64,000 nt of DNA from an uncultured Dehalococcoidia bacterium (GTDB lineage Bacteria > Chloroflexota > Dehalococcoidia > Lucifugimonadales > UBA3495). The stretch spans positions 2,589,570-2,653,569 of the forward strand of contig OY282565.1 of NCBI GenBank assembly GCA_958296445.1. The letters are read 5' to 3'. Below are positions 1-64,000 of the stretch, piece after piece; within the stretch, counting starts at the first letter, position 1, and each line of letters begins with the position of its first letter. The notes under the pieces are model-generated. The model was not told the DNA's origin, did no database searches, and worked only from the letters and a program-made list of their open reading frames with translations. The translations under genes were made by a program, and so were the position numbers.

Positions 1-559
1 CGTAGGCCGGGATGTCGGTGGCGTCTACCGCCAGAATCGCGCCCAGTGCGGGGGCTCCGGCGGGGATTACACCGGATTTCCGCAACTCTTCTATTTCAAC
101 AGCGCACTCCTCGAACACTGCCGCCATGATCGGATTCAGATCCTCCTGATGCGGAGCAAGCCGGTGGTTCTTGAACCGGCTGAAGGCAACCTCCGAGGGT
201 ACGCGGCTCAGGCCGCACAGCTTCAGCAGGCGCGGGTCATTGCTAACCCGTTCGAGGAACTGGTTAGCGTAGCGCTCGTTGAGGAAGTACTTCAAGATGT
301 GAAGCCGCAACATCTGCCGCGCCGGATACCTGGGATTGCCGCCTGTTTTGTGAGAACTGTCCAGCTTCGCAGCCAGCTCTCTGGAGCAGGCTGAGAAACA
401 GTCCAGAACGTCTTTCAGGAAGCGATAGCCGCTGTTAGAGACTTGCGCGGCAAGCCCGGGTAAATTACTATTCCGGCGCGCCACTGGGAAGCGTCCCTTC
501 CGGGTGAGTGCAGGAGCCGCCGGAGATCGTACCTCTGGCGGCTCCCCTTTAGACAGCAC
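1..559 (-). CDS. IS transposase, N-terminal part (DUF772 / IS5-IS1182-like), truncated by the window edge
   Basis: Absent from the ORF track because it runs off the left edge. Manual minus-strand translation gives ...SHKTGGNPRYPARQMLRLHILKYFLNERYANQFLERVSNDPRLLKLCGLSRVPSEVAFSRFKN...GAILAVDATDIPAY. This is the InsH-N-terminal (DUF772) motif followed by what looks like the first DDE aspartate region. Start is uncertain (GTG at 559 or 484; no in-frame ATG upstream of 313). Confidence 0.65.
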   Translation of the reverse strand, partial: MLSKGEPPEVRSPAAPALTRKGRFPVARRNSNLPGLAAQVSNSGYRFLKDVLDCFSACSRELAAKLDSSHKTGGNPRYPARQMLRLHILKYFLNERYANQFLERVSNDPRLLKLCGLSRVPSEVAFSRFKNHRLAPHQEDLNPIMAAVFEECAVEIEELRKSGVIPAGAPALGAILAVDATDIPAY

Positions 560-745
560 AAATGTACTATCTTTCGCGGCGAATTGCAACTGCCAAGTGT
601 CAGTCGAGGGGCCGTGATTTCTATTTTTCCGGGAGTGATTCTTTTGAGTTAAGGTTTGAGACGTAGGAATTTCAGGTATCCGGGATGATTGGGCTTACCG
701 GGGGCCGGGATTGTCCGGTGCGGTCTTGAGGGGCGGATACCTGAA

Positions 746-845
746 GCGGTGCCTGTGGCCGTTGCTTGTAGCGGTGCCTGGGGCTGTTGCTTGTGGTGGT
801 GCCTGGGGCTGTTGCTTGTGGTGGTGCCTGGGGCTGTTGCTTGTA
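746..845. repeat. 25-bp tandem repeat, 4 copies
   Basis: GGTGCCTG recurs at 748, 773, 798 and 823. The unit is approximately GCGGTGCCTGGGGCTGTTGCTTGTR. The period is not a multiple of 3 and the array lies upstream of the transposase start inside the putative IS. Confidence 0.85.
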
Positions 846-1402
846 GCGGTAAACCAGAGCGGTTCAAGGCCGGGGCGGTGGTTCCTGCCTGGTAGCACCT
901 GCATTTTACCGCTACCGGATGATGATATTCAAATAGCTGACGGCGTAGGTAAAGATGGGGGTTCCGGCGCAGTTTGCGCCGGGCCATGCCATCCCTGCTC
1001 AGAGTTGGCATTTATGCTACGAATTTCGCAAACCTGCTCTGTATGCGAAATCAGGCAGCCCGGCGGCTGGATTCGTCTTCGTCGCGAGTAGCGGAATTTT
1101 CTCTCCCCGGGCAACCCCCTTTGCCACCCTGAACACCCTCTACTATCCTGGGCAACCCTGGGCAACCTCTTTTGCCACCCTGAACACCCTCTACTATCCT
1201 GGGCAACTCCCTTTGTCACCCTGAGCAAAGCGAAGGGTCTCACCGCCCAAGCCGGAATTCTTCGCTTTGCTCAAAACGTCGGCGCTGAACAGCCAGCCGA
1301 GTAATTTCGCAATTTCTCTGGTTCCCCCCGCGCCTTCCCCCCAACACCCATCCAGGCTATAATCCCCGCAAACAAAACCACCCCAGCCCCGCGAGGCCAC
1401 CT

Positions 1403-2146
1403 ATGACCACCAGAACCTTCCCCGTAAGCCAGTCAGTACGCCGCACCCCCCACCCTTTCCCCGACCCACCGCCAAAGGAAGACCTGAACGACTACCTCTT
1501 TCTAACCGAACCGGGCTACGCACGCGCTCTGGTAAGGCATTACGGCAACCGCGACACCACCGCCGTTATGGCCGGTATCTACGTCTCCCAAACCCAGACA
1601 GAGCTGCTCTATCCCGACCTGCTCATAGCTTTCGATATTGACCGCGAAGCCATCATAGCCCGCAAAGGATTCGTCATTGACGAACAAGGCAAGCCCCCCG
1701 ATTTCGTGCTGGAAATAGGTTCGGACGCCACGGGAGACCGGGATGTAATAGACAAGCGTGCCGGATACGCCAACCTAGGCATCCCGGAATACTGGCGGTT
1801 CGACCCCTCCGGCGGCCTGTATCACCGGGGCGCGGCCCTAGCCGGCGACCGCCTAGTAAACGCCCAATACGAACCCATCCCCATCCACCAAACCGACGAC
1901 GGAAACCACCAAGGCTACAGCCCCGCCCTAAACCTAGAACTCCGCTGGGAAAACGGCCAACTCCTATGGTACAACCCAACAGCCCAACGCTACCTGCTCA
2001 ACCTAGACGAAGAAGGCGACGCCCGAATCGCCGCCGAAACCCAGCGCGACATCGCCCAAGCCCAACTCCACACCGCCCAAGCCCGCATCCGCATCCGCCA
2101 ACTCGAAGAACAGCTACGCCGCCACCAAAACCCCAACCCGCCATAA
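1403..2146 (+). CDS. Uma2 family (DUF820) restriction-endonuclease-like protein
   Basis: 247 aa with ...YPDLLIAFDIDRE...KPPDFVLEIGSDATGDRDVIDKRAGYANLGIPEYWRFDPSG..., the PD-(D/E)xK core pattern typical of Uma2/DUF820 proteins. GAGG lies 8 nt before the ATG. Confidence 0.85.
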   Translation: MTTRTFPVSQSVRRTPHPFPDPPPKEDLNDYLFLTEPGYARALVRHYGNRDTTAVMAGIYVSQTQTELLYPDLLIAFDIDREAIIARKGFVIDEQGKPPDFVLEIGSDATGDRDVIDKRAGYANLGIPEYWRFDPSGGLYHRGAALAGDRLVNAQYEPIPIHQTDDGNHQGYSPALNLELRWENGQLLWYNPTAQRYLLNLDEEGDARIAAETQRDIAQAQLHTAQARIRIRQLEEQLRRHQNPNPP

Positions 2147-2237
2147 CCCAAATAGAAACGCCGAGCATCTATCCGCCAATGATATAATCAAAACCAAAGC
2201 CCCGCCCCCCCGAATCCCCACCCCCCCGGAGGCCGCC

Positions 2238-3467
2238 ATGCAACCCCTAGCCGGTATCCGCGTCCTAAGCGTAACCGTCTACCTAGCCGGCCCCTTCGCC
2301 GCCATGAACCTAGCCCGACTAGGCGCCGAAGTCATCAAAATCGAAATCCCCGGCCGCGGCGACCCGGTGCGCGGCAACGGCCCCTTCGCCGGCCCCGAAG
2401 GCACCCACCCCCGCAGCAACTCCAACGACGACCTGTCAACCCGATTCCTCAAACGCACCCAAGGCGTCAAAAGCGTCACCCTAGACCTGAAACACCCCCA
2501 AGGCAAAGACCTTTTCCTCCAACTCGCCCAAAAAAGCGACGTAGTCCTAGAAAACCTAGCCCCCGGCTCCCTCCGCCGCGCCGGGCTAGGCTACGAAGCA
2601 GTCGCCGCCGTCAACCCCGCCATCGTCTACGCCTCCATTTCCGGCTACGGACAGACCGGCCCCTACAAAGACAAACCCGCCCACGACCCCCAGATTCAAG
2701 GCATGAGCGGCCTTATGGACATCAACGGCGACGCCGACGGCCCCCCCGTCAAAGTAGGCTTCTACATCGGCGACCTAGTAACCCCAATGTTCGCCTGCTA
2801 CTCCATCCTCGCCGCCCTCCGCGAAAAAGACCGCACCGGCCAAGGCCAGTACCTAGACGTCTCTATGATGGACACCCTAGTATCCCTGATGTTTATGGAA
2901 AACCTAGAAGAAAGCATCGAAGCCGGCCTCCCCCTGCGCACCGGCAACATCAGCCGCAGCGGCCCCACCGGACTCTACGCCGCCATCGGCGGCGACATCT
3001 CCATCACCGTCACCAGCGACGACCAGTGGCGCCGCATGAGCAACGCCCTCCAATCCCCCGAACTCCTCCAAGACCCCCGCTTCGACACCTACGTAAGCCG
3101 CACCGACAACGTAGAAGCTGCCCGCCAAGAAATCCAAAACCGCATCGGCCTTATGACCATCGAGGCCGCCCTAGAACGCCTAGAAAGCCACGACGTCCCC
3201 TGCGCCCCGGTTCGCACCGCCGAACAGGTAATGAACGACCCCCACTTCTGGGAACGCGGCAGCCTAGCCCCAATGCGCCACTCCGCAATGCCCGAGCCGG
3301 TAGCCGGAGCCATAGCCGCCGGCTTCCCCGTCCGCTTCTCCGGCGGCGAACTCCCCCCGCTACCCGGCGCCCCAACCCTAGGAATGCACAACAACGAAAT
3401 CCTATCCGGCATCCTCGGCCTAACCAGCACCCAACTAGCCGAACTATCAACCCAAGGCGTAATATAA
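2238..3467 (+). CDS. CaiB/BaiF family (class III) CoA-transferase, paralog 1
   Basis: 409 aa. N-terminus LAGIRVLSVTVYLAGPFAAMNLARLGAEVIKIEIPGRGDPVRG and ...ENLAPGSLRRAGLGYEAVAAVNPAIVYASISGYGQTGPY... are hallmark family III motifs. GGAGG RBS 7 nt upstream. Confidence 0.9.
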   Translation: MQPLAGIRVLSVTVYLAGPFAAMNLARLGAEVIKIEIPGRGDPVRGNGPFAGPEGTHPRSNSNDDLSTRFLKRTQGVKSVTLDLKHPQGKDLFLQLAQKSDVVLENLAPGSLRRAGLGYEAVAAVNPAIVYASISGYGQTGPYKDKPAHDPQIQGMSGLMDINGDADGPPVKVGFYIGDLVTPMFACYSILAALREKDRTGQGQYLDVSMMDTLVSLMFMENLEESIEAGLPLRTGNISRSGPTGLYAAIGGDISITVTSDDQWRRMSNALQSPELLQDPRFDTYVSRTDNVEAARQEIQNRIGLMTIEAALERLESHDVPCAPVRTAEQVMNDPHFWERGSLAPMRHSAMPEPVAGAIAAGFPVRFSGGELPPLPGAPTLGMHNNEILSGILGLTSTQLAELSTQGVI

Positions 3468-3651
3468 GCGTCACCCCCGCCACGCACCGCCCACCCAGCC
3501 ACTCCGCCCGCACCTTACCATCCCAACACACCCCGTCATTCCCGCCCGGCACACCCCGCCATCCCGCCCCACCCCGTCATTCCCGCGAAAGCGGGAATCC
3601 AGAAGCACACAGCAAGCATCCAACTTTCCCGAAAGCAAGGGCCTTATGGAT

Positions 3652-3790
3652 GAGAAAATTGCGAAATTACTTCCGCCGCCTGTAACCCTGAGCAAGCCGT
3701 CTGTCATTCTGAGCAAAGCGAAGAATCTCACCTTGGGCGGTGAGACCTTTCCCTTAGCTCAGGGTGCCAAAAGGAAATTTCGCAATTTCC
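3652..3790 (+). repeat. complete copy of MITE-like hairpin repeat, family A
   Basis: Left end GAAAATTGCGAAATT (3654-3668) is the inverted complement of right end GAAATTTCGCAATTTC (3774-3789). The interior is CTGTCATTCTGAGCAAAGCGAAGAATCTCACC-TTGGGC-GGTGAGACCTTTCCCTTAGCTCAG, an imperfect long hairpin. About 30 cores of this family occur in the window. Confidence 0.8.
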
Positions 3791-3876
3791 CCTACGGATT
3801 TCCCCCCTTTCAAGGTAATATCGGAATAAAATTCGGAAACCCCAAAACCCAATCCTTAACCCACGGAGAACCACCC

Positions 3877-4779
3877 GTGAAATTCAAGGCCAAACCCATC
3901 CGCACCGAACTATTCGTCCCCGGCAACAAAGAAGACTGGATGCGCAAAGCCCCCCGCTACCGGGCCGACGCCCTGATTCTAGACCTAGAAGACTCCGTCC
4001 CCCCGGAGCAGAAACCCGCCGCCCGCCAGTCCGTAGCCCAAATGGTGCCGGAACTAGGCGAAGCCAACCAGACCATCGTAGTCCGGGTCAACCGCCTAGA
4101 AACCGGACTCACCGGCAACGACCTAGAAGCCATCGTAGGCCCCCATCTCTACTGCGTCCTGCTCCCCAAAGTAGAGGGCCCCGCCGACGTGGTCGAAGTG
4201 GACACCCTCCTGCGCCACTTCGAGCGCGAAAAAGGGCTGGAAATAGGCCGCATATTCATAGACCCCGCCCTAGAAACCGCCTCCGGCATCCGCCAATCTT
4301 GGGAAATCGCCAACGCCTCCCCCCGCGTCGCCCACATGGGCGCCAGCGGCGGCAAAGGGGGCGACACCGCCCGCTCCATAGGTTTCCAATGGACCCCCCA
4401 GGGCATAGAAACCCTGTTCCTGCGCTCCAAAGTCCTCGTAGACGTCCGCGCCGCCGGCATCCCCTACCCAATGAGCGGCGGCTGGATGGACATTCACGAC
4501 CTAGACGGACTCCAAGCCTCCGCCCGCCAGGCCAAACAGTTAGGCTACACCGGAATGCACCTGATCCACCCCTCCCACGTCCCCGTAGTAAACCGAGTAT
4601 TCACCCCCACCGCCGAAGAAGTAGCCCACTACCAAGGACTCATCGAAGCAATGGAAACCCGCCGTTCCGAAGGCGGCGCAGCCGTAACCTTCGGCGGCGA
4701 TATGGTAGACATAGCCCACGAAGAAACCGCCCGAGAAATGCTCGCAATAGCCCGCGAAATGGGAGTAGAAGGCGCATGA
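3877..4779 (+). CDS. HpcH/HpaI aldolase / citrate lyase beta-subunit-like (CitE family) acyl-CoA lyase
   Basis: Track ORF 3646..4779, but its first 77 codons are translated family A repeat (VILSKAKNLTLGGETFPLAQG). An in-frame GTG at 3877 is preceded by GGAGA. Product VKFKAKPIRTELFVPGNKEDWMRKAPRYRADALILDLEDSVPPEQK... carries the typical CitE/malyl-CoA lyase N-terminal motif. Confidence 0.85.
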   Translation: MKFKAKPIRTELFVPGNKEDWMRKAPRYRADALILDLEDSVPPEQKPAARQSVAQMVPELGEANQTIVVRVNRLETGLTGNDLEAIVGPHLYCVLLPKVEGPADVVEVDTLLRHFEREKGLEIGRIFIDPALETASGIRQSWEIANASPRVAHMGASGGKGGDTARSIGFQWTPQGIETLFLRSKVLVDVRAAGIPYPMSGGWMDIHDLDGLQASARQAKQLGYTGMHLIHPSHVPVVNRVFTPTAEEVAHYQGLIEAMETRRSEGGAAVTFGGDMVDIAHEETAREMLAIAREMGVEGA

Positions 4780-4839
4780 CTAATTCTTAATTGTTTCCAT
4801 ACCAGTTCGGAGAGTCAGTATTTTCAGAGGGAGGATACC

Positions 4840-5319
4840 ATGCCACTTAATGACGTGGTGGATGCCATTCGACACGCCAGGATGATTATAAGGGATCACC
4901 GGGAAAGTGTCCTCACAAGCGAAACATCCACCCGGTACGCCATTATCGACCCTATCCTACGGGCGTTAGGTTGGCAAATTCACAACCCAAGGCAGTGTGA
5001 AGTCTCGTACCAGATCGGACAACAAGGCTTTGTAGATTACGCTCTGTTCAACAGAAATGGGGAGCCGATCGTACTGATAGAGGCCAAAAACCTGGGGATT
5101 AACCCAGTTAATAACGAGGAGCAACTATCCAATTATGCATCAGGGATGCGCAGTGGACTAGCTGTCCTGACCAATGGGCAGGCGTGGCTTTTGTATAACA
5201 TGAGCAAGCGCGGCGCGTTTGGCAACAAATACGCTGACACGGTGGATATTTACGAAGGTGATCGCAGACAAGCCGCGCAGAGGCTGAATCGATGGCTTCG
5301 GAAACTTACATGGTGGTGA
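4840..5319 (+). CDS. HsdR-N-terminal-domain-like (type I restriction enzyme R N-terminus-like) stand-alone protein
   Basis: 159 aa. ...SETSTRYAIIDPILRALGW...GFVDYALFNRNGEPIVLIEAKNLG... resembles the HSDR_N / PD-(D/E)xK-like module. GGGAGGA RBS. Base composition is clearly different from the neighbours (see findings). Confidence 0.6.
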   Translation: MPLNDVVDAIRHARMIIRDHRESVLTSETSTRYAIIDPILRALGWQIHNPRQCEVSYQIGQQGFVDYALFNRNGEPIVLIEAKNLGINPVNNEEQLSNYASGMRSGLAVLTNGQAWLLYNMSKRGAFGNKYADTVDIYEGDRRQAAQRLNRWLRKLTWW

Positions 5320-5329
5320 ATCCCAGCCC

Positions 5330-6208
5330 ATGAAAGAAAGTATGAATGAAGTACCTGGGGCTGACATTTCGCGCTGGCTCCCAATACAAGGCTGCGTAAA
5401 CTTCCGCGACCTAGGCGGCTACCCCAACCGCCAAGGCCAAACCGTCCGCTGGCGCCGCCTATACCGCAGCGACGCCCTACAGGACTTAACCCCCCAAGAC
5501 GCCGCCTACGCCACCCAAGACCTCGACATCGGCCTAATAGTAGACCTACGCAACTCCGACGAAGCCCAGCGCGACGGAATCGGCCCCCTGCCCCAACAAG
5601 GCGCAAAATACCAACACTTCCCCCTACTGCAAGAACGCGGATTCCCCCCCTTCACCGGCAGCGACGTAGTAGAACGCCTGTCATCCACCTACCTATGGCT
5701 GCTACACAACTCCGGCCCCCGCATAGCCAACGCCATAACCGCCATAGCCAACTCCCTAAACCCCAACCACGCCCAAGAACCAACCGCCCCAGACTCCGCC
5801 AACCCCAACCCCAACCCCGACCCGGCCCAAGAACCAACCGCCGCAACCCCCGCCGCCGCCAACCCCAACCCAGCCCAACGACGCGCCGTAGTATTCCATT
5901 GCAGCGCCGGCAAAGACCGCACCGGCCTACTAGCCGCCCTAATCCTAGAAATCCTAGACGTCGACCCCCAAACCATCACCGCCGACTACCTACTAACCAA
6001 CCAAGCAGTAGACGGAATCCTGCGCCGCATCCAGGCAATGCAACCCAACGCCAACCCCACCACCCAATCCCTAGCCGCCCAACCCGCCGCCTTCCAAGCC
6101 TTCCAAAACACCCTGCGCCAGCAATACAACAACGCCGAATCCTACCTACAACACCACGGCGCAACCCCCCAAACCCTCCAAACCCTACGCCGCAACCTAC
6201 TAGAGTAG
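5330..6208 (+). CDS. tyrosine-protein phosphatase family protein (Y_phosphatase3-like)
   Basis: 292 aa with VNFRDLGGY...RLYRSDAL near the N-terminus and the CX5R active-site loop VVFHCSAGKDRTG. It contains an internal P/N/A/T-rich insert (nt about 5755-5885). Confidence 0.8.
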   Translation: MKESMNEVPGADISRWLPIQGCVNFRDLGGYPNRQGQTVRWRRLYRSDALQDLTPQDAAYATQDLDIGLIVDLRNSDEAQRDGIGPLPQQGAKYQHFPLLQERGFPPFTGSDVVERLSSTYLWLLHNSGPRIANAITAIANSLNPNHAQEPTAPDSANPNPNPDPAQEPTAATPAAANPNPAQRRAVVFHCSAGKDRTGLLAALILEILDVDPQTITADYLLTNQAVDGILRRIQAMQPNANPTTQSLAAQPAAFQAFQNTLRQQYNNAESYLQHHGATPQTLQTLRRNLLE

Positions 6209-6301
6209 CCCAACAAAACAAAAACATATAAAATCTCGGCGCCCTCTGCGCGTACTCTGCGCCCTCTGCGTTAAAAAATCTCCAATGCCGGAAACGACAA
6301 T

Positions 6302-7069
6302 ATGCCCAACTACATCCTAGTCCACGGCTCCGCCCACGGCTCCTGGTGCTGGCAGCGAATAACCCCCCTGCTCCAGCAACAAGGCCACACCGTAACCCCC
6401 GTTGACCTCCCCGGCAACGGACACGACGACACCCCCCTAGCCCAAGTAACCCTAGACACCTACGCCCAACACCTGTGCCGCATACTCGACGCCCACGACA
6501 ACCCCTCCATCCTAGTAGGCCACAGCCTAGGCGGCCTGTCCATCAGCCGCGCCGCCGAACTCCGCCCCCACAAAGTAGCGGTTCTAGTCTACCTAACCGC
6601 CCTGCTACTAGAAGCCAACGGCGCATTCGTCCCTACCCAATCCGCCAACCCCGACCAAGTGCGCCAAGCCCTAGAAACCCGCCCCGGTTGGAACATAGCC
6701 GACGACCTAACCTACGTAACCTACAAACCCGAACTAGCCCCCCATCGCTTCTACAACGACTGCTCCCCCGCCGACACAGCCTGGGCCCAATCAATGCTAG
6801 TCCCCCAGCCCGTAGGCCCCCTGATTTCCCCCCTGACCATCACCAACGACAACTACGGGCGCGTCCCCCGCGTATACATAGAATGTGCCCATGACAACGC
6901 CGTAACCCCGGAACGCGCCCGCGAAATGTACACCGCCCTACCTTGCGCCCAAATCATAACCATGCAAACCGGCCACTCCCCCTTCCTGTCCGCCCCCAAC
7001 CAACTAGCCCGCCACCTAAACACCCTATCCCCCTACGCCACCCCGGCGGCGGAAAGCAGGCCACTATGA
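6302..7069 (+). CDS. alpha/beta hydrolase (methylesterase/SABP2-like)
   Basis: 255 aa. ILVHGSAHGSWCWQRI... and the nucleophile elbow LVGHSLGG. The stop overlaps the next start (ATGA at 7066-7069). Confidence 0.85.
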   Translation: MPNYILVHGSAHGSWCWQRITPLLQQQGHTVTPVDLPGNGHDDTPLAQVTLDTYAQHLCRILDAHDNPSILVGHSLGGLSISRAAELRPHKVAVLVYLTALLLEANGAFVPTQSANPDQVRQALETRPGWNIADDLTYVTYKPELAPHRFYNDCSPADTAWAQSMLVPQPVGPLISPLTITNDNYGRVPRVYIECAHDNAVTPERAREMYTALPCAQIITMQTGHSPFLSAPNQLARHLNTLSPYATPAAESRPL

Positions 7070-8397
7070 CCTACGGACTCCTAAACGGCCTCCGCGTCCT
7101 AGAGCTGGGCGAATTCATCTCCGCCCCCTACTGCGCCAAGCTGCTTGCCGATATGGGCGCCCAAGTCCTGAAAATCGAGCGCCCCACCGGCGACTGGGCC
7201 CGCGACTACGGCCCATACCCCAACGACCTCCCCCACCGGGAACACAGCGGAATGTTCCTCTACCTAAACGCCAACAAACGCGGCATCACCCTAAACCTAG
7301 ACACCCCCACCGGACGCGAAATTTTCGCCAACCTGCTATCCCGTTTCGACGTCCTAGTTCACAACATCCACCCCACCGAAATGGCCCGCATCGGCCTGGA
7401 CTACCAAACCCTGTGCCACGCCCCCCCGCCGTCCCGCCCCAAAGACGGGCTAATAATGGCCTCCATAACCCCCTTCGGCCTAACCGGCCCCTACCGCAAC
7501 TGGAAAGCCTACGACATCAACCTAGCCGCCGGCGGCGGCATCTGCGAAGGCTTAGGCAGCCCCGACCGCGAACCCCTAACCTTCGGCGCCCCCGAAGTAG
7601 GCTACTTCGCCGGCGCCGCCGCCGCCTCATCCATAATAATGGCCCTGCTCGCCAACCCAGACGGCGCCGAACAAGGCCAGCACATAGACATCGCCGAAAT
7701 CGAAACAATGGCCGGCCTCTACAACGGCCCCGAAGCGTTAATGGCCGTCTACCAATGGCGCGTCACCCGCCGCACCGGACATCACGCCCTAGACTTCCCC
7801 TACCCCAACTGCATCCTACGCTGCAAAGACGGCTACATATTCGTAGGCTCCCCCGAAGGCCGCCAATGGCGCCGCCTCCTAGAGCTGATGGGCAACCCCC
7901 AATGGGCCCAAGACCCCCGCTTCCGCAACCGAACCACAATAAACAACCAATACGCCGACGAAGCAGACGCCCACCTAGAGGAATGGCTGCAACAACACAC
8001 CAAAGCCCAACTCCTAGACCTAGCCCTACAACACCGCATCCCCCTAGCCCCCGTCCGCGGCTTCAACGAAGTCCGCAACGACCCCAGCCTAACCACCCAA
8101 TTCACCCAAACCCCCACCCCCAACGCCAACCCGGAAACCGCCAACCCCAACCTAACCTCCCAATCCGCCGAAACCGCCAACCCCATAACCATCCCCGGCC
8201 CGCCCTACCAACTATCAACCCCCACCCCCACCCACCCCGGCCCAGCCGAAGGCGATGCCCCATCCGAACACCCCGAAACCCCCAACCCACCCCAACCCGC
8301 CCCAACCCTAGGCCAACACAACACCGAAATCTACACCGCCGAACTAGGCTACACCCCCCAAGAAGTAGCCCAACTATACCGCGCCGGAATTATCTAA
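7066..8397 (+). CDS. CaiB/BaiF family CoA-transferase, paralog 2
   Basis: Track ORF 6943..8397. The homologous sequence begins at the in-frame ATG 7066: MTYGLLNGLRVLELGEFISAPYCAKLLADMGAQVLKIERPTGD. It carries a P/T/N-rich insert near the C-terminus (nt about 8098-8310) before the conserved ...APTLGQHN... motif. Confidence 0.9.
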   Translation: MTYGLLNGLRVLELGEFISAPYCAKLLADMGAQVLKIERPTGDWARDYGPYPNDLPHREHSGMFLYLNANKRGITLNLDTPTGREIFANLLSRFDVLVHNIHPTEMARIGLDYQTLCHAPPPSRPKDGLIMASITPFGLTGPYRNWKAYDINLAAGGGICEGLGSPDREPLTFGAPEVGYFAGAAAASSIIMALLANPDGAEQGQHIDIAEIETMAGLYNGPEALMAVYQWRVTRRTGHHALDFPYPNCILRCKDGYIFVGSPEGRQWRRLLELMGNPQWAQDPRFRNRTTINNQYADEADAHLEEWLQQHTKAQLLDLALQHRIPLAPVRGFNEVRNDPSLTTQFTQTPTPNANPETANPNLTSQSAETANPITIPGPPYQLSTPTPTHPGPAEGDAPSEHPETPNPPQPAPTLGQHNTEIYTAELGYTPQEVAQLYRAGII

Positions 8398-8826
8398 CCG
8401 ATTGCCCCTAACCGCCCGTCATTCTGAGCAAAGCGAAGAATCCCACCCTAAGCCGCCAAACCCTCCCCAACCCGTAGGGGCGCACAGCCGTGCGCCCCCC
8501 CAACGCAATCAACCACCCCCCTTATCCCCAACACCAAGGGCGCCAAAGCCGCCCACCACCCCAACCAAATATACGTCACCCTGAGCAACCCCCCTGTCAC
8601 CCTGAGCACCCCCCCTGTCATTCTGAGCAAAGCGAAGAATCCCACCTTGGGCCGCCAGACCCTTTCCCCTAGCCCAAAGTGTCAAAGGCCCAGGACAACA
8701 AAGCCACACGGCCCCAAAAAGAAATCCCCCAACCACCCCATTCCCCCTCAAACTAAGGTATACTAAACCCCCGCCAAAAAAACCAACGCCCCCGTCGGCC
8801 CCATCCCATCCCCGGAGGTCCCCCCA

Positions 8827-9411
8827 ATGGCCGCATCCCTAAACTACCCCGTAGAGATCGCCGCCGAATACCCGGAGCGGGTAAACCGCTTCCTATGGCT
8901 CATCAAATGGCTACTAGTCCTCCCCCACGCCATCATCCTAAGCCTAATCTCCATCCCCGCCATCATCACCCTCCCCCTGTCCTGGCTCGCAATCATCATC
9001 CTGGGGCGCTACCCCTCCCTCCTATGGAACTACCACGCCGGCCTCCTCCGATGGAGCTGGCGAGTAAATTTCTACTCCTACGAAGCGGGCGCCACCGACC
9101 AGTACCCCCCCTTCTCCTTCGAAACCCGCGACGACTACCCGGCCGACCTCATAATCGAATACCCCGAAACCTCCTCCCGCCTAACCGCCCTTTTCCGCTG
9201 GCTGCTAGTCATCCCCCACTGGATAATTGTCTCCTTCTTAGAGTCGATAAGAAATATCCTTGTCTTGATTGCCCTACTGGCGACCCTGTTCACCGGACGC
9301 TACCCCGAATCCCTGTTCGACATCATAATGGGCATGAACCGCTGGATCTACCGAGTAGCAGCCTACGTCGGACTGCTAATAGACGACTACCCACCCTTCA
9401 GCTTCGACTAA
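8827..9411 (+). CDS. DUF4389-like membrane protein (two repeats)
   Basis: 194 aa. Two copies of the pattern ...NRFLWLIKWLLVLPHAIIL...GRYPSLLWNY...RW.WRV..Y......YPPFSF. GGAGG RBS. Confidence 0.75.
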   Translation: MAASLNYPVEIAAEYPERVNRFLWLIKWLLVLPHAIILSLISIPAIITLPLSWLAIIILGRYPSLLWNYHAGLLRWSWRVNFYSYEAGATDQYPPFSFETRDDYPADLIIEYPETSSRLTALFRWLLVIPHWIIVSFLESIRNILVLIALLATLFTGRYPESLFDIIMGMNRWIYRVAAYVGLLIDDYPPFSFD

Positions 9412-9619
9412 CCCGCAACTAACCGGCAGGCACACCAACCGGCAGGCACAAATGACCCAACAAAAAAACCCCCAACCGCCCCCCTAGACGGCTACCGCGT
9501 AGCCCCCTACGGCGGACTGCTAACAGACGACCACCCACCCTTCAGCTTCGACCAACCGGCAGGCACAAATGACCCAGCAAAAAAACCCCCAACCCGGCCC
9601 CCTAGACGGCTACCGCGTA
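9361..9619 (+). repeat. 117-bp tandem duplication spanning a gene junction
   Basis: The 3' end of the DUF4389 gene, the intergenic spacer and the first codons of the next gene occur twice. ATGACCCA(A/G)CAAAAAAACCCCCAACC is found at 9452 and 9569. The first copy reads MTQQKNPQPPP-stop. Confidence 0.85.
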
Positions 9620-10801
9620 CTCGACTTCGGCTGGGTACTAGCCGGAGCAGTGCCCGGAATGATTCTCGCCGATATGGGCGCCGACGTAATCAAAGTCGAA
9701 ACCCGCCAGCGAATGGACTATATGCGCCTAGGCCGCCCCATCATCGGCGACACCCCCGACCCGGAACAAAACCCGATGTTCCACAACGTAAACCGCGGCA
9801 AACGCAGCATCACCCTCAACACCACCCGCCCCGAAGCCGTACAACTCGCCCGCCGTCTCGCCGCCCAATGCGACGTAGTCATCGAAAACTTTTCCCCCGG
9901 CGTAATGCAACGCCTCGGCCTAGACTACCCAACCCTAAGCCGCGACAACCCCCGCCTAGTAATGGCCTCCATCACCTCCAACGGCCAGACCGGCCCCCTG
10001 CGCGACCTCCGGGCCTACGCCCCCTCCATCGGCGCCCTGTCCGGCCTAGACAGCACAATGGGCTACCAAAACGGCCGCCCCCTAGGGCTAAAACACGCCT
10101 ACGCCGACCTCTGCGGCGCCCTCCACGCCGTATTCGCCATCACCGCCGCCCTCTACCAGCGCCGCCGCACCAACCAAGGCCAATACATAGACCTCTCAAT
10201 GCTACGCGCCACCGTAGCCACAATGGGCGCCGGCCTGATGGAATACGAACTAACCGGCCGCGTCCCCCAGCCCCAAGGCAACCACGACCCAACAATGGCC
10301 CCCTACGGCAACTACCCCTGCCAAGGCCAAGACCAATGGGTATCCATAGCCGTCCGCACCCAAGCCGAATGGCAAGGACTCCTAGAAGCAATGGGCCATC
10401 CCGATTGGGCCAACCAACCTCCCTTCGCCAGCCGCTACGCCCGCCTAAACCACCGCCAACAACTAGACGCCCACCTATCCCAATGGACCCAAACCCTCCC
10501 ACCCTGGGAAGCCGCCCAACTCCTACAAACCCACGGCGTAGCCGCCTTCCCCGTCCTAGACGCCGAAGCCCGCCTATTCAACCCCCACTTCCAAGAACGC
10601 GGCCTATACTCCGAAATAGAACACCCCGCCCTAGGCGCCGAACCCATCTTCAACCTAATGTGGCAACTAAGCCGCACCCCGCCCCAAATCCGCCGCCACG
10701 CCCCCCAACTAGGCGAACACAACCGCCAAGTATTCTGCCACCTCCTAAACCTACCCGAATCCGAACTAACCCGCCTACAACAAAACCAAGTAATCTGGTA
10801 A
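9569..10801 (+). CDS. CaiB/BaiF family CoA-transferase, paralog 3
   Basis: 410 aa. LDGYRVLDFGWVLAGAVPGMILADMGADVIKVE..., ...ENFSPGVMQRLGLDYPTL..., ...APQLGEHN... Confidence 0.9.
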   Translation: MTQQKNPQPGPLDGYRVLDFGWVLAGAVPGMILADMGADVIKVETRQRMDYMRLGRPIIGDTPDPEQNPMFHNVNRGKRSITLNTTRPEAVQLARRLAAQCDVVIENFSPGVMQRLGLDYPTLSRDNPRLVMASITSNGQTGPLRDLRAYAPSIGALSGLDSTMGYQNGRPLGLKHAYADLCGALHAVFAITAALYQRRRTNQGQYIDLSMLRATVATMGAGLMEYELTGRVPQPQGNHDPTMAPYGNYPCQGQDQWVSIAVRTQAEWQGLLEAMGHPDWANQPPFASRYARLNHRQQLDAHLSQWTQTLPPWEAAQLLQTHGVAAFPVLDAEARLFNPHFQERGLYSEIEHPALGAEPIFNLMWQLSRTPPQIRRHAPQLGEHNRQVFCHLLNLPESELTRLQQNQVIW

Positions 10802-10824
10802 CCCCCCCACCCACCAACCCTCCC

Positions 10825-11498
10825 CAACCCGCAAGGGCGCACAGCCCCGCCCCCCCAACGCAATCAACCACCCGCCCTATTTCCCCCCGCCAACCCGTAG
10901 GGGCGCACAGCCGTGCGCCCCCCAACGCAATCAACCACCCGCCCTATTTCCCCCGCCAACCCGTAGGGGCGCACAGCCGTGCGCCCCCCCAACGCAATCA
11001 ACCACCCGCCCTATTTCCCCCGCCAACCCGTAGGGGCGCACAGCCGTGCGCCCCCCCAACGCAATCAACCACCCGCCCTATTTCCCCCCGCCAACCCGTA
11101 GGGGCGCACAGCCGTGCGCCCCCCCAACGCAATCAACCACCCGCCCTATTTCCCCCCGCCAACCCGTAGGGGCGCACAGCCGTGCGCCCCCCCAACGCAA
11201 TCAACCACCCGCCCTATTCCCTTCGCCAACCCGTAGGGGCGCACAGCCGTGCGCCCCCCCAACGCAATCAACCACCCGCCCTATTTCCCCCCGCCAACCC
11301 GTAGGGGCGCACAGCCGTGCGCCCCCCCAACGCAATCAACCACCCGCCCTATTTCCCCCCGCCAACCCGTAGGGGCGCACAGCCGTGCGCCCCCCCAACG
11401 CAATCAACCACCCGCCCTATTTCCCCCCGCCAACCCGTAGGGGCGCACAGCCGTGCGCCCCCCCAACGCAATCAACCACCCGCCCTATTTCCCCCCGC
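10825..11498 (+). repeat. tandem array, 10 copies of a 66-68-bp unit built around a GC hairpin (family B)
   Basis: CAACCCGTAGGGGCGCACAGCCGTGCGCCCC... starts at 10891, 10957, 11024, 11092, 11160, 11227, 11295, 11363 and 11431, with a degenerate copy at 10825. Each unit is the palindrome GGGGCGCAC-AGCC-GTGCGCCCC plus CCAACGCAATCAACCACCCGCCCTATTTCCCC. Confidence 0.9.
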
Positions 11499-11902
11499 CA
11501 AAACCGCCCGCCATCCTAAGCAAACGCCCGCCACCCCGATAGCCGCCCGCCACCCCGACCAAATCCCTGTCACCCCAACCAAACATCTGTCATTCTGAGC
11601 AAAGCGAAGAATCCCCCCTTGGGCAACCACCCCCACCCCAACCCGCAGGGGCGCACAGCCCCCCGCCCTATTCCCTTCGCCAAAACCGCCCGCCACCCTA
11701 AGCCCCGTCTGTCACCCCGACCAAAGCGAAGAACCCACCTTGCCCCCCCAACCCCTCCCCCACCCGTAGGGGCGCACAGCCGCCCCCCAACGCAATCACC
11801 CCACCCCACCCCACCCTTGCCAGCTCGCGCATTTAAGTCTACGCTAACCCCCAACCGCCCAACCGCCCAACCCCCAACCCACCAACCGGAGAAACCCCAC
11901 CC

Positions 11903-13135
11903 ATGACCACCCCCAACGAAAGCCAGCGCGTAGCCGAAACCCTCCCCGAAGTAGACAACATCTCCCCCGACGCCATCGCCCGCGCCAAAGCAATGATCGG
12001 CACCCGCCTCCGCACCGAAAACTTCGTCCGCGACGCCTCCCTAGGCGCCCTCCTCAACTTCGTCAACGGCATCGGCGACACCAACCCCATCTTCCGCGAC
12101 CAAGAATACGCCGCCTACAGCAAATACGGCTCCATCATCGCCCACCCCTGCGCCCCCTATATGCGCCACTGGTCAGGCCGCACCCGCTGGGGCCTGCCCG
12201 GCGTCCACGGCTTCTTCGCCGGCAACGACTGGGAATTTTTCCGCAACATCCGCCCCGGCGACGCCATAAACTGCGTCGAGCGCGTACTCGACGTCCAAGA
12301 ACGCCAAAGCCGCTACTCCCAAACCCTAGTCATCCAATACGTCGAAACCATCTACACCAACCAGCGCGACGAACTAATCGCCCGCGTAGTCGGCTGGTGC
12401 ACCCGCCACCAGCGCCGCGCCTCCCGACAGCGCGGCAAATACGCCGACGTCCCCCGCCGCCACGAATACCCACCCGACCAACTAGAAGCCATAGACCAGC
12501 AGGTACTAGCCGAAAAAGCCCGCGGCGCCCAAACCCGCTACTACGAAGACACCCACATCGGCGACCGCCTAGAACCCGTAGTCCGCGGCCCCCTGTCCCT
12601 ACAAGACGTCTCCGCCTTCCTAGTAGGCACCGGACGCTCCAGCGCCCACGGCGTCCTGCTCCGCGAAGCCCTCCGCCACCCCGACCACTTCTTCCGCAAC
12701 CCCGAAGCCGGTGGCGGCCTAGAATACACCGGCATCGGACACCTCCGCGACTCCGTAGCCGAAGCCGTAGGCGTCCCCGGCGCCTACGACTACGGCCCCC
12801 AGCGCGTATCCTGGATGGCAACCCTGCTCACCAACTGGATGGGCGACGACGCCTTCCTGAAACGCCTGCGCGTCGAATGTCGCCGCTTCAACGTCTACGG
12901 CGACACCCAATGGTGCCAAGGCCGCGTAACCGGCAAGCGCATCCACAACGGCGCCCCCCTCATAGACCTAGAAATCTGGGCCGAAAACCAGCGCGGCGAA
13001 ACAACCGCCCCCGGCCAGGCCACCATAATGCTCCCCTCCCGAGACCCCCGCCTACCCTGGTTCACCGACGGCCAAGCCCTAAACCTACGCAACACACCCC
13101 CCACCAAAAACACCCCGCCAATACTCCCCGAGTAA
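11903..13135 (+). CDS. MaoC-like (double hotdog) acyl-CoA hydratase/dehydratase
   Basis: 410 aa. The N-terminal half (...FVRDASLGALLNFVNGIGDTNPIFRDQEYAA...IAHPCAP...) looks like the MaoC_dehydrat_N/FAS1-DH-like module. The C-terminal half (...NVYGDTQWCQGRVTGKR...IDLEIWAENQRGETTAPGQATIMLPSR) looks like a MaoC hotdog. GGAGA RBS. Confidence 0.75.
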   Translation: MTTPNESQRVAETLPEVDNISPDAIARAKAMIGTRLRTENFVRDASLGALLNFVNGIGDTNPIFRDQEYAAYSKYGSIIAHPCAPYMRHWSGRTRWGLPGVHGFFAGNDWEFFRNIRPGDAINCVERVLDVQERQSRYSQTLVIQYVETIYTNQRDELIARVVGWCTRHQRRASRQRGKYADVPRRHEYPPDQLEAIDQQVLAEKARGAQTRYYEDTHIGDRLEPVVRGPLSLQDVSAFLVGTGRSSAHGVLLREALRHPDHFFRNPEAGGGLEYTGIGHLRDSVAEAVGVPGAYDYGPQRVSWMATLLTNWMGDDAFLKRLRVECRRFNVYGDTQWCQGRVTGKRIHNGAPLIDLEIWAENQRGETTAPGQATIMLPSRDPRLPWFTDGQALNLRNTPPTKNTPPILPE

Positions 13136-13138
13136 TCC

Positions 13139-13550
13139 AAAAATCACGAAATCACCCCCACCCCCCATCACCCTAAACAAAGCCCTATCATCCTAAGCAA
13201 AACCCTGCCACCCTGAACAAAGCCATGTCATCCTAAGCAAAGCCCTGTCATCCTGAACAAAGCCCTATCATCCTGACAAAGCCCTGCCACCCTCAGCAAA
13301 ACCCTATCATCCTGACAAAGCCCTGCCACCCTAAACAAAGCCCTGCCACCCTCAGCAAAACCCTATCATCCTGACAAAGCCCTGCCACCCTCAGCAAAAC
13401 CCTATCATCCTGACAAAGCCCTGCCACCCTAAACAAAGCCCTGCCACCCTCAGCAAAGCCCTGTCATTCTGAGCAAAGCGAAGAATCTCACCTTGGCCAG
13501 TGAGACCCTTCCCTTAGCTCAGAGTGCCAAAGGGGAATTTCGCAAGAAAG
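13139..13550 (+). repeat. giant family A element with about 15 tandem 21-22-bp head repeats
   Basis: Left end AAAAATCACGAAATCAC. It is followed by a run of degenerate CAAAGCCCTGTCATCCTGA-type units, then the core CTGTCATTCTGAGCAAAGCGAAGAATCTCACC...GCTCAG, and the right end GGGGAATTTCGCAAG. Confidence 0.75.
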
Positions 13551-13571
13551 AACGGCAGCAGGTGAATTACT

Positions 13572-14081
13572 ATGGGCGAAAAACTAATCATCAGGTACGA
13601 CGAAATAGGGAGCTTCCTGTTCCTAGAAGTGTGTCATCCCTACGCAGAACAAGATTCCGATATGATTGACGACGCGGTAGTAGCCAGGTTCAACCTGAAA
13701 ACGGGCGAAATGGAGTCCATAGAAATCCTGTTCTTTGAATCCTGGCTGAAAAAAGAAGGCGAAATCCGCATCCCCGTCACCGCCGCCCTGCACCCCAACA
13801 ACACGTCCGCCCCCGAGTCATTGCCCCACCCGTCCGCAACAAATACCCCACTGACCATCAAATACAACCACCCCACCGACACCCTAACCATAAACCAACG
13901 CCACCCCCACCCCAACCAAACCAAAACCCAGCTAACCAAAGGCATATCAGCCCGAACCAACCCCGCAACCAACCAAATCGAAAACCTAGAAATCCAAAAC
14001 TTCAAAGCCCGCGCCAAAAATGACGGCGAAATCCGCATCCCCATCAACGCCACCCTACACCCCGCCAACCCCACCAAGTAG
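13572..14081 (+). CDS. tandem DUF2283-like protein (antitoxin-like), copy A1
   Basis: 169 aa. Two modules with the DUF2283-like pattern (LIIRYDEIGSFLFLEV...MESIEILFF and LTIKYNHPTDTLTINQ...IENLEIQNF) joined by a P/T/N-rich linker. GCAGGTG RBS. Confidence 0.6.
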   Translation: MGEKLIIRYDEIGSFLFLEVCHPYAEQDSDMIDDAVVARFNLKTGEMESIEILFFESWLKKEGEIRIPVTAALHPNNTSAPESLPHPSATNTPLTIKYNHPTDTLTINQRHPHPNQTKTQLTKGISARTNPATNQIENLEIQNFKARAKNDGEIRIPINATLHPANPTK

Positions 14082-14093
14082 CGGCGGCAAACA

Positions 14094-14408
14094 ATGCCCG
14101 AATACCACCCCTGCCCCTACCTAGGCGCCGCCGTTGAAATCACCGATGAACGTTACGCCCACGTTCTGAAAGGACATCCAGAGTTGGCGCCGGTCTACTG
14201 GGAGCGCGTGGCTGAAACCCTCGCCGCCCCCAACCGGGTGCTTCGCAACGACACCACCAATAGCGGCACACTATTCCTGCGGTGGTATGATGACTTGGAC
14301 AAAATGGTTGTCGCCGTAGTCATTACCGACCCAAACCGCCACTGGCTGATCACCGCCTACATCACCGGAAATATGCCAAGAGGTGAAATCCTATGGCAAC
14401 AGGACTAA
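14094..14408 (+). CDS. small conserved protein, toxin-like (H-x3-HPE ... TAY motif family), copy B1
   Basis: 104 aa: ...VEITDERYAHVLKGHPELAPVYWERVAETLAAPNRVLRND...MVVAVVITDPNRHWLITAYITG... Its 3' end overlaps the next gene by 16 nt. Function is inferred only from size, motif pattern and pairing with DUF2283-like genes. Confidence 0.6.
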   Translation: MPEYHPCPYLGAAVEITDERYAHVLKGHPELAPVYWERVAETLAAPNRVLRNDTTNSGTLFLRWYDDLDKMVVAVVITDPNRHWLITAYITGNMPRGEILWQQD

Positions 14409-14926
14409 CACTCGAATACAGCAACCAAGCCGACGTGCTCTGCATCCTGAAATGCCCCCCATACATCGGCCAACAAACCACTGAAATAGACGACTTCGTC
14501 ATAGCCAGAATGAACCCCAAAATGCCGGAGATCGAGTACCTAGAAATCCTGCTCTTTTTCCGCCGCCTCGAGCAATACGGCCAACTGAACCTCCCAACCG
14601 CCGCCACCCTGCACCCCGCCAACACGCCCACACCCGAAGCACCAACCCCGCCATCCGCAAAGAATACCCCACTGACCATCAAATACAACCACCCCACCGA
14701 CACCCTAACCATAAACCAACGCCACCCAAACCCAAGCCAAACCAAAACCCAGCTAACCAAAGGCGTATCAGCCCGAACCAACCCCGCAACCAACCAAATC
14801 GAAACCCTAGAAATCCAAAACTTCAAAGCCCGCGCCAAAAAAGACTGCGAAATCCGCATCCCCATCAACGCCACCCTCCGCCCCGCCTACCCCACCGAAA
14901 ATATCCCACCCACACCCCCCAAGTAG
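14393..14926 (+). CDS. tandem DUF2283-like protein, copy A2
   Basis: 177 aa. AGAGGTGA RBS inside the end of B1. The C-terminal module is nearly the same as in A1 (PLTIKYNHPTDTLTINQRHPNP...). Confidence 0.6.
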   Translation: MATGLTLEYSNQADVLCILKCPPYIGQQTTEIDDFVIARMNPKMPEIEYLEILLFFRRLEQYGQLNLPTAATLHPANTPTPEAPTPPSAKNTPLTIKYNHPTDTLTINQRHPNPSQTKTQLTKGVSARTNPATNQIETLEIQNFKARAKKDCEIRIPINATLRPAYPTENIPPTPPK

Positions 14927-14938
14927 CGGCGGCAGACA

Positions 14939-15253
14939 ATGCCGGAATACCACCCCTGCCCCTACTTGGGCACCGCCGTTGAAATCACCGACGAGCGATA
15001 CGCCCACGTTCTCAAAGGACATCCAGAGTTGGCGCCGGTCTACTGGGAGCGCGTGGCTGAAACCCTCGCCGCCCCCAACCGGGTGCTTCGCAGCGACACC
15101 ACCAATAGCGGCACACTATTCCTGCGGTGGTATGATGACTTGGACAAAATGGTTGTCGCCGTAGTCATTACCGACCCAAACCGCCACTGGCTGATCACCG
15201 CCTACATCACCGGAAATATGCCAAGAGGTGAAATCCTATGGCAACAGGACTAA
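14939..15253 (+). CDS. toxin-like small protein, copy B2
   Basis: 104 aa, differs from B1 at only two residues (G12T, N52S). It lies exactly 845 nt downstream of B1. Confidence 0.6.
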   Translation: MPEYHPCPYLGTAVEITDERYAHVLKGHPELAPVYWERVAETLAAPNRVLRSDTTNSGTLFLRWYDDLDKMVVAVVITDPNRHWLITAYITGNMPRGEILWQQD

Positions 15254-15756
15254 CACTCGAATACAGCAACCAAGCCGATGTGCTCTGCATCCTGAAATGC
15301 CCCCCATACATCGGCCAACAAACCACTGAAATAGACGACTTCGTCATAGCCAGAATGAACCCCAAAATGCCGGAGATCGAGTACCTAGAAATCCTGCTCT
15401 TTTTCCGCCGCCTCGAGCAATACGGCCAACTGAACCTGCCAGCCGTCGCCGCCCTGCACCCCGCCAACACGCCCACCCCCGATGCATTGCCCCCACCAGC
15501 CGCAACGAATACGCCCATAACCATCAAATACAACCAACCCACCGACACCCTAACCATAAACCAACGCCACCCAAACCCCAACCAAACCAAAACCCAGCTA
15601 ACCAAAGGCATATCAGCCCGAACCAACCCCGCAACCAACCAAATCGAAAACCTAGAAATCCAAAACTTCAAAGCCCGCCTAAAAACACACGGCGAAATCA
15701 TCCTACCCATCAACGCCACCCTCCGCCCCATCAAACACGCCGCAGCCCCCAACTAA
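15238..15756 (+). CDS. tandem DUF2283-like protein, copy A3
   Basis: 172 aa. The first 68 aa are identical to A2 and the C-terminal half is diverged. It lies 845 nt downstream of A2. Confidence 0.6.
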   Translation: MATGLTLEYSNQADVLCILKCPPYIGQQTTEIDDFVIARMNPKMPEIEYLEILLFFRRLEQYGQLNLPAVAALHPANTPTPDALPPPAATNTPITIKYNQPTDTLTINQRHPNPNQTKTQLTKGISARTNPATNQIENLEIQNFKARLKTHGEIILPINATLRPIKHAAAPN

Positions 15757-15775
15757 AACCGCCGGAGAACAACCA

Positions 15776-16141
15776 ATGGGCCGAACATTCGTACAAGGAA
15801 CCATCAGCGGCCCCGCCGACACCCGGAGCTACGATTTCTTTGTCGACACCGGCTCCGCCCTTATGGGCCTGCCAATGCAAGAAATCGAAGCCCTAGGACT
15901 AGAGCCCGTCGCCAACGGGAAAAGGTGGTTCATCACCGCCAGCGGCCGGATGCAATTCGACACCTACCACATCAAAGGCGAAATATGGGGCAAAGGATTC
16001 GGAGCAATGGTCGCCCCCTGCCCCGTCCCCCTAGTAGGCTACGAAACGCTCCAAACAATGCGACTGCGAGTCAACCCGGTCAGCGAGGAAATAGAGGAAG
16101 TCCCGGACGAAGTAATCAACCACCCACCTTATTTCTTATGA
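15776..16141 (+). CDS. single-domain retropepsin-like (clan AA) aspartic protease
   Basis: 121 aa. ...SYDFFVDTGSALMGLPMQEIEALGLEP... has a canonical D-T-G-S motif, with ...PLVGYETLQTMRLRVNP at the C-terminus. GGAGA RBS. The last codons (EVINHPPYFL) are supplied by a family B repeat flank. Confidence 0.65.
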   Translation: MGRTFVQGTISGPADTRSYDFFVDTGSALMGLPMQEIEALGLEPVANGKRWFITASGRMQFDTYHIKGEIWGKGFGAMVAPCPVPLVGYETLQTMRLRVNPVSEEIEEVPDEVINHPPYFL

Positions 16142-16221
16142 TACGACCACACCCACACCCGTAGGGGCGCACAGCCGTGCGCCCTATCCCCAACAAACCA
16201 CTCCACCCCAGGAAAAAAACA

Positions 16222-17448
16222 ATGACAACACCCACCCCAGAAACCAACACCCCCAACGCCCTAACCAACCTCCGCGTCCTAGAGCTCGCCGGAATGGTAG
16301 CCGCCCCCTACTGCGGCAAACTCCTGTCCTCCCTAGGCGCCGACGTCATAAAAATCGAACCCCCCAAAACCGGTGACCCATCCCGCCGCCTAGGCCCCTT
16401 CCCCAACGACGCCCCCCACCCGGAACGCAGCGGCCTGTTCCTCCACCTCAACACCGGCAAGCGCGGCATCACCCTAGACCCCGACGACCCCCAAGGCCGC
16501 CAAATCCTGCAACAACTATCCGCCAAAGCCGACATAATCCTACACGACTCCCCGCCCGCCCAAGCCGCCGCCCGCCGGCTCGAGCGGGAACCCCTGGCCG
16601 CCGTCAACCCCGGCCTGATTATCGCCGCCGTAACCCCCTACGGCTCCAGCGGCCCCAACGCCGGATTCGCCGCCCACGACATCAACATATTCCACGCCGG
16701 GGGCGAGGGCAACCTGCTCCCCAACGGCCTAGCCCTGGATCTGTTCCCCCAGCGCCCCCCCATCACCGCCGGGGCTATGATGGCCTCCTACCAAGGCGGC
16801 CTAACCGCCGCCGTCGGCCTGATCGCCGCCCTAATCGCCCGCAACAACGGCGCCCCCGGCCAGACCGTAGACTGCTCCATGCAAGAAGCCCAGCTCGCCA
16901 TCGGCTACCTCCCCATCCAGCGCCTAGAAGCCGAAGGCTTCGTCGAAACCCGCCACTCCCGCTTCTTCCGCATAGGCGGCGTAATGCCCGCCGCCGACGG
17001 CTACATAGAACTGCTAACCCTAGAACCCCGCCAATGGCAAGGGCTGTACCGGCTGCTAGGCGAACCCGAATGGGCCGCCCCCGGCAAATTCCAGGCCCCC
17101 GCCACCCACGGCCCAGCCATCAACCAAAACCTGCGCCAATGGACTGCCCAACACACCCGCGAATGGCTATACCAACAAGGCCAGGCCCACGGCGTCCCCA
17201 TCGCCCCCTACCTAACCCCCGCCGAAGTCTTCAACAGCCCCCAACAACGCCAGCGCAACTTTTTCGCCCCAGTCCCCCACCCCCAAACCGACGACTACGA
17301 CTACCCCGGCCAACCCTTCCGCATGAGCCAAACGCCCCCCACCCAACACCGCGCCCCCCTCCTAGGCGAGCACAACCCCCAAATCTACCGCGAGCAAGGC
17401 TACACCCCCCAACAACAAGCAACCCTAGCCCGCGCCGAAGTAATCTAA
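16222..17448 (+). CDS. CaiB/BaiF family CoA-transferase, paralog 4
   Basis: Track ORF 16177..17448, whose first 15 codons come from the repeat. An in-frame ATG at 16222 follows AGGAAAAAAAC. ...LTNLRVLELAGMVAAPYCGKLLSSLGADVIKIEPPKTGDP... Confidence 0.9.
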   Translation: MTTPTPETNTPNALTNLRVLELAGMVAAPYCGKLLSSLGADVIKIEPPKTGDPSRRLGPFPNDAPHPERSGLFLHLNTGKRGITLDPDDPQGRQILQQLSAKADIILHDSPPAQAAARRLEREPLAAVNPGLIIAAVTPYGSSGPNAGFAAHDINIFHAGGEGNLLPNGLALDLFPQRPPITAGAMMASYQGGLTAAVGLIAALIARNNGAPGQTVDCSMQEAQLAIGYLPIQRLEAEGFVETRHSRFFRIGGVMPAADGYIELLTLEPRQWQGLYRLLGEPEWAAPGKFQAPATHGPAINQNLRQWTAQHTREWLYQQGQAHGVPIAPYLTPAEVFNSPQQRQRNFFAPVPHPQTDDYDYPGQPFRMSQTPPTQHRAPLLGEHNPQIYREQGYTPQQQATLARAEVI

Positions 17449-17449
17449 G

Positions 17450-18390
17450 AAAATCACGAAACCACATCCGCCGCCTGTCCCCCCAACCAAATACCCGTCA
17501 CTCCGACCAACCATCTGTCACCCCAACCAAATACCCGTCACTCAGGGCAACCATCTGTCACCCCAACCAAATACCTGTCATTCAGGGCAACCATCTGTCA
17601 CCCCTACCAAATACCTGTCATTCCAACCAACCATCTGTCATTCTGAGCAAAGCGAAGAATCCCACCATACGCCGCCAGACCCTTTCCCAACCCGTAGGGG
17701 CGCACAGCCGTGCGCCCCCAACCCAATCAACCACCCGCCTTATTCCCATCACCAAGAGCGCCAAAACATCTATCACCCCAACCAAATACCCGCCATCCCA
17801 ACCAAATCCCGCCACCCCAACCAAATCCCGCCACCCCAACCAAATACCCATCATTCCAACCAAATACCCGTCATTCCGGGCAACTATCTGTCATTCTGAG
17901 CAAAGCGAAGAATCCCACCATACGCCGCCAGACCTTTCCCTTAGCTATCTGTCACCCCAACCAAATACCCATCATTCCAACCAACCATCTGTCATTCCGG
18001 GCAACTATCTGTCATTCTGAGCAAAGCGAAGAATCCCACCATACGCCGCCAGACCTTTCCCTTAGCTATCTGTCACCCCAACCAAATACCCGTCACCCCA
18101 ACCAACCATCTGTCATTCTGAGCAAAGCGAAGAATCCCACCTTGCGCCGTGAGACCTTTCCCTTAGCTATCTGTCATTCCGACCAACCATCTGTCATTCT
18201 GAGCAAAGCGAAGAATCCCACCATACGCCGCCAGACCTTTCCCTTAGCTATCTGTCATTCCGACCAACCATCTGTCATTCTGAGCAAAGCGAAGAATCCC
18301 ACCATACGCCGCCAGACCCTTTCCCAACCCGTAGGGGCGCACAGCCCTACGCCCCCAACGCAACAAACGAAAATCCCGCAACCTTCTAGA
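17450..18390 (+). repeat. 940-bp intergenic block made entirely of family A heads/cores (6 cores) and family B hairpins
   Basis: CTGTCATTCTGAGCAAAGCGAAGAATCCCACC occurs at about 17633, 17888, 18009, 18109, 18191 and 18271. Each is preceded by runs of degenerate 20-22-bp head units (CTGTCACCCCAACCAAATACC...). GTAGGGGCGCACAGCC occurs at 17694 and 18331. Confidence 0.85.
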
Positions 18391-18399
18391 GGCCATCCA

Positions 18400-19635
18400 A
18401 TGACCAAAACCAACCCCCCAGCCCCCACCGGCCCCCTAACCGGAATCCGCGTAGCCGACTTCTCCGTACACGCCGCCGGCCCCTTCGCCGGGCTAATGCT
18501 CGCCCAAATGGGCGCCCAAGTCATCAAAATCGAAAGCTCCGCCCGCCTCGACATCACCCGCCGCCCCCATACAATGTACGGCAAGCCACCCTCCAGCTTC
18601 GAGCAAATCAACGCCAACAAAATGTCCGTCTGCCTAAACCTAAAAGAACCCCGCGCCATCGAACTCGCCCTAGAACTGGTAGCCGCCTCCGACCTAGCCC
18701 TAGAAAACTTCCGCCCCGGCGTCCTCCAACGGCTAGGGCTAGGCTACGAAGCGATGCGCCAAGCCCGCCCCGACATCATCCTAGTCTCCCTCTCATCCAA
18801 CGGACAGACCGGCCCCGAAAGCCACTACGCCGGTTACGCCCCAATGTTCGCCGCCCTAGGCGGACTAGGCCACCTCACCGGCTACCCCGACGCCCCACCC
18901 GTAGAGCTCCGCCACGCAATGGATCACACCGGCGGAATGTTAGCCGCCTTCGCCGCCGTAGCCGCCCTAGCCGCCCAACAGCGCACCGGCCAAGGCCAGC
19001 ACATAGACGTCTCCGTAAGAGACCTAGCAACAGCCTTCATCGGCCCCGAACTGCTCGACGTAGCAATGAACTCCCGCCAGGCCCACCGGCAAGGCAACCG
19101 CCCCCCCGCCACCCAAGACGGCGCCGCCGCCCCCCAAGGCGTCTACCGCTGCCAAGGCCAAGACCAATGGATCAGCATATCCATATCATCCGAAACCCAA
19201 TGGCAAAACTTCATCGCCGCCCTAGACCACCCCGATTGGGCCAACAGCGACCAATTCGGCGACGCCTACCGCCGCTGGAAAAAACGCGACCAACTAGACC
19301 CCCTAATCGAATCCTGGACATCCCAACAAACCCCAACCCAAGCCACCCAAAAGCTACAAACCCACGGCGTACCCGCCCACCCCTCCCTATCCCCCGACGC
19401 CCTAATGCAAGACCCCCACCTCCAGGCCCGAAACGCCTTCCCCACCGTCCACAACCCCAACACCGGCGAGCAACAGCGTGCCGTAACCCCCCCATGGCGC
19501 TTCTCCCAAACCCCCGCCCAAATCAACCAATGGACACCCACCCTAGGCCAACACAACCAACAAGTATTCACCAAAATCCTAAACCTAACCCCCAACCAAG
19601 TCCACGAACTAGAGCAAGCCAAAATAATCTGGTAA
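18400..19635 (+). CDS. CaiB/BaiF family CoA-transferase, paralog 5
   Basis: Track ORF 17710..19635, but its first 230 codons are translated repeats. An in-frame ATG at 18400 follows AGAGG. MTKTNPPAPTGPLTGIRVADFSVHAAGPFAGLMLAQMGAQVIKIE... Confidence 0.9.
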   Translation: MTKTNPPAPTGPLTGIRVADFSVHAAGPFAGLMLAQMGAQVIKIESSARLDITRRPHTMYGKPPSSFEQINANKMSVCLNLKEPRAIELALELVAASDLALENFRPGVLQRLGLGYEAMRQARPDIILVSLSSNGQTGPESHYAGYAPMFAALGGLGHLTGYPDAPPVELRHAMDHTGGMLAAFAAVAALAAQQRTGQGQHIDVSVRDLATAFIGPELLDVAMNSRQAHRQGNRPPATQDGAAAPQGVYRCQGQDQWISISISSETQWQNFIAALDHPDWANSDQFGDAYRRWKKRDQLDPLIESWTSQQTPTQATQKLQTHGVPAHPSLSPDALMQDPHLQARNAFPTVHNPNTGEQQRAVTPPWRFSQTPAQINQWTPTLGQHNQQVFTKILNLTPNQVHELEQAKIIW

Positions 19636-19786
19636 ACCCAAACATCCCCTCCCCCTCCAAAATCCCCTCCCCCTCCGGGGGAGGGCTAGGGTGGGGGCGT
19701 CCCACCCCGTAGGGGCGCACAGCCGTGCGCCCTGTCCCCCGCCAATCAAAACACCCCCACCCCCAAAATTTCCTGACACCAACCCC

Positions 19787-19816
19787 TTGCCAACCCCGAC
19801 GACACCTCCCTAACAT
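19787..19816 (+). promoter_or_regulatory. candidate sigma70-type promoter
   Basis: TTGCCA (19787-19792), 18 nt, TAACAT (19811-19816; CATAAT follows). The same -35 block and spacing recur at 23286. Confidence 0.35.
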
Positions 19817-20002
19817 AATACCTGCCACCCCAAACAACCCGCCCCAACCCGCCGCCAAACCAAAATGACAGGAAATGGCAGAAAATGGGGGGGAAAATCA
19901 AAAAACCCCACCCCCCAATCCCCCCAATAACCCCCAACCTAATGACAAAATTCCGTCACAATGGGTTATCATAGCAACAAAACTAAAATCAGCGAGGCAA
20001 CA

Positions 20003-20659
20003 ATGGCTAAGAAAGGCACTGGCCTAATGATAGTATGGGCCGACATCCCCCCAGAAATGGAAGACGACTTCAACCGCTGGTACAACGAAGAACACCTAGC
20101 CGAACTCCTATCCGTCCCCGGCGTCCTAAGCGCCGCCCGCTACGAAGCCACCCGCAGCGGCCCCAAGCACATGGCCGTCTACGAACTCGAAAGCCCCGCC
20201 GTAGTCGAAACCGACGCCTTCACCAGCCGCCCCCGCACCGATTGGGGCCAGCGCGTAAGCCCCAGCCTCATCGGCTCCAACTTTATGAACAACGTCTACC
20301 AAATGATCCACCCCGCAGACCTAACCGACGACATCGCCAACAGCGACATGGCCCCCGCCCTCCAAATCGGCCGCATGGACGTCCCCCAAGACCAAGACGC
20401 CGACTGGAACCAATGGTACTCCGGCGTCTACGTCCCCAACTACGAAAAAGTCCCCGGCTGCATCCGCGGCCGCCGCTGGAAAGCAGTCCGCGGCGCCCCA
20501 GCCTACGCCACCACCTACGAATTCGACCACGAAACCGTCTCCGAAACCGACGAATGGCTACGCCAGCGCGACATCCACCCCGACAACCAACGAATGCGCG
20601 ACGTTATGACCCACGCCCCAGGCTCCCCCGGCATCTGGAAAAAAACCTTCCAGCTATAA
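20003..20659 (+). CDS. hypothetical protein, two EthD-like / dimeric alpha-beta-barrel-like repeats
   Basis: Track ORF starts at 19961. ATG 20003 has the better RBS (GCGAGG). Two repeats share the pattern ...DFNRWYNEEHL...VPGVLSAARYEA... and ...DWNQWYSGVYVPNYEKVPGCIRGRRWKA... The family assignment is tentative. Confidence 0.5.
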   Translation: MAKKGTGLMIVWADIPPEMEDDFNRWYNEEHLAELLSVPGVLSAARYEATRSGPKHMAVYELESPAVVETDAFTSRPRTDWGQRVSPSLIGSNFMNNVYQMIHPADLTDDIANSDMAPALQIGRMDVPQDQDADWNQWYSGVYVPNYEKVPGCIRGRRWKAVRGAPAYATTYEFDHETVSETDEWLRQRDIHPDNQRMRDVMTHAPGSPGIWKKTFQL

Positions 20660-20872
20660 CCAAAATCCCAAAACCACCTCGCACCATCCCGCCACCCCAA
20701 GCAAACCTGGCATCCCAAGCAAAACCCGCCACCCTAAACAAACCCTGTCATTCTGAGCAAACCCTGTCATTCTGAGCGCAGCGAAGAACCCCACCCCACC
20801 CAACAAAACCCTTCCCTACGCTCAGAATCCCAACGCCCAACCCCATCATCCTGCAAACTGGCAGAGACGGCA

Positions 20873-21832
20873 ATGACCAACAACCAACAACGCCGGAACA
20901 CCGAAACCGCCGCCGGAAGCAGCGCCATCGGCCGCCGCAGCCTCATAATCGCCATAGCCCTGATGGCCGCCATAATGATTGCCGAAATCATCGGCGGAAT
21001 GCTCTTCGGCAGCCTGGCCCTCCTAGCCGACGCCGGCCATATGCTCGCCACCGCCTCCGCCATCGCCATCGCCCTCTTTATGGCCTGGGCCGAAGGCCGC
21101 CCCGCCTCCATCGAGCGCACCTTCGGCTACCACCGCGCCGAAATGGCCGGCGCAATGCTAAGCGCCCTAGCCCTCTGGCTAGTCGCCGCCTGGATCCTCT
21201 TCGAGTCCATCAACCGCCTACGCGACTCATCCCAACTAGACGTCCAAAGCGCCCCAATGCTAATCCTGGGCGCCATCGGCCTAGGCGTAAACATAATCGC
21301 CGCCCTCATCCTCCGCTGGGGCGCCAAACGCAACCAGCGGGCCGACGACGCCTTCCGCCACCTCCTATCCGACCTCATAGGCTCCGTAGGCGTAATAGTC
21401 GCCGCCGTCCTAGTAATGGTCAACGGCTGGCACATCGCCGACCCCATCGTATCCATCGGCATCGGCGCCCTAATCGCCGCCAGCTCCTGGCGCCTAATCC
21501 TCCAAGTATTCCACACCCTCCTCGAAGGCACCCCCGAACACATAGACCTCTACCAAGTTTGCAGCGACATCGAAGACCAGCCCGGCGTAACCCTAATCCA
21601 CGACGTCCACGCCTGGAGCATCTCCGACAACTACGACGCCCTAACCGCCCACGTAGTCCTCGAACCCGGCTACGCCGCCAACACCGACGAACTCCTATCC
21701 AAAATGCGCCGCCTAGTATACGAAAAACACGGCGTAAACCACCTAACCCTACAATTCGAGGAATCCGCCTCCGAATGCCTAGAAAACCACCACCTAGGCC
21801 ACCTAGAAGCCAGAGCCCGCCACGAGCGCTAA
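20873..21832 (+). CDS. cation diffusion facilitator (CDF) family metal efflux transporter, copy 1
   Basis: 319 aa. ...GSLALLADAGHMLATASAIAIAL...ERTFGYHRAEMAGAML...FRHLLSDLIGSVGVIVAA..., typical CzcD/ZitB-type motifs. Confidence 0.9.
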   Translation: MTNNQQRRNTETAAGSSAIGRRSLIIAIALMAAIMIAEIIGGMLFGSLALLADAGHMLATASAIAIALFMAWAEGRPASIERTFGYHRAEMAGAMLSALALWLVAAWILFESINRLRDSSQLDVQSAPMLILGAIGLGVNIIAALILRWGAKRNQRADDAFRHLLSDLIGSVGVIVAAVLVMVNGWHIADPIVSIGIGALIAASSWRLILQVFHTLLEGTPEHIDLYQVCSDIEDQPGVTLIHDVHAWSISDNYDALTAHVVLEPGYAANTDELLSKMRRLVYEKHGVNHLTLQFEESASECLENHHLGHLEARARHER

Positions 21833-21844
21833 CCCCAACAAAAA

Positions 21845-22174
21845 ACCCAAAAAAACCATTGCGCCCCTGCGCCATTGCGTCAAAAAAACCCGTATCCCCC
21901 AACAAGAGGATACGCCCTTATGACTCCCGCCCATAACCACAACAAACACGACGCCCACGACCACAACGCCGACCCCAAAAAACCTTTGCGCCCCTGCGCC
22001 ATCGCGTCAAAAAAACCCGTATCCCTCAACAAGAGGATACGCCCTTATGACTCCCGCCCATAACCACAACAAACACGACGCCCACGACCACAACGCCGAC
22101 CCCAAAAAAACCTTTGCGCCCCTGCGCCATCGCGTCAAAAAAACCCGTATCCCCCAACAAGAGGATACGCCCTT
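21845..22174 (+). repeat. 127/128-bp tandem triplication of the 5' region of the downstream CDF gene
   Basis: AAGAGGATACGCCCTTATGACTCCCGCCCATAACCACAAC occurs with ATG at 21920, 22047 and 22175. Each unit also carries a family D repeat (TTGCGCCCCTGCGCCATYGCGTCAAAAAAA) and the hairpin CGTATCC-N10-GGATACG, which overlaps the Shine-Dalgarno sequence. Confidence 0.9.
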
Positions 22175-23122
22175 ATGACTCCCGCCCATAACCACAACGA
22201 CCACAACGCCGAACTGCGAACCTCCAACCGCCGCAGCCTGATTATCGCCCTAGCCCTGATTTCCGGCTTTATGACCGCCGAACTTATCGGCGGCATAATA
22301 TCCGGCAGCCTAGCCCTCCTAGCCGACGCCGGGCATATGCTAACCGACGCCGGAGCCATCGCCCTAGCCCTGCTCGCCGTATGGATTTCCGCCAAGCCCG
22401 AAACCGTCACCCGCACCTACGGCTATCACCGCGCCGAAGTCCTGGCCGCCCTGCTAAACGCCCTAAGCCTCTGGGCAATCGCCGGCTGGATAATCTGGGA
22501 AGCCATCGCCCGCCTACTGAACCCCAACGCCATCCAAATCCAAGGCGCCCTAATGCTAACCGTCGGAGCCATCGGCCTAGGCATAAACATAGCCGCCGCC
22601 CTAGTCCTCCGCAACGGCGCCAAGCAAAACCTAAACGTAGAAGGCGCCCTAAAGCACGTCCTAGCCGATACAATGGGCTCCATCGGCGTAATCCTATCCG
22701 GCCTAATCATAATCACCACCGGCTGGAACCTCATAGACCCCATCCTATCCCTATGCATCGCCCTCCTGATACTAATTTCCTCCTGGCGCCTAATCAGGAA
22801 AACCCTCACCATCCTACAAGGCAAAGCCCCCCAACACCTAGACCTCCACGCCCTATGCCAAGACCTAGAAAAAGTGCCAGGCGTAACCCAAATCCACGAC
22901 ATCCACGCCCTAACCATCACCTCCAACTACGACGTCCTAACCGCCCACATCCTAATAGACCCATCCCACCAAGAAGACCCCAAAGCCCTGCTAAACAACC
23001 TACGCCACATAACCTCCCAAAAATACGCCATCCACCACACAACCCTACAAATCTGCCACCCCAAAAACCAATGCCCCGAAAACCACCCCCCAACCCACCC
23101 CCACCCCCACCAAAACCCCTAA
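22175..23122 (+). CDS. cation diffusion facilitator (CDF) family metal efflux transporter, copy 2
   Basis: 315 aa. His-rich N-terminus MTPAHNHNDHNAE..., then ...GSLALLADAGHMLTDAGAIALAL...TRTYGYHRAEVLAALL... Confidence 0.9.
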   Translation: MTPAHNHNDHNAELRTSNRRSLIIALALISGFMTAELIGGIISGSLALLADAGHMLTDAGAIALALLAVWISAKPETVTRTYGYHRAEVLAALLNALSLWAIAGWIIWEAIARLLNPNAIQIQGALMLTVGAIGLGINIAAALVLRNGAKQNLNVEGALKHVLADTMGSIGVILSGLIIITTGWNLIDPILSLCIALLILISSWRLIRKTLTILQGKAPQHLDLHALCQDLEKVPGVTQIHDIHALTITSNYDVLTAHILIDPSHQEDPKALLNNLRHITSQKYAIHHTTLQICHPKNQCPENHPPTHPHPHQNP

Positions 23123-23285
23123 CGGCCCCCACCCCTACCAACCCCCCGTAGGGGCGCACAGCCGTGCGCCCTGTCCCATCGCCAACAAAACCCACCCGCA
23201 ACCAAAATCCCCCCATCCAATAAATCCCGTAATCCTGAAAATCCTGATTCAGACACCCCCCCTGCAATCTGATGACACCACCCCC

Positions 23286-23315
23286 TTGCCAACCCCGAAA
23301 ACCACTCCCTACAAT
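23286..23315 (+). promoter_or_regulatory. candidate sigma70-type promoter
   Basis: TTGCCA (23286-23291), 18 nt, TACAAT (23310-23315). The block CTTGCCAACCCCGA..CTCCCTA.A.TAATAC is shared with 19786-19820. Confidence 0.4.
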
Positions 23316-23461
23316 AATACCCAAACCCAACGCCGCCCTAAATCCCCGCAAACCACCAACGCCCCCAACGCCAAAAAATCCCGCCCAAAAAAACGGATGG
23401 AAACGGCGGGAAATGGCGGCAAAACCAAAAAAAATCACCCAACAAACCAAAGGAGCCAACA

Positions 23462-23797
23462 ATGTCCCTAACCCAAATCCGAAACCAAATCAACGCCCTA
23501 CGCCGCAAATTCGCTTTCCCCCTAATCGTCCTGCGCCTACGCCGCATAGCCGACAAATTCTGCGACCAATGGGCCGACGCCCAAGACCACCGCAAACCCA
23601 CCCCCGCCCCCCTAACCCTCGCCCGTCAACTAATCAAAAACAACCTCCGCCTCCACAACTTCAGCTCAATGCTCCACTACCTAGAACGCTGCCGCAACAC
23701 CAAAACCAAACCCCAAACCCACGAAATAATCACCTGGATACTACCCAACCCAGCCCACAAACCCACCATCCAAGCCATACTCCAAGCAAACTTCTAA
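23462..23797 (+). CDS. hypothetical protein
   Basis: 111 aa with normal-looking composition (MSLTQIRNQINALRRKFAFPLIVLRLRRIADKFCDQW...). AAGGAG RBS 8 nt upstream. No family recognised. Confidence 0.5.
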   Translation: MSLTQIRNQINALRRKFAFPLIVLRLRRIADKFCDQWADAQDHRKPTPAPLTLARQLIKNNLRLHNFSSMLHYLERCRNTKTKPQTHEIITWILPNPAHKPTIQAILQANF

Positions 23798-23968
23798 CCA
23801 AACCCCCGTCACCCTGACAACAAACCCCCAACCAAACCCAAATCCCCCAATCCCGAAAATCCCTTAATCCTGAAAATCCTGATTCAGACAAATTCAACCA
23901 CCGCAACCCGCCAAAACCCCCGTAGGGGCGCACAGCCGTGCGCCCTATCCCACCAACAAGGAGCAACC

Positions 23969-25507
23969 ATGAAATACGACGCCATAATAATCGGCGCCGG
24001 CTCCGCCGGCTCCGTACTAGCCGCCCGCCTAGCCGAAAACCCCCAACGCTCCGTCCTCCTCCTAGAAGCCGGCCAAGACTACCCCGACCCCCAGCATCTC
24101 CCCCCGGCCGTCCGCAACGGCCACTCCTCCGAAGGCGAAGCCGTCGGCTCCCCCGTATCCTGGTCCCTGCGCGGCATCATCAACGACCAGCAGGGCGAAA
24201 TAAACATCGCCCAAGGCAAAATCATCGGCGGTTCCGGCTCCATCAACGGCCAAGTATTCCTGCGCGGCCTACCCGAAGACTTCCACCGCTGGGAATCCCA
24301 CTTCGGCAACCCCGAATGGAGCTACCTCAAAGTCCTACCCTTCTACCGCAAAGCCGAAACCGACCTAGACATCCAAGACGACTTCCACGGCGCCGACGGC
24401 CCCATCCCCATCGTCCGCCGCGAAAAAGACGACTGGCCCCCCGTCCAACGCGCCTTCTACCAAGCCGCCCTAGAGCAAGGCTACCCCCCCAGCCACGACC
24501 TCAACGGCCCCGACTCCGGCGGCATCGGCGCCATCCCCATGAACAACCGCAACGGCCTCCGCATGAGCACCGCCCTAACCCACCTCAACCCCATGCGCCA
24601 CCGCCTCAACCTCACCGTCCGCGGCGGCGTATTCGTCCGCCGCATCATCATCGAAAACGGCAAAGCAACCGGCGTCGAAGCCGAAAGCGGCGGCCAAATC
24701 TTCACCCTCCACGCCGACCAAATAGCCCTATGCGCCGGCGCCCTAAAATCCCCCCACATCCTGATGCTCTCCGGCGTAGGCCCCCCCGACCAGCTCCGCC
24801 AATTCGGCATCCCCGTCCAAGTCGAATCCCCCGGCGTCGGCCAAAACCTCTTCAACCACCCCATGGCCTCCGTATCCTTCCAAGTCAACCACAACGTGCG
24901 CCTCACCGCCAACGCCGAAGCCCTCCGCTTCGGCCTCCGCCTAACCTCCGCCCCGCCCTCCTACCCCAACGACATAATGCTCCACACCCTAGCCATCTGG
25001 AACATAATGACCGGCGAAATGGTCCCCTCGGGAACCGCCCGCATCGCCTGCGCCCTAGAACTCCCCGACGGCTCCGGCTGGGTGCGCCTCCAGTCCCCCG
25101 ACCCCGCCGTCCAGCCCGCCATCAACTACCGCTACCTGCACCACCAAAACGATATGCGCCGGATGCGCGACGCCGTCCGCCTAGCCAGCTCCCTCCTAGA
25201 ATCCCCCGCCTACCACGGCATCGCCCAAGGCCGCCTAGCCCCCACCGACCAAACCCTAACCGACGACGCCCAGCTAGACGCCTGGATCCGCCAAACACTA
25301 GGCAGCTCCCGCCACGTATCCGGCACCTGCCGCATCGGCCCCGACGGCGACCCCCAAGCCGTAACCAACCAGCAATGCCAAGTCAACGGACTATCCGGCC
25401 TCTGGATCGCCGACTCCTCCATAATGCCCCAAGTAACCCGCGCCAACACCAACGCCACCGCCATAATGATCGCCGAGCGAGTAGCCCACTGGATATCCAA
25501 CCCCTAA
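23969..25507 (+). CDS. GMC family oxidoreductase (choline dehydrogenase-like)
   Basis: 512 aa. FAD-binding N-terminus MKYDAIIIGAGSAGSVLAARLAENPQRSVLLLEAG. C-terminal GMC signature region ...HVSGTCRIGPDGDPQAV...GLWIADSSIMP... AAGGAG RBS. Confidence 0.9.
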   Translation: MKYDAIIIGAGSAGSVLAARLAENPQRSVLLLEAGQDYPDPQHLPPAVRNGHSSEGEAVGSPVSWSLRGIINDQQGEINIAQGKIIGGSGSINGQVFLRGLPEDFHRWESHFGNPEWSYLKVLPFYRKAETDLDIQDDFHGADGPIPIVRREKDDWPPVQRAFYQAALEQGYPPSHDLNGPDSGGIGAIPMNNRNGLRMSTALTHLNPMRHRLNLTVRGGVFVRRIIIENGKATGVEAESGGQIFTLHADQIALCAGALKSPHILMLSGVGPPDQLRQFGIPVQVESPGVGQNLFNHPMASVSFQVNHNVRLTANAEALRFGLRLTSAPPSYPNDIMLHTLAIWNIMTGEMVPSGTARIACALELPDGSGWVRLQSPDPAVQPAINYRYLHHQNDMRRMRDAVRLASSLLESPAYHGIAQGRLAPTDQTLTDDAQLDAWIRQTLGSSRHVSGTCRIGPDGDPQAVTNQQCQVNGLSGLWIADSSIMPQVTRANTNATAIMIAERVAHWISNP

Positions 25508-25563
25508 CCGAAACCCCGCCGGGAACAAAATGTTCCCGGCAACAAACTAAAGGAGAGACACCA

Positions 25564-25920
25564 ATGGCCGTTTTCAGCACAGAAATCTCCCTAGCCGACC
25601 CAGAACGCCAACAATGGATAGACTTATCCGCAACCGTTGACACCGCCGCCTTTCTGACATCCGCCCCCGGCACCCTGCTGCGGGAAATAGGCGTAATCCC
25701 CAGCTTCACCGAAAACTTCCGAATGGCCGACGGCACCCGCCGGGCAATGGACGTAGGCCACGCCTGGCTGCGCCTGAACGGGCGGGAAGTAACAACCTAC
25801 ATAGTCTTTAACGACGACTACACCACCCCGCTACTAGGCGCCCTAGCCCTAGAAACCCTGCGCCTAGCCATTGACCCCGTAGAGCAACGCCTGATCCCCC
25901 TGGAAAGCCTCCCCCTATAA
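25564..25920 (+). CDS. retropepsin-like small protein, paralog with D-T-A-A in place of D-T-G
   Basis: The last 118 codons of spurious track ORF 23938..25920, in frame from ATG 25564 behind AAAGGAGAG. MAVFSTEISLADPERQQWIDLSATVDTAAFLTSAPGTLLREIGV...TTPLLGALALETLRLAIDP... Confidence 0.6.
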   Translation: MAVFSTEISLADPERQQWIDLSATVDTAAFLTSAPGTLLREIGVIPSFTENFRMADGTRRAMDVGHAWLRLNGREVTTYIVFNDDYTTPLLGALALETLRLAIDPVEQRLIPLESLPL

Positions 25921-26084
25921 CCAAAACCCCCGCCATTCTGTCATCCTAAGCAAAGCCCTGTCATTCTGAGCAAAGCGAAGAATCCCACCTTGGGCCGGCA
26001 AACCCCTTCCTGTCGCCCAAGCCGCCAAAAGCCAATCCCGCAATCACCCCAAACTAAGGCCCCAAACTAAGGAGAGAGACACCA

Positions 26085-26441
26085 ATGGCCGTTTTCAGCG
26101 TAGAAATCTCCATAGCCGACCAAGAACGCCAACAATGGATAGACCTATCCGCCACCGTAGACACCCGCGCCTTTATGATGTCCGTCCCCGGCTCCCTGCT
26201 CCGGGAACTAGGCGTAGCCCCCGTTATCAACCGAAGCATCCGAATGGCCGACGGCGCCACCAGAAATATGGACATAGGATATACTTGGCTCCGCTTGAAC
26301 GGCCGGGAAGCAATGATGCACATAGTCTTTAACGATGAATACACCACCCCCCTGCTAGGCGCCCAAGCCCTCGACAACCTGCTACTGGCCGTTGACCCCG
26401 TGGAACAAAAACTGATTCCGCTGGTAAACACCCCCCTATAA
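26085..26441 (+). CDS. retropepsin-like small protein, paralog with D-T-R-A in place of D-T-G
   Basis: 118 aa. It has the same RBS/start block as 25564, 521 nt upstream. ...WIDLSATVDTRAFMMSVPGSLLRELGV...TTPLLGAQALDNLLLAVDP... Confidence 0.6.
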   Translation: MAVFSVEISIADQERQQWIDLSATVDTRAFMMSVPGSLLRELGVAPVINRSIRMADGATRNMDIGYTWLRLNGREAMMHIVFNDEYTTPLLGAQALDNLLLAVDPVEQKLIPLVNTPL

Positions 26442-26485
26442 CCAAAACCCCCGCACCAAAAACCAACCCCCACAGGAAAACGAAC

Positions 26486-27625
26486 ATGAAATTCGGCCTA
26501 TTCCACTCCGTCCAGCTACCCAACCCCACCGAGCAGGAACGCTACTACCGCGAAGCCCTAGAGCAGGTTCTCCACGCCGAGCGCCTAGGCTACCACTCCG
26601 TCTGGTTCACCGAACACCACTTCACCCGCCACGGCATCGTATCCGCCACCCTCTCCCTCCTCGCCTACCTAGCCGCCCTCACCAACACCATCCGACTAGG
26701 CACCGCCGTAACCGTCCTCCCCTTCCACAACCCCGTCCAGCTCGCCGAACAAACCGCCACCGTAGACCTACTGAGCCAAGGCCGCCTAGACCTAGGCGTA
26801 GGCCGCGGCTACCAATGGGGCGAATTCCACCGAATGAACATACCCATGCACGAAGCCACCCGCCGCTTCGAGGAATCCATGCAAATCCTAACCCGCGCCT
26901 GGACATCCCCCCACCCCTTCGACCACCGCGGCGAATTTTGGAGCTTCAACGACCTCACCATCCAGCCCAAGCCCGTCCAGCGCCCCCACCCCCCCGTCTA
27001 CGTCGCCGCCTCCGGCCCCGACAGCGTAGCCCGCGTAATCCGCAACCGATGGAACCTCCTAATCGGCCAAGGCGAAACCTTCCCCCAAGTAGCCAACCAA
27101 ATCGAACACTACAAAAACGCCCTAGCCCAAGCCAACCACCCAAGCAGCCCGCCCGCCCAAGCCCCGCCGCCACCATCCCCAAACGCCGAATCCGAAGCCA
27201 ACTGCGCCCCCCAACAAATAGTCCTGGCCCGCGCAATGCACGCCGCCCCCACCACCCAGCAGGCCCAGCGCGAAGCCGAAATCCCCTTTATGTGGTTCAA
27301 GCAAACCGGCCAGGAAGTCAGCGCCCCGCCCGGCCAGCGCCTAGACCTCCTCCCCGACGAATACGCCGACTACCGCCGCCGCTACGCCCCCGGCGCCGCC
27401 TTCGACTACCCCGCAATGTGCGAAAACGTAACCCTCTTCGGCAGCCCCGCCCAAATCACCGACCGCATAGCCCGCCTCCAAGAAAACGGCATACAAAACA
27501 TCATATTCTTCGTAAACTTCGGCGGCATAGAACACCAAAAAGTCCTAGACTCCCTAACCCTCTTCGCCGCCGAAGTAATGCCCCACTTCACCCCCAAACC
27601 CACCGCGCCCGCCAACGCAAAATGA
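26486..27625 (+). CDS. LLM-class (luciferase-like) flavin-dependent monooxygenase/oxidoreductase
   Basis: 379 aa. MKFGLFHSVQLP...AERLGYHSVWFTEHHFTRHG...LGTAVTVLPFHNPVQLAEQTATVDLLSQGRLDLGVGRGY... It contains a P/S/A-rich insert (nt about 27133-27215). Confidence 0.9.
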   Translation: MKFGLFHSVQLPNPTEQERYYREALEQVLHAERLGYHSVWFTEHHFTRHGIVSATLSLLAYLAALTNTIRLGTAVTVLPFHNPVQLAEQTATVDLLSQGRLDLGVGRGYQWGEFHRMNIPMHEATRRFEESMQILTRAWTSPHPFDHRGEFWSFNDLTIQPKPVQRPHPPVYVAASGPDSVARVIRNRWNLLIGQGETFPQVANQIEHYKNALAQANHPSSPPAQAPPPPSPNAESEANCAPQQIVLARAMHAAPTTQQAQREAEIPFMWFKQTGQEVSAPPGQRLDLLPDEYADYRRRYAPGAAFDYPAMCENVTLFGSPAQITDRIARLQENGIQNIIFFVNFGGIEHQKVLDSLTLFAAEVMPHFTPKPTAPANAK

Positions 27626-27708
27626 AACAAAAAACGCAAAAACCCAACCCGCCTCATCCCTCTGCGCCATTGCGCCCCTGCGCCATTGCGTCAAAACCCA
27701 CCCACAAC

Positions 27709-28104
27709 CTACCCCGCCGGCTGCACCAGCTCAATCAGCACATCATCCGGCCCCTCGATATACGCCAGCCGCGACCCCGTAGGCGTATCCGTCAAAGGCA
27801 GCACCACCCGCACCCCCGCCGCCTCCAGCCGCGCCAGCTCCCCCTCCAAATCCGCCACATCAAACCCGAAATGCTCCAGCCCCAGCCGGTTCAGCTCCGC
27901 CGCGCTACGGTCATCCGGCGTCCCCGCCGGCTTCGACGATATGTTCAGCCGCACCGGCCCCCCCACCTCCATACTCACCGTCACCGTCCCAGGCATAATC
28001 TCCCGCGCCCACAGCTTCCGCGCATTGAAAAACCGCTCATACCAAGCCGCCGAAGCGTGCGGATCCGACGACCGCACATGAACGTGGTTAATGTTGTACT
28101 GCAT
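27709..28104 (-). CDS. VOC family (glyoxalase/bleomycin resistance/dioxygenase) protein
   Basis: Track ORF 27709..28218. An in-frame ATG at 28104 follows GGAGGTT. MQYNINHVHVRSSDPHASAAWYERFF...LGLEHFGFDVADLEGELARLEAAGV...AYIEGPDDVLIELVQ. Confidence 0.8.
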   Translation of the reverse strand: MQYNINHVHVRSSDPHASAAWYERFFNARKLWAREIMPGTVTVSMEVGGPVRLNISSKPAGTPDDRSAAELNRLGLEHFGFDVADLEGELARLEAAGVRVVLPLTDTPTGSRLAYIEGPDDVLIELVQPAG

Positions 28105-28190
28105 CGCAACAACCTCCTGCCAAACATCCCCCAACTGTACAACATAACCCGCCCCCGCGTAACACCCCAGCACCCCACAGCCCCAACGTG

Positions 28191-28218
28191 TTGACAACCG
28201 CAATCCAAAAGCTATCAT
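28191..28218 (+). promoter_or_regulatory. candidate promoter of the 28261 ABC operon
   Basis: TTGACA (28191-28196), 16 nt, TATCAT (28213-28218). It lies in the divergent intergenic region. Confidence 0.4.
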
Positions 28219-28260
28219 TGACGAATAACCTAAAACTATCCGAAACTCCAGCGAGGATAA

Positions 28261-30048
28261 ATGACATCACACCCGAACCCCTCATCACGCCTGAACCCCG
28301 CAAGCTGGCCCCGGCTGCTACTGCCAGCCCTAACCCTGCTCGCCCTGGCCATCCTGGCCGCCTGCGGCTCATCGGCCACCACAGCCCCCACAACCGCCCC
28401 CACCGCCACCGCCGCGCCCCAGGCCCCGGCCCCCACGGCGGCCCCCACCGCCATGGCCCAACCCACCATGGCCCCCACCAGCGCCCCAACCCCGGCCCCG
28501 GTCGCCGCCACGCGCCCGCCCGCCGCTATGGGCGCCACCCCCGAGGGCGAACTGGTGCTGGGTTTGACCGGATACGGGAATGAAGTCCCTATCCCCTGGC
28601 AGGAAATCGCCTTCGGCAAGAACTACGGGCGCTTTATATGGGACTACATAGTAGGAACCACCGACGACGCCCAACTATCCACCGATACCGGCCTAGCCGA
28701 ATCCTGGGAAATGTCCGCCGACGGCCTATCCTGGAACTTCAAGCTGCGCCAAGGAATCCCCTTCCACAACGGCGAGGAATTTATCGCCGAGGATATGAAA
28801 TTCGCCCTCGACCAGACAATGACCATCCCCGAATCCCCCGCTTCCTACAAGAACCAGCTACTATGCTGCGTTATGGAAAACGGCATTGATCTGGTAGGCG
28901 ACTACGAATTTAACGTCCGTATGAGCCAGCCCCAGATATTCCTGAACTGGGACTTGACCGATGCCCAAGGCAACCTAGGCGTCCCGGTGGACAAGAGTCA
29001 CTATGACGCCGTAGGCGAGGACGACTACGCCCGCAATCCGGTGCATACCGGCGTCTACCGCTGGGCCGACCACCTCAAAGGCGATTTTATCAAGCTCGAG
29101 GCATGGGGCGAGCATTGGCGCGAGGGAGTCCCCCTCTGGCAGTCAGTGCTGATAAAGACAATCCCCGAAGAAAGCACCCGCATAGCCGCCCTAAAGACTG
29201 GTGAAGTTGACGTCATCAACCTTTCCCGCGAGCGGGTGTCGGAAATCGAAGATGCCGGATTCCGGGTTTACCCCCGCCCCGGCCAAGCGGTTATCGGCTT
29301 CTACTTCCACCAGCAATATGAAGACGTGCCGTGGAACGACGTTCGCGTCCGCCAGGCAATGAGCATCGCCATTGACCGCGAGGAAATCGTGGAGTTCATT
29401 TTCGCCGGACGGGGCAGCCCGGGAATCGTATACCCAATGCCCTTGTCGGGCGAGGTTTACGGCGGCTGGGATCGGTGGGGCCCGAAGCTCGAACCCTACC
29501 CCTATGACCCCGACCAGGCCCGGGCGCTGCTGGAAGAAGCCGGATACGGCGACGGCTTCTCCATTACCATGCACTCCTACCCCCGGCCCGACGCCCCCGA
29601 AGGCCCCCGGCTGGTGGAAGCTATGGCCGGGTATTTCCAGGCCATCGGCATTGACGTGGAAATTCAGCCCATAGACTCCGCCACTTCCATCGCCCAACGG
29701 CTGGCTTGGGAATTGTCCAACACAATGACGTACCTAGACGCCCCCAACCGGCCTTTCCCCGGTTTCGCCGGGCTGATGTTCACCCTAGAGCATTCCGACG
29801 GCGCGGCCACCAGCGCCCACGACCCGGAAATGGATGCGCTGGTAGAAGCGATGCAGGGAGCCCTTTCCCCCGAGGAAGCCGAAGCGGAGTTCCTGAAAAT
29901 CTACCGGATGATTTACGACAAATACATCCACCTGCCGGTAGCCAACCTCGACGTATCCTACGCCGGCAGCGACCGAATCCACGCCGATTGGGACCGCGCC
30001 TGGCGTTCCTGGGAACCCAACTACCTCGACCTAGTGCGCCGACGCTAA
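28261..30048 (+). CDS. ABC transporter substrate-binding protein, family 5 (peptide/opine/nickel type) lipoprotein
   Basis: 595 aa. Signal/lipobox ...LLALAILAACGSS followed by an A/P/T linker. The body is typical of DppA/OppA-like SBPs (...GLSWNFKLRQGIPFHNGEEF..., ...YPYDPDQARALLEEAGYGDGF...). Confidence 0.9.
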   Translation: MTSHPNPSSRLNPASWPRLLLPALTLLALAILAACGSSATTAPTTAPTATAAPQAPAPTAAPTAMAQPTMAPTSAPTPAPVAATRPPAAMGATPEGELVLGLTGYGNEVPIPWQEIAFGKNYGRFIWDYIVGTTDDAQLSTDTGLAESWEMSADGLSWNFKLRQGIPFHNGEEFIAEDMKFALDQTMTIPESPASYKNQLLCCVMENGIDLVGDYEFNVRMSQPQIFLNWDLTDAQGNLGVPVDKSHYDAVGEDDYARNPVHTGVYRWADHLKGDFIKLEAWGEHWREGVPLWQSVLIKTIPEESTRIAALKTGEVDVINLSRERVSEIEDAGFRVYPRPGQAVIGFYFHQQYEDVPWNDVRVRQAMSIAIDREEIVEFIFAGRGSPGIVYPMPLSGEVYGGWDRWGPKLEPYPYDPDQARALLEEAGYGDGFSITMHSYPRPDAPEGPRLVEAMAGYFQAIGIDVEIQPIDSATSIAQRLAWELSNTMTYLDAPNRPFPGFAGLMFTLEHSDGAATSAHDPEMDALVEAMQGALSPEEAEAEFLKIYRMIYDKYIHLPVANLDVSYAGSDRIHADWDRAWRSWEPNYLDLVRRR

Positions 30049-30182
30049 AAAAATCCCCTACCCTAGCCCTCCCCCCTTAATGGGGAGAGGCTAGGGCAAA
30101 AGCAAAACCCGCCTAACCCAAAAATCCCCTCTGCGCCATTGCGCCATTGTGTTAAACCAAACCCCCAATAACCGAGGAAAAG

Positions 30183-31100
30183 TTGCAGCGGTATATCCTG
30201 AGACGCGGCTTCCAGTCCGTCATCGCCCTAGTGCTGCTTTCAATGATTGTGTTCGGCGCCGTCCGGCTGACCGGCGACCCGTCATATCTGCTGATAGACG
30301 AACAGAACACCGAGGAGCAGCGCCTAGAAATCCGCCGCGCCCTTGGCCTTGACCGCAACATCGTAGTCCAGTACGGCATATTCGTCGGCAACTTCCTACA
30401 GGGTGATTTCGGGCGTTCCGTGCGGGGCCGCACCCCGGTCAAAGACCAGGTTGTTGACCGCATTATGCCTTCCGTCAAGCTGGCCGCCGCCGCCATCGTC
30501 TTCATACTGATTACCGCCGTTCCCTTGGGCGTCATCGCCGCCGTCAAAAAAGGAACCCTAGTTGACTCCGGCGCCAAATTTGTCGCCGTTATGGGCCAGT
30601 CCCTCCCGTCCTTCTGGCTGGGAATAATCCTGATTGAGATATTCGGCGTCCAGCTTGGCGTTCTCCCCACCCAAGGAATGGGCGGCATTACCCACTACAT
30701 CCTGCCCGCCTTCACCCTGAGCCTGTTTCTCATCGCCGGAGTAATGCGGCTGCTGCGCTCCAGTATGCTGGACGTAATGGACAGCGAATACATCAAGCTG
30801 GCCCGAATCAAGGGCCTGCCCGAAAACCGCGTTATCTGGAAACACGCCGTCCGAAACTCCCTCATCGCCGTAGTCACCTTTGGCGGCACCTACGTCGCCG
30901 CCCTGATTACCTTGGCCATTCTGGTCGAAGTAGTCTTTGCCTGGCCGGGGCTGGGCCGACTGGTATTCAACGGCATCGTCAACCGCGACTTCCCCCTAGT
31001 CCAAACCCTGGTTATCCTGACCGGAGCGCTAGTAATAACCGTCAACTTGTTCGTGGACATTCTCTACGCCTACCTCGACCCGCGAGTCAGATATGAATAA
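30183..31100 (+). CDS. ABC transporter permease (DppB/OppB-like)
   Basis: 305 aa, TTG start behind GAGGAAAAG. ...RYILRRGFQSVIALVLLSMIVFGAVRLTGDP... and the EAA-loop region ...MDSEYIKLARIKGLPENRVIWKHAVRNSL... Confidence 0.9.
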   Translation: MQRYILRRGFQSVIALVLLSMIVFGAVRLTGDPSYLLIDEQNTEEQRLEIRRALGLDRNIVVQYGIFVGNFLQGDFGRSVRGRTPVKDQVVDRIMPSVKLAAAAIVFILITAVPLGVIAAVKKGTLVDSGAKFVAVMGQSLPSFWLGIILIEIFGVQLGVLPTQGMGGITHYILPAFTLSLFLIAGVMRLLRSSMLDVMDSEYIKLARIKGLPENRVIWKHAVRNSLIAVVTFGGTYVAALITLAILVEVVFAWPGLGRLVFNGIVNRDFPLVQTLVILTGALVITVNLFVDILYAYLDPRVRYE

Positions 31101-31125
31101 CTTTTCCCAACCGGGCGGCTAGACT

Positions 31126-32019
31126 ATGGCACAGGCAGAAGCGGCGCCCATCCTGATAGCACGGCCCAGCCGTGCCGCCAGACTGGCCCAAGGGTTAAAG
31201 CGGGCGCCGCTGATACCCCTGGTCATACTGCTGTTTTTCGTCGCGCTGGCTACCTTCGCCGACTTTATAACCCCCTATTCCTCCACCGAAGTAAGCCTGC
31301 GCGACCGCCTAAGCCCCCCCTTCTGGAGTGCCGAGGGCAGCCTGCGCCACCCCTTGGGCACCGACCCCCTAGGCCGTGACCTCGCCACCCGCATCGCCTA
31401 CGGCGCCCGCACCTCCCTGATAGTAGCCGCCGCCACCGTCCTGCTTTCCGCGGCCATCGGCGTCATCCTCGGCCTCATCGCCGGTTACAGCCGCGGCATC
31501 GTTGACACCATAATTATGCGGGCCGCCGACATCACCATCGCCTTCCCCATCATCCTTTTCGCCATAATGCTGGTAGTCATCCTCGGCCCCGGCCTATTCA
31601 ACCTAGTTGTGGCCGTCGGCGTCGTTCTGTGGGCCCGTTTCGCCAGAGTCATACGCGGCGAAGTCCTGATTCTTATGGAGCGCGATTTCGTCGCCCGCGC
31701 CCGCGTCTCCGGCTGCTCCAGTGCCCGCATCATCGTCACCCACCTATTCCCCAACATCGTCAACACAATGGTAGTCCTGCTAACCCTCCAAATCGGCTTC
31801 GTCATCATCATCGAATCATCCCTCAGCTTCCTAGGCGCCGGAGTGCCGCCCCCAACCCCCGCCTGGGGTTCAATGATTGCCGAAGGACGCGACTACACCA
31901 CCATAGCCTGGTGGGTATCAGTAGTTCCCGGCGTAGCCCTAGCCCTGATAGTAATATCCTTCAACCTGCTAGGCGACTGGCTCCGCGAAGCCCTAGACCC
32001 CCGCCAACGCCAAGTCTAA
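31126..32019 (+). CDS. ABC transporter permease (DppC/OppC-like)
   Basis: 297 aa. ...HPLGTDPLGRDLATRIAYGARTSL..., ...RDFVARARVSGCSSARIIVTHLFPN... Confidence 0.9.
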   Translation: MAQAEAAPILIARPSRAARLAQGLKRAPLIPLVILLFFVALATFADFITPYSSTEVSLRDRLSPPFWSAEGSLRHPLGTDPLGRDLATRIAYGARTSLIVAAATVLLSAAIGVILGLIAGYSRGIVDTIIMRAADITIAFPIILFAIMLVVILGPGLFNLVVAVGVVLWARFARVIRGEVLILMERDFVARARVSGCSSARIIVTHLFPNIVNTMVVLLTLQIGFVIIIESSLSFLGAGVPPPTPAWGSMIAEGRDYTTIAWWVSVVPGVALALIVISFNLLGDWLREALDPRQRQV

Positions 32020-32157
32020 GAGAAAATCGTGAAACTACTTCCGCTATCTGTCATTCTGAGCAAAGTCTGTCATTCTGAGCAAAGCGAAGAATCCCACCTT
32101 GGACGGTGAGACCATTCCCTTCGCTCAGCGCGACAAAGGGGAATATCGCAATTTTCT
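32020..32157 (+). repeat. complete family A MITE-like element abutting a stop codon
   Basis: GAAAATCGTGAAACT (32022-32036) ... two heads ... core ... GAATATCGCAATTTTC (32141-32156). Confidence 0.75.
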
Positions 32158-32229
32158 AAAGTTAAGCCCGCCCTAACCCCAACCCTTTCCCAAAGAGAAA
32201 GGAAATTCCAACCCCCGGAGCATATCGAA

Positions 32230-33327
32230 ATGACCACCCAACACCGCCCCTGGCAATTCACCCCCGACGAGCAACGCAAGTTCGACGACTGGATGGCCCG
32301 CATTATGGTAGGCCACACCGGCGCCACCGACGTCCGCAACCCCGCCATCCACTGGACGCCCCTCCACAAACCCCTATCCCAGTGCATCGTATCCCTGTTC
32401 ACCACCGGCGGCGTCCACCTCCGCAGCGACACCCCCTTCGACATAGACAACCCCCACGGCGACTGGACGCACCGCCAAATCCCCACCGCCGCCGACACCC
32501 GCGACCTAGCCGTAACCCACTCCCACTACAACCACGTAGACGCCGACCGCGACATCAACTGTATGTTCCCCCTCGACCGCCTCCGCGAACTCCGCGACCA
32601 GGGCCTAATCGGCGGCATCGCCCCAATGGCCTACAGCATAATGGGCTTCAACCCCGACCCCGACAACCTGATGTCCCGCACCGCCCCGGCCCTAGCCCAA
32701 GCCTTCCAAGACACCGGCGCCGACCTAATCTTTATGACCTGCGGTTGACCCGTCTGTCACCGGTCCTTGGGACTGGTACAAAACCACATCGAAGGCGCCG
32801 GCCTATCCACCATCTCAATGACCGTCCAGCCCCACATCACCGCCGCCGTCGGCGCCCCCCGCGCCGTCACCCTCCGCTACCCCGCCGGCAACCAAGTCGG
32901 CGAAGCCGGCAAGCCCATCCAGCAACGCGCCATCCTCACCTGGGCCCTCCAGGCCGCCGCCGACCTCACCGCCCCCGGCGCAATCCTGGAACTGCCCTAC
33001 CGCTGGCGCCGCTTCCCCGTCCCCGAACAGCCCGTATACGCCGCCGAATCCCAAGGCGCCTACCACCCCCAAACCGCCGAAATCGCCGCCGCCCTAGACC
33101 ACCTATCCCGCCTCATCCAAGACTACAAAACCCACCTAGAGCAACGCGCCGCCCACGAAGACGCCAACCCCTCCGGCATACAACACGCCCCCCAAGCCCT
33201 CCACGACGCCGTAGCCCGCGCCGCCGCCCTCCTACAAATCATAGACGGCGACGCAATGGATCAACTCCGCGAAATCATAAACCGCATCACCGTAATGGAA
33301 CTAATGATAAGCGGCAAATTCGTCTAA
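32230..33327 (+). CDS. glycine/sarcosine/betaine reductase protein B (GrdB)-family selenoprotein; UGA at 32746-32748 read as selenocysteine
   Basis: Track ORFs 32230..32748 and 32767..33327 share a frame and are separated only by TGA plus 18 nt. The joined product reads ...DTGADLIFMTCG-U-PVCHRSLGLVQNHIEGAGLSTISMT...GAPRAVTLRYPAGNQVGEAG..., GRDB-family-like on both sides of the UGA. GGAG RBS. Confidence 0.7.
32759..32777 (+). promoter_or_regulatory. candidate bacterial SECIS hairpin
   Basis: ACCGGUCC-UUG-GGACUGGU (8 bp including one G-U pair) begins 10 nt after the UGA. The apical region contains G and U. Confidence 0.4.
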
Positions 33328-33697
33328 CCCTTCCCACCCCGCCCCGCCACCCCAACACGGCCCCCTGCCCATCCCAACCCGCGCACCCAAGGGGGGCCCT
33401 TTCAGAAAATTGCGCTACTTCCGCCGCCCGCCATTCTGAGGCCATCTGTCATTTCTGAGCGCTATCTGTCATTCTGAGCAAAGCGAAGAATCTCGCCTTG
33501 GGCAGTGAGACCCTTCCCATTGCTCAGAGCGGCAAAAGGGAATCTCGCAATCCCCTCGGCCTTTCCCCGCAACGCCCGCACACGCACCCTCACACCGGAT
33601 AAATCCACGCTTTCCCCATTCCCCGTCGTTTTGACTATCATATTGCGTAATACATTATCACTAGTCATTAACATATTGCGATAATACGGCAGAATAA

Positions 33698-33726
33698 TTT
33701 ACAAAATGCCAATAGCGTGATATATT
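33698..33726 (+). promoter_or_regulatory. candidate promoter of the DctP-like gene
   Basis: TTTACA (33698-33703), 17 nt, TATATT (33721-33726), inside the most AT-rich stretch of the window. Direct repeats CATATTGCG(T/A)TAATAC lie upstream at 33639-33653 and 33672-33687. Confidence 0.45.
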
Positions 33727-33819
33727 CAGCCATCCTTGGCGCAGCAGCCCCCGGAATCCGGCAGCCGCGCCGGAATTTCAGAATTGCCGAACCCGGCGGC
33801 TATAAGGAGGATGCCAAAT

Positions 33820-35256
33820 ATGCGTAGCCCGTTATTGTTCGTGCTGGCCCTGATTCTGCTTGCTGGTCTGCTGGTTGCCTGCGGCAGCGCCGCCGAGCCA
33901 ACCGCCGTCCCTGCCACCGCGCCCCCCGCAACCGCCACGCCGGCCCCCACCGCCACCGCCGCGCCCACCCCTACCACCGCCGCCGCGTCCGTCGCCACCG
34001 AAGCGCCGGAAGCGATGTCCCCCCTGGATGAATACGCCGCCCAGTTCGCCGGCGGCCCCGGCGCCATCTACGTCGGCGACCTCACCCAGCTAGTCGGCCC
34101 GGCCCCCACCGAGGAGCAGGGCGACTTCGACGGCAACGTAACCCTAGAATCCCTAGAGAATCACCTCTGGATTTACGAAAGCACCTTCTACGAGGAATTG
34201 CTGGTAAAGGCCAAACTCACCGACCCCACGCCTCTGGAATATGACGGCGACCCCATAATCATCCAGCACGCCTGCATCAACCGCGCCCTGCTGCCCTGCG
34301 TGTTGCTGGAATCCTACTTCGCCCCCAACCTGCTGAAACGCTCCAACGGCAAGCTGGAGTTCATCACCAGCTCCTTCCCCGAGTTGGGACTGGCCGGCCC
34401 CGACACCCTCAGCCTAGTCACCGCCGGCACCCTCGACTCCGCCACTATCTACGGCGGCTATGTCGGCGGCGAAATGCCCCCCATCGAAATCCAGAACCTA
34501 TGGGGCATCTACTCCTCCCGCGAACAGGAATTCGAGGCCACCCAAGCCATCATCCAGGACATCGAAGAACTGGTACTAGCCGAAACCGGCGGCGTCATAA
34601 TGAACCACAACTGGTACGCCGGCAACGACCAATTCTTCTTCTGCCGGGAAAAAATAGACACCCTCGACGGCTTCGCCGGCAAGAAAACCCGCAGCCACAG
34701 CGCCGCCCTGTCCGACTGGATCAACGGCATGGGCGCCGAGGCCCAGTTCCTCGCCTTCGCCGAAGTCTACACCGCCATCGAGCGCGGCATCCTCGACTGC
34801 GGCGTAACCGGCGCCGACGCCGGCTACGGCCAGCGCTGGTACGAAGTTACCGACTACATCATCGGCCCCCTCCTCAGCTTCCCCTCCAACAACAACGTCA
34901 TCAACGCCGAAAAATGGGCCTCAATTCCCCAAGACCTGCAACAAATAATCATCGAGGAAGCCGCCAAATCCGAACTGGAAGCATTGCGAATCGCCGCTAT
35001 CCAGAACGAAATGGGCCTGCTCAAAAACACCACCGAGCGCGGCGCGAGACAAGACGCAATGGAGTTCGTCCCCTTCTCCGAGGAGATGACCTACCGCAGC
35101 CTCAACACCGCCGTAATGGAACACGTAGTCCCCGCCTGGGTAAACCGCGTCGGCGACACCGCCCACCCCATAATCGCCGACAGCTTCAACCAAAAAGTAG
35201 GCCCCATAGTCGGCCTACGCATCGAACCCGACGGCACCGTAGTAAAAACCAACTAA
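33820..35256 (+). CDS. TRAP-type (DctP family) solute-binding lipoprotein, orphan
   Basis: Track ORF 33736..35256. ATG 33820 lies 9 nt after AAGGAGG. MRSPLLFVLALILLAGLLVACGS lipobox, A/P/T linker, then a DctP-like body (...GKKTRSHSAALSDWINGMGAEAQFLAFAEVYTAIERGILDCGV...RWYEVTDY...). No DctQ/DctM genes are nearby. Confidence 0.75.
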   Translation: MRSPLLFVLALILLAGLLVACGSAAEPTAVPATAPPATATPAPTATAAPTPTTAAASVATEAPEAMSPLDEYAAQFAGGPGAIYVGDLTQLVGPAPTEEQGDFDGNVTLESLENHLWIYESTFYEELLVKAKLTDPTPLEYDGDPIIIQHACINRALLPCVLLESYFAPNLLKRSNGKLEFITSSFPELGLAGPDTLSLVTAGTLDSATIYGGYVGGEMPPIEIQNLWGIYSSREQEFEATQAIIQDIEELVLAETGGVIMNHNWYAGNDQFFFCREKIDTLDGFAGKKTRSHSAALSDWINGMGAEAQFLAFAEVYTAIERGILDCGVTGADAGYGQRWYEVTDYIIGPLLSFPSNNNVINAEKWASIPQDLQQIIIEEAAKSELEALRIAAIQNEMGLLKNTTERGARQDAMEFVPFSEEMTYRSLNTAVMEHVVPAWVNRVGDTAHPIIADSFNQKVGPIVGLRIEPDGTVVKTN

Positions 35257-35684
35257 CACCCCCCCGCCCTTACAAAAATCCCCTTCCCCAGCACCCCCCA
35301 CAAACCCACCGGGGCGGGCCTAACCCCCGCCCCGGCCCGTCCAAAATCCCCTCCCCCTCCGGGGGAGGGTTAGGGTGGGGGCGTACTCTCCAAAGCAAAG
35401 TCAATTATAGCCACCAAATCCCCCGAAATTGCCCCGGCTTGTCAAACCTACCCCCACAACACCCCCACTCCAACCTGACGCAACGCTCTCACTCCAGCCT
35501 GACGTAACGCCCTCACTCCAACCCGACGCAACGTCCCCACCCAGCCCCCCGCCGTCTGTCATTCTGAGCGCCGTCTGTCATTCTGAGCAAAGCGAAGAAT
35601 CCCACCTTGGGCAGTGAGACCTTTCCCTTAGCTCAGGGTGTCAAAAAGGCACGGCAGCAAAGCGAAGAACCCCCCAAATCCCCC

Positions 35685-36725
35685 CTACTCCATTTGCCGC
35701 AGCCGCGGATCCAGCTTATCCCGCAGCCAGTCCCCAAACAGATTCAGCGACATCACCGTCAACAGCACCGCCAGCCCCGGAATAGTCGCAATCCACCAGG
35801 CGTCCGCCAGCCGGTCGCGCCCGTCCGCCACCATCGAACCCCAGGCCGGGTCCGGCGGCGGAACCCCGGCCCCCAAGAAACTCAGCGACGCCTCAACCAG
35901 AATCACGATGCCAACCTGAAGCGTAGCCACCACAATAAGCGTGTTGATAGTCCCCGGAAACAGATGCACAAACATTATCCGCAACGGCGAAGCCCCCGCC
36001 ACCCGCGCCAGCGACACATAATCCGTCGTCTTCAGCGTCAGCACCTCCCCCCGCACCATCCGGGCGAAACGCGGCCAGATCCAGATCGCCAGCACCGCCA
36101 CGATGATGGTCAGCGACTGCCCCAGCGACACCACCAGCACCAGCGCCACCAGAATCAGCGGCAGCGACAGCTCAATGTCCACCAGCCGCATTATAATCTC
36201 GTCCACCAGCCGCCCGTACCACCCGGCGATAAGCCCCAAGGCTATCCCGATGACGCCGCCCACCCCCAAAGTCACCGCCGCCATAATCAGCGAAATCCGC
36301 GCCCCGTAGATAGTGCGGCTCAACAAATCCCGCCCCAGATGATCCGTTCCCAGAACATAGGTAGGAAAACCCGCCCGCCGGGTCAACACCTCCACCTCTT
36401 GCCCCAGCTCCGCGCCAGGATACAGCTCCCTAGCCTCCTCCAGCGAAACCTGCCGGAACCCCTCGCCGAACTCCACCTCCTCCACTACCAACTTGGGCGA
36501 AGTCCGGTCGCCGGTCCAGAACCCGGGCAGATTCCGGTCCGCCAGATTCCCCCTAGTCGGGTCATGGGGCGAAATCCACGGCGCGGTAATCCCTGCAAAA
36601 ACCACAATGCCCAAGAAAAATATAGGCAAAATGGGAGCGCGGCGCATCCCTCGCAGCACCCGCAACACCCGCCGCCCCATCGGCTGCGGCGGTGCTTCTA
36701 AAACCCCGGTCGCTTCTCGCGCCAC
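35685..36725 (-). CDS. ABC transporter permease (DppC/OppC-like, with N-terminal extension)
   Basis: 346 aa, GTG start 7 nt after GGGAGGA. ...LGTDHLGRDLLSRTIYGARISL..., ...TDYVSLARVAGASPLRIMFVHLFPG... Confidence 0.9.
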   Translation of the reverse strand: MAREATGVLEAPPQPMGRRVLRVLRGMRRAPILPIFFLGIVVFAGITAPWISPHDPTRGNLADRNLPGFWTGDRTSPKLVVEEVEFGEGFRQVSLEEARELYPGAELGQEVEVLTRRAGFPTYVLGTDHLGRDLLSRTIYGARISLIMAAVTLGVGGVIGIALGLIAGWYGRLVDEIIMRLVDIELSLPLILVALVLVVSLGQSLTIIVAVLAIWIWPRFARMVRGEVLTLKTTDYVSLARVAGASPLRIMFVHLFPGTINTLIVVATLQVGIVILVEASLSFLGAGVPPPDPAWGSMVADGRDRLADAWWIATIPGLAVLLTVMSLNLFGDWLRDKLDPRLRQME

Positions 36726-36757
36726 TCTGCCATCCTCCCGGCGCCGCTCCCGCCCCG

Positions 36758-37675
36758 CTAGGCGTAGCGCACCCGCGGGTCAATATAGGCGTAGAGAATA
36801 TCCACCAAAAACGCCGAAGCCACATACATCAGCGTGAAAACAATCACCACACCCTGCAACACCGGATAATCGAAAGACCACAGCGCTTGAACCGCCAACT
36901 GCCCCAGCCCCGGCCAAGCAAACACCAGTTCCGTAGTCAGCGACCCCGTAATCAGGCTGCCCAGATTCACCCCGGCAAAAGTCAACGGCGGAATCAAAGC
37001 ATTCCGAAAGGCGTGTTTCCAGATAATAACCCGGTTAGGCACCCCTTTGGCCCGCGCCAGCTTAACGTACTCCGAATCCAGCACATCCAGCATCGCCGAC
37101 CGCATCAGCCGCAGGTTCGCGGCGATAAACACCCACCCCAGCGTCACCATCGGCAGGATAATGCTGTTCCATTCCTGCCGTCCCGATGGCGGCACCCACC
37201 CCAGCTTGACCGCAAACCAGAATATGAACATTATCCCCAGCCAGAACGACGGCGCCGACTGCCCGATAAGCGCCACCACCTTCCCCGTCATATCCAGCAT
37301 CCCGCCCCGCCGTACCGAGGAAAGCACCCCCAGCGGAATCCCGATAACCACCGAAAAAACAAACGCCGCCAACCCCAACTGGAGCGTAGCCCATACCCGC
37401 TCACTAATAACGTTTATCACCGGCCGCCGTTCCTTGATCGACTGCCCAAAGTCGCCCCGGAACACATCGGCAATAAAAATGGCGTACTGCTGATAATAAG
37501 GCCGGTCTATCCCCAGCGCCTTCCCCAAATCATCCCACTGCTCCTCAGTGGCGTAGTCATCCAGCAACATAGAGCGCGGGTCGCCCCCGGCCCGCGCCAT
37601 AATGAAAATAATCACCGAAACGGCGAAAAGCGTAATAATTACGATAATGAAACGGCGAACCAAAAACCGCTGCAT
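36758..37675 (-). CDS. ABC transporter permease (DppB/OppB-like)
   Basis: 305 aa. MQRFLVRRFIIVIITLFAVSVIIFIMARAGGDP..., ...LDSEYVKLARAKGVPNRVIIWKHAFRNAL... Confidence 0.9.
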   Translation of the reverse strand: MQRFLVRRFIIVIITLFAVSVIIFIMARAGGDPRSMLLDDYATEEQWDDLGKALGIDRPYYQQYAIFIADVFRGDFGQSIKERRPVINVISERVWATLQLGLAAFVFSVVIGIPLGVLSSVRRGGMLDMTGKVVALIGQSAPSFWLGIMFIFWFAVKLGWVPPSGRQEWNSIILPMVTLGWVFIAANLRLMRSAMLDVLDSEYVKLARAKGVPNRVIIWKHAFRNALIPPLTFAGVNLGSLITGSLTTELVFAWPGLGQLAVQALWSFDYPVLQGVVIVFTLMYVASAFLVDILYAYIDPRVRYA

Positions 37676-37689
37676 AAGCTACCCCCCCC

Positions 37690-37880
37690 GGCCCGTGCCG
37701 CAAAGGTCAACCCCAACCGCCCAACCGCCCGATCCACCCCGTCGCCCCCAGCCCACCCCATAAGGGCCTACCCCGGCCGCCCAAGCACCCACGCCACCTC
37801 GTCGCCCCCGCCCCGAGCCGCAAGGGCCAATCCCAGCCGCCCAAGCCCCATCCCGTCGCTCCCGGCCCACGCCGCAAGGG
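37690..37880. repeat. degenerate 53-61-bp tandem repeat, about 3.3 copies
   Basis: CCGCAARGGYCWA recurs at about 37699, 37757, 37818 and 37871. The array fills the gap between two co-oriented minus-strand genes. Confidence 0.7.
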
Positions 37881-37881
37881 C

Positions 37882-38373
37882 CTATCCCGCTATAGCCCGC
37901 CGTCGGCTGGCCCGAATCATACGCACGGCAACGCCCCCGGCCTCCACCAGATACATCACGGCGTTGGCCGCCAATGCCGCCCCGAAAGCGGTATATGTAA
38001 AAGGCGCCGTCCGCGGCTCCGCGCAACATTCAATCTCCCGGTTCGCCCCATACTGGTATCCGGCCAACCCGCCGAGGACGCCCCCCGCCACCGCCAGCAA
38101 CACGGCAAAGGCAATCGCCGCCCACGGCGGCCGATCCACCTTAAGCCAGGCCAAGTACGCCCCAACCCCCGCCCCAATCCCCGCCCCGGCCATAGACATT
38201 ATCAGCAGCGTACTCTTGGCACTAGCCCCCGAAAAAATAAACAACCCCCAAGACACGCCCAAAGCAATCATACTAAGCACCAGCCCCAAGGCCAGCCCCA
38301 GCAACACCCGAGCCGCAATTATCACAACCCGGCGAAAAATATCCGATTGTCCAACCTTTCTTCTCTCAATCAC
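37882..38373 (-). CDS. hypothetical integral membrane protein (4 predicted TM segments)
   Basis: Track ORF 37882..38451, whose first 26 codons are family A repeat (FFALLRMT). A GTG at 38373 gives VIERRKVGQSDIFRRVVIIAARVLLGLALGLVL... The start is uncertain. It is embedded in the ABC operon. Confidence 0.5.
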   Translation of the reverse strand: MIERRKVGQSDIFRRVVIIAARVLLGLALGLVLSMIALGVSWGLFIFSGASAKSTLLIMSMAGAGIGAGVGAYLAWLKVDRPPWAAIAFAVLLAVAGGVLGGLAGYQYGANREIECCAEPRTAPFTYTAFGAALAANAVMYLVEAGGVAVRMIRASRRRAIAG

Positions 38374-38669
38374 CCCCAGATTGTACCAGAGAAACCCCGC
38401 CCGTCCCCCTGTCATTCTGAGCAAAGCGAAGAATCCCGCCTTGGACGACAAAACCCTTGCCTTAGCTCAGAACCCCAAAAAGGAATCCCGCAACCGACTC
38501 GCCTAGCAATGCGTAACGCATTCCGCCCTCTCTGTCATTCTGAGCCGCCCCCCTGTCATTCTGAGCCACCCCCACTGTCATTCTGAGCAAAGCGAAGAAT
38601 CCCACCATGGGCGGCAACCCCCTTGCCCTTAGCTCAGAACCCCAAAAAGGAATCCCGAAACCAACTCGC

Positions 38670-40526
38670 CTAACGATGCTTAGCATACTCCGTCCCGGTC
38701 AAATACCGCCGGTCGCCATGCTCCAAATACTGCCCCCAGTCCTGCACCTTCGCGCTCAACGGCCACAGTATATCCACGCTGTACAGCGCCTCGTCCACCA
38801 CGTTGTCCCAAATAAACCGGGCCGCCTCCACCGCCACCTTGTAGCGTTCCTCATCATCCACGATACGGCTGGCCCGTTCCAGCAGCTCGTCCAGTTGCGG
38901 ATGCTCGAAACCGATAATCCCGCTGGCGTTGCTGGAAAAAGCGTTGCCCAGCAGGTTCATCGGGTCGGAAACCCCGGCAGTCCCGTGGCAATTGGCCCCG
39001 GTGTATTCGCGGACGCGGTAAACCGGCGCGATAGTGGCGTAGGGAACCCGGTTCACCCGAGTGCGGATGCCCACGCTTTCCCACATCACCGCCACCGCCT
39101 CGCAAGCCTCCACCTCCGACGGTATCCCCCGGATGTCCGGCGTAAGCGTAATCTCAAACCCGTCGGGATAACCCGCCTCCGCCAGCAGTTGCATCGCCTT
39201 TTCCGGGTTATACTCCCGCTCCTGCATATCCTCCGGCAGCCGGTGCATATTCGCTTCCCACCCCCACGCCGCCAGAGTGTTCCCCACCCCCCGCAGCAGC
39301 GTTTCCACAATCAGCTCTTTGTCTATCGCCATCGCCATCGCCAGCCGCACCTTCCGCGCCCGTTCCCACTCCTCCGAATTGACATCGTGACTGGCCGAAA
39401 CCCAAGGCAATTCCGGGTCCCACGCTGGCCGCTCCAGCTCCGGTATATGGAAATTGCCCAAGCCCAAAGACACCTGTAGCGTGCCGCCAAAGGCCACCCG
39501 CATATATTCAATGTCCTCCACTTGGTCAATAACCGGCTTGGAGTCCAGCGCCATCTGCATCGTGTCCAGCTTGCCCGTCTGGAAGTTGGCGACCCGCGTA
39601 GACTCCTCGGGAATGTTGTAGAAATACAGCTCGGCGAAATCCGGCGTCTTGCGCCAGTGTCCCTCAACCGCCTTCATCCGCCAGTAAGACCCGCTCAGAT
39701 GCTCCACGATTTCCCACGGCCCCGTCGCCGCCCCGTCTTGCGCCGCCGCCTCGTCCCCCAGCTCCACGGCCTGCCGCTTGCTGGTAATCGCCCCGATGTT
39801 GGGCCGCGCCAACCGCAGCAACATATCGAACTGCGGCAGACTGGTCGAAGCCTGCACCGTATAATCATCCAGCGCTTGGATCGGGCTGCCCTCGGCATCC
39901 AGCAACAGCCGCCGCACGTGACGCGCATGACCGTTCAGCGATTCCGGCGAACCGAACTCCTCGAAATACCAGATAACATCCTCCGACGTCACCTCGCCGT
40001 ATCCCTTATGAAAAGGAACGCCCTTACGGATATTGAACGTCCACGTCAGCCCGTCTTCCGCCACCGTCCAATCGCTGAACAACTCCGCTTGGAAAACGTC
40101 GTTCACGTCCTGCGAAACCGGCGTCTCCCCAATCCCCATCCCCACAAACTGCGCCTGTATGGTGCTGGACAAGCTGGGATGGGCCGCAAAAGGATTAACT
40201 TCCTTGAACCCGGTATTAAGAGTTCCCCGCGGCCCTTCCGTCCCCGCCGCCGTCGGCACGGGCGTAGGGGCCGGCTTCGCCGTCGGCGCCGGCGTAGGAG
40301 CTGCCGACCTTGCCGTAGGAGCCGCCGCCGTCCGCCCCGGCGCCGCAGTAGCCGTCGGCGCCGCCGTCGGCGCAACAGCCGCGGCCGCCGTCGGCGCCGC
40401 CTGCTCCGTAGGCGCCGGAACCGGCGTCGCCGTGGCCGAAGCCCCGCACGCCGCCACCAGCGCCAGCCACACAACCACCCCCAAAAGCGTCAGTGCCCGC
40501 CAGTCAATCATCCGCCTGTAAACCAT
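38670..40526 (-). CDS. ABC transporter substrate-binding protein, family 5, lipoprotein
   Basis: 618 aa. ...VVWLALVAACGAS lipobox and a long A/P/T linker. DppA/OppA-like body (...YNPEKAMQLLAEAGYPDGFEITL...). GAGGAAGGG RBS. Confidence 0.9.
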   Translation of the reverse strand: MVYRRMIDWRALTLLGVVVWLALVAACGASATATPVPAPTEQAAPTAAAAVAPTAAPTATAAPGRTAAAPTARSAAPTPAPTAKPAPTPVPTAAGTEGPRGTLNTGFKEVNPFAAHPSLSSTIQAQFVGMGIGETPVSQDVNDVFQAELFSDWTVAEDGLTWTFNIRKGVPFHKGYGEVTSEDVIWYFEEFGSPESLNGHARHVRRLLLDAEGSPIQALDDYTVQASTSLPQFDMLLRLARPNIGAITSKRQAVELGDEAAAQDGAATGPWEIVEHLSGSYWRMKAVEGHWRKTPDFAELYFYNIPEESTRVANFQTGKLDTMQMALDSKPVIDQVEDIEYMRVAFGGTLQVSLGLGNFHIPELERPAWDPELPWVSASHDVNSEEWERARKVRLAMAMAIDKELIVETLLRGVGNTLAAWGWEANMHRLPEDMQEREYNPEKAMQLLAEAGYPDGFEITLTPDIRGIPSEVEACEAVAVMWESVGIRTRVNRVPYATIAPVYRVREYTGANCHGTAGVSDPMNLLGNAFSSNASGIIGFEHPQLDELLERASRIVDDEERYKVAVEAARFIWDNVVDEALYSVDILWPLSAKVQDWGQYLEHGDRRYLTGTEYAKHR

Positions 40527-40561
40527 ATCCCTTCCTCTCGCCCGCCATCGGGCCGGAGCGG

Positions 40562-42421
40562 TTAGCGGTGCGGCGTGTATTCCGTAGCGCTCAGAGCCCG
40601 CCGGTCGCCGTATTCCAGATACTCGAACCAGCTATCAATCTTCGGACTCAAAGGCCAGATGATGTTCACCGTATAAATCCCCGCCTCCAGCGTATGCTCG
40701 TAGGTAAACCGGGCCAAATCAATCATCACCTCGTAACGCTCTTCCTCGTCAACGATGCTCAGGGCCTTCTCAATGGCCGCGTCAACATAGGGATGATCCA
40801 TCCCCGCCGTCCACCCCCCGACGCTACGAAAAACCGTAGCCACCAAATCCAGCGGATCCGAGCGTCCCGCAGTGCCGTGGGTGTTTATCTGGTTGTAGGT
40901 GCGGCTTGCCAGCGACGGGCGGATGGTAGCGTAGGGAACCTTGTTCAGGTTGGCCCGCACCCCTATCTCCTCCCACATAGTCCCGATGGCTTCCGTCGCT
41001 TCCACCTCCGCCGGAACCCCCCGTATGTCCGGGGTAAGCGTCACCTCGAACCCGTCCGGGTAGCCCGCTTCGGCCAGCATTTGGCGGGCCTTATCCGGGT
41101 TGTACTCCCATTCCTGGATGTCTTCCGGCAGCCGGTGACTCTGGCTGTCCCAGGCCCACAGCACCAGCGGTTCCCCCTCCCCGTGCAGCAGCGTATCAAC
41201 GATAGTCTGCCGGTCTATGGCGATGGACAACGCCCGCCGCACTTTCGCCGCAGTTTTCCAAGCCTCCGATTGCGGGTCCGGATCCGACGACACCCACGGC
41301 AACGACCCGTCATACCCCGGCCGTTTCTCCGCGTGTTCCGGCGTCCCGTGACCCACATACCAGTTGCCGTAAAACCCCAAATGAATCGTCCCGCCGCCCG
41401 GAATCCGCATAAACTTCACGTCGGGAACCTGCTGGATAATCGGCAGCGAATCCAGCGCCATATTAAAAGTGTCAACCTGCCCGGTCTGGAAGTTGGCAAC
41501 CCTAGTTGATTCCTCCGGTATCTCCCGCCAAATCATTTCGGCGAAATAGGGCGTCTTCCGGTAATGCCCCTCCACCGCCTCCATCCGCCAGAACTGCCCG
41601 CTCTGATGCTCCACTATCTCCCACGGCCCCGGCCCCGCCCCGTTGGGGCTGGCTTCGTCTATCCCCAGCTCCTCAACCTGCCGCTTGCTCATCGTGACAA
41701 CGCTAGGGCGGCTCAAAACATTGAGCATATCGTATTGCAGCGTTCCCGTATGAACATCCATCCGGTGACTGTTGACGATGGTAGTCCCCCCGCCGTTATC
41801 CTCATTCAGCCACAGCCGCCGCATATGATTGCGAAAAGCGTTGCTGGAGTCGTCCGATGCCAGCTCGCTCACCGACCACAGCACATCCTCGGCGGTCATC
41901 TCCCCGTAACCCTTATGCAGCTCCACCCCCTTGGCCAAGTCGAAAGTCCAAATCAGGCCGTCGGGCGAAACGCTCCATTTCTCAATCAGCTTGGGCCGGA
42001 ATTCGTTGTTGGTATCCATCCCCACCAGCGGCTCGCTAACCGTCACCCCCAGAAACAGCCCCAGCCCGCCCGATGCCCGCACCGGAGCCGACTGGAACGG
42101 ATACACCTCAGTAAGCGCCGCCACCAGCGTCCCCGAAGGTTCCGCCATCGCCGGCGCGGCCTCCGTAGCCGTCGGTTCCGCCCGCGGCGTCGCCGTAGCT
42201 GTAGCCGCCGGTTGCGCCGTCCGCCCCGCCGCCGCAGCAGTAGGCGCCGGCGCCCTGGTAGCCGTAGCCGCAGGCGCCACCGTAGGCGCCGCAGGCGCTA
42301 CCGTAGCCGCAGGCACGGGAGTAGCCGTAGCCGCCCCCCCGCACCCCACCACCAGCCCCAGGCCCACAACCACCACCAAAAGCGCCACTACCCTGCGCCC
42401 AATCATCCACCGCTGAACCAT
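40562..42421 (-). CDS. ABC transporter substrate-binding protein, family 5, lipoprotein (paralog of 38670..40526)
   Basis: Track ORF ends at 42460. ATG 42421 follows GGAGGAG. MVQRWMIGRRVVALLVVVVGLGLVVGCGG..., ...YNPDKARQMLAEAGYPDGFEVTL... Confidence 0.9.
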   Translation of the reverse strand: MVQRWMIGRRVVALLVVVVGLGLVVGCGGAATATPVPAATVAPAAPTVAPAATATRAPAPTAAAAGRTAQPAATATATPRAEPTATEAAPAMAEPSGTLVAALTEVYPFQSAPVRASGGLGLFLGVTVSEPLVGMDTNNEFRPKLIEKWSVSPDGLIWTFDLAKGVELHKGYGEMTAEDVLWSVSELASDDSSNAFRNHMRRLWLNEDNGGGTTIVNSHRMDVHTGTLQYDMLNVLSRPSVVTMSKRQVEELGIDEASPNGAGPGPWEIVEHQSGQFWRMEAVEGHYRKTPYFAEMIWREIPEESTRVANFQTGQVDTFNMALDSLPIIQQVPDVKFMRIPGGGTIHLGFYGNWYVGHGTPEHAEKRPGYDGSLPWVSSDPDPQSEAWKTAAKVRRALSIAIDRQTIVDTLLHGEGEPLVLWAWDSQSHRLPEDIQEWEYNPDKARQMLAEAGYPDGFEVTLTPDIRGVPAEVEATEAIGTMWEEIGVRANLNKVPYATIRPSLASRTYNQINTHGTAGRSDPLDLVATVFRSVGGWTAGMDHPYVDAAIEKALSIVDEEERYEVMIDLARFTYEHTLEAGIYTVNIIWPLSPKIDSWFEYLEYGDRRALSATEYTPHR

Positions 42422-42522
42422 ATCCGCTCCTCCAGATCCCTTCGTAAATAACAACCCCAACTGACGACGAAATCAATCGCCAGTTCCCAATCAAAAGCAC
42501 AATAACAAAGTATATGGCGGCC

Positions 42523-42552
42523 ATAATAATATCAAAAGACAACATAAGTCAA
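42523..42552 (-). promoter_or_regulatory. candidate promoter of the minus-strand SBP/permease operon
   Basis: On the minus strand: TTGACT (42552-42547), 18 nt, TATTAT (42528-42523), in an AT-rich patch. Confidence 0.45.
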
Positions 42553-42659
42553 TCGCCCCCCCTCAAGCAAAAATCCCCTGCCACCATCCCCACCCGCCAA
42601 CTCCGTCACTCCCGCCAACCCCATCATTCCCGCGAAGCCGGAAACCCAGTCCCCCGCCC

Positions 42660-42689
42660 TTGACAACCCACCCCCTACGGCAATACACT
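42660..42689 (+). promoter_or_regulatory. candidate promoter for tRNA-Asp / tmRNA
   Basis: TTGACA (42660-42665), 18 nt, TACACT (42684-42689), about 30 nt before the tRNA. Confidence 0.35.
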
Positions 42690-42721
42690 GGAACAGTCGG
42701 GCCAACACCCCGGCACACCGT

Positions 42722-42797
42722 GGCCCGGTGGTGTAGCGGTAAACATACTGGCCTGTCACGCCAGAGATCGTGGGTTCGAATCCCATCCGGGTCGCCA
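42722..42797 (+). tRNA. tRNA-Asp (anticodon GTC), CCA encoded
   Basis: Hand-folded cloverleaf. Acceptor GGCCCGG/CCGGGTC; D arm GTGT-AGCGGTAA-ACAT; anticodon arm CTGGC-CTGTCAC-GCCAG; variable AGATC; T arm GTGGG-TTCGAAT-CCCAT; discriminator G; CCA. Confidence 0.92.
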
Positions 42798-42825
42798 GCC
42801 CTTTTCCGCGCCGGTTATCCAAAAT

Positions 42826-43178
42826 GGGGACGCGCGGGTTCGACAGGGGCGTTCTGTAACGGATTGCAAGCCGAGGCGCCATCACCCTCGTTAATCAGGT
42901 GGCAAAAAGTAACTGGCGAACGTGAATTCGCTCTAGCCGCCTAAAGCGGCTACGTCTGCTCCCAGCTATTCCCGGAGGAGGGGATGTCAGGCGCCATAAG
43001 TCCGGGATGCGGCCAATCCGACGCCGGTAAGGGCGGCCAAAGTTTCACCGGCTGGGTCTTTTCAGGTCGTGTCGGCGGTATCTGAAAAGGCCAAGAACAA
43101 ACCGCCGGACAAGCTTGTAGCACATCCGGTTTATAGGCTCTTCTGGACGGGGAGTTCGACTCTCCCCCGTCTCCACCA
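42826..43178 (+). ncRNA. ssrA: tmRNA (transfer-messenger RNA)
   Basis: 5' GGGGACGCGCGGGTTCGACAGGGGC... and 3' ...GGACGGGGAGTTCGACTCTCCCCCGTCTCCACCA form the tRNA-Ala-like domain with a G3-U pair. The internal tag frame is GGC GAA CGT GAA TTC GCT CTA GCC GCC TAA = GEREFALAA-stop. Confidence 0.9.
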
Positions 43179-43227
43179 ACCAACAAAAACCAAAGCGCCC
43201 ACCCCCCCACAACGGGAAAAGCGCAAC

Positions 43228-43257
43228 ACGCCGCCCAATCCGGCGGCGTTTCCTTTT
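43228..43257 (+). terminator. Rho-independent terminator after ssrA
   Basis: ACGCCGCC-CAATCC-GGCGGCGT followed by TTCCTTTT. Confidence 0.6.
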
Positions 43258-43282
43258 GCCCAAACCCGCCCGCCCCGCCCGG

Positions 43283-43311
43283 TTGACCGCGCCATCATAT
43301 ATTCCTAAAAT
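43283..43311 (+). promoter_or_regulatory. candidate promoter of the MBL-hydrolase gene
   Basis: TTGACC (43283-43288), 17 nt, TAAAAT (43306-43311). Confidence 0.5.
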
Positions 43312-43364
43312 TGCGCCAGCCGCCGCCGCCAACAACGCAAATGCGGCGCAAATGGAGCGTTACT

Positions 43365-44231
43365 ATGTCCGATTTCGTCCTGAAAGTGGGCGCCGCCGAA
43401 ATAATCGCCCTCTCCGATATGAACCTGCCCTTCCCTATGCCCCTAGCCCAGCTATTCCCCACCGCCCCGGCCGACGCCTGGACGCCCTACAAAGAGCTGT
43501 ACCCCGACGCCTTTGAGCAGGAACATATGCTCATCGAAATCGGCTGCTACCTAATCCGCTCCCAAGACCAAACCATCCTCATAGACACCGGCTACGGCCC
43601 CGGCCCCATCGAAGCCATCGGCGGACGCCAAGGCGAGCTTATGGACGACCTAGCCGCCAAAGGCATCGCCCCCCAAGAAATCAACACCGTCTTTCTATCC
43701 CACCTCCATTCCGACCACGTAGGCTGGAACGTAATAGAGCAAAACGGAAAACTCGAACCCGCCTTCCCCAACGCCCGCTACCTCGCCCACCAAGCCGACC
43801 TCGCCCACTTCCGAAAACCGGAAATCCAGGCCGCCGCCACCTTCCCCTTTATGGAGCGCTGCATCGAATCCGTCGCCGCTATGGGCCTCCTCGACCCCTT
43901 GACCGCCGACACCGACCTGACCGCCGAAGTAAAGGCCCTCCACACCCCCGGTCACACCCCCGGCCACATGAGCATCCTAGTAACCTCCCAAGGCCACGAA
44001 GCCCTCATCCAGGGCGACGTCCTGGTACACCCCGCCCAAGTCACCGAGGACGACTGGAACTGCCACTTCGACCACGACTGGCCCCTGTCCACCCAAACCC
44101 GCCGAAAAATGCTCGACGACGCCGAAACCCGCGCCACCCCGGTAGTATCCTGCCACTTCCCCGCCCCAGGCTTCGGAACCATCATCCGCCGCCAAGGCAA
44201 ACGCTACTGGCAAACAGGACTCAACCCCTAA
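43365..44231 (+). CDS. MBL-fold metallo-hydrolase
   Basis: Track ORF 43311..44231. ATG 43365 follows GGAG. ...TILIDTGYGPGP...VFLSHLHSDHVGWN (HxHxDH motif) ...HTPGHTPGH... Confidence 0.85.
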   Translation: MSDFVLKVGAAEIIALSDMNLPFPMPLAQLFPTAPADAWTPYKELYPDAFEQEHMLIEIGCYLIRSQDQTILIDTGYGPGPIEAIGGRQGELMDDLAAKGIAPQEINTVFLSHLHSDHVGWNVIEQNGKLEPAFPNARYLAHQADLAHFRKPEIQAAATFPFMERCIESVAAMGLLDPLTADTDLTAEVKALHTPGHTPGHMSILVTSQGHEALIQGDVLVHPAQVTEDDWNCHFDHDWPLSTQTRRKMLDDAETRATPVVSCHFPAPGFGTIIRRQGKRYWQTGLNP

Positions 44232-44390
44232 CCCCCAGCCAAGAAAATTTCTGTCATTCTAAGCAAACCCCTCTGTCATTCTGAGCAAAGCGAAGAATCT
44301 AGCCTTGCGCGGTAAGCCCCTTTCGCTTCGCCCAGACTGGCAAAACGAAATTTCGCAATTTTCTCCCCCAGCCACACCCGGAGGCAGAAA

Positions 44391-45635
44391 ATGAACGCCG
44401 ACACCACCAGCAAAATACTCGACAACATAGACCCCGACGAAATGCTCAACCTAGCCCAAGACCTAATCCGAATCCCCAGCTTCAAAACCGAGGAAACCGA
44501 AGTAGCCCGCTTCCTAGCCGATTACCTTTCCCAGCGCGGCTACGCCGTAGAGCTACAGGAAGTCGAACCCGGCCGCTTCCAGACCGTCGCCACCCTCAAA
44601 GGCGCCGGCGGCGGCAAATCCCTGATGCTCAACGGCCACATAGACATTGACCCTCTGGCAATGGGCTGGAACCGCGACCCCTGGACGCCCCACATCGAGG
44701 GCGACCTAATCTACGGCGCCGGAATCCGCAATATGAAAAGCGGCGTATCCGCAATGATAACCGCCGCCGAAGCCGTCCGAAAATCAGGAACCCCCCTCAA
44801 AGGCGACCTGGTACTGGCCTGCGTAGTCGGCGAACTGCAAGGCGGCGTAGGCACCACCCACCTCTGCCGCAACGGCCCCCTCACCGATATGGCCGTAGTC
44901 CCCGAACCCTTCGGCGCCGACAACATCCTCACCGTTCACGCCGGCGTCCTCGAAATGGCCGTCCACGTCCTCGGCAACTCCCGCCACATCAGCCGCAAAG
45001 AGGAAGGCATAGACGCCATCGCCAAAATGTGCCAGGCCATCCCCGCCATCAACGGCGTAGAATTCACCTACACCCCCCGCCCGGACCTCCCCGGCCTCCC
45101 CCGCATCAACGTAGGCGCCATAATCGGCGGCCGCGGCCGCGATTACGACCTCCGCGGCCCCAACTTCGTCTCCGACTTCTGCACCGTCCTAGTAGACGTC
45201 CGTTTCCTGCCCGGTATGACCTCCGCCTCCGTCAAAGCCGACATCGAAAACGCCCTCAACCAAATCAAAGCCCAAGACCCCGATTTTCAATACGAAATCG
45301 AAATGCCCCCCGACCCCAAACACCGCGTCTTCACCGTAGTAATGGAACCCTTCGACCTGCCCAAAGACGAATACATCCTAGACGCCGTCCTCCGCCAATA
45401 CCGCGCCGTAACCGGCCGCGAACCCGACGGCGTAGGCGCCGTCCTCCCCGGCTCCTACACTGGCGACGACACCTGCCACCTATGGCAAGCCGGCGTCCCC
45501 TGCCTACTCTACGGCCCCGGCGGCGGCTCCCAATCCCCCACCATCCCCGACGAATACAGCCGCATCCCCGATATGCGCCAAGTAGCCAAAGTCCTAGCCC
45601 TAACCGCCCAAGACATCTGCAACCTCCCCAACTAA
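44391..45635 (+). CDS. M20 family metallopeptidase / deacylase (ArgE/DapE-like)
   Basis: 414 aa. ...LIRIPSFKTEETEVARFLADYL...SLMLNGHIDIDP...GAGIRNMKSGVSAM... GGAGG RBS. Confidence 0.85.
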   Translation: MNADTTSKILDNIDPDEMLNLAQDLIRIPSFKTEETEVARFLADYLSQRGYAVELQEVEPGRFQTVATLKGAGGGKSLMLNGHIDIDPLAMGWNRDPWTPHIEGDLIYGAGIRNMKSGVSAMITAAEAVRKSGTPLKGDLVLACVVGELQGGVGTTHLCRNGPLTDMAVVPEPFGADNILTVHAGVLEMAVHVLGNSRHISRKEEGIDAIAKMCQAIPAINGVEFTYTPRPDLPGLPRINVGAIIGGRGRDYDLRGPNFVSDFCTVLVDVRFLPGMTSASVKADIENALNQIKAQDPDFQYEIEMPPDPKHRVFTVVMEPFDLPKDEYILDAVLRQYRAVTGREPDGVGAVLPGSYTGDDTCHLWQAGVPCLLYGPGGGSQSPTIPDEYSRIPDMRQVAKVLALTAQDICNLPN

Positions 45636-45652
45636 CCCCACACACAACAAAA

Positions 45653-45691
45653 CACCCGTTTGTCCTTCGACAATCTAAGGACAAAAGGGTG
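45653..45691. terminator. strong hairpin between convergent genes (possible bidirectional terminator)
   Basis: CACCCGTTTGTCCTT-CGACAATCT-AAGGACAAAAGGGTG: a 15-bp stem with one mismatch, followed by TCATTATT. Confidence 0.45.
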
Positions 45692-45879
45692 TCATTATTA
45701 CTTCCGCCGTCTGTCACCCCAAGCGAGCCATCTGCCACCCTGAGCAAGCCATCTGTCATTCTGAGCGGAGCGAAGAATCTCACCTTGGGCCGCCAGACCC
45801 ATCCCTTCGCTCAGGCCGTCAAAGGGCAATTCCGCAGTTCCCCCGGACAACCGGGCGTCCCTTGTAGTAGCAAAGCCCC

Positions 45880-46785
45880 CTACAACTGCCGCCGCGTAGG
45901 ATCAGTACGGTCCCGCAGCCAATCCCCCGTCAAATTGCAAGACATCACCAGAAAAGTAATCGCAATCCCCGGTATCAAAGGAAACCACCAAGCCCCCGGG
46001 AAAAACAAAAACTGTTGCGCATCCCGCAATATATTCCCCCAAGACGGAATAGGCCGCTGCACCCCCAGCCCCAAGAAACTCAGCGACGCCTCAAGAATCA
46101 CCGCCAGCCCCACCTCTAGCGTAGCCAGCACCAGCAGCGTATTGATAATGTTCGGAAAAACGTGCCGGAACATCACCCGAACACGACTGGAGCCGGCCAC
46201 ATTCGCCAGCCGCACAAAATCCATCTCCATCAGCCGCAGCACCTCGCCCCGCAGCACCCGCGCAAACCCCATCCACCGCAAAAACCCGATAACAATAATC
46301 AGGTTAATTATGCTCGGCCCCAAAAGAGTAACCACCGTCAACGCCACCATCAAATAAGGCAAAGACAAAAAGGCGTCCGTAATCTGCATCAACACCCGGT
46401 CAACCCACCCACGGAACACCCCGCTAATCAGTGCCACCAGCGTCCCCAGCAAACCCGCCAGCAAAACCGCCGCCCCGGCCACCCGCACCGAGCTTTGCCC
46501 CCCATGAATCAACCGGCTAAGAACATCCCGCCCCTGATTATCCGTCCCCAGCAGATGCTCCGAAAAAGAGGGCGCAAGCAAAAGCTCCGACGGGCTGATT
46601 TCAATGGAATCATGCGGCGTAATCCACTGCGCCGGAAAAATAGCCAGAATGATCGACAAGAAAATAAAAAGCAACGAAAGTTTAGGCGCCCCCCGCATCG
46701 AACTCCGCAAAGCCCGAAAAGCGCCCAAAACCCGCCCCCCCATCGGAGCCGCCACCTGCGATTGTGTGTCAACCAACTGCGCCAT
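45880..46785 (-). CDS. ABC transporter permease (DppC/OppC-like)
   Basis: 301 aa. ...HLLGTDNQGRDVLSRLIHGGQSS..., ...MDFVRLANVAGSSRVRVMFRHVFPN... AAGGA RBS. Confidence 0.9.
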   Translation of the reverse strand: MAQLVDTQSQVAAPMGGRVLGAFRALRSSMRGAPKLSLLFIFLSIILAIFPAQWITPHDSIEISPSELLLAPSFSEHLLGTDNQGRDVLSRLIHGGQSSVRVAGAAVLLAGLLGTLVALISGVFRGWVDRVLMQITDAFLSLPYLMVALTVVTLLGPSIINLIIVIGFLRWMGFARVLRGEVLRLMEMDFVRLANVAGSSRVRVMFRHVFPNIINTLLVLATLEVGLAVILEASLSFLGLGVQRPIPSWGNILRDAQQFLFFPGAWWFPLIPGIAITFLVMSCNLTGDWLRDRTDPTRRQL

Positions 46786-46974
46786 AGCGTCCTTGCGTCC
46801 TTATCTGTCACTCTGAAAGGCGTCTGTATCTGTCACTCTGAAAGGCGTCTGTAATTCTTAGCAAACCCTCTGTCATTCTTAGAAAGGCGTCCGTAATTCT
46901 TAGAAAGCCCTCTGTCATTCTGAGCGCAGCGAAGAATCCCGCCTTGGGCAACGAGCCCATTCCCTAACCAAAAA

Positions 46975-47907
46975 CTAAGAAAGCCGGATACGCGGATCCA
47001 GCCAGGCATACATCACATCCACAAATATATTAACCGCCACAATAATGGCCGCCACAAAAAAGATAACCCCCTGCGTCACCGGATAATCCCGCGCAATCAA
47101 CGCCCCCACCAGCAAATGACCCACCCCCGGCCAACTGAAAATCGTCTCCGTAACCACCGCCCCGCCAATCAATGCCGCAAAATTCACGAAAAACAGCGTA
47201 AACACCGGAATTGACGCATTCTTAAAAGCGTGTTTCCAGATAACCAGCCGCGTAGGCAGCCCCTTCGCCCGAATCATCTTGATATAGTCCGACTCCAGCA
47301 CCTCCAGCATAGTAGAGCGCACTATCCGCATATGCGACGCTATCAAAAAGAAAGCCAGCGACGCCGCCGGCATTATTATCGCCTTCGGCCCCAGCCGCCC
47401 GAACCCCCCGGCGCTATCCAGCCACCCCAGCTTCACCGAAAACAGCATTATCAGCAGCAGCCCCACCCAGAAAACCGGCATTGACTGCCCCGTAATCGCC
47501 AGCACCTTCCCCACCCGGTCAAAAATCGAATCGGGCCGCGCCGCCGAAACCGCCCCGATAGCCACCCCCATAATCACCGCAAAGGCCATCGCCACCGCAG
47601 TCAATTGCAACGTTGCCGGCATCCGGTCCAGCACCACCTCCACCACCGGCTGATGATCCCATTGCAGCGCGTCCCCCAAGTCCCCCTGAAACAGATTCTG
47701 GTAATAAATGCCCAACTGAACCCAAATACTCTTGTCGAACCCATAAGCCGCAGTCAGCTTCTCCACATCGGCCTGCGTAGCCTCCGGCGGCAGCATATAC
47801 TCCACCGGATTACCCCCGCCCAAACGCAGGAGAATAAACACGGCCAACGTAATAAGCACCATCGTAATGATGCCCGCAAACACCCGCCTGATAATATAAC
47901 TGGTCAA
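46975..47907 (-). CDS. ABC transporter permease (DppB/OppB-like)
   Basis: 310 aa, TTG start 7 nt after GGGAG. MTSYIIRRVFAGIITMVLITLAVFILLRLGGGNP..., ...LESDYIKMIRAKGLPTRLVIWKHAFKNAS... Confidence 0.9.
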   Translation of the reverse strand: MTSYIIRRVFAGIITMVLITLAVFILLRLGGGNPVEYMLPPEATQADVEKLTAAYGFDKSIWVQLGIYYQNLFQGDLGDALQWDHQPVVEVVLDRMPATLQLTAVAMAFAVIMGVAIGAVSAARPDSIFDRVGKVLAITGQSMPVFWVGLLLIMLFSVKLGWLDSAGGFGRLGPKAIIMPAASLAFFLIASHMRIVRSTMLEVLESDYIKMIRAKGLPTRLVIWKHAFKNASIPVFTLFFVNFAALIGGAVVTETIFSWPGVGHLLVGALIARDYPVTQGVIFFVAAIIVAVNIFVDVMYAWLDPRIRLS

Positions 47908-48080
47908 GTCAGGCTCCCTGAATACATTCGTCCGTCATCCCCCCACCGCCTACTGCCCCCCCAGCATCCCCCCGCCCATTCCCGCCCCCAAACCGTCATT
48001 CCCGCGAAAGCGGGAACCAGGGGCAACGGGAATGACGGACAAGCCAGCCGCCCATCCGTCATCCCCAAACCATCCGCCCC

Positions 48081-50042
48081 CTAGTCCCTCAGCACCACCA
48101 AATCATAGTGCTTGAAGTGCGGAGTAAACTCCACCGTCGGATGCGAAACCACCCGGTCGGTATAAGCGTTCACCAAAGTCATCCCGTAGAGCGGGAACGT
48201 CTCCTCCAGCCCCAGCACCTCGTCCTCCAGCTCCGCCAAGACGGGCAGAATCGCCTCCGGCGTTTCCGCGCCGGTAGCGTCGAAGTACAAATCCTCCACC
48301 CGGTCATTGTAAACGCCCACATAACCGCTGGTGGCGTGATACCAGCTTATCTGCACCCCGGAATGATCCTGCCGTCCCCAAGTCTGCAAATTCACCGGCA
48401 CCTGCGCGAATATCCCGGCCCGGAACCCCCGCACATAATCCGTCGGGTCGTGTTCCTGCCAAGTCATTTTCACGCCAATGTCGTTCCAGTAGCTGGAAAT
48501 GGCGTCCGCCGCCTCCGGTATCCCGGGCCGTCCCGCGAACTGCCCGAAGTGGCCGCTCATATCGAATCCGTCACCGTACCCCGCCTCCGCCAGCAACTGC
48601 CGCGCCATATCGGGATTGTATTCCGACACGTTGTAAACCCGCTCATCCAGCCGCGAGCCAAAGGAACCCGCGTGGAAAATCGAGCCGATCGGCTTGGAAA
48701 ACCCGAAATGCGGCCCCGCCGATATGGCCGCCTTGTCTATCGCCAGATTCAGCGCCCGCCGCACATTCACGTCCAGCGTCGGATGGTCAACGCACACCTC
48801 CGGCGTAGTCCACTCGGGAATGTTCACCCCGCCCTGGTCCACCCGTCCCGCCGGCTTGCCCGCCTCCCGCAGGTGCAACGGACAGCCGAAAGTCATCGTA
48901 AGCATCCCGTTGGCCTGGTAAGTCTGCGTCCAAGTATCCTCACGCCCGGGATTCACCCCCCGGATTCCCAAATCCTCCGACTTGTCCAAATCTTTCGCCA
49001 AAGCCCACGGCAGGTTATACACCGCATCCACCTGCTCGCTCGCCAGCAGGGCGAACCGGGCCGCCGAATCGGAAACCGTCAAAAACTCCATCTGCGAAAA
49101 CTGCGGCTTGTGCCAATGCTCGTAGTCCGCCCAGAAATCATCCCAGCGGTTGAATAGAATCCGGTTGTTCGGCTCCCAGTCCGCAATGGAAAACGGCCCG
49201 CCGCCGGCCGGGTCTTCCAGATAGGCGTCAGGCCCTTCCAGCAGCCGGTTGGCGTTCCCGTACCAATACAAATGATACCCGTTGCCGCCCAGATTCCACA
49301 TCCAAGTAGGCTTCCCGCCGTCCGTCCTGACAAACACCTCCGTAGGGCTGATTACCTCCACGTCGGCGGTAAGCTCCTGAGCATTGGCGCTGTTCCACAA
49401 CGGAGCGTCATAACCCGCCTGCTCCACAAAGTCCCCCCGGAACGCCAGCAGATTGTTCTTCACCGCCTCGGCGTCGGCGGGCGTCCCGTCCTGAAAACGG
49501 GCGTCCGGGTTAAGCCGGAAAGTCAGCCCGTCCAGCGTTTGCTCAAAAGACAAAGCCCAGGCCGGCGCCAGCACCCCGTTGGGATCCTGCATCATCAGCC
49601 GCAGATTGAAATAATCCTGCAAAAAGCTGACGCTGGTAAGCCCCCAAGGATTCAGGTCACTGCTGCCCCAGCTATCCATCGCCACAGTGAACGTCCCCAC
49701 ATCCGCCGGAATCCCGTTCTCCCCGGCCTTGGGGTAAGCCTCGGGCCAAGTCTTGCCCGCTTCAACCACCGCTTCCGTAGGCGGCACCGTAGGAATCAGC
49801 CGCGTAGCCGATGCCGTAGGCCGCGGCGACGCCGCCGCCGTCGTAGCCGTAGGCGCAACCGTCTGCCCCGAACCAGCCGCCGTAGGCGCCGCGGTCGCCT
49901 GCATAGCCGTAGGCGCAACCGTAGCCGTAGGCGCCGCCGGAACCTCAGTAGCCGCAGCGCCTCCGCACGCAGCCACCACACCCGCCATCAAAACCGCCGC
50001 CAGCAAGGGCAAGGATAATTTCCAAAACGCCAACCGTTTCAC
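48081..50042 (-). CDS. ABC transporter substrate-binding protein, family 5, lipoprotein
   Basis: 653 aa, GTG start. MKRLAFWKLSLPLLAAVLMAGVVAACGG lipobox and an A/P/T linker. ...YNPDMARQLLAEAGYGDGFDM... Confidence 0.9.
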   Translation of the reverse strand: MKRLAFWKLSLPLLAAVLMAGVVAACGGAAATEVPAAPTATVAPTAMQATAAPTAAGSGQTVAPTATTAAASPRPTASATRLIPTVPPTEAVVEAGKTWPEAYPKAGENGIPADVGTFTVAMDSWGSSDLNPWGLTSVSFLQDYFNLRLMMQDPNGVLAPAWALSFEQTLDGLTFRLNPDARFQDGTPADAEAVKNNLLAFRGDFVEQAGYDAPLWNSANAQELTADVEVISPTEVFVRTDGGKPTWMWNLGGNGYHLYWYGNANRLLEGPDAYLEDPAGGGPFSIADWEPNNRILFNRWDDFWADYEHWHKPQFSQMEFLTVSDSAARFALLASEQVDAVYNLPWALAKDLDKSEDLGIRGVNPGREDTWTQTYQANGMLTMTFGCPLHLREAGKPAGRVDQGGVNIPEWTTPEVCVDHPTLDVNVRRALNLAIDKAAISAGPHFGFSKPIGSIFHAGSFGSRLDERVYNVSEYNPDMARQLLAEAGYGDGFDMSGHFGQFAGRPGIPEAADAISSYWNDIGVKMTWQEHDPTDYVRGFRAGIFAQVPVNLQTWGRQDHSGVQISWYHATSGYVGVYNDRVEDLYFDATGAETPEAILPVLAELEDEVLGLEETFPLYGMTLVNAYTDRVVSHPTVEFTPHFKHYDLVVLRD

Positions 50043-50251
50043 TTAAAACCACCCCTAAACAAAAAATACCCTAAAACCGCAAACGCCGGGCCTCTCAACT
50101 CCCCCCGGCGCATCAGCAAAGCAAGGCTACAATGCCCCCATTCCCCTGTCAACATCGCAACCCATATAACAACCCCCGATAACAAAAATGCAACCAAATC
50201 GTAACACGCCCATCCAAACCGCCGCCCCCCACCCGTGCGCCGCCCCACCCC

Positions 50252-51016
50252 CTACCCCCGCACCGTCAACTTCCCCGCCGAATACCCCCCGTCAACATAA
50301 ATAACCTGCCCATTAACATACTCCGCCAACGGCGACGCCAAAAACAGCACCGCGTTGGCAATATCCCCCGGCCGCCCCGCCCGGCCCGCCGGCACCTGCG
50401 CCAGAAAATTCGCCCGGTACTCCCCCGGCGACTCCGCCGTAGCCGGAGTCTCCGTAAAACCCGGCCCCACCGCATTAACAGTTATCCCATACCCCCCCAG
50501 CTCCAAAGCCAGCACCTTCGTAAGCTGCACCACCCCCGCCTTCGCCGCGCAATACGCCCCGCCCGCATACCGCGCATTCAGCGCCGCCGTCGAAGCGATG
50601 TTAATAATCCGCCCCCCCGTACCCTGCTCAATCATCCGCCGCCCCGCCGCCCGGCAACAAAGAAACTGCCCCTTCAGATTCACCCCCAGCACCAGATCCC
50701 AGTCATCCTCGCTCATATCCACGACCGGCGAATTAAGCGCAAACCCCGCCACATTCACCAGCGCATCCACCGACCCGTAAGCCGACACCACCGACGCCGC
50801 CATCGCCTCCACCTGCCCGCCGTCCGAAACATCCACCGCCGCCGCCCGCGCCGTCCCCCCCGCGCCCTCGATCTCCCCCGCCACCGCCGCCGCGCCCCCC
50901 GCGTTCACGTCCGCCACCGTCACCAGCGCCCCCCGCGCCCCCAGCGTCAACGCTATCTCCCGCCCAATCCCCGACGCCGCCCCCGTAACTATCGCCGACT
51001 TGCCCGAAAGTTCCAT
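50252..51016 (-). CDS. SDR family oxidoreductase (FabG-like)
   Basis: 254 aa. GKSAIVTGAASGIGREIA (TGxxxGxG), NIAS...YCAAKAG (YxxxK). Confidence 0.9.
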   Translation of the reverse strand: MELSGKSAIVTGAASGIGREIALTLGARGALVTVADVNAGGAAAVAGEIEGAGGTARAAAVDVSDGGQVEAMAASVVSAYGSVDALVNVAGFALNSPVVDMSEDDWDLVLGVNLKGQFLCCRAAGRRMIEQGTGGRIINIASTAALNARYAGGAYCAAKAGVVQLTKVLALELGGYGITVNAVGPGFTETPATAESPGEYRANFLAQVPAGRAGRPGDIANAVLFLASPLAEYVNGQVIYVDGGYSAGKLTVRG

Positions 51017-51060
51017 AACCCCCTCCCCTGATAATCAAATGCCCCCGAACCCGGCGCCAA

Positions 51061-52122
51061 CTAACCGGCCCCCGCCGCCACCGGCAACGCCGCCCCCCCG
51101 GGCCCCACCGGTGCCTGCTTATCCACATTCCGAATCTCATCGGGATAAAGATGACACGCTACCATCCGCCCGTCCGGCGTAGCCGCCAGTGCCGGCCGCT
51201 CCTCCCGGCACACCGCCATAGCGTAAGGACACCGCGGATGAAATGAACACCCGCTAGGCGTTTCCAACGCGCTAGGAACCTCCCCCACTATCGGAATCCG
51301 CCACCCCGGCGTAGACCCCGGCGGCGTAGCCGCCGCCACCAGCGACGCCGTATACGGATGCAACGGCTCCGCGCACGACAGCTCCGCATCCCCCAGCTCC
51401 ACCAGCTTCCCCAAATACATCACCCCGATGATATGGCTCATGTGCTCCACCGACGCCAAATCATGAGAAATCAGAACGTACGAAATCCGCCGCTCGTCCT
51501 GAATATCCTTCAGCAGATTAAGCACCTGCGACCGGATCGACACATCCAGCGACGACACCGGCTCATCCAGCACAATCAAATCAGGATGCAGCGTCAAAGC
51601 CCGCGCCACCCCGATACGCTGCCGCTGCCCCCCGCTGAACTCATGCGGAAACTGCGACTGCACCGACTCGTGAAGCCCCACCGACTGCAACGCCTCCGCC
51701 ACCCGCCCCGCCCGCTCCCCCTTGGCGAACCCATGCACCTCCAAAGGCTCCCCGATAATATGCCCCACCCGCATCCGCGGATTCAGCGCCCCATAAGGAT
51801 CCTGCAACACCGCCTGCACATTCCGTCGGTAATTCTTCACATCCGCCGACGGCATATCCGCCAGCGACGCCCCCCGGTACAAAATCTCCCCCGACGTCAA
51901 ATCCAGCAGCTTCAGAATCAGATTCGCCACCGTAGTCTTCCCGCACCCCGACTCCCCCACCAAAGCAAAAGTCTGGTTCTCCCGGATAACAAACGAAACA
52001 TCATCCACCGCCCGAACCACCCCCGCAGCCCGGCTGTTCATCAACCCCGTCTTAATCACAAACTGCTTAACAGCATTCCGAGCCTCAACAATCACGCCCC
52101 CAGCAATCCCGCCATCCAGCAT
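51061..52122 (-). CDS. ABC transporter ATP-binding protein (DppF/OppF-like)
   Basis: Track ORF ends at 52149 (TTG). ATG 52122 lies 6 nt after GGAG. Walker A GESGCGKTT, signature FSGGQRQRIGVARAL, Walker B LIVLDEPVSSLD, C-terminal oligopeptide-type domain ...GCSFHPRCP... Confidence 0.9.
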   Translation of the reverse strand: MLDGGIAGGVIVEARNAVKQFVIKTGLMNSRAAGVVRAVDDVSFVIRENQTFALVGESGCGKTTVANLILKLLDLTSGEILYRGASLADMPSADVKNYRRNVQAVLQDPYGALNPRMRVGHIIGEPLEVHGFAKGERAGRVAEALQSVGLHESVQSQFPHEFSGGQRQRIGVARALTLHPDLIVLDEPVSSLDVSIRSQVLNLLKDIQDERRISYVLISHDLASVEHMSHIIGVMYLGKLVELGDAELSCAEPLHPYTASLVAAATPPGSTPGWRIPIVGEVPSALETPSGCSFHPRCPYAMAVCREERPALAATPDGRMVACHLYPDEIRNVDKQAPVGPGGAALPVAAGAG

Positions 52123-52610
52123 ATCGCACTCCAAGCCGCCAACAACCAAGCGGCAACCCCAAAATTAACCAGCACCGGCCTTGAGCAACCCCCTGTCATT
52201 CTGAGCAAAGCGAAGAATCCCACCCAACGCGGCAAGCCCCTACCCCCTTGCTCAGGGCGTCAAAAGGCAATCCCCCAATCCTCTCAAACCAAGATTCCCC
52301 GAAATCAGGATTCCCCCATCCAGCAAATCCTATAATCCTGAAAATCCCGATTCAGACAAACCCCTGTCATTCTGAGCAAAGCGAAGAATCCCACCCAACG
52401 CGGCAAGCCCCTACCCCTTGCTAAGGTCCCCAAAAGACAATCCCCCCAAACCAAGATTCCCCGAATCAGGATTCCCCAATCCGGTAAATCCTTTAATCCT
52501 GAAAATCCTGATTCAGACAAACCCCCTAGCCACCCTAAGCAACCCCCTCTGCGCTCTCTGCGCGTCCTCTGCGCCCTCTGCGTTTCCCCCCTCGTCGCCC
52601 TAAGCAACAA

Positions 52611-52817
52611 CTACCCCCCCACCTCCCGGGCCTGGCAAGCCAACACAGTAGCAATCACCCCCACGTCCTCGTCAAGGCCCATAAACTCCGCCACAAACGC
52701 CTCCCCGCCCGGATGAATATGCACTATCACCCCCACATCCCCAGCCTTCAGCTCCTCCCCCTCATCCCCCGAAACATCCGCGGTAAGCACAATCTCCTGA
52801 TGCTCGCAAAACGCCAT
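52611..52817 (-). CDS. DUF4926-like small protein
   Basis: 68 aa. ...EIVLTADVSGDEGEELKAGDVGVIVHIHPGGEAFVAEFMGLDEDVGVIATV... The ATG is 6 nt after GGAGGGG and 3 nt after the stop of the upstream ATPase gene. Confidence 0.6.
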   Translation of the reverse strand: MAFCEHQEIVLTADVSGDEGEELKAGDVGVIVHIHPGGEAFVAEFMGLDEDVGVIATVLACQAREVGG

Positions 52818-52820
52818 TCG

Positions 52821-53834
52821 TTACCCCTCCGACAGCCAGCACCGCGTCCGCTGCCCATTCCCCGCATCGAAAATAGGCGGCGGCTCCCCCTCCCGGCACC
52901 GATCCATCACCTTGTCGCAACGCGGATGAAACGGACACCCCCCCGGCAAATTCCCCGCATAAGGCGGATCCCCCTGAATCGTCCGCAGCCGCGCCCGCTT
53001 CTCCCCCAGCACCGGCAAAGCCTCCAGCAGCGCCTCCGTATACGGATGCGTCGGCCTGCTCAGAACCTGATCCTTCGGCCCATACTCCACCACCAGCCCC
53101 CCGTAAAACACCGCCAGATTATCGCACAAATTCCCCACGATACTAATATCGTGAGTAATAAAAATCAGCGCCATCCCCGTCTGCTGCTGCAACTCCTTCA
53201 GCAACTCCAGATACTGCCGCTGCGTAGTAACATCCAGCGCCGTAGTAGGCTCATCCGCGATCAGCAAATCAGGATGCGGCCCGATCGACGCCGCACTCGA
53301 CGCCCGCTGCCGCATACCACCGCTCATCTCGTGCGGATAATTCCGAACCCGCAAATGCGGCGCCGTAATCTTCACCATCCGCAACAGCTCCACGCTACGC
53401 TCCATCGCCGCCCGCCACCCCAGCCCCGAATGCACCACCAGCGGCTCCGCAATCTGCGTCCCAATCGAAAAAACCGGATCCAGAGCCGCCATCGAATTTT
53501 GCAAAATCATCCCCATCCGAACCCCCCGCATCCGCTCCATCTCCCTCTCCGGCAGCTCCAGCGTATTCTGCCCGTTAAACAGCACCCGCCCCCCCACGAT
53601 ACGCGCCCCCCGCGGCAACAGCCGCAAAAGCGAAAGGCAAGTAATAGTCTTCCCCGACCCCGACTCCCCCACCAGCCCCAGAGTCTCCCCCGGCATAACC
53701 TTGAAACTAACCCCGTTCACCGCCCGCACCACCCCCCGCCGCGTAAAGAAATGCGTCTGCAGATCCTCCACCTCCAGCAGCGCCCCGCCCCCGCCGCCCC
53801 CCCGCTCAACCGGCAAAACCCGTTCCGCAACCAA
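52821..53834 (-). CDS. ABC transporter ATP-binding protein (DppD/OppD-like)
   Basis: Track ORF extends to 54068 through family D/B repeats. An in-frame TTG at 53834 lies 6 nt after AAGGAGG. ...LLEVEDLQTHFFTRRGVVRAVNGVSF..., Walker A GESGSGKT, signature MSGGMRQR, Walker B LLIADEPTTALD. Confidence 0.88.
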   Translation of the reverse strand: MVAERVLPVERGGGGGGALLEVEDLQTHFFTRRGVVRAVNGVSFKVMPGETLGLVGESGSGKTITCLSLLRLLPRGARIVGGRVLFNGQNTLELPEREMERMRGVRMGMILQNSMAALDPVFSIGTQIAEPLVVHSGLGWRAAMERSVELLRMVKITAPHLRVRNYPHEMSGGMRQRASSAASIGPHPDLLIADEPTTALDVTTQRQYLELLKELQQQTGMALIFITHDISIVGNLCDNLAVFYGGLVVEYGPKDQVLSRPTHPYTEALLEALPVLGEKRARLRTIQGDPPYAGNLPGGCPFHPRCDKVMDRCREGEPPPIFDAGNGQRTRCWLSEG

Positions 53835-54188
53835 ACCAACCCTCCTTAGTACGCGCCCGCAAGGGCAACCCCTTGCGCCCTTGCGCCCTTGCGCCATTGC
53901 GTTAAATCGCCTTGATACGCACCCGTAGGGGCAACCGGGGCCAGCCAGTCGAGGCAGACCACCCGAGGGCCTTGATACGCACCCGTAGGGGCAACCCTTG
54001 TGGTTGCCCTGAAAACCCGCGATTACCCTGAAAAACAAAAAGTAAGCCGCCCCCCGCCCCAATGTCAAGTTCCCCCCGCCCCCGCCGTAAAAAATTTACC
54101 CGAATGTAACTTACGCCCCCCATTCCCCCGTTTACAACCCATCGCCGCCGTGCTACAAATGCCAAGACACCCTTGGCAGGAGTTAAAA

Positions 54189-56045
54189 ATGACCCTATAT
54201 CATCGGATTCTAGAAACCGCATCAGCCAACTGGCGCCCCATTTTGCTGGCAAGCGCCCTTGCGCTTATGGCCGCGGCCATCGCCGCCTGCGGCTCCGACC
54301 CCACCGCCACCCCGGCCCCGGCCCCTACCGCCGCCCCCACGGCCACCCCGGCCCCGGCGCCCACCGCCGCCCCGGCGGCGACAACCCCGGCCAGCCAGCC
54401 CCCCACCGCCGCGCCCACCGCGATGCCATCCCCGGGCGCCTTCCCCGCCCCCGGAACGGACGGCGTGCCGCAGTCCGTCGGCAAATTCACCATCGCCGTA
54501 GACGGCTGGGGCTGGGACGACCTGAACCCGGTTCAGATGCAAGGCGTCACCTTTCTACAGGACTACTTCAACGTCTTTCTCCTGATGCGCGATGAGCAGC
54601 ACAACATCGTGTCCGGCATAGCCACCGAATGGGAACTCAACGATGAAGGTTTCCGGTTCACCATTCACCCCAACGCCGCCTGGCAGGACGGCAGCCCCAT
54701 CACCGCCGCCGACGTCCAGTGGAACTACCAAGCGGCCCGAGGCGACTTCGCCCCCGACTTCACCGGCCACCTCTCCGCCAACCGTTTCAAGGAACAGGTG
54801 CAGGAAATCGAAATAATCAGCGACAAGGAAGTATTCATCAAAACCGTATCCCCCGTTCCCGACTTCGTGGCCTTCTACAGCGGCTCCGGCTACCATCAGG
54901 TTCACGTAGGCAACTCGGCCTACCTCCAAGAAGTCGGAGTCGCCGGCTTCGAGGAAAACCCCTCCGGCGGCGGCCCCTACACCGTCAGCCTGTGGCGCCC
55001 CAGCGAGCGCATCGTCCTAGAGCGTTGGGACGGATTCTGGGGCGACACCCCCTGGTATCACGCCCCCCAGCACGAAACCCTAGAGATTATCCAGTCCACC
55101 GACGCCGCCGCCCGCTTCGGCCTGCTCCGCAGCGGCCAAGTTGACGCCGTAGTCAACATCCCCTACGTAGTGGCGAAAGACATCACCCGCTCCGAGGATT
55201 CCGCCGGCCGCGGCATCAACCCGGACGAGGGCGACCTCTGGACTCAAACCATCGGCTCCACCGGCAACTACAACATCGATTTCGTCAACCTGATGTCCGA
55301 CTCCCTCAACCCGCCCACCCCCGAGGAAGTCAAACCCTTCGACGACATCCGCGTCCGCCAAGCCTTCGAGCTTGCCATAGACAAAAAGGCCATCAGCGAA
55401 AGCGCCCACTTCGGTTTCACCACCCCGATGGGCGGCCTATGGTTCAGCGGCTCCTTCGGCCACCAAGCCGACATACCCATATCCCCCTATGACCCGGAAC
55501 GGGCCAAACAATTGCTGGCCGAAGCGGGCTACGCCGACGGCTTCGAAACCGAAATCTACTACGGCCCCTTCGTCAACTCCCCCGGCCAGCGGGAATGGCT
55601 GGAAGCCGCCGCATCCTTCCTCAAGGAAGTCAACATTGACCTCAAGATATTCGAAGTCCCGACCTCCGAATTCTACAGCCGCTGCTGCTTCGGCGCCCCC
55701 GACGACCTAGAGCGCCCCTACCGCCCCCTCATTGTCCAAACCTGGGGACGCCAAGAACACGCCGGAGTAGTCGCAGGCTACGGCTACCACCGCACCGGCA
55801 GCTACATCTGCTGCTGGGACGACACCACCGAAGCCCTATGGCAGCAGGCCAACTCCACCACCGCCCCCGCCGTCCAACTCGAAGCCCTCAACGGCATCGA
55901 AAACCACGTCCTAGAAAACCGCTGGGTAATCCCAATGTCCGAAGTATCCGTAGTCCAGGGCTACACCGACCGCGTCCTAGCCCACCCCACAGCCCCCTTC
56001 GCCAGCTCCTTCGAGCAACTATGGCGAGTAGTGCTAAGGGACTAG
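54189..56045 (+). CDS. ABC transporter substrate-binding protein, family 5, lipoprotein
   Basis: Track ORF 54000..56045. ATG 54189 lies 7 nt after AGGAG. ...LLASALALMAAAIAACGS lipobox and A/P/T linker. ...YDPERAKQLLAEAGYADGFETEI... Confidence 0.9.
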   Translation: MTLYHRILETASANWRPILLASALALMAAAIAACGSDPTATPAPAPTAAPTATPAPAPTAAPAATTPASQPPTAAPTAMPSPGAFPAPGTDGVPQSVGKFTIAVDGWGWDDLNPVQMQGVTFLQDYFNVFLLMRDEQHNIVSGIATEWELNDEGFRFTIHPNAAWQDGSPITAADVQWNYQAARGDFAPDFTGHLSANRFKEQVQEIEIISDKEVFIKTVSPVPDFVAFYSGSGYHQVHVGNSAYLQEVGVAGFEENPSGGGPYTVSLWRPSERIVLERWDGFWGDTPWYHAPQHETLEIIQSTDAAARFGLLRSGQVDAVVNIPYVVAKDITRSEDSAGRGINPDEGDLWTQTIGSTGNYNIDFVNLMSDSLNPPTPEEVKPFDDIRVRQAFELAIDKKAISESAHFGFTTPMGGLWFSGSFGHQADIPISPYDPERAKQLLAEAGYADGFETEIYYGPFVNSPGQREWLEAAASFLKEVNIDLKIFEVPTSEFYSRCCFGAPDDLERPYRPLIVQTWGRQEHAGVVAGYGYHRTGSYICCWDDTTEALWQQANSTTAPAVQLEALNGIENHVLENRWVIPMSEVSVVQGYTDRVLAHPTAPFASSFEQLWRVVLRD

Positions 56046-56440
56046 CCCCTTTCCCAAACGTCTGTCATTCTGAGCAACGTCTGTCATTCTGAGCAACGTC
56101 TGTCATTCTGAGCAAAGTCTGTCACTCTGAGCGCAGTCTGTCATTCTGAGCAAAGCGAAGAATCCCACCTTGGGCGGTAACACCCTTCCCTTCGCCCAAG
56201 GTGGCGCAGTCTGTCATTCTGAGCGACGTCCGGCACTCTGAGCAAAGCGAAGAACCCCACCTAGTGCGGTGTCACCCTTCCCTTTGCTCAGGGTAACGCA
56301 GTCTGTCATCCTAGGCGCAGCCTGTCATCCTGAGCAAAGCCTGTCATCCTGAGCGCCCTCTGTCATTCTGAGCAAAGCGAAGAATCTCGCCTTGGGCACT
56401 GAGACCCTTCCCTAACCCAGAACGGCACGGGTTCCCCAAT
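56046..56440 (+). repeat. three consecutive family A elements with multiple heads
   Basis: CTGAGCAAAGCGAAGAA cores occur at about 56145, 56240 and 56370. Each is preceded by 2-5 copies of GTCTGTCATTCTGAGC-type heads. Confidence 0.8.
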
Positions 56441-56472
56441 GCCCCAACGACCCTGGAGCGCAACCCACGCTT

Positions 56473-57402
56473 ATGAAAGGCTACACAATCAGACGCCTAG
56501 GCCGCGGCCTGATAACCGTATGGCTGGTCACCCTGGCCGTCTTTTTCCTCTTGCGCTTCACCGGCAACCCCATTGACTACCTAGCCAACCCCAGCATAAC
56601 CGTAGACGACCGCGAGCGTATGAAACGCGAGTTCGGCCTAGACCAACCCTGGCACATCCAATATCTACTGTTCAACAAAGGCATATTCACCGGCAATTTC
56701 GGCGTCTCCGTCCGCTGGTCCGGCAACGAAGCCTTCGACGTTTTCAAGTCGCGCGTAATGGCGACCGTTCAGTTAGTCGGCGTCGCCCTAGCCTTCTCTA
56801 TGACCCTCGGCCTACTGCTCGGCGTAATATCCGCCGCCTACCCCGACTCCCCCTTAGACCGGATAGGCAAGCTGGTTGCCATCACCGGCCAGGCAATGCC
56901 CGCCTTCTGGCTTGGCCTGCTCTTCATACTCCTGTTCTCCATCTGGCTAGGCTGGCTGCCCAGCGCCGGCGGACTGGACCGCGTAGGCTGGAAGGGCATC
57001 ATAATGCCGTCGGTGTCCCTAGGCTGGTTCCTTGTCGCCGCCAATATGCGGCTGGCCCGCTCTTCTATGCTCGAAGTAATGGATTCCGAATACATCAAAA
57101 TGCTGCGGGCCAAAGGGCTGCCCCGGCGAATCATCATCTGGAAACACGCCCTAAGAAACGCCTCCCTGCCCGTGATAACCCTGTTCGGCGTAAATCTCGC
57201 CCTGCTGGTCGGCGGAGCCCTAGTCACCGAGCAGATTTTCGCTTGGCCGGGCATCGGCTTGCTACTGGTAGACGCCATCCTGGCCCGCGACTATGCCGTA
57301 GTGCAAACGGTGGTTTTCTTTTCCGCCATCGTAATCGTGCTAACCAACATAATCATTGACCTAGCCTGCGCCTGGCTCGACCCCAGAGTGCGGCTGGCCT
57401 AG
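56473..57402 (+). CDS. ABC transporter permease (DppB/OppB-like)
   Basis: 309 aa. MKGYTIRRLGRGLITVWLVTLAVFFLLRFTGNP..., ...MDSEYIKMLRAKGLPRRIIIWKHALRNAS... Confidence 0.9.
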   Translation: MKGYTIRRLGRGLITVWLVTLAVFFLLRFTGNPIDYLANPSITVDDRERMKREFGLDQPWHIQYLLFNKGIFTGNFGVSVRWSGNEAFDVFKSRVMATVQLVGVALAFSMTLGLLLGVISAAYPDSPLDRIGKLVAITGQAMPAFWLGLLFILLFSIWLGWLPSAGGLDRVGWKGIIMPSVSLGWFLVAANMRLARSSMLEVMDSEYIKMLRAKGLPRRIIIWKHALRNASLPVITLFGVNLALLVGGALVTEQIFAWPGIGLLLVDAILARDYAVVQTVVFFSAIVIVLTNIIIDLACAWLDPRVRLA

Positions 57403-57411
57403 AGGGGCGCA

Positions 57412-58311
57412 ATGGCAACCCGCGGCAAGGCCGACATCATCGAAAGGGGCAAGCCGGAGTTCCGGGCGCTGTGGCGGCGTCGGCTCTCCCACCTGGCCTA
57501 TACCTTCCGCGGCGCCCCCAAATTCTCCCTGTTTTTCTTGACCCTAACCATAATCTGCGCCATAACCGCCCCCCTCCTGCCCTTCGACCCGGTGCGGGGC
57601 GACTTGTCCAACCCGCTACAGCCCCCGGCCTGGGGGTCGCACCCCCTAGGCACTGACCACCAAGGCCGCGATATGGTGGTGCGCCTGATTCACGGCGCCA
57701 ACATATCCGTAACCGTCGGATTCCTAGCCGTATTCGTCTCCGGCGCCGCCGGAACCCTCATCGCCGTCCTGTCCGGCGTATTCAAGGGCTGGGTAGACGG
57801 CCTCCTGATGCAGCTTACCGACGCCTTTATGGCCCTCCCCTTCCTGATGGTGGCGGTAGCCGTAGTTTCCCTCCTAGGCCCCAGCAAAACCAACGTCATC
57901 CTAGTTCTGGGCCTCCTACGCTGGATGAGCTACGCCCGCATCCTCAGAAGCGAAGTGCTGTCCGTCACCGAAACCGACTACGTCCGCCTGGCCCGCGTGG
58001 CCGGCGCCAGCAACTGGCGCATCATCCTCCGCCACGTCCTGCCCAACCTATCCAACACCCTGCTCATCATAAGCACCCTCGAACTCGGCACCGTCATCAT
58101 CTTCGAGTCGGCCCTCAGCTTCCTCGGCCTCGGCGTCCCCCGCCCCCTACCGTCTTGGGGAACAATGCTTGCCGACTCCCAAAGCTATATCTACAATCAA
58201 TGGTGGCTCCCCGTACTCCCCGGAGTAGCGATTTCCCTCCTAGTAATGTCCACCAACCTAACCGGCGACTGGCTAAGAGAGCGCGTAGACCCCACCCGCC
58301 GCCAGCTCTAG
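57412..58311 (+). CDS. ABC transporter permease (DppC/OppC-like)
   Basis: 299 aa. ...HPLGTDHQGRDMVVRLIHGANIS..., ...TDYVRLARVAGASNWRIILRHVLPN... Confidence 0.9.
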   Translation: MATRGKADIIERGKPEFRALWRRRLSHLAYTFRGAPKFSLFFLTLTIICAITAPLLPFDPVRGDLSNPLQPPAWGSHPLGTDHQGRDMVVRLIHGANISVTVGFLAVFVSGAAGTLIAVLSGVFKGWVDGLLMQLTDAFMALPFLMVAVAVVSLLGPSKTNVILVLGLLRWMSYARILRSEVLSVTETDYVRLARVAGASNWRIILRHVLPNLSNTLLIISTLELGTVIIFESALSFLGLGVPRPLPSWGTMLADSQSYIYNQWWLPVLPGVAISLLVMSTNLTGDWLRERVDPTRRQL

Positions 58312-58399
58312 AGCGTTCCCCAACCAAAACCGAATCCCAACCCTTACGTCCTGCCCGCCGCCAAAAGCCAAAAAAATCCGCCCGCAAAAGGAGAAAACA

Positions 58400-59113
58400 A
58401 TGACCCAAGACGCCGAAACCGCCAACAAATTCAGCGGCGTAATGAAAAGCCTCCCCGAATTCGACCTCTCCCCCCAAGACACCGCCTTCATCATCGTAGA
58501 TATGCAATACCTCGACGCCCACCGCGATTACGGCATCGGAGCCGAAGCCAAAACCCTAGGAACCGCCGAGGACTTCGACTATTTCTTCAGCCGCATCGAA
58601 AACCTGCTGATTCCCCACATCCGGCAGATGCAGGCCGCCTGCCGTGAGAAAGGCGTCGAAGTAATCTTCCTCCGCATCGCCTCCCTAGTCAACGACTGCC
58701 GCGACGTAAGCCCGATTCACAAACGCCTAAAGCTCTTCGCCCCGGCCAACTCCAAAGAAGCCGAAATCCTAGAGGAAATCCGGCCCCTCGACAACGAAAT
58801 CGTCATCACCAAAGGCTGCTCCGGCGCTTTCAACGGCACCAACCTAGACCAGATCCTAGCCAATATGGGCCTCAAGAACCTCATATTCTGCGGCGTAGCC
58901 ACCAACTACTGCGTCGAAACCTCCGTAAGAGACGCCGGCGACCGCGACTACAACGTAATCCTGCTCCACGACGCCTCCGCCGGCTTCACCCAAGAACAAG
59001 ACGAAATGGCCTTCAAGGTTCTCAACGAAACCTACGCCAAAGTAAAGTCCACCAACGAAGTCCTAACCCAAATACGCAACCTAAACCCAACAAAAAACCC
59101 AGCCGCCGTCTAA
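58400..59113 (+). CDS. isochorismatase-family cysteine hydrolase
   Basis: 237 aa. ...DTAFIIVDMQYLD..., ...VITKGCSGAFNGTNLDQIL...LIFCGVATNYCVETSVRDA... AAGGAG RBS. Confidence 0.85.
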   Translation: MTQDAETANKFSGVMKSLPEFDLSPQDTAFIIVDMQYLDAHRDYGIGAEAKTLGTAEDFDYFFSRIENLLIPHIRQMQAACREKGVEVIFLRIASLVNDCRDVSPIHKRLKLFAPANSKEAEILEEIRPLDNEIVITKGCSGAFNGTNLDQILANMGLKNLIFCGVATNYCVETSVRDAGDRDYNVILLHDASAGFTQEQDEMAFKVLNETYAKVKSTNEVLTQIRNLNPTKNPAAV

Positions 59114-59149
59114 CCCCCGCCCGCCCCGCCCCCGCCGCATAGCGCCGGA

Positions 59150-59845
59150 CAAAAGGCAATGTCGCAATCCCCCCAGAACTCGCCGGATTAAAGGGGCCCG
59201 TCACTCTAAGCAAAAGTCTGTCATTCTGAGCAAAGCGAAGAATCTCACCTTGGGCAGTGAGACTCCCCCGCAACGCGCCAGGCAAATGTAGGGGCGCACA
59301 GCCGTGCGCCCTATCCCCGGCGATCCCCTCCGCAGAACTCGCTGGATTATCAAAATCCCCCCATCCTGAAAATCCTCTAATCCCGAAAATCCTGATTCAG
59401 ACAACCCCCCCAAAAACCAACCACCCATCCCCCCCTTCCCCAAGAACGACGAAACCGGCCGCCCCCCCCACCCGCCCGCACCGCGCCGGGCAAAAGGGAA
59501 TGTCGCAATTCCCTCAAAACTCGCTGGATTAAAGGGCTCTATCACTCTGAGCAAAGCTCTGCCACCCTGAGCAAAGCTCTGTCACTCTAACCAAAAGTCT
59601 GTCATTCTGAGCAAAGCGAAGAATCTCACCTTGGGCACTGAGACCCCCCGCATCGCGCAGGGCAACAGTAGGGGCGCACAGCCGTGCGCCCCGTCCCCGG
59701 CGATCCCCTCCGCAGAACTCGCTGGATTATCAAAATCCCCCCATCCTGAAAATCCTCTAATCCCGAAAATCCTGATTCAGACAACCCCCCCAAAAACCAA
59801 CCACCCATCCCCCCCTTCCCCAAGAACGACGAAACCAACCGCCCC
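59150..59845 (+). repeat. about 381-bp composite repeat block, two tandem copies (families A + B + C)
   Basis: CTGTCATTCTGAGCAAAGCGAAGAATCTCACC occurs at 59218 and 59599. Both copies continue through GTAGGGGCGCACAGCCGTGCGCCC and AATCCTCTAATCCCGAAAATCCTGATTCAGACAA with near identity. Confidence 0.85.
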
Positions 59846-59854
59846 ACCCGCCAC

Positions 59855-60268
59855 CTACCCCCGCCGCCCACAACCCCAAAGCCAAAGCCCCACCGACAGC
59901 GTCACCACCACAAACAAAGTATCCACCAACCCCCAATCCAGCGACGGCGGCGCATTACCCCGCAAGCCCACGAACCAGTTATTCAGATACGCCATACCCA
60001 GCCCCAAAGAACCGTAAAAGCGCATATTCACCGACAGCCAAGCCTGCCACCCCACGCTTTCCCGCCCCTCGCCCCGCTGCCGCCACCACCCCCACGCGCT
60101 CGCGCCCAAAGCGATGACCACCGACGCGCCCATCGGCCAGTTAAACACGCTCCAAATCGGAAACCCCGAACTCCCGTCGTGATACAGCGGCGTAATCACA
60201 TAATGAACCCACACCGCCAAAGCCATCACCACCAGATACCCCGAAAAAACCCGCAAAACCACGCCCAT
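59855..60268 (-). CDS. hypothetical membrane protein (4 TM), paralog 1
   Basis: Track ORF ends at 60295. ATG 60268 lies 8 nt after GGAGGG. MGVVLRVFSGYLVVMALAVWVHYVITPLYHDGSSGFPIW... Confidence 0.6.
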   Translation of the reverse strand: MGVVLRVFSGYLVVMALAVWVHYVITPLYHDGSSGFPIWSVFNWPMGASVVIALGASAWGWWRQRGEGRESVGWQAWLSVNMRFYGSLGLGMAYLNNWFVGLRGNAPPSLDWGLVDTLFVVVTLSVGLWLWGCGRRG

Positions 60269-60320
60269 AAAGCCAACCCTCCATCCAAAAATCATCCCAA
60301 AACTACCCGCGCCGCGCCCA

Positions 60321-60773
60321 TCACCCCAGCCCGCGCCGCCGCGAAATCCGCCACAAATCCGCCCCGCACGAAAGCATCACCCCCACAAACACGATATTCA
60401 CCAACCCCCACTCCAAAGCCGGCTCCGGCCCCATCAAATCCGCAAACCAGTTATTAAAAAACCCCAGCGCCAACGCCACCGACGCATAAAAACGCACATT
60501 CACCCACCCCCGCCAACCCACCCCCGCGCCTTCCGCCCCGCCGCCACGACTACCGCCGCCACTGCCACCGTCACCGCCCCCCTGCCGCGCCCACCCCCAC
60601 CCGCTCGCCGCCAGCGCAACAACAACCGCAACCGCCATCGGCCAATTCAACGCCGTCCAAACCGGAAACCCCGTGCTGCCATCGTCATACAGCGGCGTAA
60701 TCGCATAATGAACCCCCACCGCCAAACCCATCACCACTAGATACGCCGAAAAAACCCGCAACCCCGCCCCCAT
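60321..60773 (-). CDS. hypothetical membrane protein (4 TM), paralog 2
   Basis: Track ORF ends at 60896. ATG 60773 was chosen by alignment with paralog 1 (MGAGLRVFSAYLVVMGLAVGVHYAITPLYDDGSTGFPVW...). It carries a G-rich insert GGGDGGSGGGSRGGGAEGAG that paralog 1 lacks. Confidence 0.55.
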   Translation of the reverse strand: MGAGLRVFSAYLVVMGLAVGVHYAITPLYDDGSTGFPVWTALNWPMAVAVVVALAASGWGWARQGGGDGGSGGGSRGGGAEGAGVGWRGWVNVRFYASVALALGFFNNWFADLMGPEPALEWGLVNIVFVGVMLSCGADLWRISRRRGLG

Positions 60774-60875
60774 AAAATCACCCCCCATCCAATTGCGCGA
60801 TCCCCAGTCTACCAATACACTCCCCCAAAATCCCACAACCCCCGCAACCATCCCAACCCAAAACCGGAGCAAACT

Positions 60876-63402
60876 ATGACCGGCGAAAACCCCCAACCCC
60901 CCGCCCCCTTCCGGCTAGTCGAAGCCACCATCGCCCAGCTCCACGCCGCCATCCAATCCGGCCAAACCACCTGCGCCGCCGTAGTCCAGGAATACCTAAC
61001 CCGCGCCCGCGCCTACAACGGCGTAGCCAGCATCCTAGTCACCCAAGACGGCCGCCCCGTCCCCCCCGCCCCCGGCGCCATCCGCGCCCAGGCCCCCATC
61101 CAATTCCCCACAGAAACCGTCAAAGCCTCCGAAATCCTCCCCGACCTCGACCAATACCAAGGCCCGCCCCTAGAATTCGGACGAATGGAACCCACCGCCT
61201 CCGACCCCCAAGTCCACCAACAGTTCGGAATGATAACCGGCATCCCCCCCGGCCGCCTCCCCGGCCCGCCCCAGCTAAACGCCCTAGCCACCTTCAACAT
61301 CCGCGGCGAGCGTTCCGTAACCTGCCGCGGCGACTTCGACCGCCACCCCGCCCTAGGCCCCCTGCCCCCCGCCGCCCCGCCCGTCTGCGAGCACTTCCGC
61401 CACTACCCCGACGCCCTAGAACGCGCCGCCCAACTAGACGCCGCCTACGGCCCCAACCCCGACCTCCAAACAATGCCAATGTACGGCGTAGTCTTCAGCT
61501 TCAAAGACCCCTTCGACACCAAAGATATGCGCTCCACCGGCGGAGCCGACGCCGCCTACGACATCGACTTCCCCGCCCGCGACCACATCCTAGTCCAACA
61601 TTTGCGCGACAAAGGCGCCATCATATTCGCCAAAGCCGTCAACACCGAATACAACGGACGCGCCGGCGACCCCGGCGGCCGCCACGCCCCCGGCAAAATC
61701 CTCCCCTCAGTCCTCGGCTACCAGCGCAGTACCTGGAGCGGCAACCCCGCCAACGTATACGACCCCACCCGCGCCGCCTCCCTAGGCTCCAGCTCCGGCT
61801 CCGCCGTATCCGTAAGCGCCAACCTAGTAATGGCAAGCCTAGGCGAGGAAACCCGCGCCTCCACCCGCGGCCCCTCCAACCACAACGCCATAGCCCTCAT
61901 CCTCCCCCACAAAGCAATGATTCCCTTCAGCGGCGGCGCCATCGGAGCCGACATCTACTGCGACCGAACCGGCATCCTCGCCCGCCGCCTAACCGACTGC
62001 GCCCAAATCCTAGACGCCCTCAAAGACCCCGAAACCGGCTACTACGACCCCCGCGACCCCTTCACCACCGTACCCCGCGCCTCCATCCACGCCGCCCCCT
62101 ACGCCCCCCACGCCCAAGCGTCCGGCCAGCCCAACTCCCTGCGCGGCGTCCGCATCGGCGTAATCCGCGAATCAATGGCCTACCACCCCAACTCCAAAGC
62201 CGAGGAACCCATAGTAACCGCCGCCGCCCGCGAAATAAACCAAATCCTAGCCGGAAAACTAGGCGCAACCCTAGTCGAATCCTCCGACCCCCTATGGCCC
62301 CCCGACCCCAACGCCGAACCCATGCAAACCGACTTCCGCCGCGCCCTAGCCATCCTAACCCCGGTCTTTATGCCCGACCTCCTCTTCCGCCTAGACGACC
62401 ACGGCCAACCCCTGTTCCCCGAATTTGCCGACGCCATAACCCCCACCGAATTTGCCCCCGGCAAAACCTTCGGCTCCGGCAAAATCGCCCCCATTGACTA
62501 TATGGTAGAACTGGCCGAAGGGCGCATCCAACCCGCCGCCAACCTAGACCTGCCCACCGTCCAGCAACAGGAACTCGCAATGTCCTTCCGCTACCACATC
62601 CGCCAGTACCTGACCCGCCGCGCCGCCGACTGGCAAAACCTAGGCTTCACCGAATCCCTAACCGACTGGCCCGCCCTCAACGCCCGCTCCAAATTCTGGG
62701 GCGACGACCAACGCGCCGCCTTCCGCAACTGGCAGGAAATAACCGACCCCCGCAACCCCCTAACCGGACGCCAAGGCGTCCCGGAACGCATAATGCTACG
62801 CGAACTCCTCCGCCGCGTAGAAACGCATAATGCTCCGCGAACTCCGCCGCCGCGTAGATATGATGGTACTCTACGAAAACCGCCTAGACGCCCTAGTCCG
62901 CCTCCACACCCCCTACCCCCCCGCCAAAATCGGCCACGCCCACCACCCCGGCACATCCCAAAACATCCGCCTAGAATCCTTCAACGGCCCCAACGCCGGC
63001 CTAACCGAAATCCTAATCCCCGCCGGCTACATCCAAACCGCCTACGACCCCACCTTCCGCCTCCCCCCACCGCCCCCCACACCCCACCCCAACCCAACAC
63101 CCCCCGCCACCTCCCAACCCCATCCGACACCGCCCGCTACATCCCAACCCCATCCGACACCCCCACCCCCCTGCCCCAACCCGGTGCCGCCCACTACATC
63201 ACCCCATCCCACGCCACCCCCCACACCCCCGCCCCATCCCAACTCCATCCGACACCCCCACCCCTCTGCCCCAACCCGGCCTGCCCTTCTCCCTAGTCTT
63301 CCGCGCCGACCCCGGCCGCGAACCCGCCCTCCTCCAAATAGCTGCCGCCTACGAAGCCGCCACCCACCGCCGCATCCCCCCACCAAACTACACCCCCCTC
63401 TA
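60876..63402 (+). pseudogene. amidase-signature family amidase, frame disrupted by short tandem duplications
   Basis: The N-terminal 640 codons are a good amidase (...FSFKDPFDTKDM..., ...ASLGSSSGSAVSVSANL...). A 37-bp tandem duplication (62785-62821 / 62822-62858) shifts the frame. The sequence continues in frame +1 (MLRELRRRVDMMVLYENRLDALVRLHTPYPPAKIG...AYDPTFRL). The conserved C-terminus ...GLPFSLVFRADPGREPALLQIAAAYEAATHRRIPPPNYTPL-stop (ending at 63402) is in the third frame, after a 95-bp duplication. Confidence 0.6.
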
Positions 63403-63412
63403 ACCCACCCCC

Positions 63413-63690
63413 CGTCCCCCGTAGGGGCGCACAGCCGTGCGCCCCCACCCCCGCAAACACGTCCGAACACCAACAAAAAACCACAAACCACCCCCGCCGC
63501 CCCCCGTACCGTAGGGGCGCACAGCCGTGCGCCCCCACCCCCGCAAACACATCCGACCACCAACAAAAAACCACAAAACCACCCCCGCCGCACCCCGTAC
63601 CGTAGGGGCGCACAGCCGTGCGCCCTCACCCCCGCAAACACGTCCGACCACCAACAAAAAACCACAACCCCACCCCCACCGCCCATCACC
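63413..63690 (+). repeat. 90/91-bp tandem repeat, 3 copies, built on the family B hairpin with a second type of flank
   Basis: GTAGGGGCGCACAGCCGTGCGCCC occurs at 63421, 63511 and 63602, each followed by ACCCCCGCAAACACGTCCGACCACCAACAAAAAACCACAA... A further dispersed copy is at 63889. Confidence 0.85.
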
Positions 63691-64000
63691 CCAAGCAAGC
63701 TGCCTGTCACCCTAAGCAAGCCGTCTATCATTCCGAGCAAAGCAAAGACGCCGTGGGCAGCAAGACCCTCCCCCTAGCTCAGGCCGCCAAAAAGGAATCC
63801 CGCAATTCTCCCCAAGAATACCTGAACCGGCCAACAAAGGAACGCGGCCAACCCCAACACGCGCCGACCCCACCCCACACCGCCCCCCGTAGGGGCGCAC
63901 AGCCGTGCGCCCCCGCAAACACGTCCGACCACCAACAAAAAACCCCAACCCCACCCCCGCCGCCGATCATTCCAAGCAAACCGCCCGTCACAAGCAAAGG

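What the first reader, a model, noticed from the sequence alone, without database searches (positions are those of the whole stretch)
1..64000. Base composition and codon usage are mirrored between the two strands, independent of gene direction
The + strand is C>G and A>T almost everywhere, whichever strand is coding. Hand counts of single 60-nt lines support this. Nt 2281-2340 (inside a + strand CaiB gene): C24 G13 A15 T8. Nt 36001-36060 (inside a minus-strand permease gene): C29 G10 A12 T9. As a result, + strand genes use C/A-ending codons; Leu is repeatedly CTA at the start of 2238..3467 (CCC CTA GCC, GTC CTA AGC, TAC CTA GCC). Minus-strand genes of the same families use G/T-ending codons; 36758..37675 begins ATG CAG CGG TTT TTG GTT CGC ... 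ATG TTG CTG GAT. The paralogous DppB-like permeases 56473..57402 (+) and 46975..47907 / 36758..37675 (-) act as a natural control. The same bias explains why the ORF track is full of long P/R/H/T-rich phantom ORFs on + and G/R/W/V-rich ones on -. By the usual rule (leading strand G+T rich) the minus strand would be the leading strand. That would place the roughly 33-kb run of + strand genes head-on to replication, which is unusual. The skew strength varies between operons (28261-32019 is much weaker), suggesting inversions or different residence times.
Basis: partly seen in the sequence, partly recalled or inferred. Interest (0 to 1): 0.7.

Follow-up and report, generated by a model that had tools for sequence, protein, structure and literature searches.

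The report
Extreme DNA-strand composition bias, SAR202 bacterium
One young lineage of sponge-type SAR202 (Chloroflexota) bacteria has a strand composition bias as strong as in animal mitochondria, so genes on opposite strands use mirror-image codons, while more than 80 close relatives show almost none; comparing the two groups could reveal what sets strand-specific mutation rates.

Summary
The + strand has GC skew -0.32 and AT skew +0.23 over 64 kb. At 4-fold degenerate sites, + strand genes read C .69, A .17, G .10, T .04. Minus-strand genes are the exact mirror. In 48 of 49 genes the third-position skew follows the DNA strand, not the direction of transcription.

It is not an artefact. Two other assemblies of the same lineage, 97-99% identical, show the same bias. 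85 loci from relatives sharing 72-84% protein identity have |GC skew| below 0.1.

Substitutions polarised across the three genomes show the asymmetry is ongoing. Five of six substitution classes are 2.3-3.2 times more frequent when the changed base lies on the - strand.

Low-skew patches are recent imports. One ABC-transporter operon has sharp borders and different alleles in sister genomes. They are not inversions, apart from a ~0.7 kb flipped patch beside an insertion sequence.

A hairpin repeat occurs 26 times, always in + orientation, marking the same polarity.

Best reading: replication-linked, strand-asymmetric damage of unusual intensity. The window lies in one polarity domain. I could not test which strand is leading or whether the sign flips elsewhere, because the 4.0 Mb source contig could not be read.

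The parts
1320..64000 (.). One continuous polarity domain. The + strand is C- and A-rich and the - strand G- and T-rich, in genes of both directions and in spacers.
   Evidence: Cumulative GC skew falls monotonically from about 1.1 kb to 64 kb. 4-fold composition is. Long-resident genes sit on a plateau of GC3 skew -0.78 to -0.80 along the whole window: 2238, 5330, 11903, 23969, 32767, 44391, 50252, 60876.
1..560 (-). 5' part of an IS transposase gene (DUF772 / DDE_Tnp_1 type) that runs off the left end of the window. It has no skew.
   Evidence: Translation. The homologs carry PF05598 or PF01609. GC skew is about 0 over 1-450.
600..1320 (.). Small patch next to the IS, parts of which have reversed polarity. 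It holds a G/T-rich tandem repeat at 745-850 and the only reverse-oriented copy of the hairpin repeat, at 1208-1315. A C-rich tandem repeat at 1105-1207 lies between them and is not reversed.
   Evidence: GC skew reaches +0.35 and AT skew -0.42 at 601-900. Tandem repeat. I read this as a small IS-associated inversion. The edge of a larger reversed region cannot be excluded.
4840..5319 (+). Orphan HSDR_N-like gene with zero skew and GC 0.50. Probably a recent insertion.
   Evidence: GC3 skew +0.02 and AT3 skew 0.00. Pfam PF04313. Local profile.
28400..32200 (+). ABC-transporter operon (solute-binding protein plus two permeases) with weak skew. It is a recombination tract imported from unskewed SAR202 relatives.
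   Evidence: Identity between window and L001 drops from 97-99% to 59-73% exactly here, and the skew collapses in both genomes. The L001 permeases are 93-97% identical in protein to unskewed L005 and L009. The window allele is about 80% identical in DNA to L014, L011 and L016. L208 shares the window allele.
27709..28218 (-). Lone minus-strand gene (glyoxalase family) inside the 33 kb run of + genes. Its codon usage is fully mirrored.
   Evidence: On its coding strand GC3 skew is +0.78 and AT3 skew -0.72. Pfam. Lineage-specific replacements K->R, I->V and A->G mirror those of + genes.
23969..25507 (+). GMC oxidoreductase gene. I used it as the anchor to find sister genomes and 80+ relatives.
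   Evidence: P0254 is 100% identical and lies on a 4,000,658-bp contig.
45880..50042 (-). Permease, permease and binding-protein genes. They are old paralogs of 54000-58311 on the opposite strand, and so form a natural control.
   Evidence: 38-56% protein identity to the + copies. Third bases at identical residues: G 70-99 and C 4-25 per pair.
54000..58311 (+). Binding-protein, permease and permease genes: the + strand paralogs of 45880-50042.
   Evidence: Third bases at identical residues: C 65-108 and G 12-19 per pair.
35685..42460 (-). Minus-strand ABC-transporter genes with mirrored codon usage and intermediate skew.
   Evidence: On the coding strand, GC3 skew is +0.40 to +0.58 and AT3 skew -0.41 to -0.65.
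3665..3780 (+). Example copy of a 70-100 bp intergenic hairpin repeat that always lies in + orientation. Its core is GTCATTCTGAGCAAAGCGAAGAATC.
   Evidence: There are 26 copies with at most 2 mismatches, all on +, where chance expects 0. They start at 3703, 8418, 8617, 11589, 13463, 17637, 17890, 18011, 18112, 18193, 18274, 25960, 32069, 33468, 35577, 38411, 38577, 44275, 45755, 46914, 52195, 52366, 56140, 56362, 59220 and 59601. Copies next to minus-strand genes are also +. L001 has 17 copies, all +. The repeat is absent from 82 other loci, except for 2 related copies in L035.
42722..43178 (+). tRNA-Asp (42722-42797) and tmRNA (42826-43178). Both lie on the C/A-rich strand.
   Evidence: ARAGORN. 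Rfam RF00005 and RF00023.

Best explanation
The window comes from the roughly 4 Mb chromosome of a SAR202 / Dehalococcoidia (Chloroflexota) bacterium of the sponge-associated type.

In this one lineage the two DNA strands mutate at very different rates. Bases on the - strand are changed 2-3 times more often than the same bases on the + strand. This applies to C->T, A->G, C->G, G->T and T->G. Unconstrained sites have therefore drifted to an equilibrium in which the - strand is G+T-rich and the + strand C+A-rich.

Because the pressure acts on the DNA strand, a gene's codon dialect depends only on which strand encodes it. The same pressure also pushes amino-acid replacements: V->I, E->Q, D->N and R->Q in + genes, and the reverse in - genes.

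The most likely source is replication (inferred, not shown). The - strand would be the one that spends more time single-stranded and exposed to damage. By the usual rule that is the lagging-strand template, which has the 'leading-strand' sequence. The whole window would lie within one replication arm.

DNA imported by recombination from unskewed relatives arrives without skew and acquires it with time. This explains the weaker operons.

What made the asymmetry about ten times stronger than in relatives is unknown. Possible causes are a change in the replisome, in repair of damaged single-stranded DNA, or in replication mode.
For: - Strand-bound, not transcription-bound: 48 of 49 genes; mirror 4-fold composition; paralogs.
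- Strongest at neutral sites: GC skew at codon positions 1, 2 and 3 is +0.04, -0.22 and -0.62 in + genes. Non-coding DNA is -0.375.
- Real and heritable: three independent assemblies share it. These are the window, L001 (2.3 Mb contig) and L208.
- Lineage-specific: 85 loci from relatives have |GC skew| below 0.1. Their 4-fold AT component stays within about ±0.15.
- Ongoing: 159 polarised substitutions at 4-fold and non-coding sites. The -/+ rate ratios are 2.3-3.2 in five of six classes. The implied stationary 4-fold composition is A .18, C .63, G .16, T .04.
- Directional protein evolution against 79 and 22 unskewed orthologs, and a longer branch.
- Imports reset the skew.
- An independent polar marker, the hairpin repeat, has one orientation across the window.
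- The sign pattern (G+T against A+C) is the classical one for replication-linked asymmetry. This rests on general knowledge and on PMC2031905 and PMC7143001.
Against: - No origin, terminus or sign switch was seen. The link to replication is inferred from the pattern alone.
- By the usual rule, 76% of the genes, tRNA-Asp and tmRNA would be head-on to the fork. That is atypical and may mean the rule is inverted here.
- The polarised counts are small (3-40 per class). They can be distorted by recombination imports, assembly errors and parsimony bias.
- The recent spectrum implies a somewhat weaker equilibrium than the one observed.
- No replication or repair gene lies in the window to suggest a cause.
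Confidence: 0.7

Rival explanations
1. The whole chromosome has a single polarity. The genome is replicated in one direction or by a strand-displacement (mitochondrion-like) mode, so the same strand is C/A-rich around the entire chromosome and there is no sign switch.
For: The magnitude and the joint G+T / A+C pattern at 4-fold sites resemble vertebrate mitochondrial DNA (general knowledge). Most genes lie on the A+C-rich strand, as in mtDNA. A precedent exists in the bacterium Ch65, with 29.8% C against 15.0% G on one strand of the whole chromosome, for which unidirectional replication was proposed (PMC7143001). There is no gradient and no switch over 62 kb.
Against: 64 kb of a 4 Mb genome cannot tell one polarity domain from a 2 Mb replication arm. 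Ch65 has no AT skew and a genome under 1 Mb. Unskewed close relatives with 3.3-5 Mb circular chromosomes are presumably replicated bidirectionally.
Confidence: 0.18
2. The polarity rule is inverted. The C/A-rich + strand is the leading strand, co-oriented with most genes. The asymmetry then comes from different error or repair spectra of leading- and lagging-strand synthesis, not from damage to exposed single-stranded DNA.
For: 37 of 49 genes, tRNA-Asp and tmRNA are on the C/A-rich strand. In moderately skewed relatives, the strand carrying most genes of the syntenic locus is also the C-rich one. Transversions G->T and T->G on the - strand are as asymmetric as deamination-type transitions.
Against: G+T enrichment of the leading strand is nearly universal in bacteria without PolC (PMC2031905). 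The relatives' loci are syntenic and so are not independent samples. 64 kb is too little to judge gene-strand bias.
Confidence: 0.2
3. A specific enzymatic cause dominates, not replication geometry. Examples are loss of uracil or hypoxanthine repair (Ung, endonuclease V), or gain of a deaminase acting on single-stranded DNA.
For: C->T and A->G on the - strand are elevated. Depletion of - strand C depends on context: it is strongest after T and weakest after G. On the + strand, G/(G+A) is 0.13-0.22 before A and 0.60-0.66 before C, a larger contrast than in relatives (0.65-0.67 against 0.79-0.81). The change is abrupt on one branch.
Against: Transversion classes that deamination does not explain are equally asymmetric. 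A repair loss still needs an underlying strand asymmetry to act on, so this is a modifier rather than an alternative. No gene-content data were available.
Confidence: 0.3
4. Selection, not mutation, shapes strand composition. Examples are selection against G-rich structures or for a particular composition of the transcribed strand.
For: The 25-mer core of the hairpin repeat keeps its G and T bases unchanged in 24 copies, so selection can resist the pressure locally.
Against: The bias is strongest where selection is weakest, at 4-fold sites and in spacers. It is identical for both gene directions. It drives amino-acid changes in opposite directions on the two strands.
Confidence: 0.04
5. Transcription-coupled mutation or codon-usage selection.
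For: None specific. Unskewed relatives show a small coding-strand C excess of about 0.09 at 4-fold sites.
Against: The transcription-bound component here is about 0.01, against a strand-bound component of 0.61-0.65. Minus-strand genes have the opposite codon dialect.
Confidence: 0.01
6. Assembly or sequencing artefact.
For: None.
Against: Three assemblies from different ENA analyses agree at 97-99% identity. The bias respects codon position and leaves long intact ORFs with full-length Pfam matches. Normal-composition imported tracts sit inside the same contigs.
Confidence: 0.01

Closest known systems
Strand-specific codon usage from replication-linked mutation bias (Borrelia burgdorferi, Treponema, Chlamydia muridarum, Lawsonia intracellularis, Ehrlichia canis, Buchnera)
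   Same: Genes fall into two codon-usage and amino-acid-usage groups according to the DNA strand, not according to expression. One strand is rich in G+T. The effect is strongest at third codon positions (PMC2089121, PMC2671203, PMC3023944, PMC2031905).
   Different: Magnitude: the largest phylum-average replication-linked GC skew in coding DNA is 0.096, in Spirochaetes (PMC2031905). Here it is about 0.3 overall and 0.75 at 4-fold sites, with an equally strong AT skew. The host differs too: a 61% GC, roughly 4 Mb environmental Chloroflexota genome, not a small AT-rich host-restricted one. Close relatives lack the bias.
Heavy/light-strand asymmetry of vertebrate mitochondrial DNA
   Same: There is a G+T-rich strand and an A+C-rich strand, with 4-fold-site skews of similar size. 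Most genes are encoded on the A+C-rich strand. C->T and A->G are elevated on one strand. This comparison rests on general knowledge and was not tested here.
   Different: A 16 kb organelle genome with strand-displacement replication, against a multi-Mb bacterial chromosome. No gradient with distance from an origin could be examined. Transversions are also asymmetric here.
Candidatus Chazhemtobacterium aquaticus Ch65 and related Microgenomates (PMC7143001)
   Same: One strand has about twice as much C as G (29.8% against 15.0%, a GC skew near -0.33). Genes lie on both strands. The feature is shared by a few related lineages and absent in a more distant one.
   Different: Ch65 shows no AT disparity. 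Its cumulative skew is monotonic over the whole small chromosome, and unidirectional replication was proposed. Here AT skew is as strong as GC skew, and the whole-chromosome profile is unknown.
REP/BIME elements with RAYT transposases, and IS200/IS605-type hairpin elements
   Same: The repeat is a short intergenic imperfect palindrome present in many copies. Elements of the IS200/IS605 type move as single-stranded DNA and prefer the lagging-strand template, which ties their orientation to replication direction (PMC3333891, PMC5027513).
   Different: No Y1 transposase gene lies in the window. No cleavage site or guide sequence was identified. The same 25-mer occurs as single copies in many unrelated metagenome contigs. 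Mobility was not shown.

Membership tests
Replication-linked strand compositional asymmetry (chirochores) | Skew at weakly selected sites follows the DNA strand regardless of gene direction | tested here: met
   The strand-bound component is -0.61 for GC3 and +0.65 for AT3. The transcription-bound component is about 0.01.
Replication-linked strand compositional asymmetry (chirochores) | Effect strongest at third codon positions and in intergenic DNA | tested here: met
   codon positions 1, 2 and 3 give +0.04, -0.22 and -0.62 in + genes. Non-coding DNA gives -0.375.
Replication-linked strand compositional asymmetry (chirochores) | Sign switches at the replication origin and terminus | not testable with these tools
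   The source contig (4,000,658 bp) and distant parts of s619.ptg000741l could not be read. Only a 0.7 kb reversed patch at the left edge was seen.
Replication-linked strand compositional asymmetry (chirochores) | The G+T-rich strand is the leading strand, co-oriented with most genes and with stable-RNA genes | tested here: inconclusive
   37 of 49 genes, tRNA-Asp and tmRNA lie on the C+A-rich strand. Fork direction is unknown and the sample is only 64 kb.
Whole-chromosome single-strand disparity (Ch65 type, unidirectional replication proposed) | Monotonic cumulative skew over the complete chromosome | not testable with these tools
   Only 64 kb could be read, plus 21.5 kb and 15 kb of the same locus in sister genomes.
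Whole-chromosome single-strand disparity (Ch65 type, unidirectional replication proposed) | G/C disparity without A/T disparity | tested here: not met
   AT skew is +0.234 overall and +0.66 at 4-fold sites. Ch65 has A 27.9% and T 27.3%.
Mitochondrial-type asymmetry (long-lived single-stranded parental strand) | One strand is G+T-rich and the other A+C-rich at 4-fold sites, with C->T and A->G elevated on the G+T-rich strand | tested here: met
   for composition. for rates: C->T is 2.3 times and A->G 2.7 times higher on the - strand, from small counts.
Mitochondrial-type asymmetry (long-lived single-stranded parental strand) | Skew increases with the time a site spends single-stranded, giving a gradient from the origin | tested here: inconclusive
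   Resident genes show a flat plateau of GC3 skew -0.78 to -0.80 over 62 kb. The span is too short relative to 4 Mb.
Transcription-coupled strand asymmetry | The sign of the skew follows the transcribed strand | tested here: not met
Horizontally acquired island (for the low-skew patches) | Sharp borders, atypical composition, different alleles in sister genomes, and a closer match to other lineages | tested here: met
   for 28.4-32.2 kb. For 4840-5319 only the composition was tested.
REP / IS200-IS605-type single-strand hairpin elements (for the polar repeat) | Imperfect palindrome, many intergenic copies, orientation tied to one DNA strand | tested here: met
   26 of 26 copies are on +.
REP / IS200-IS605-type single-strand hairpin elements (for the polar repeat) | An associated Y1 (HUH) transposase and defined cleavage sites | not tested
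   No such gene turned up among the 38 window genes and 6 further ORFs scanned with Pfam. The rest of the genome could not be read.

The most novel reading that the evidence does not exclude
A recently arisen SAR202 lineage has changed how its roughly 4 Mb chromosome is replicated or protected. One parental strand stays single-stranded far longer than in ordinary bacteria, through uncoupled or delayed lagging-strand synthesis, strand displacement or unidirectional replication. This produces mitochondrion-grade strand asymmetry, two codon dialects and strand-dependent protein evolution. It also favours the spread of a strictly polar hairpin repeat through single-stranded DNA. Because unskewed sister species are available, the responsible replisome or repair change could be identified by comparison.
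Probability: 0.25. Interest if true: 0.88.

Novelty: new variant of a known kind. Interest (0 to 1): 0.72.

Why it matters
Strand compositional asymmetry has been known for 30 years, but its cause is still debated. Candidates include deamination of single-stranded DNA, polymerase errors, repair and selection.

Here the asymmetry is about ten times the usual size. It arose on a single short branch, and dozens of closely related genomes lack it. That is close to a natural experiment. Comparing replication and repair genes between skewed and unskewed sisters, and mapping origin and terminus, could show directly what sets the strength of the asymmetry.

The case also shows how far mutation pressure can push a large, gene-rich genome. 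Synonymous codons differ almost completely between strands, which puts demands on the tRNA pool. Protein sequences drift in opposite directions on the two strands. Gene finders are flooded with phantom ORFs.

The decay of foreign composition towards the plateau offers a clock for dating imports.

On the practical side, such genomes can confuse binning, gene calling and phylogenetic placement (long branches).

Tried and rejected
1. Finding the source contig. Exact look-ups of three window proteins found nothing. P0254 later proved identical to the window's GMC protein and lies on a 4,000,658-bp contig held by NCBI and ENA. Two other proteins whose listed longest contig has that same length were also 'not on record'. 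Whole-genome skew could therefore not be computed.

2. Sampling distant positions of the 2.3 Mb sister contig.
- A search with the IS transposase fragment gave 13 hits, none on that contig. The one hit I fetched, L207, is unskewed.
- A search with a conserved neighbour gene of relatives that is missing from the window gave no hit on that contig.

3. A scan of metagenome contigs for the 25-mer repeat core returned 120 unrelated single-copy hits of varied GC content. This was useless for finding the lineage. It does show that the motif itself is widespread.

4. Looking for intermediate lineages. Loci of the next-best GMC hits, at 81-82% identity, are unskewed.

5. Gene conversion between opposite-strand paralogs as the cause of weaker skew in ABC genes. 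Rejected, because the paralogs share only 23-57% protein identity.

6. Codon selection as the cause of weaker skew in ABC genes. Rejected, because the reduction is the same for + and - copies. Import is shown directly for one operon.

7. Polarising mutations with the imported operon against its donors. Rejected, because the nearest available relatives are only about 80% identical in DNA.

8. Rfam. Only tRNA and tmRNA were found, and nothing matched the hairpin repeat.

9. Hairpin stability. The - strand version folds 4-7 kcal/mol better. The mutation bias alone would produce this through G·T pairs, so it is not independent evidence.

10. Literature. I found no report of extreme skew in SAR202 or Chloroflexota.

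Full report
**1.

The window has 25,650 C against 13,291 G, and 15,461 A against 9,598 T, on the + strand. That gives GC 0.608, GC skew -0.317 and AT skew +0.234. C>G holds in 97.7% of 500-nt windows and A>T in 89.8%. Cumulative GC skew falls without a turning point from about 1.1 kb to 64 kb.

I picked 49 likely genes by amino-acid composition and by low G+C at codon position 2. Of the 38 I scanned with Pfam, 35 matched a family. 37 genes are on + and 12 on -.

Referenced to the + strand, mean GC3 skew is -0.62 for + genes and -0.60 for - genes. Mean AT3 skew is +0.64 and +0.66. The strand-bound component is therefore about -0.61 / +0.65 and the transcription-bound component about 0.01. 48 of 49 genes share the sign.

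**2. Two mirror-image codon dialects**

At 4-fold degenerate sites, + genes have C .692, A .173, G .099, T .036. Minus genes, read on their own coding strand, have G .703, T .156, C .112, A .029.

| Codon | + genes | - genes |
|---|---|---|
| Leu CTA | 40% | 1% |
| Val GTG | 9% | 67% |
| Lys AAA | 79% | 14% |

The quoted codon strings are present.

The paralog control works. The paralogs share 23-57% protein identity, which is too old for gene conversion. At aligned identical residues in six opposite-strand pairs, the + copy ends in C in about 68% of cases and the - copy in G in about 75%.

Amino-acid usage is shifted as well. His, Gln, Asn and Pro are 1.4-1.7 times commoner in + genes. Val, Gly and Trp are commoner in - genes.

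The phantom ORFs are as described: 32 of at least 150 aa on +, with P 19% and R 19%; 11 on -, with G 19%, R 14% and V 9%.

**3. What organism this is, and why it is not an artefact**

The gene content is typical of SAR202. It includes six family-III CoA-transferase paralogs, luciferase-like monooxygenases, a GMC oxidoreductase, many ABC and TRAP binding proteins, and Uma2.

A scan of one genome per species found 80 loci encoding the GMC protein at 72-84% identity. All are labelled Dehalococcoidia, Chloroflexota or SAR202 MAGs, and many are 3.3-5 Mb chromosomes. One protein hit is filed under the sponge Geodia barretti, so a sponge-associated habitat is likely but is an inference.

Three assemblies carry the bias:
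- the window;
- L001, at position 2.06 Mb of the 2,317,608-bp contig s619.ptg000741l of ERZ19489113, with GC skew -0.324 and AT skew +0.262;
- L208, contig_45 of ERZ19489050, with -0.317 and +0.224.

These three are 97-99% identical to each other in DNA.

The window's GMC protein is identical to P0254, which lies on a 4,000,658-bp contig held by NCBI and ENA. This is very probably the source.

The bias respects codon position. Full-length domains are intact. Tracts of normal composition sit inside the same contigs. An artefact is therefore excluded.

**4. The bias is confined to this lineage**

All 80 species-level relatives have |GC skew| below 0.1 over about 21 kb. So do L002 and L003 and the three next-best hits at 81-82% identity, L204-L206.

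I split the relatives' 4-fold skew into strand-bound and transcription-bound parts:
- The strand-bound GC component ranges from -0.31 to +0.19.
- The strand-bound AT component stays within about ±0.15.
- There is a small coding-strand C excess of about 0.09.

The window's values of -0.73 (GC) and +0.66 (AT) stand far outside these ranges, the AT skew most clearly.

The ten nearest relatives are 88.5% identical to each other in GMC protein, but only 80-84% identical to the window. The window's distance to 40 outgroups is 0.258, against 0.20-0.23 for those relatives. The skewed lineage therefore sits on a longer branch inside an otherwise unskewed clade.

**5. Direction of change, polarised**

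*Protein level.* I compared the window with 79 (GMC) and 22 (luciferase-like) unskewed orthologs. The window-specific replacements in these + strand genes are overwhelmingly V->I (11), V->L, V->A, E->Q, D->N, R->Q, G->A and D->H. On the + strand these are G->A, G->C and T->C changes. The mean shift is -1.3 to -1.5 in (G+T)-(C+A) per replaced residue. The one minus-strand gene with orthologs shows the mirror (K->R, I->V, A->G), but with only 6 replacements.

*DNA level.* I aligned the three sister genomes and assigned singleton differences to terminal branches. This gave 159 substitutions at 2,417 4-fold or non-coding sites.

| Change | Rate on - strand (×10⁻³) | Rate on + strand (×10⁻³) | Ratio |
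|---|---|---|---|
| C->T | 40.0 | 17.7 | 2.3 |
| A->G | 65.7 | 24.2 | 2.7 |
| C->G | 26.7 | 9.2 | 2.9 |
| T->G | 44.4 | 14.1 | 3.2 |
| G->T | 28.4 | 10.0 | 2.8 |

Fisher p is 0.014-0.068 for each class. A->T shows no asymmetry.

The stationary composition implied by the 4-fold rates is A .18, C .63, G .16, T .04, which corresponds to GC skew -0.60 and AT skew +0.64. The process is therefore still running and is not a relic.

Caveats:
- The counts are small.
- Recombination imports and assembly errors inflate changes away from the common bases.
- Parsimony is biased when composition is skewed.

Almost every kind of change is more frequent when the changed base lies on the - strand. This points to general extra damage or poorer repair of that strand, rather than to one lesion type.

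A context effect exists. Minus-strand C is most depleted after T and least after G, and the contrast is larger than in relatives. It is measured on equilibrium composition, and I treat it only as a lead.

**6. Heterogeneity comes from imports**

Long-resident genes sit on a flat plateau of GC3 skew -0.78 to -0.80 along the whole window.

The window and L001 are 97-99% identical except between about 28.4 and 32.2 kb. There identity falls to 59-73% at sharp borders, and skew collapses in both genomes.
- The L001 permeases are 93-97% identical in protein to those of unskewed L005 and L009.
- The window allele is closest, at about 80% DNA identity, to L014, L011 and L016.
- L208 shares the window allele.

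The operon has thus been replaced by recombination with unskewed relatives, most recently in L001.

The other ABC-transporter genes have a symmetrically reduced skew on both strands. That argues against codon selection and for shorter residence. Import was shown directly only for this one operon.

Gene 4840-5319 has zero skew and GC 0.50, and looks like a recent insertion.

An inversion should show the opposite sign. That is seen only at 600-1320, next to an IS fragment (1-560, no skew). This patch holds a G/T-rich tandem repeat and the single reverse-oriented copy of the hairpin repeat. A C-rich tandem repeat at 1105-1207 between them is not reversed. Whether the patch is a small inversion or the edge of a larger reversed region cannot be decided, because the window ends there.

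**7. A second polar marker**

A 70-100 bp intergenic imperfect palindrome has the core GTCATTCTGAGCAAAGCGAAGAATC.
- It occurs 26 times with at most 2 mismatches, always in + orientation, including beside minus-strand genes. Chance expects 0 copies, and all-one-orientation has a probability of about 3e-8.
- L001 has 17 copies, all +.
- The other loci lack it.
- The core keeps its G and T bases despite the mutation pressure, also at orthologous sites in the sister genome. It is therefore either under constraint or spreading recently.

Hairpin elements of the IS200/IS605 and REP/RAYT type move as single-stranded DNA at the lagging-strand template (PMC3333891, PMC5027513). That would tie their orientation to fork direction. 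No transposase was found in the window, and mobility is not shown.

**8. Mechanism**

*Shown:*
- a strand-bound, ongoing mutational asymmetry of very large size;
- its confinement to one lineage;
- its effects on codons and proteins;
- resetting by imports.

*Inferred:*
- it is replication-linked;
- the - strand is the more exposed strand;
- the window lies on one replication arm.

*Unknown:*
- fork direction and whether the sign flips elsewhere;
- what changed in this lineage.

By the usual G+T rule the - strand has the leading-strand sequence. Then 76% of the genes, tRNA-Asp and tmRNA would be head-on to replication. Either this is a local exception, or the rule is inverted here, or the replication mode is unusual. 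In vertebrate mitochondria most genes also lie on the A+C-rich strand (general knowledge).

**9. Comparison with what is known**

Strand-specific codon usage is well described in Borrelia, Chlamydia, Lawsonia, Ehrlichia and others. However, phylum-average replication-linked GC skew in coding DNA reaches only 0.096 (PMC2031905).

A comparable G/C disparity, 29.8% C against 15.0% G, is reported for the small genome of Ca. Chazhemtobacterium Ch65. It has no AT disparity, and unidirectional replication was proposed for it (PMC7143001).

I found no report for SAR202 or Chloroflexota.

I therefore file this as a new variant of a known kind. The phenomenon is familiar. Its magnitude is exceptional, GC and AT skew are jointly strong, the genome is large and GC-rich, and the bias arose recently among unskewed relatives.

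**10. What could not be done**

The decisive whole-contig skew profile was out of reach. The exact computations needed are listed under next steps.

Noticed in passing
window 3703-59625 (26 copies; example 3665-3780); L001 17 copies: An intergenic hairpin repeat with the conserved 25-mer GTCATTCTGAGCAAAGCGAAGAATC lies in + orientation in every copy, whatever the direction of the neighbouring genes. It is absent from unskewed relatives. The same 25-mer occurs singly in many unrelated metagenome contigs.
   Followed up: partly
window 1-1320: The window starts inside an IS transposase gene (DUF772/DDE_Tnp_1, minus strand, no skew). A ~0.7 kb patch follows, parts of which have reversed skew, and it holds the only reverse-oriented hairpin repeat. 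This could be a small inversion or the edge of a reversed region.
   Followed up: partly
window 10824-11501 and 63419-63682: Tandem arrays: a 68-bp unit in 10 copies at 97% identity, and a 91-bp unit in 2.9 copies. Both contain the perfect palindrome GGGGCGCACAGCCGTGCGCCCC. This is a second repeat family, and it is also C/A-rich on +.
   Followed up: no
window 13572-15756: A tandem array of three copies of a 169-177 aa gene with no Pfam match, 63-88% identical to each other. Two near-identical 104 aa genes with a weak match to a PBECR2 nuclease domain lie between the copies. It looks like a toxin/immunity-type cassette array.
   Followed up: no
window 4840-5319: An orphan 159 aa gene with a type I restriction HSDR_N domain. 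It has GC 0.50 and zero skew in a 0.61 GC, strongly skewed background, so it is probably a very recent insertion.
   Followed up: partly
window 17475-18325: A dense array of hairpin-repeat copies and 20-40 bp tandem repeats lies upstream of, and inside the over-long ORF of, the CoA-transferase gene 17710-19635. The Pfam domain begins at residue 243, and the L001 ortholog is 411 aa. The real start is therefore near 18.4 kb.
   Followed up: partly
window 33736-33990, 54290-54420, 62830-63780: C/A-rich tandem repeats are translated into Pro/Thr/His/Gln-rich low-complexity linkers or tails in + strand proteins: the TRAP binding protein, the ABC binding protein and the amidase. The strand bias seems to feed low-complexity protein segments.
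   Followed up: no
window 42722-43178: tRNA-Asp (GTC) is followed directly by tmRNA (tag peptide GEREFALAA). Both are on the C/A-rich strand, between divergent ABC-transporter and hydrolase genes.
   Followed up: no
L002/L004/L005/L009/L204/L206, about 10 kb upstream of the GMC gene: Many relatives keep a conserved block upstream of the GMC gene: MFS transporter, creatinase-like peptidase, luciferase-like monooxygenase, hydrolase, DUF7700 and DinB. The monooxygenase and DinB genes are present in 56-57 of the 80 loci. The skewed lineage has cation-efflux genes there instead.
   Followed up: partly
L044, L025 and about 15 other relatives' loci: Some unskewed-looking relatives have a moderate strand-bound GC skew at 4-fold sites, up to about 0.3, with no AT skew. 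The lineage may have amplified a tendency already present in the clade.
   Followed up: partly

What the first reader, a model, noticed from the sequence alone, without database searches (positions are those of the whole stretch)
1205..63810. All interspersed repeat families are co-oriented with the C-rich strand regardless of flanking gene direction
Every family A core I could find (about 30) reads CTGTCATTCTGAGC...GAAGAAT on the + strand. Examples are 3700, 8410, 13470, 17640-18280, 25960, 32070, 33470, 35580, 38410, 38580, 44280, 45755, 46915, 52195, 52365, 56145-56370, 59225, 59605 and 63730. This includes copies inside the minus-strand operons (38400-38600, 46800-46950, 52190-52400). The only reverse-complement match (1262-1281) is the right arm of one copy. 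Four other families also appear in one orientation only: family C (AATCCTGAAAATCCTGATTCAGACA), family D (CTCTGCGCCATTGCG...TTAAA), family F (GTCATTCCCGCGAAAGCGGGAATCC) and the flank of family B. Insertion that is random with respect to strand would give a mix. A strict bias relative to the replication strand is what is known for single-strand-DNA (HUH/Y1, IS200/IS605 and REP/RAYT-type) mobilisation at the replication fork. The elements are hairpin-rich, as those systems require.
Basis: partly seen in the sequence, partly recalled or inferred. Interest (0 to 1): 0.65.

Follow-up and report, generated by a model that had tools for sequence, protein, structure and literature searches.

The report
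Co-oriented REP hairpins on skewed chromosome
Short hairpin-forming mobile repeats in this Chloroflexota chromosome nearly all point the same way, whatever direction the neighbouring genes face, and they sit in DNA whose two strands have very different base compositions, so both features probably reflect how this chromosome is copied.

Summary
The family A core has 24 exact 25-mers, all on the + strand. By locus, 18 point + and 1 points - (p about 8e-5). Families B (22/22), C (6/6) and F (2/2) are also all +. This includes three loci inside minus-strand operons.

The repeats are REP-type hairpins. A and F are TGTC/CGTC-tagged and B is GTAG-tagged. Family A is the left arm of a 120-150 nt MITE-like palindrome with about 20-nt terminal inverted repeats and 7-10 bp flanking duplications. 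One strain polymorphism shows a clean empty site. Many copies are tandem duplicates.

The HUH/ssDNA reading is only partly supported. The polarity is large-scale: the same orientation is seen 1.4 Mb away on a sister-genome contig, and 30 of 32 independent loci in four regions have the tagged strand on the C-richer strand. But target duplications and inverted ends are not HUH hallmarks. No Y1/RAYT gene was seen. One weakly skewed region holds both orientations.

An unexpected finding is the skew itself. Four-fold sites are 69% C, 11% G, 17% A and 3% T, regardless of gene direction. The skew is lineage-specific and mosaic with sharp borders, and is driven mainly by G-to-C and G-to-A changes.

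The parts
1091..1319 (-). Family A element with an inverted internal hairpin. The ACCCT-type REP is on +, and the AGAAT-type arm is reverse-complemented at 1257-1272. This is the only exception to the + rule.
   Evidence: nhmmer scores 76.7 bits on - and 24.9 on +. Sequence. Conserved in the sister strain.
3650..3795 (+). Full-length family A MITE-like element: TIR GAGAAAATTGCGAAATTACTTCC, one half-REP unit, REP core, loop, degenerate right arm, TIR GGAAATTTCGCAATTT. Flanked by TATGGAT and TACGGAT.
   Evidence: 100% identical in the sister strain.
3573..3603 (+). Family F: CGTC + ATTCCCGC + GAAA + GCGGGAAT + CCA, a textbook CGTC-1 REP.
   Evidence: Sequence. Family definition from PMC3733652.
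8410..8690 (+). Family A cores at 8416 and 8615, with family B at 8473. The sister strain has 5 tandem A+B composite units here.
10808..11807 (+). Tandem array of nine 67-68 nt units, each with a GTAG-tagged REP (family B), followed by A cores at 11587 and 11719. Much shorter in the sister strain.
13133..13547 (+). Array of 19-21 nt half-REP units ending in a family A core at 13461, plus right arm and tail.
17475..18366 (+). Largest family A array, with 6 full cores, many decayed half-REP units, and B copies at 17693 and 18330.
20657..20833 (+). Half-REP array and a variant family A core.
25938..26010 (+). Family A copy.
32020..32159 (+). Full-length family A element with both TIRs.
33400..33557 (+). 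Full-length family A element, flanked by GGCCCTTTC and GGCCTTTCC.
35546..35653 (+). Family A copy between convergent genes.
38405..38640 (+). Two family A copies inside a minus-strand ABC-transporter operon, between the SBP gene 38670-40526 and the permease gene 36758-37675.
44242..44364 (+). Family A element flanked by the identical 10-mer CCCCCAGCCA.
45729..45840 (+). Family A copy between convergent genes.
46849..46964 (+). Family A copy between two minus-strand permease genes.
47995..48019 (+). Family F copy between two minus-strand genes.
52179..52527 (+). Two family A copies and two family C copies in a divergent intergenic region.
56054..56427 (+). Family A array with three full copies and eight half-REP units, between a plus-strand SBP gene and a permease gene.
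59213..59783 (+). Two composite units, each A followed by B then C.
63404..63912 (+). Four family B copies and a decayed family A copy (63720-63809).
23147..23945 (+). B-C ... C-B repeats flanking a multicopy cassette of about 560 nt (23253-23815) that encodes a 111-aa protein of unknown function.
21865..22134 (+). Family D copies in tandem. Further copies at 27660, 27676, 30129 and 53887, all on +.
1..64000 (.). Domain of extreme strand asymmetry. The + strand is 40% C, 21% G, 24% A and 15% T. Four-fold sites are about 69% C, 11% G, 17% A and 3% T in genes of both orientations.

Best explanation
The repeats are REP-type hairpin modules and short satellites derived from them. Families A and F carry a TGTC/CGTC tag and family B a GTAG tag.

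Family A is the left arm of a 120-150 nt MITE-like imperfect palindrome. It has about 20-nt terminal inverted repeats and is flanked by 7-10 bp target duplications. It therefore most likely enters double-stranded DNA through a staggered cut made by a transposase supplied in trans. That transposase is not in the window.

Insertion is polar with respect to a large-scale asymmetry of the chromosome, most simply the direction of the replication fork. This is what is known for Tn7/TnsE and for IS families that dock on the beta clamp or on lagging-strand gaps. As a result the tagged strand ends up on the C-richer strand.

After insertion, copies are multiplied locally by slipped-strand tandem duplication. 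This preserves orientation and inflates the copy count. The 25-nt hairpin core is then kept by purifying selection.

Shown: the anatomy, the flanking duplications, the orientation statistics, independence from transcription, tandem amplification, and core constraint. Inferred: the link to replication, and the type of transposase.
For: Orientation is 18 + to 1 - loci in the window. It is 4/4 with the same record polarity 1.4 Mb away on the sister contig, one of these in unskewed DNA. It is 5/5 at L121. At L122 it is 3 of 4 independent loci on the C-richer strand.

Three loci inside minus-strand operons keep the + orientation. At L121 three copies are antisense to plus-strand genes.

For TIRs and flanking repeats, the best 7-mer matches are 7, 7, 6, 6 and 5 of 7, against a 1.5% chance of 7/7. 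There is a clean 443-nt presence/absence with AGAGTAG duplicated.

Most differences between strains are changes in tandem copy number.

Cores show 0 changes in 175 orthologous nt, against 4.5% at four-fold sites. The small stem shows compensatory covariation across phyla.

The 89%-identity relative already has intermediate skew but no family A copy in the syntenic region. So the repeats arrived in already asymmetric DNA.

Orientation bias with respect to replication is documented for many IS families, including DDE types (PMC3971601).
Against: No transposase and no parent IS with matching ends was found.

The flanking-repeat evidence rests on five elements and one polymorphism. That polymorphism could also be a precise deletion.

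A bias near 95% is stronger than usual for IS families.

At L122 orientations are interleaved (3 + and 4 -, with three of the - copies riding on duplicated Uma2 genes).

Which strand is the leading strand is unresolved. Base skew says + is lagging. The 76% of genes plus the tRNA and tmRNA on + suggest it is leading.

No ori or ter crossing could be examined.
Confidence: 0.4

Rival explanations
1. The hairpins are moved as single strands by an HUH/Y1 enzyme (RAYT or IS200/IS605 TnpA) at the replication fork, so only one orientation can be inserted on each replichore.
For: Family B is a GTAG-tagged REP and is 22/22 on one strand. Each REP is a structurally constrained hairpin with compensatory stem changes. 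The polarity is strict and large-scale. Tandem REP arrays resemble BIME arrays, for which a TnpA(REP) rolling-circle-like amplification was proposed (PMC3333891). The signature of the extreme skew suggests one strand stays single-stranded for a long time.
Against: Family A has inverted ends and variable 7-10 bp flanking duplications, and no fixed target tetranucleotide. No Y1_Tnp appears among the window ORFs scanned or the called genes of L114, L119, L121, L122 and L125. A tblastn with recalled RAYT and IS608 TnpA sequences found nothing, which is a weak test. CGTC-type REPs have no known transposase. Orientations are mixed at L122. If the G/T-rich strand is the exposed one, the tagged strands lie on the other strand.
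Confidence: 0.2
2. Insertion is random, but only one orientation is retained. Either the hairpin works on one strand only, for example as a single-strand initiation or priming signal like the sso of rolling-circle plasmids. Or the other orientation is deleted more often on the exposed template strand.
For: The REP core on the + strand is under constraint, while the right arm drifts at the neutral rate. In the one inverted copy it is again the + strand REP that is intact. Co-orientation is strictest in the extremely skewed domain and mixed in weakly skewed L122, where both arms are intact. The flanking direct repeats would allow precise excision. Orientation-dependent deletion of asymmetric palindromes on the lagging-strand template is established (own knowledge: Trinh and Sinden 1991).
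Against: Canonical copies fold equally well on both strands, so there is no obvious asymmetry in hairpin stability. Repeat density is similar in skewed and unskewed loci. L121 and the unskewed part of L125 are also co-oriented. No functional data exist.
Confidence: 0.2
3. The bias has no biological polarity. It is a by-product of local amplification: tandem and segmental duplication, composite units moving together, and gene-linked copies spreading from a few founders.
For: Arrays differ between strains by whole tandem units. A+B and A+B+C composites recur. Uma2 genes carry an attached copy when they duplicate.
Against: Nineteen separate intergenic regions spread over 64 kb have different flanks and different flanking duplications. 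The same polarity is found 1.4 Mb away.
Confidence: 0.07

Closest known systems
CGTC-tagged and GTAG-tagged REPs, BIMEs and REPINs (Di Nocera 2013, PMC3733652; Ton-Hoang 2012, PMC3333891; Bertels and Rainey 2011)
   Same: Family F fits CGTC-1 exactly: tag, 8-bp stem starting with AT, 4-nt loop, CCA tail. Family A has a TGTC/CGTC tag and a 9-position stem starting with AT. Family B is GTAG plus a palindrome. The units form head-to-head heterodimers inside longer palindromes, occur in tandem clusters, and lie in intergenic DNA.
   Different: Here only the REP on one strand is kept and its inverted partner decays. Orientation is almost uniform along the chromosome. The dimers sit in an element with inverted ends and target duplications. 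Tandem arrays of 19-21 nt half-REP units are present. No RAYT was seen.
MITEs mobilised in trans by DDE transposases (for example Correia elements of Neisseria)
   Same: Small (120-450 nt) and non-coding, with terminal inverted repeats, flanking target duplications, many copies, and presence/absence between strains.
   Different: No parent IS is known. The interior is a REP heterodimer whose 25-nt core is identical in more than 100 genomes of many phyla. Orientation is far from random.
IS200/IS605 single-strand transposition at the fork (PMC5027513)
   Same: Hairpin-dependent elements with a strand-specific orientation tied to replication.
   Different: Those elements have no inverted ends and no target duplication. 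They insert 3' of a fixed tetra- or pentanucleotide and encode or need a Y1 TnpA. The first three features were tested here and are not met by family A.
Replication-linked orientation bias of IS families and Tn7/TnsE (PMC3971601; Tn7 from own knowledge)
   Same: DDE-type elements that make target duplications yet take a preferred orientation relative to the fork.
   Different: The bias here is stronger (about 95%) and concerns non-autonomous REP-bearing elements. No clamp-binding transposase was identified.
Single-strand origins (sso) of rolling-circle plasmids and OriL of mitochondrial DNA (own knowledge)
   Same: Imperfect palindromes of 100-200 nt that work in one orientation only, on a strand that stays single-stranded. 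Mitochondrial DNA also shows an A+C-rich versus G+T-rich strand asymmetry.
   Different: There is no evidence that these elements prime DNA synthesis. This is a 4 Mb bacterial chromosome, and the mutational signature is dominated by G-to-C changes, not by deamination transitions.

Membership tests
IS200/IS605 or RAYT-mobilised (HUH, ssDNA) element | A Y1/HUH transposase gene in the genome, usually flanked by the repeats | tested here: inconclusive
   None among the window ORFs scanned with Pfam or among the called genes of L114, L119, L121, L122 and L125. A tblastn with recalled sequences was negative. Only about 3% of the genome was seen.
IS200/IS605 or RAYT-mobilised (HUH, ssDNA) element | No terminal inverted repeats and no target-site duplication | tested here: not met
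   Family A has TIRs of about 20 nt and variable 7-10 bp flanking direct repeats, and one exact empty site.
IS200/IS605 or RAYT-mobilised (HUH, ssDNA) element | Insertion 3' of a conserved tetra- or pentanucleotide target | tested here: not met
   The flanks differ: AGAGTAG, TATGGAT, CCCCCAGCCA, GGCCTTT, CTACATCC.
IS200/IS605 or RAYT-mobilised (HUH, ssDNA) element | Orientation switches with replication direction at ori and ter | not testable with these tools
   The window genome is hidden from look-ups. Partial data: same polarity 1.4 Mb apart on one contig, and the tagged strand on the C-richer strand in 30 of 32 loci.
GTAG-tagged REP | Short palindrome with an unpaired 5' GTAG, in high copy number and intergenic | tested here: met
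   Family B is GTAG-GGGCGCAC-AGCC-GTGCGCCC, with 22 copies.
CGTC-tagged REP (CGTC-1) | CGTC or TGTC tag, 8-9 bp stem starting with AT, 4-5 nt loop, CCA-like tail | tested here: met
   Family F is CGTC-ATTCCCGC-GAAA-GCGGGAAT-CCA. Family A has a TGTC/CGTC tag and the stem ATTCTGAGC/GCGAAGAAT with two G.A positions, a 3-nt loop and a CCC/CTC tail, so it is a variant.
REPIN/BIME (REP doublet) | Two REPs in inverted orientation that can form a long hairpin | tested here: met
   Canonical copies at L121 and L122 have an ATTCT-type REP plus an inverted ACCCT-type REP, with folds of -22 to -30 kcal/mol. In the window the second REP has decayed.
MITE | Non-coding, under 500 nt, with TIRs, target duplication and multiple copies | tested here: met
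MITE | A parent IS with matching ends that encodes the transposase | not tested

The most novel reading that the evidence does not exclude
Parts of this chromosome may be copied or repaired in a mitochondrion-like way. One strand would stay single-stranded and damaged for a long time, and its complement would be laid down by a bypass polymerase that inserts C about twice as often as A opposite uninformative sites. That would give the extreme, mosaic, strand-specific G-to-C and G-to-A drift. The co-oriented, sequence-constrained REP palindromes would then be either inserted into that single strand or kept as strand-specific initiation or processing signals for it.
Probability: 0.12. Interest if true: 0.9.

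Novelty: new variant of a known kind. Interest (0 to 1): 0.62.

Why it matters
REPs and MITEs are usually treated as palindromic, orientation-free genome litter. Here the same elements are mixed in one part of a genome and 95% co-oriented in another, and only the hairpin on one strand is conserved. That makes their orientation a readable record of a strand-specific process.

The host DNA shows a strand asymmetry far beyond what I know for bacterial chromosomes. GC skew at four-fold sites is about -0.7, with sharp domain borders and a G-to-C-dominated signature. It arose within a lineage whose relatives at 84% protein identity are normal.

Together these give a testable handle on how replication or repair of one strand can reshape a bacterial genome, and on what propagates CGTC-type REPs, which have no known transposase.

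Tried and rejected
1. I scanned genome contigs with the 25-mer core to recover the source genome.
2. I tested core strand against local GC skew across those phyla. There is no link (57 to 54).
3. The metagenome scan with a lineage-specific 25-mer found only 3 loci. One (L117) is skewed, with cores on the C-rich strand.
4. Exact-protein look-ups for the window genome are hidden.
5. A chimeric peptide translated from the repeats, meant to find repeat-derived ORFs elsewhere, gave one hit inside the known region.
6. I looked for an association with GIY-YIG genes. Only 3 of 113 loci show one.
7. Rfam has no family for the hairpins.
8. tblastn with recalled RAYT and IS608 TnpA sequences found nothing.
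9. The idea that co-orientation is only differential decay of one palindrome arm was rejected. The arms have 11 and 14 vulnerable bases, which cannot give 24 intact against 0. In addition, the cores are conserved between strains while the right arms drift.
10. The idea that one strand's hairpin is much more stable was rejected for canonical copies. Window copies do fold about 6 kcal/mol better on the - strand.
11. Transcription-linked orientation was rejected.
12. Deamination transitions as the main cause of the skew were rejected. G-to-C dominates.
Full report
**Observation.** The 14-mer CTGTCATTCTGAGC with up to 2 mismatches occurs 51 times, always on +, against 0.15 expected. The 25-mer GTCATTCTGAGCAAAGCGAAGAATC occurs 24 times exactly, all on +. 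Family B is 22/22 on +. Family C is 6/6 and family F 2/2. Family D is 7 + with one spurious - hit. Window self-BLAST gives 1464 direct and 30 inverted HSPs. The inverted ones are one element (1208-1286) and three pairs of gene paralogues. A profile built from canonical copies intergenic loci + and one -, p about 8e-5. The exception at 1208-1278 is a whole copy with an inverted internal hairpin, not merely a right arm.

**Gene context.** Pfam confirms the minus-strand genes: 27709-28218, 35685-37675, 38670-42460 and 45880-52149. Of the 19 family A loci:
- 12 lie between plus-strand genes and point +.
- One (1208-1278) lies upstream of a plus-strand gene and points -. Its left neighbour is cut by the window start.
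- Two lie between convergent genes.
- One lies between divergent genes.
- Two lie between minus-strand genes.
- One is at the window end.

One family F copy also lies between minus-strand genes. The same SBP-permease operon type therefore carries the core in sense at 56 kb and in antisense at 38 kb and 47 kb. Orientation follows the DNA strand, not transcription.

**What the repeats are.** Each core is a small hairpin with a 5' tag. Family A reads TGTC/CGTC-ATTCTGAGC-AAA-GCGAAGAAT. Family F reads CGTC-ATTCCCGC-GAAA-GCGGGAAT-CCA. These match the CGTC-tagged REP superfamily, and family B (GTAG-GGGCGCAC-AGCC-GTGCGCCC) matches the GTAG-tagged one (PMC3733652).

Undecayed copies in a sister genome show the full family A element. 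It consists of:
- TIR GAGAAAATTGCGAAATTACTTCC
- optional half-REP units
- an ATTCT-type REP
- a loop
- an inverted ACCCT-type REP
- TIR GGAAATTTCGCAATTTTCT

This is a REP heterodimer inside a longer palindrome.

Five full-length elements are flanked by direct repeats of 7-10 bp that differ from copy to copy. Best 7-mer matches are 7, 7, 6, 6 and 5 of 7, where 7/7 has a 1.5% chance. One 443-nt element is present in the sister strain and exactly absent from the window at 6201/6202, with AGAGTAG duplicated.

Most other strain differences are whole tandem units. For example, there is one A+B unit in the window where the sister has five.

The 25-nt core is not specific to this genome. These are usually long hairpins of the same architecture. 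Across those loci the 5-bp stem covaries: ATTCT/AGAAT, ATCCT/AGGAT, ACCCT/AGGGT and ATGTT/AACAT. In all, 150 of 160 units pair perfectly, against 112 for shuffled partners. No Rfam family matches.

**Host and skew.** The proteins place the window in Chloroflexota of the SAR202/Dehalococcoidia type, on a 4,000,658-bp contig. The + strand is 40% C, 21% G, 24% A and 15% T. Four-fold sites are C .685, G .105, A .171, T .039 in plus-strand genes. In minus-strand genes the coding strand shows the mirror image, so the asymmetry belongs to the strand and not to transcription.

A 99%-identical sister assembly (L114, L119) shares the skew. A syntenic relative at 89% protein identity is intermediate and has no family A copy. 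Relatives at 84% or less are normal and lack the repeats. One of them, L115, shows the usual opposite sign, +0.15.

Polarised against that relative, G on the + strand became C 114 times and A 59 times, and was kept 20 times. T became C 22 times and A 9 times. C was kept 197 times. This is not a deamination-transition signature.

**Other regions of the species.** The skew is mosaic.
- On the sister's 2.318 Mb contig, 1.4 Mb from the window's homologue, genes are extremely skewed up to about 13.6 kb of locus L125. The next five genes have zero skew.
- Two loci on the sister's 1.599 Mb contig have strand components of only +0.05 (L121) and -0.14 (L122). That contig's genes have orthologues of 93% or more on the window's contig.

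Family A orientation in these regions:
- L125: 4/4 +, the same record polarity as L114, including one canonical copy in unskewed DNA.
- L121: 5/5 -. Three of these are antisense to plus-strand genes.
- L122: 3 + and 4 -, interleaved. Three of the - copies ride on duplicated Uma2 genes. Families C and F occur in both orientations, and both arms are intact.

Counting independent loci, 30 of 32 have the tagged strand on the C-richer strand. The skew at L121 is marginal, however. Unrelated strongly skewed contigs (L117, L060, L006) agree. Across phyla in general there is no link.

**Constraint.** Between the two strains, four-fold sites differ by 4.5%. The non-core parts of orthologous elements differ by about 4%. 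The cores show no change in 175 nt, where about 8 changes would be expected. Among window copies the right arms differ by 10-30%, while 24 of 30 cores are identical. In the one inverted copy it is again the REP on the + strand that is intact. Differential mutational decay cannot explain this, because the two arms have 11 and 14 vulnerable bases.

**Interpretation.** The co-orientation is a real, large-scale polarity. But the anatomy of family A points to a trans-mobilised MITE that cuts double-stranded DNA, not to HUH single-strand transposition. It has inverted ends, variable target duplications and no fixed target. Orientation bias relative to replication is known for DDE-type IS families too (PMC3971601).

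An HUH route remains possible, especially for the GTAG-tagged family B, but no Y1 gene was seen in the 3% of the genome available. Selective retention of one orientation is a serious rival, because only one strand's REP is conserved. Which strand is leading is unresolved. Base skew says + is lagging, while gene, tRNA and tmRNA orientation says it is leading.

**Limits.**
- The ori/ter flip could not be tested.
- The assignment of the two sister contigs to one genome is an inference from sizes and orthology.
- The target-duplication evidence rests on few elements.

Noticed in passing
window 1-64000 (also L114, L119): Extreme strand asymmetry that does not depend on gene direction. Four-fold sites are about 69% C, 11% G, 17% A and 3% T on the + strand. 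Per-gene four-fold GC skew runs from -0.45 to -1.0. I know of no bacterial chromosome with values this high.
   Followed up: partly
window genes compared with L115 and L124 (syntenic relatives): The skew arose by loss of G and T on the + strand. G-to-C (114) is more common than G-to-A (59), and T-to-C (22) more common than T-to-A (9). C is gained about twice as often as A. The same holds in a minus-strand gene. This is not the usual deamination pattern. The 89% relative is intermediate. The 84% relative has the normal opposite sign.
   Followed up: partly
L125 about 13600-15300; L121; L122: The skew is mosaic within what appears to be one genome. There is a sharp switch from four-fold skew of about -0.9 to about 0 within 2 kb at L125, and two 21-kb loci on the other contig have little or no skew.
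   Followed up: partly
window 4787-5371: A strain-specific 585-nt insertion, absent from the sister strain. It carries a 159-aa HSDR_N-like (PD-(D/E)XK) gene with normal, unskewed composition. It is newly arrived DNA inside the skewed domain.
   Followed up: partly
window 52713-53849; 28261-32019; 56473-58311: These genes have clearly weaker four-fold skew (-0.20, and -0.45 to -0.60) than their neighbours. They may be younger or imported segments.
   Followed up: no
L001-L113: The exact 25-mer GTCATTCTGAGCAAAGCGAAGAATC occurs in more than 113 stretches from nearly all bacterial phyla. It usually forms one arm of a long hairpin whose other arm is a different stem variant.
   Followed up: partly
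window 17500-17650, 56062-56140, 13133-13460; L121 2700-2960; L122 17270-17440: Tandem arrays of 19-21 nt half-REP units (tag plus 5' half of the stem plus a short linker) lie next to the full REP. They sit on both sides in unskewed copies and on the 5' side in the window. They decay away from the core and vary in number between strains. The same architecture is seen in Spirochaetes and other phyla. The mechanism is unknown.
   Followed up: partly
window 23253-23815: A multicopy cassette of about 560 nt encodes a 111-aa protein with no Pfam match and has a TTGCCA-N17-TACAAT promoter-like site. There are 5 copies in the 4.0 Mb genome, at least 4 on the sister's 2.3 Mb contig and 1 on the 1.6 Mb contig. 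In the window it is flanked by family C and B repeats.
   Followed up: partly
window 42722-43178: A tRNA (42722-42794) and a tmRNA (42826-43178) lie on the + strand. Together with 76% of genes on the C-rich strand, this conflicts with the usual rule that the gene-rich leading strand is G-rich.
   Followed up: no
window 13572-16141: Three to four tandem paralogous modules of small ORFs (weak DUF2283 and gag-asp-protease-like matches). A related ORF lies at 26085-26441.
   Followed up: no
L002 6290, L019 1499, L110 2166: Small GIY-YIG nuclease genes lie within 30-330 nt of the REP core in 3 of 113 loci from other phyla.
   Followed up: partly
L122 1215-5370 and 7958-10810; L121 9168-11784; window 1403-2146: Large tandem expansions of Uma2 (PF05685) nuclease-like genes, up to nine in 10 kb. 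Some duplicate together with an attached family A element.
   Followed up: no

Follow-up and report, generated by a model that had tools for sequence, protein, structure and literature searches.

A tandem array of predicted toxin-first toxin–antitoxin-like modules with two-module DUF2283-like partners in a Dehalococcoidia chromosome

Introduction

What is encoded by a run of small, overlapping and repeated genes inside a metabolic operon of an uncultured Dehalococcoidia bacterium, and how did it arise? We analysed a 64,000-nucleotide stretch of its DNA (contig OY282565.1 of assembly GCA_958296445.1), hereafter the window, in which an initial annotation had described an amplified two-gene cassette: a toxin-like protein, B, overlapping a partner, A, made of two DUF2283-like modules. 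DUF2283 proteins are often annotated beside small RelE-like DUF4258 toxins, which would follow the same partner logic as B/A. The annotation considered the system undescribed, and our literature search likewise found no account of a B/DUF2283 pair.

Results

Anatomy of the array

The open reading frames lie on the forward strand in the order first proposed, A1-B1-A2-B2-A3. A1 (13,572–14,081; 169 aa) is an orphan two-module DUF2283-like partner, composed of a type 1 N-module (13,572–13,799; pI 4.5), a P/T/N-rich linker (13,800–13,841) and a C-module (13,842–14,081; pI 10.1). It is followed by B1 (14,094–14,408; 104 aa), a stand-alone PBECR2-like BECR-fold protein and predicted RNase toxin of type 2, and by the two-module DUF2283-like partner of B1, A2 (14,393–14,926; 177 aa), with a type 2 N-module (14,393–14,620; pI 4.6) and a C-module (14,663–14,926; pI 9.9). 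The second B copy, B2 (14,939–15,253; 104 aa), and its two-module partner A3 (15,238–15,756; 172 aa) complete the array. As annotated, B and A overlap by 16 nt in both pairs, and AGAGGTGA is the Shine-Dalgarno sequence before each of the A2 and A3 starts, built into the Gly97-Glu98 codons of B. The reported repeat unit of 845 bp corresponds to the spacing of units: 845 bp for the second, vs 821 bp for the first.

B1 and B2 are indeed almost identical, differing at 2 residues (A12T and N52S). With codon differences of 6 synonymous vs 2 non-synonymous, both window copies are under purifying selection. The description of the locus as simply amplified had to be abandoned: it combines two types of specificity with a single orphan partner and a single pair that underwent conversion. 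The claim that these genes are less C-skewed than their surroundings stands for three components, with a GC skew of −0.15 in B, −0.05 to −0.34 in the A N-modules and −0.11 in the downstream protease gene; it fails for the A C-modules, the most skewed sequence of the region (−0.64 to −0.67).

The cassette is part of a same-strand metabolic operon (dehydratase/CoA-transferase), and metabolic genes alone flank the array in the window. No promoter-like or terminator-like site of its own was detected on the forward strand. This position inside a same-strand operon, with no promoter detected, leaves room for a host-serving role.

A retropepsin-like open reading frame (15,776–16,141, forward strand; 121 aa) lies downstream of A3, after a spacer of 19 nt rather than the 20 nt given originally. 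Its inclusion in the cassette did not survive comparison: relatives carry it between the dehydratase and CoA-transferase genes with neither B nor A, and it is absent from 79 of the 80 wider-family loci described below, at odds with a link to the B family. To judge by gene order, it belongs to the host dehydratase-protease-CoA-transferase operon and is only a neighbour of the array. The protein has DTGS at residues 24–27, in the form of the D-T/S-G motif of clan AA aspartic proteases, and approaches two Pfam thresholds (gag-asp_proteas, 25.8 bits against 28.2; Asp_protease_2, 23.6 against 24.3), and most of its homologues have precomputed matches to both families. We rejected the idea that this protease cuts the P/T-rich linker of A, since it occurs without B/A and double-module A occurs without it (L001–L004).

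Protein B has a predicted BECR fold

The motif of B reads H-x4-HPE (H23...H28), not H-x3-HPE as first written. The suggestion that B is a predicted nuclease of the RelE/barnase superfold was borne out in its BECR form by Pfam, by an AF2 model and by Foldseek. B1 and B2 score 22.0 and 21.7 bits against PBECR2 (PF18810; E 2e-4), below the gathering threshold of 27.1 bits; 16 of 19 members of the B family match the same profile at E ≤ 0.01 (best E 6.8e-6), and the relative P0018 has a precomputed PF18810 match. A Pfam scan at E ≤ 1 returned only PBECR2 and a weak match to MuF_C, and none of the 13 RelE/ParE-superfamily TA toxin families (PMC11980606) matched B. PADLOC gave no match for B or A, and PHROGs and NCBIfam nothing informative.

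The model (pLDDT 91.8; topology β-β-α-α-β5) places helices at residues 18–27 and 29–44, followed by five strands: the BECR core as seen in the PBECR clade, preceded in B by an additional pair of strands at the N-terminus and by Cys7, which is invariant. Foldseek relates it to phage minor-capsid, MuF-C and polyvalent-protein domains (E 1.6e-5 to 7.5e-4, TM 0.66–0.76). No fold match in the PDB reached E 1e-3, the best being 7M5F chain C (prob 0.87, TM 0.52, E 0.26), and PDB sequence searches with B or its profile found nothing significant. Its length of 119 residues identifies chain C as the CdiA-CT toxin domain, of BECR fold, that PMC8616854 describes.

E19, R20 and H28 do not vary among about 40 diverse sequences, and W84 and W101 are invariant as well. 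T87, located in the fourth post-helix strand (82–91), is invariant or nearly so; H23, in helix 18–27, is nearly invariant and replaced in a few family members. [quoted passage not shown] With a pI of 5.2 the window B is acidic, which sets it apart from most RNase toxins. The median pI in the wider family is 8.8 among B proteins vs 4.5 among their A partners, so that their charges are complementary; relatives of B form 984 representative clusters at 50% identity. Whereas members of the PBECR clade are encoded by phages or conjugative elements, alone or as parts of polyvalent proteins, the B genes are chromosomal, and a search for a phage origin among IMG/VR viral contigs found no B relatives.

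Protein A consists of two DUF2283-like modules

In agreement with the annotation, both modules of A can be aligned gap-free with one another as well as with DUF2283 proteins of a single module. By Pfam, the A1 N-module matches DUF2283 (PF10049) at 17.1 bits (E 0.006; gathering threshold 23 bits) and the other window modules do not match. The single-module partners of B homologues pass the threshold, with up to 37.9 bits, and the window modules are 37–46% identical to them (E 1e-13 to 1e-15); 20 of 25 aligned modules have DUF2283 matches. The second module had been called diverged, which is true relative to the converted tract only: the C-modules of A1, A2 and A3 are 84–88% identical at the protein level. 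A3 shares 96% identity with A2 in the N-module, and the orthologue of its C-module is found in the third A of the relative L008.

Pfam and NCBIfam scans detected in A no DNA-binding domain (HTH, RHH, AbrB or similar), although type II antitoxins usually have one and autoregulate their operon. A Foldseek search of the PDB with the two-module model returned noise and no solved structural analogue, and a PDB sequence search with the DUF2283 profile nothing significant; a literature search on COG5428/YuzE gave nothing relevant. FseA-type ICE activators that have been called DUF2283 (PMC4755241) were set aside, as they differ in architecture and probably belong to another DUF. Double-module A partners were found in this Dehalococcoidia lineage only.

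B and DUF2283 genes overlap across a wide family

As anticipated, adjacency of B and DUF2283 extends beyond this genome. A survey of a sister subfamily in metagenomes covered 80 loci, 76 of them with enough downstream sequence. At about 75 of these 76 the B gene is followed by a single-module DUF2283 gene, always with the 16-nt overlap, the partner starting 16 nt before the B stop. A Shine-Dalgarno-like motif precedes the partner at 79 of the 80 loci. The partner ATG lies inside the invariant Trp codon of B in the sister subfamily, and the same holds for A2, which starts in Trp101 of B1. Such adjacent, co-oriented and overlapping small genes with conserved linkage have the two-gene organisation of type II TA; no third conserved gene accompanies them at the 80 loci, where only antisense shadow ORFs were seen.

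Flanking genes vary across the 80 loci, and in a Blastocatellia genome a B/A pair lies between methionine-synthase genes. DUF2283 homologues also occur without a B gene on cyanobacterial plasmids, in islands with BREX, VapC, BrnT/BrnA and MNT/HEPN genes.

Relatives differ in copy number and in the state of B

The position and strand of the cassette inside the conserved operon are shared by many Dehalococcoidia genomes. Between the same two genes, related Dehalococcoidia have 0, 1, 2 or 3 B/A pairs; some retain the operon with no pair at all, and arrays of 2–3 pairs occur in L006, L009, L012 and L013. The closest relative, L008, represented by an independent 2.3-Mb contig, has the A-B-A-B-A-protease order of the window. 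Duplication left scars in the form of a dehydratase 3' fragment (L013) and a protease 5' fragment (L009). Such turnover at one fixed position resembles the behaviour of a selfish element.

Decay of B with A kept recurs: B is 83 aa long in L008, frameshifted in L009 and down to 43 aa in L013. Repeated pseudogenisation of B with retention of A is the pattern expected if B is harmful without A. In L010 and L011, intact B genes have single-module A partners.

B identity correlates with A N-module identity (Mantel r = 0.65, p = 0.0005), and outside the window a type 1 N-module is always preceded by a type 1 B. C-modules are homogenised within each genome: the two pairs of L006 are 53% identical in B and 45% in the N-modules, vs 92% in the C-modules.

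Deletion and conversion shaped the window array

Upstream of A1, a B stump (13,549–13,587, forward strand) is the 3' remnant of a deleted type 1 B gene. It reads ...RTAAGELLWAKN-stop, still overlaps the start of A1 by 16 nt, with GGTGA retained as Shine-Dalgarno sequence, and matches the C-termini of type 1 B proteins of L009, L014 and L012 (70–80% over 10–11 aa). L008 has the same stump.

The segment 15,014–15,437 (forward strand) is a copy of 14,169–14,592, with 2 mismatches in 424 nt and diverged flanks; nearly all of the A N-module lies within it, together with the body of B. The annotation had proposed gene conversion layered on an older duplication, and comparison with L008 agrees: the otherwise collinear alignment breaks at about 15,010–15,346, where L008 has a truncated type 1-like B and a type 1-like N-module. 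From this alignment, the third pair was evidently overwritten by gene conversion from pair 2.

A 20-nt tandem array of about 15 units (13,177–13,479) precedes the orphan A1; with its terminal element it spans 13,177–13,487 (forward strand) and sits where relatives have a B gene. Its last part (13,461–13,487) is a copy of a dispersed intergenic element, CTGTCATTCTGAGCAAAGCGAAGAATC, present 27 times in the window and always on the forward strand. L008 has only about 5 units. We considered a type III TA system with a ToxIN-like RNA-repeat antitoxin and discarded it, since the array precedes A1 rather than B, derives from the dispersed element and has no Rfam match.

Discussion

We now propose that the array probably consists of copies of a predicted toxin-first type II TA-like module, in which the tandem-domain antitoxin is specific to this lineage. 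The module has the look of an uncharacterised TA family and not of a new kind of system. B would be a small metal-independent RNase of the phage-BECR/PBECR2 branch of the BECR fold, its candidate active site comprising the histidines H23 and H28 of the helix, E19/R20, and T87 of strand 4. A, a DUF2283 family member, would inhibit B by binding it, and the overlap of the genes suggests that its synthesis is coupled to translation of B.

In this Dehalococcoidia lineage A seems to have been internally duplicated. The acidic N-module, which co-varies with B type and alone partners intact B in relatives, may be the toxin-specific neutraliser. The C-module would be an accessory copy, probably taking, within one chain, the place of the other subunit in a DUF2283 dimer, and kept uniform within each genome through recombination. 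Unequal recombination may have multiplied the cassettes at a single site of the dehydratase/CoA-transferase operon. The first toxin of the window array would then have been deleted, leaving a 13-codon stump and the orphan antitoxin A1, and the decayed third pair overwritten, with toxin body and cognate N-module co-converted from pair 2.

B could also be a non-catalytic BECR-fold binder of RNA or protein, comparable to the inactive MuF-C of phage Mu, forming with A a stable complex of regulatory or structural function and no toxicity. Inactive PBECR domains exist (PMC5512222), and the weak MuF_C match, the MuF-type minor capsid proteins as best structural matches, the acidity of the window B and the replacement of H23 in a few family members all agree with such a role. 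We nevertheless judge it unlikely, given that H28, E19, R20 and T87 are conserved across about 40 diverse sequences, that B was pseudogenised repeatedly while A was retained, and that basic B and acidic A are complementary in the wider family. The chance is smaller that the pairs are a phage-defence (abortive-infection) module, in which infection would free B from A to shut down translation and mixed types would widen the set of triggers. Defence roles are widely attributed to toxins of the BECR class (PMC11980606), DUF2283 homologues populate the cyanobacterial plasmid islands, and the locus is a hot spot of variable copy number and types; against this stand the lack of a PADLOC match, of defence genes among the metabolic neighbours of the window array, of a conserved sensor component and of relatives in viral contigs that would hint at an arms race.

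Still less credible is a housekeeping role for B/A as accessories of the dehydratase/CoA-transferase operon, for instance an mRNA-processing RNase and its regulator. The constant position and strand in many Dehalococcoidia genomes and the absence of promoter-like or terminator-like sites on the forward strand would suit it; it is contradicted by relatives with the same operon and no pair, by copy numbers from 0 to 3 with some B pseudogenes, and by the unrelated contexts in other phyla, such as the methionine-synthase genes of Blastocatellia and the varied flanks of the 80 loci. As for a collapsed or mis-joined repeat that mimics tandem copies, near-identical 424-nt tracts can mislead assemblers, yet we hold this to be very improbable: 73 aligned positions differ between units, outside and around the tract, the independent L008 contig has the same gene order, and four relatives (L006, L009, L012, L013) have arrays of 2–3 pairs.

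The predicted TA-like module has several counterparts among known systems. PBECR2/MuF-C domains (PF18810, PF18819; PMC5512222) share with B the helix-then-five-strand core, the His of the N-terminal helix region and the strand-4 Thr; HMM matches to them are weak and consistent, and structural matches to phage MuF-C and polyvalent proteins significant. Unlike these domains of virion-packaged polyvalent proteins, B is a solo 104-aa chromosomal protein, always found with a DUF2283 partner and scoring below the Pfam threshold. CdiA-CT(BWH57)/CdiI (7M5F) has a BECR-fold toxin, to which the B model gives its best PDB match. His/Glu/His/Arg form the candidate active site of this toxin, and an acidic immunity protein covers its electropositive face (PMC8616854). 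However, the match is weak (E 0.26, TM 0.52) with no sequence similarity to B, a large secreted effector carries CdiA-CT at its tip, and CdiI is not a DUF2283 protein.

As in HigBA, BrnTA and MqsRA (PMC11980606), the gene of a small BECR-type toxin comes first and is coupled to that of a small acidic partner downstream. Patchy distribution, multiple copies, orphan antitoxins and decayed toxins are further traits shared with toxin-first type II TA systems. The partner differs, being an all-β-plus-one-helix DUF2283 domain with no HTH or RHH, and for B/A the activity is a predicted one. DUF4258 systems are antitoxin-first and their target is unknown (PMC11980606), in contrast to the toxin-first B/A with its fixed 16-nt overlap; the Pfam scan gave no DUF4258 match for B even at E up to 1. 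Tandem arrays of TA paralogues likewise display local duplication, insulated specificity types and toxins lost with antitoxins kept. In the present arrays the antitoxin A is itself an internal tandem duplication, its first module tracking the toxin and its second evolving in concert within each genome.

A more ambitious proposal, which we advance with considerable reserve, sees the two-module A as a functional innovation. The N-module would insulate pairs, and the shared C-module would let paralogous antitoxins hetero-oligomerise or share a partner, coupling orthogonal TA pairs into one network; B/DUF2283 would then be a new and widespread RNase TA family (984 representative clusters) with the antitoxin start codon hard-wired in a toxin Trp.

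Should B prove to be an active RNase that DUF2283 neutralises, an antitoxin or immunity role would fall to a sizeable domain of unknown function, and the BECR repertoire would gain a new toxin-first TA family of about 1,000 representative clusters at 50% identity. In that case the arrays of Dehalococcoidia would be a natural experiment on the diversification of TA paralogues at one chromosomal site, where co-evolution of toxin and N-module, concerted evolution of the C-module and replacement of a decayed toxin through co-conversion could be seen together. The current picture of TA systems would be left unchanged and extended to a new family.

Anatomy of the array

The gene order A1-B1-A2-B2-A3 of the initial annotation is confirmed by the ORF map and the sequence. 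All five genes lie on the plus strand: A1 (13572-14081, 169 aa), B1 (14094-14408, 104 aa), A2 (14393-14926, 177 aa), B2 (14939-15253, 104 aa) and A3 (15238-15756, 172 aa). Each B gene, encoding a predicted BECR-fold toxin, overlaps the following gene for its DUF2283-like partner A by 16 nt, as had been described, and AGAGGTGA is found 7 nt upstream of every A start that a B overlaps. A repeat finder gives spacings of 821 and 845 bp. The reported near-identity of B1 and B2 holds at 2 residue and 6 synonymous codon differences, which places both copies under purifying selection. Alignment of units 2 and 3 likewise recovers the near-identical tract, 424 nt long (14169-14592 versus 15014-15437, 2 mismatches), with clearly greater divergence on either side.

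Some details needed correction. The motif of B is H-x4-HPE rather than H-x3-HPE, and the spacer ahead of the retropepsin-like ORF (15776-16141, plus strand, 121 aa, DTGS motif) is 19 nt, not 20. The lower C-skew ascribed to these genes applies only to B, the N-terminal modules of A and the protease gene; the A C-modules have the strongest C/A skew in the region (GC skew about -0.65).

Predicted fold of B

The AF2 model of B is confident (pLDDT 91.8), its topology being two short strands, two helices and five strands. It matches predicted viral structures of phage minor-capsid, MuF-C and polyvalent proteins (E 1.6e-5 to 7.5e-4, TM 0.66-0.76); structure prediction, a check proposed earlier, gives B a BECR fold, as of a predicted nuclease. 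The PDB gave no significant structural match to the model. The top full-length hit, itself non-significant, was 7M5F chain C (119 residues), which by its chain length is the Serratia CdiA-CT toxin domain. According to its authors, CdiA-CT is a nuclease domain of the BECR fold whose candidate site (His/Glu/His/Arg) lies beneath an acidic immunity protein (PMC8616854). The likeness of B to this BECR-fold toxin with an acidic partner stays below significance.

Window B has sub-threshold Pfam matches to PBECR2 (E 2e-4) and MuF_C, and PBECR2 is matched by 16 of 19 family members. Residues C7, E19, R20, H28, W84, T87 and W101 vary little or not at all among about 40 diverse sequences, and H23 is nearly invariant. 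Taken together, the fold matches, PBECR2 matches and conserved residues identify B as a BECR-fold protein of the PBECR type that stands alone and whose active site looks intact; its RNase activity is a prediction. Close relatives number only 20 in a set of 5.8 billion proteins. Among 1.84 billion cluster representatives, a profile search found 984 at E<=1e-3, of which 335 reach E<=1e-10; almost all of them are solo proteins about 105 aa long. No B relatives were found in viral contigs.

Two modules in A

The two halves of each A can be aligned gap-free with one another and with single-module partners elsewhere, in keeping with the proposed double-DUF2283-like architecture. The single-module partners score above the Pfam DUF2283 threshold, at 37.9 bits. 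Pfam DUF2283 is matched by 20 of 25 aligned modules; in the window it matches only the A1 N-module, weakly. The AF2 model of A2 (pLDDT 81, pTM 0.77) consists of two copies of a five-strand/helix/two-strand unit with disordered linker residues 82-89, and its high pTM suggests that the modules pack against each other. No solved structure resembling A was found by sequence or fold.

The C-module is basic (pI about 10) and compositionally extreme only in the window and its closest relative, L008; C-modules of other genomes range from acidic to neutral. This suggests relaxed constraint and drift with the genome's G-poor coding strand, on which G-starting codons (Gly, Ala, Val, Asp, Glu) are depleted where constraint is weak, as in the A C-modules.

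Over the whole window (1-64000) GC skew is -0.32, reaching -0.57 in 1-kb windows, and AT skew is +0.23. Nearly all long ORFs are on the plus strand, and the coding strand is C/A-rich and G-poor.

Conserved pairing and gene overlap in other genomes

The 16-nt overlap recurs in a Blastocatellia genome, between the gene for a 108-aa B homologue and one for a 79-aa DUF2283 protein. A metagenome scan with this B subfamily as query returned 80 loci. A partner was detected for 58 B genes, at exactly -16 nt in 56 of them; for the other 22, a partner is present in 17, its ORF called from a start farther upstream and its domain match beginning at the canonical position. The adjacency survey recommended earlier thus places a partner at about 75 of 76 B genes with sufficient downstream sequence. 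At the canonical position, 68 loci use ATG and 8 use GTG as the start, with an SD-like motif upstream in 79/80. In the partner ATG, the A is the final base of the preceding codon and the TG opens B's invariant Trp codon, after which four further codons follow, stop included. The overlap is fixed at 16 nt because the start is built into this Trp codon.

All 72 complete partners in these loci are single-module. B has a median pI of 8.8, and A one of 4.5. No third conserved gene accompanies the pair at the 80 loci, whose flanks are diverse.

On the Blastocatellia contig (L007, 5604-6135), a second small pair, a 90-aa ORF and a UPF0175-family gene, directly follows the B–DUF2283 pair; both pairs are wedged between methionine-synthase-related genes, so that here too TA-like modules sit inside a metabolic gene cluster. 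On two cyanobacterial plasmids (NZ_CP042327.1 and CP101716.1), DUF2283 proteins sharing 60% identity with the Blastocatellia partner are encoded with no B gene, in islands with BrnT/BrnA, VapC, MNT/HEPN and BREX genes; these may be orphan antitoxins or partners of another toxin.

Specificity types

B proteins about 70-100% identical to window B are paired with A2-type N-modules (type 2), and those about 50-55% identical with A1-type N-modules (type 1). Pairwise identity matrices of B and N-module correlate (Mantel r = 0.65, p = 0.0005), and judging by sequence the two sets of types match. C-modules group by genome: the two pairs compared in L006 are 53% identical in B, 45% in N-modules and 92% in C-modules, and in the window the A1 and A2 N-modules share about 40% identity, against 84-88% among the three C-modules. 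Since L010 and L011 combine an intact type-2 B with a single-module partner, the N-module should be sufficient and the C-module accessory.

History of the array

The closest genomes are Dehalococcoidia MAGs, compared over the interval between the FAS1-type dehydratase and family III CoA-transferase genes. This interval holds the protease alone in L095 and L101-L108, one pair in L001-L004, L010 and L011, two in L009, L012 and L013, three in L006, and A-B-A-B-A in L008 and the window. That the arrays arose by unequal recombination is indicated by duplication scars: a dehydratase 3' fragment separates the pairs of L013, L009 has a protease 5' fragment, and every unit of L006 carries a copy of the dehydratase stop region. 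B decays with retention of A in L008 (83 aa), L009 (frameshifted) and L013 (43 aa).

A1 has a type-1 N-module and no B gene upstream. Immediately ahead of its start, 13549-13587 (plus strand) reads RTAAGELLWAKN and a stop, the C-terminus of a type-1 B with SD sequence and 16-nt overlap kept. The remainder of that B has given way to a dispersed intergenic element and to 15 tandem copies of a related 20-nt unit (13177-13479). The stump recurs in L008, so the deletion is shared; L008 has only about 5 of the 20-nt units, indicating recent expansion in the window.

At position 3 of L008, both the B, which is truncated, and the N-module are type-1-like. There, at about 15010-15346, its collinear alignment with the window breaks, and the window has a near-perfect copy of pair 2 instead. 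Together with the 424-nt tract, this bears out the suggestion of gene conversion layered on an older duplication. On the simplest reading, conversion in the window lineage would have replaced a decayed toxin and its cognate antitoxin module in one tract; if B is toxic, such joint replacement is the only tolerated route.

The dispersed element, CTGTCATTCTGAGCAAAGCGAAGAATC, has 27 copies in the 64-kb window (22 exact), all 27 on the plus strand, a striking bias (for example 3701, 8615, 11587, 13461, six at 17635-18298, 25958, 52193 and 59599). Most intergenic spaces contain it, and in places its copies cluster in tandem. At 17034-19635, long apparent ORFs cross such clusters, giving repeated SVILSKAKNPTIRRQTFPLAICH peptides before a genuine CoA-transferase domain; these N-terminal extensions are probably non-coding.

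The protease and its operon

The retropepsin-like gene had been noted as following A3. It occurs without B and A in L095 and L101-L108, overlaps the CoA-transferase start in L101-L103 (by 4 nt in some relatives) and is missing from 79/80 wider-family loci; it is thus an operon member outside the cassette.

The 121-136-aa protease (DTGS) is conserved in dehydratase–protease–CoA-transferase order (window 15776-16141, L095, L101-L108), so that a metabolic operon has a mini aspartic protease coupled to it. Within 20 kb lie five paralogous family III CoA-transferase genes (2247-3464, 7063-8394, 9524-10795, 16177-17448 and 18397-19629) and a FAS1/MaoC-type dehydratase (11903-13135); with DUF4389, rhomboid and DUF4286 genes, this set is syntenic over many Dehalococcoidia contigs.

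Proposed function

The best explanation, which we consider somewhat probable, is that the array is built of a toxin-first type II TA-like module. B, encoded first, would be a PBECR-type RNase toxin, and A its DUF2283 inhibitor, in a tandem-domain form specific to this lineage. Weaknesses of this reading are the sub-threshold HMM scores in the window, the acidic window B, an A protein with no DNA-binding domain, and a cassette embedded in the operon with no promoter of its own. Rival explanations are that B and A form a non-catalytic binding pair, that they have a dedicated phage-defence role or an accessory function for the operon, or that the array is an assembly artefact.

BECR toxins, toxin-first coupling, TA arrays and orphan antitoxins are already known. 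The searchable literature does not appear to describe the B/DUF2283 toxin/partner family, a start codon hard-wired in the toxin's Trp codon, or an antitoxin whose two modules differ in how they evolve.
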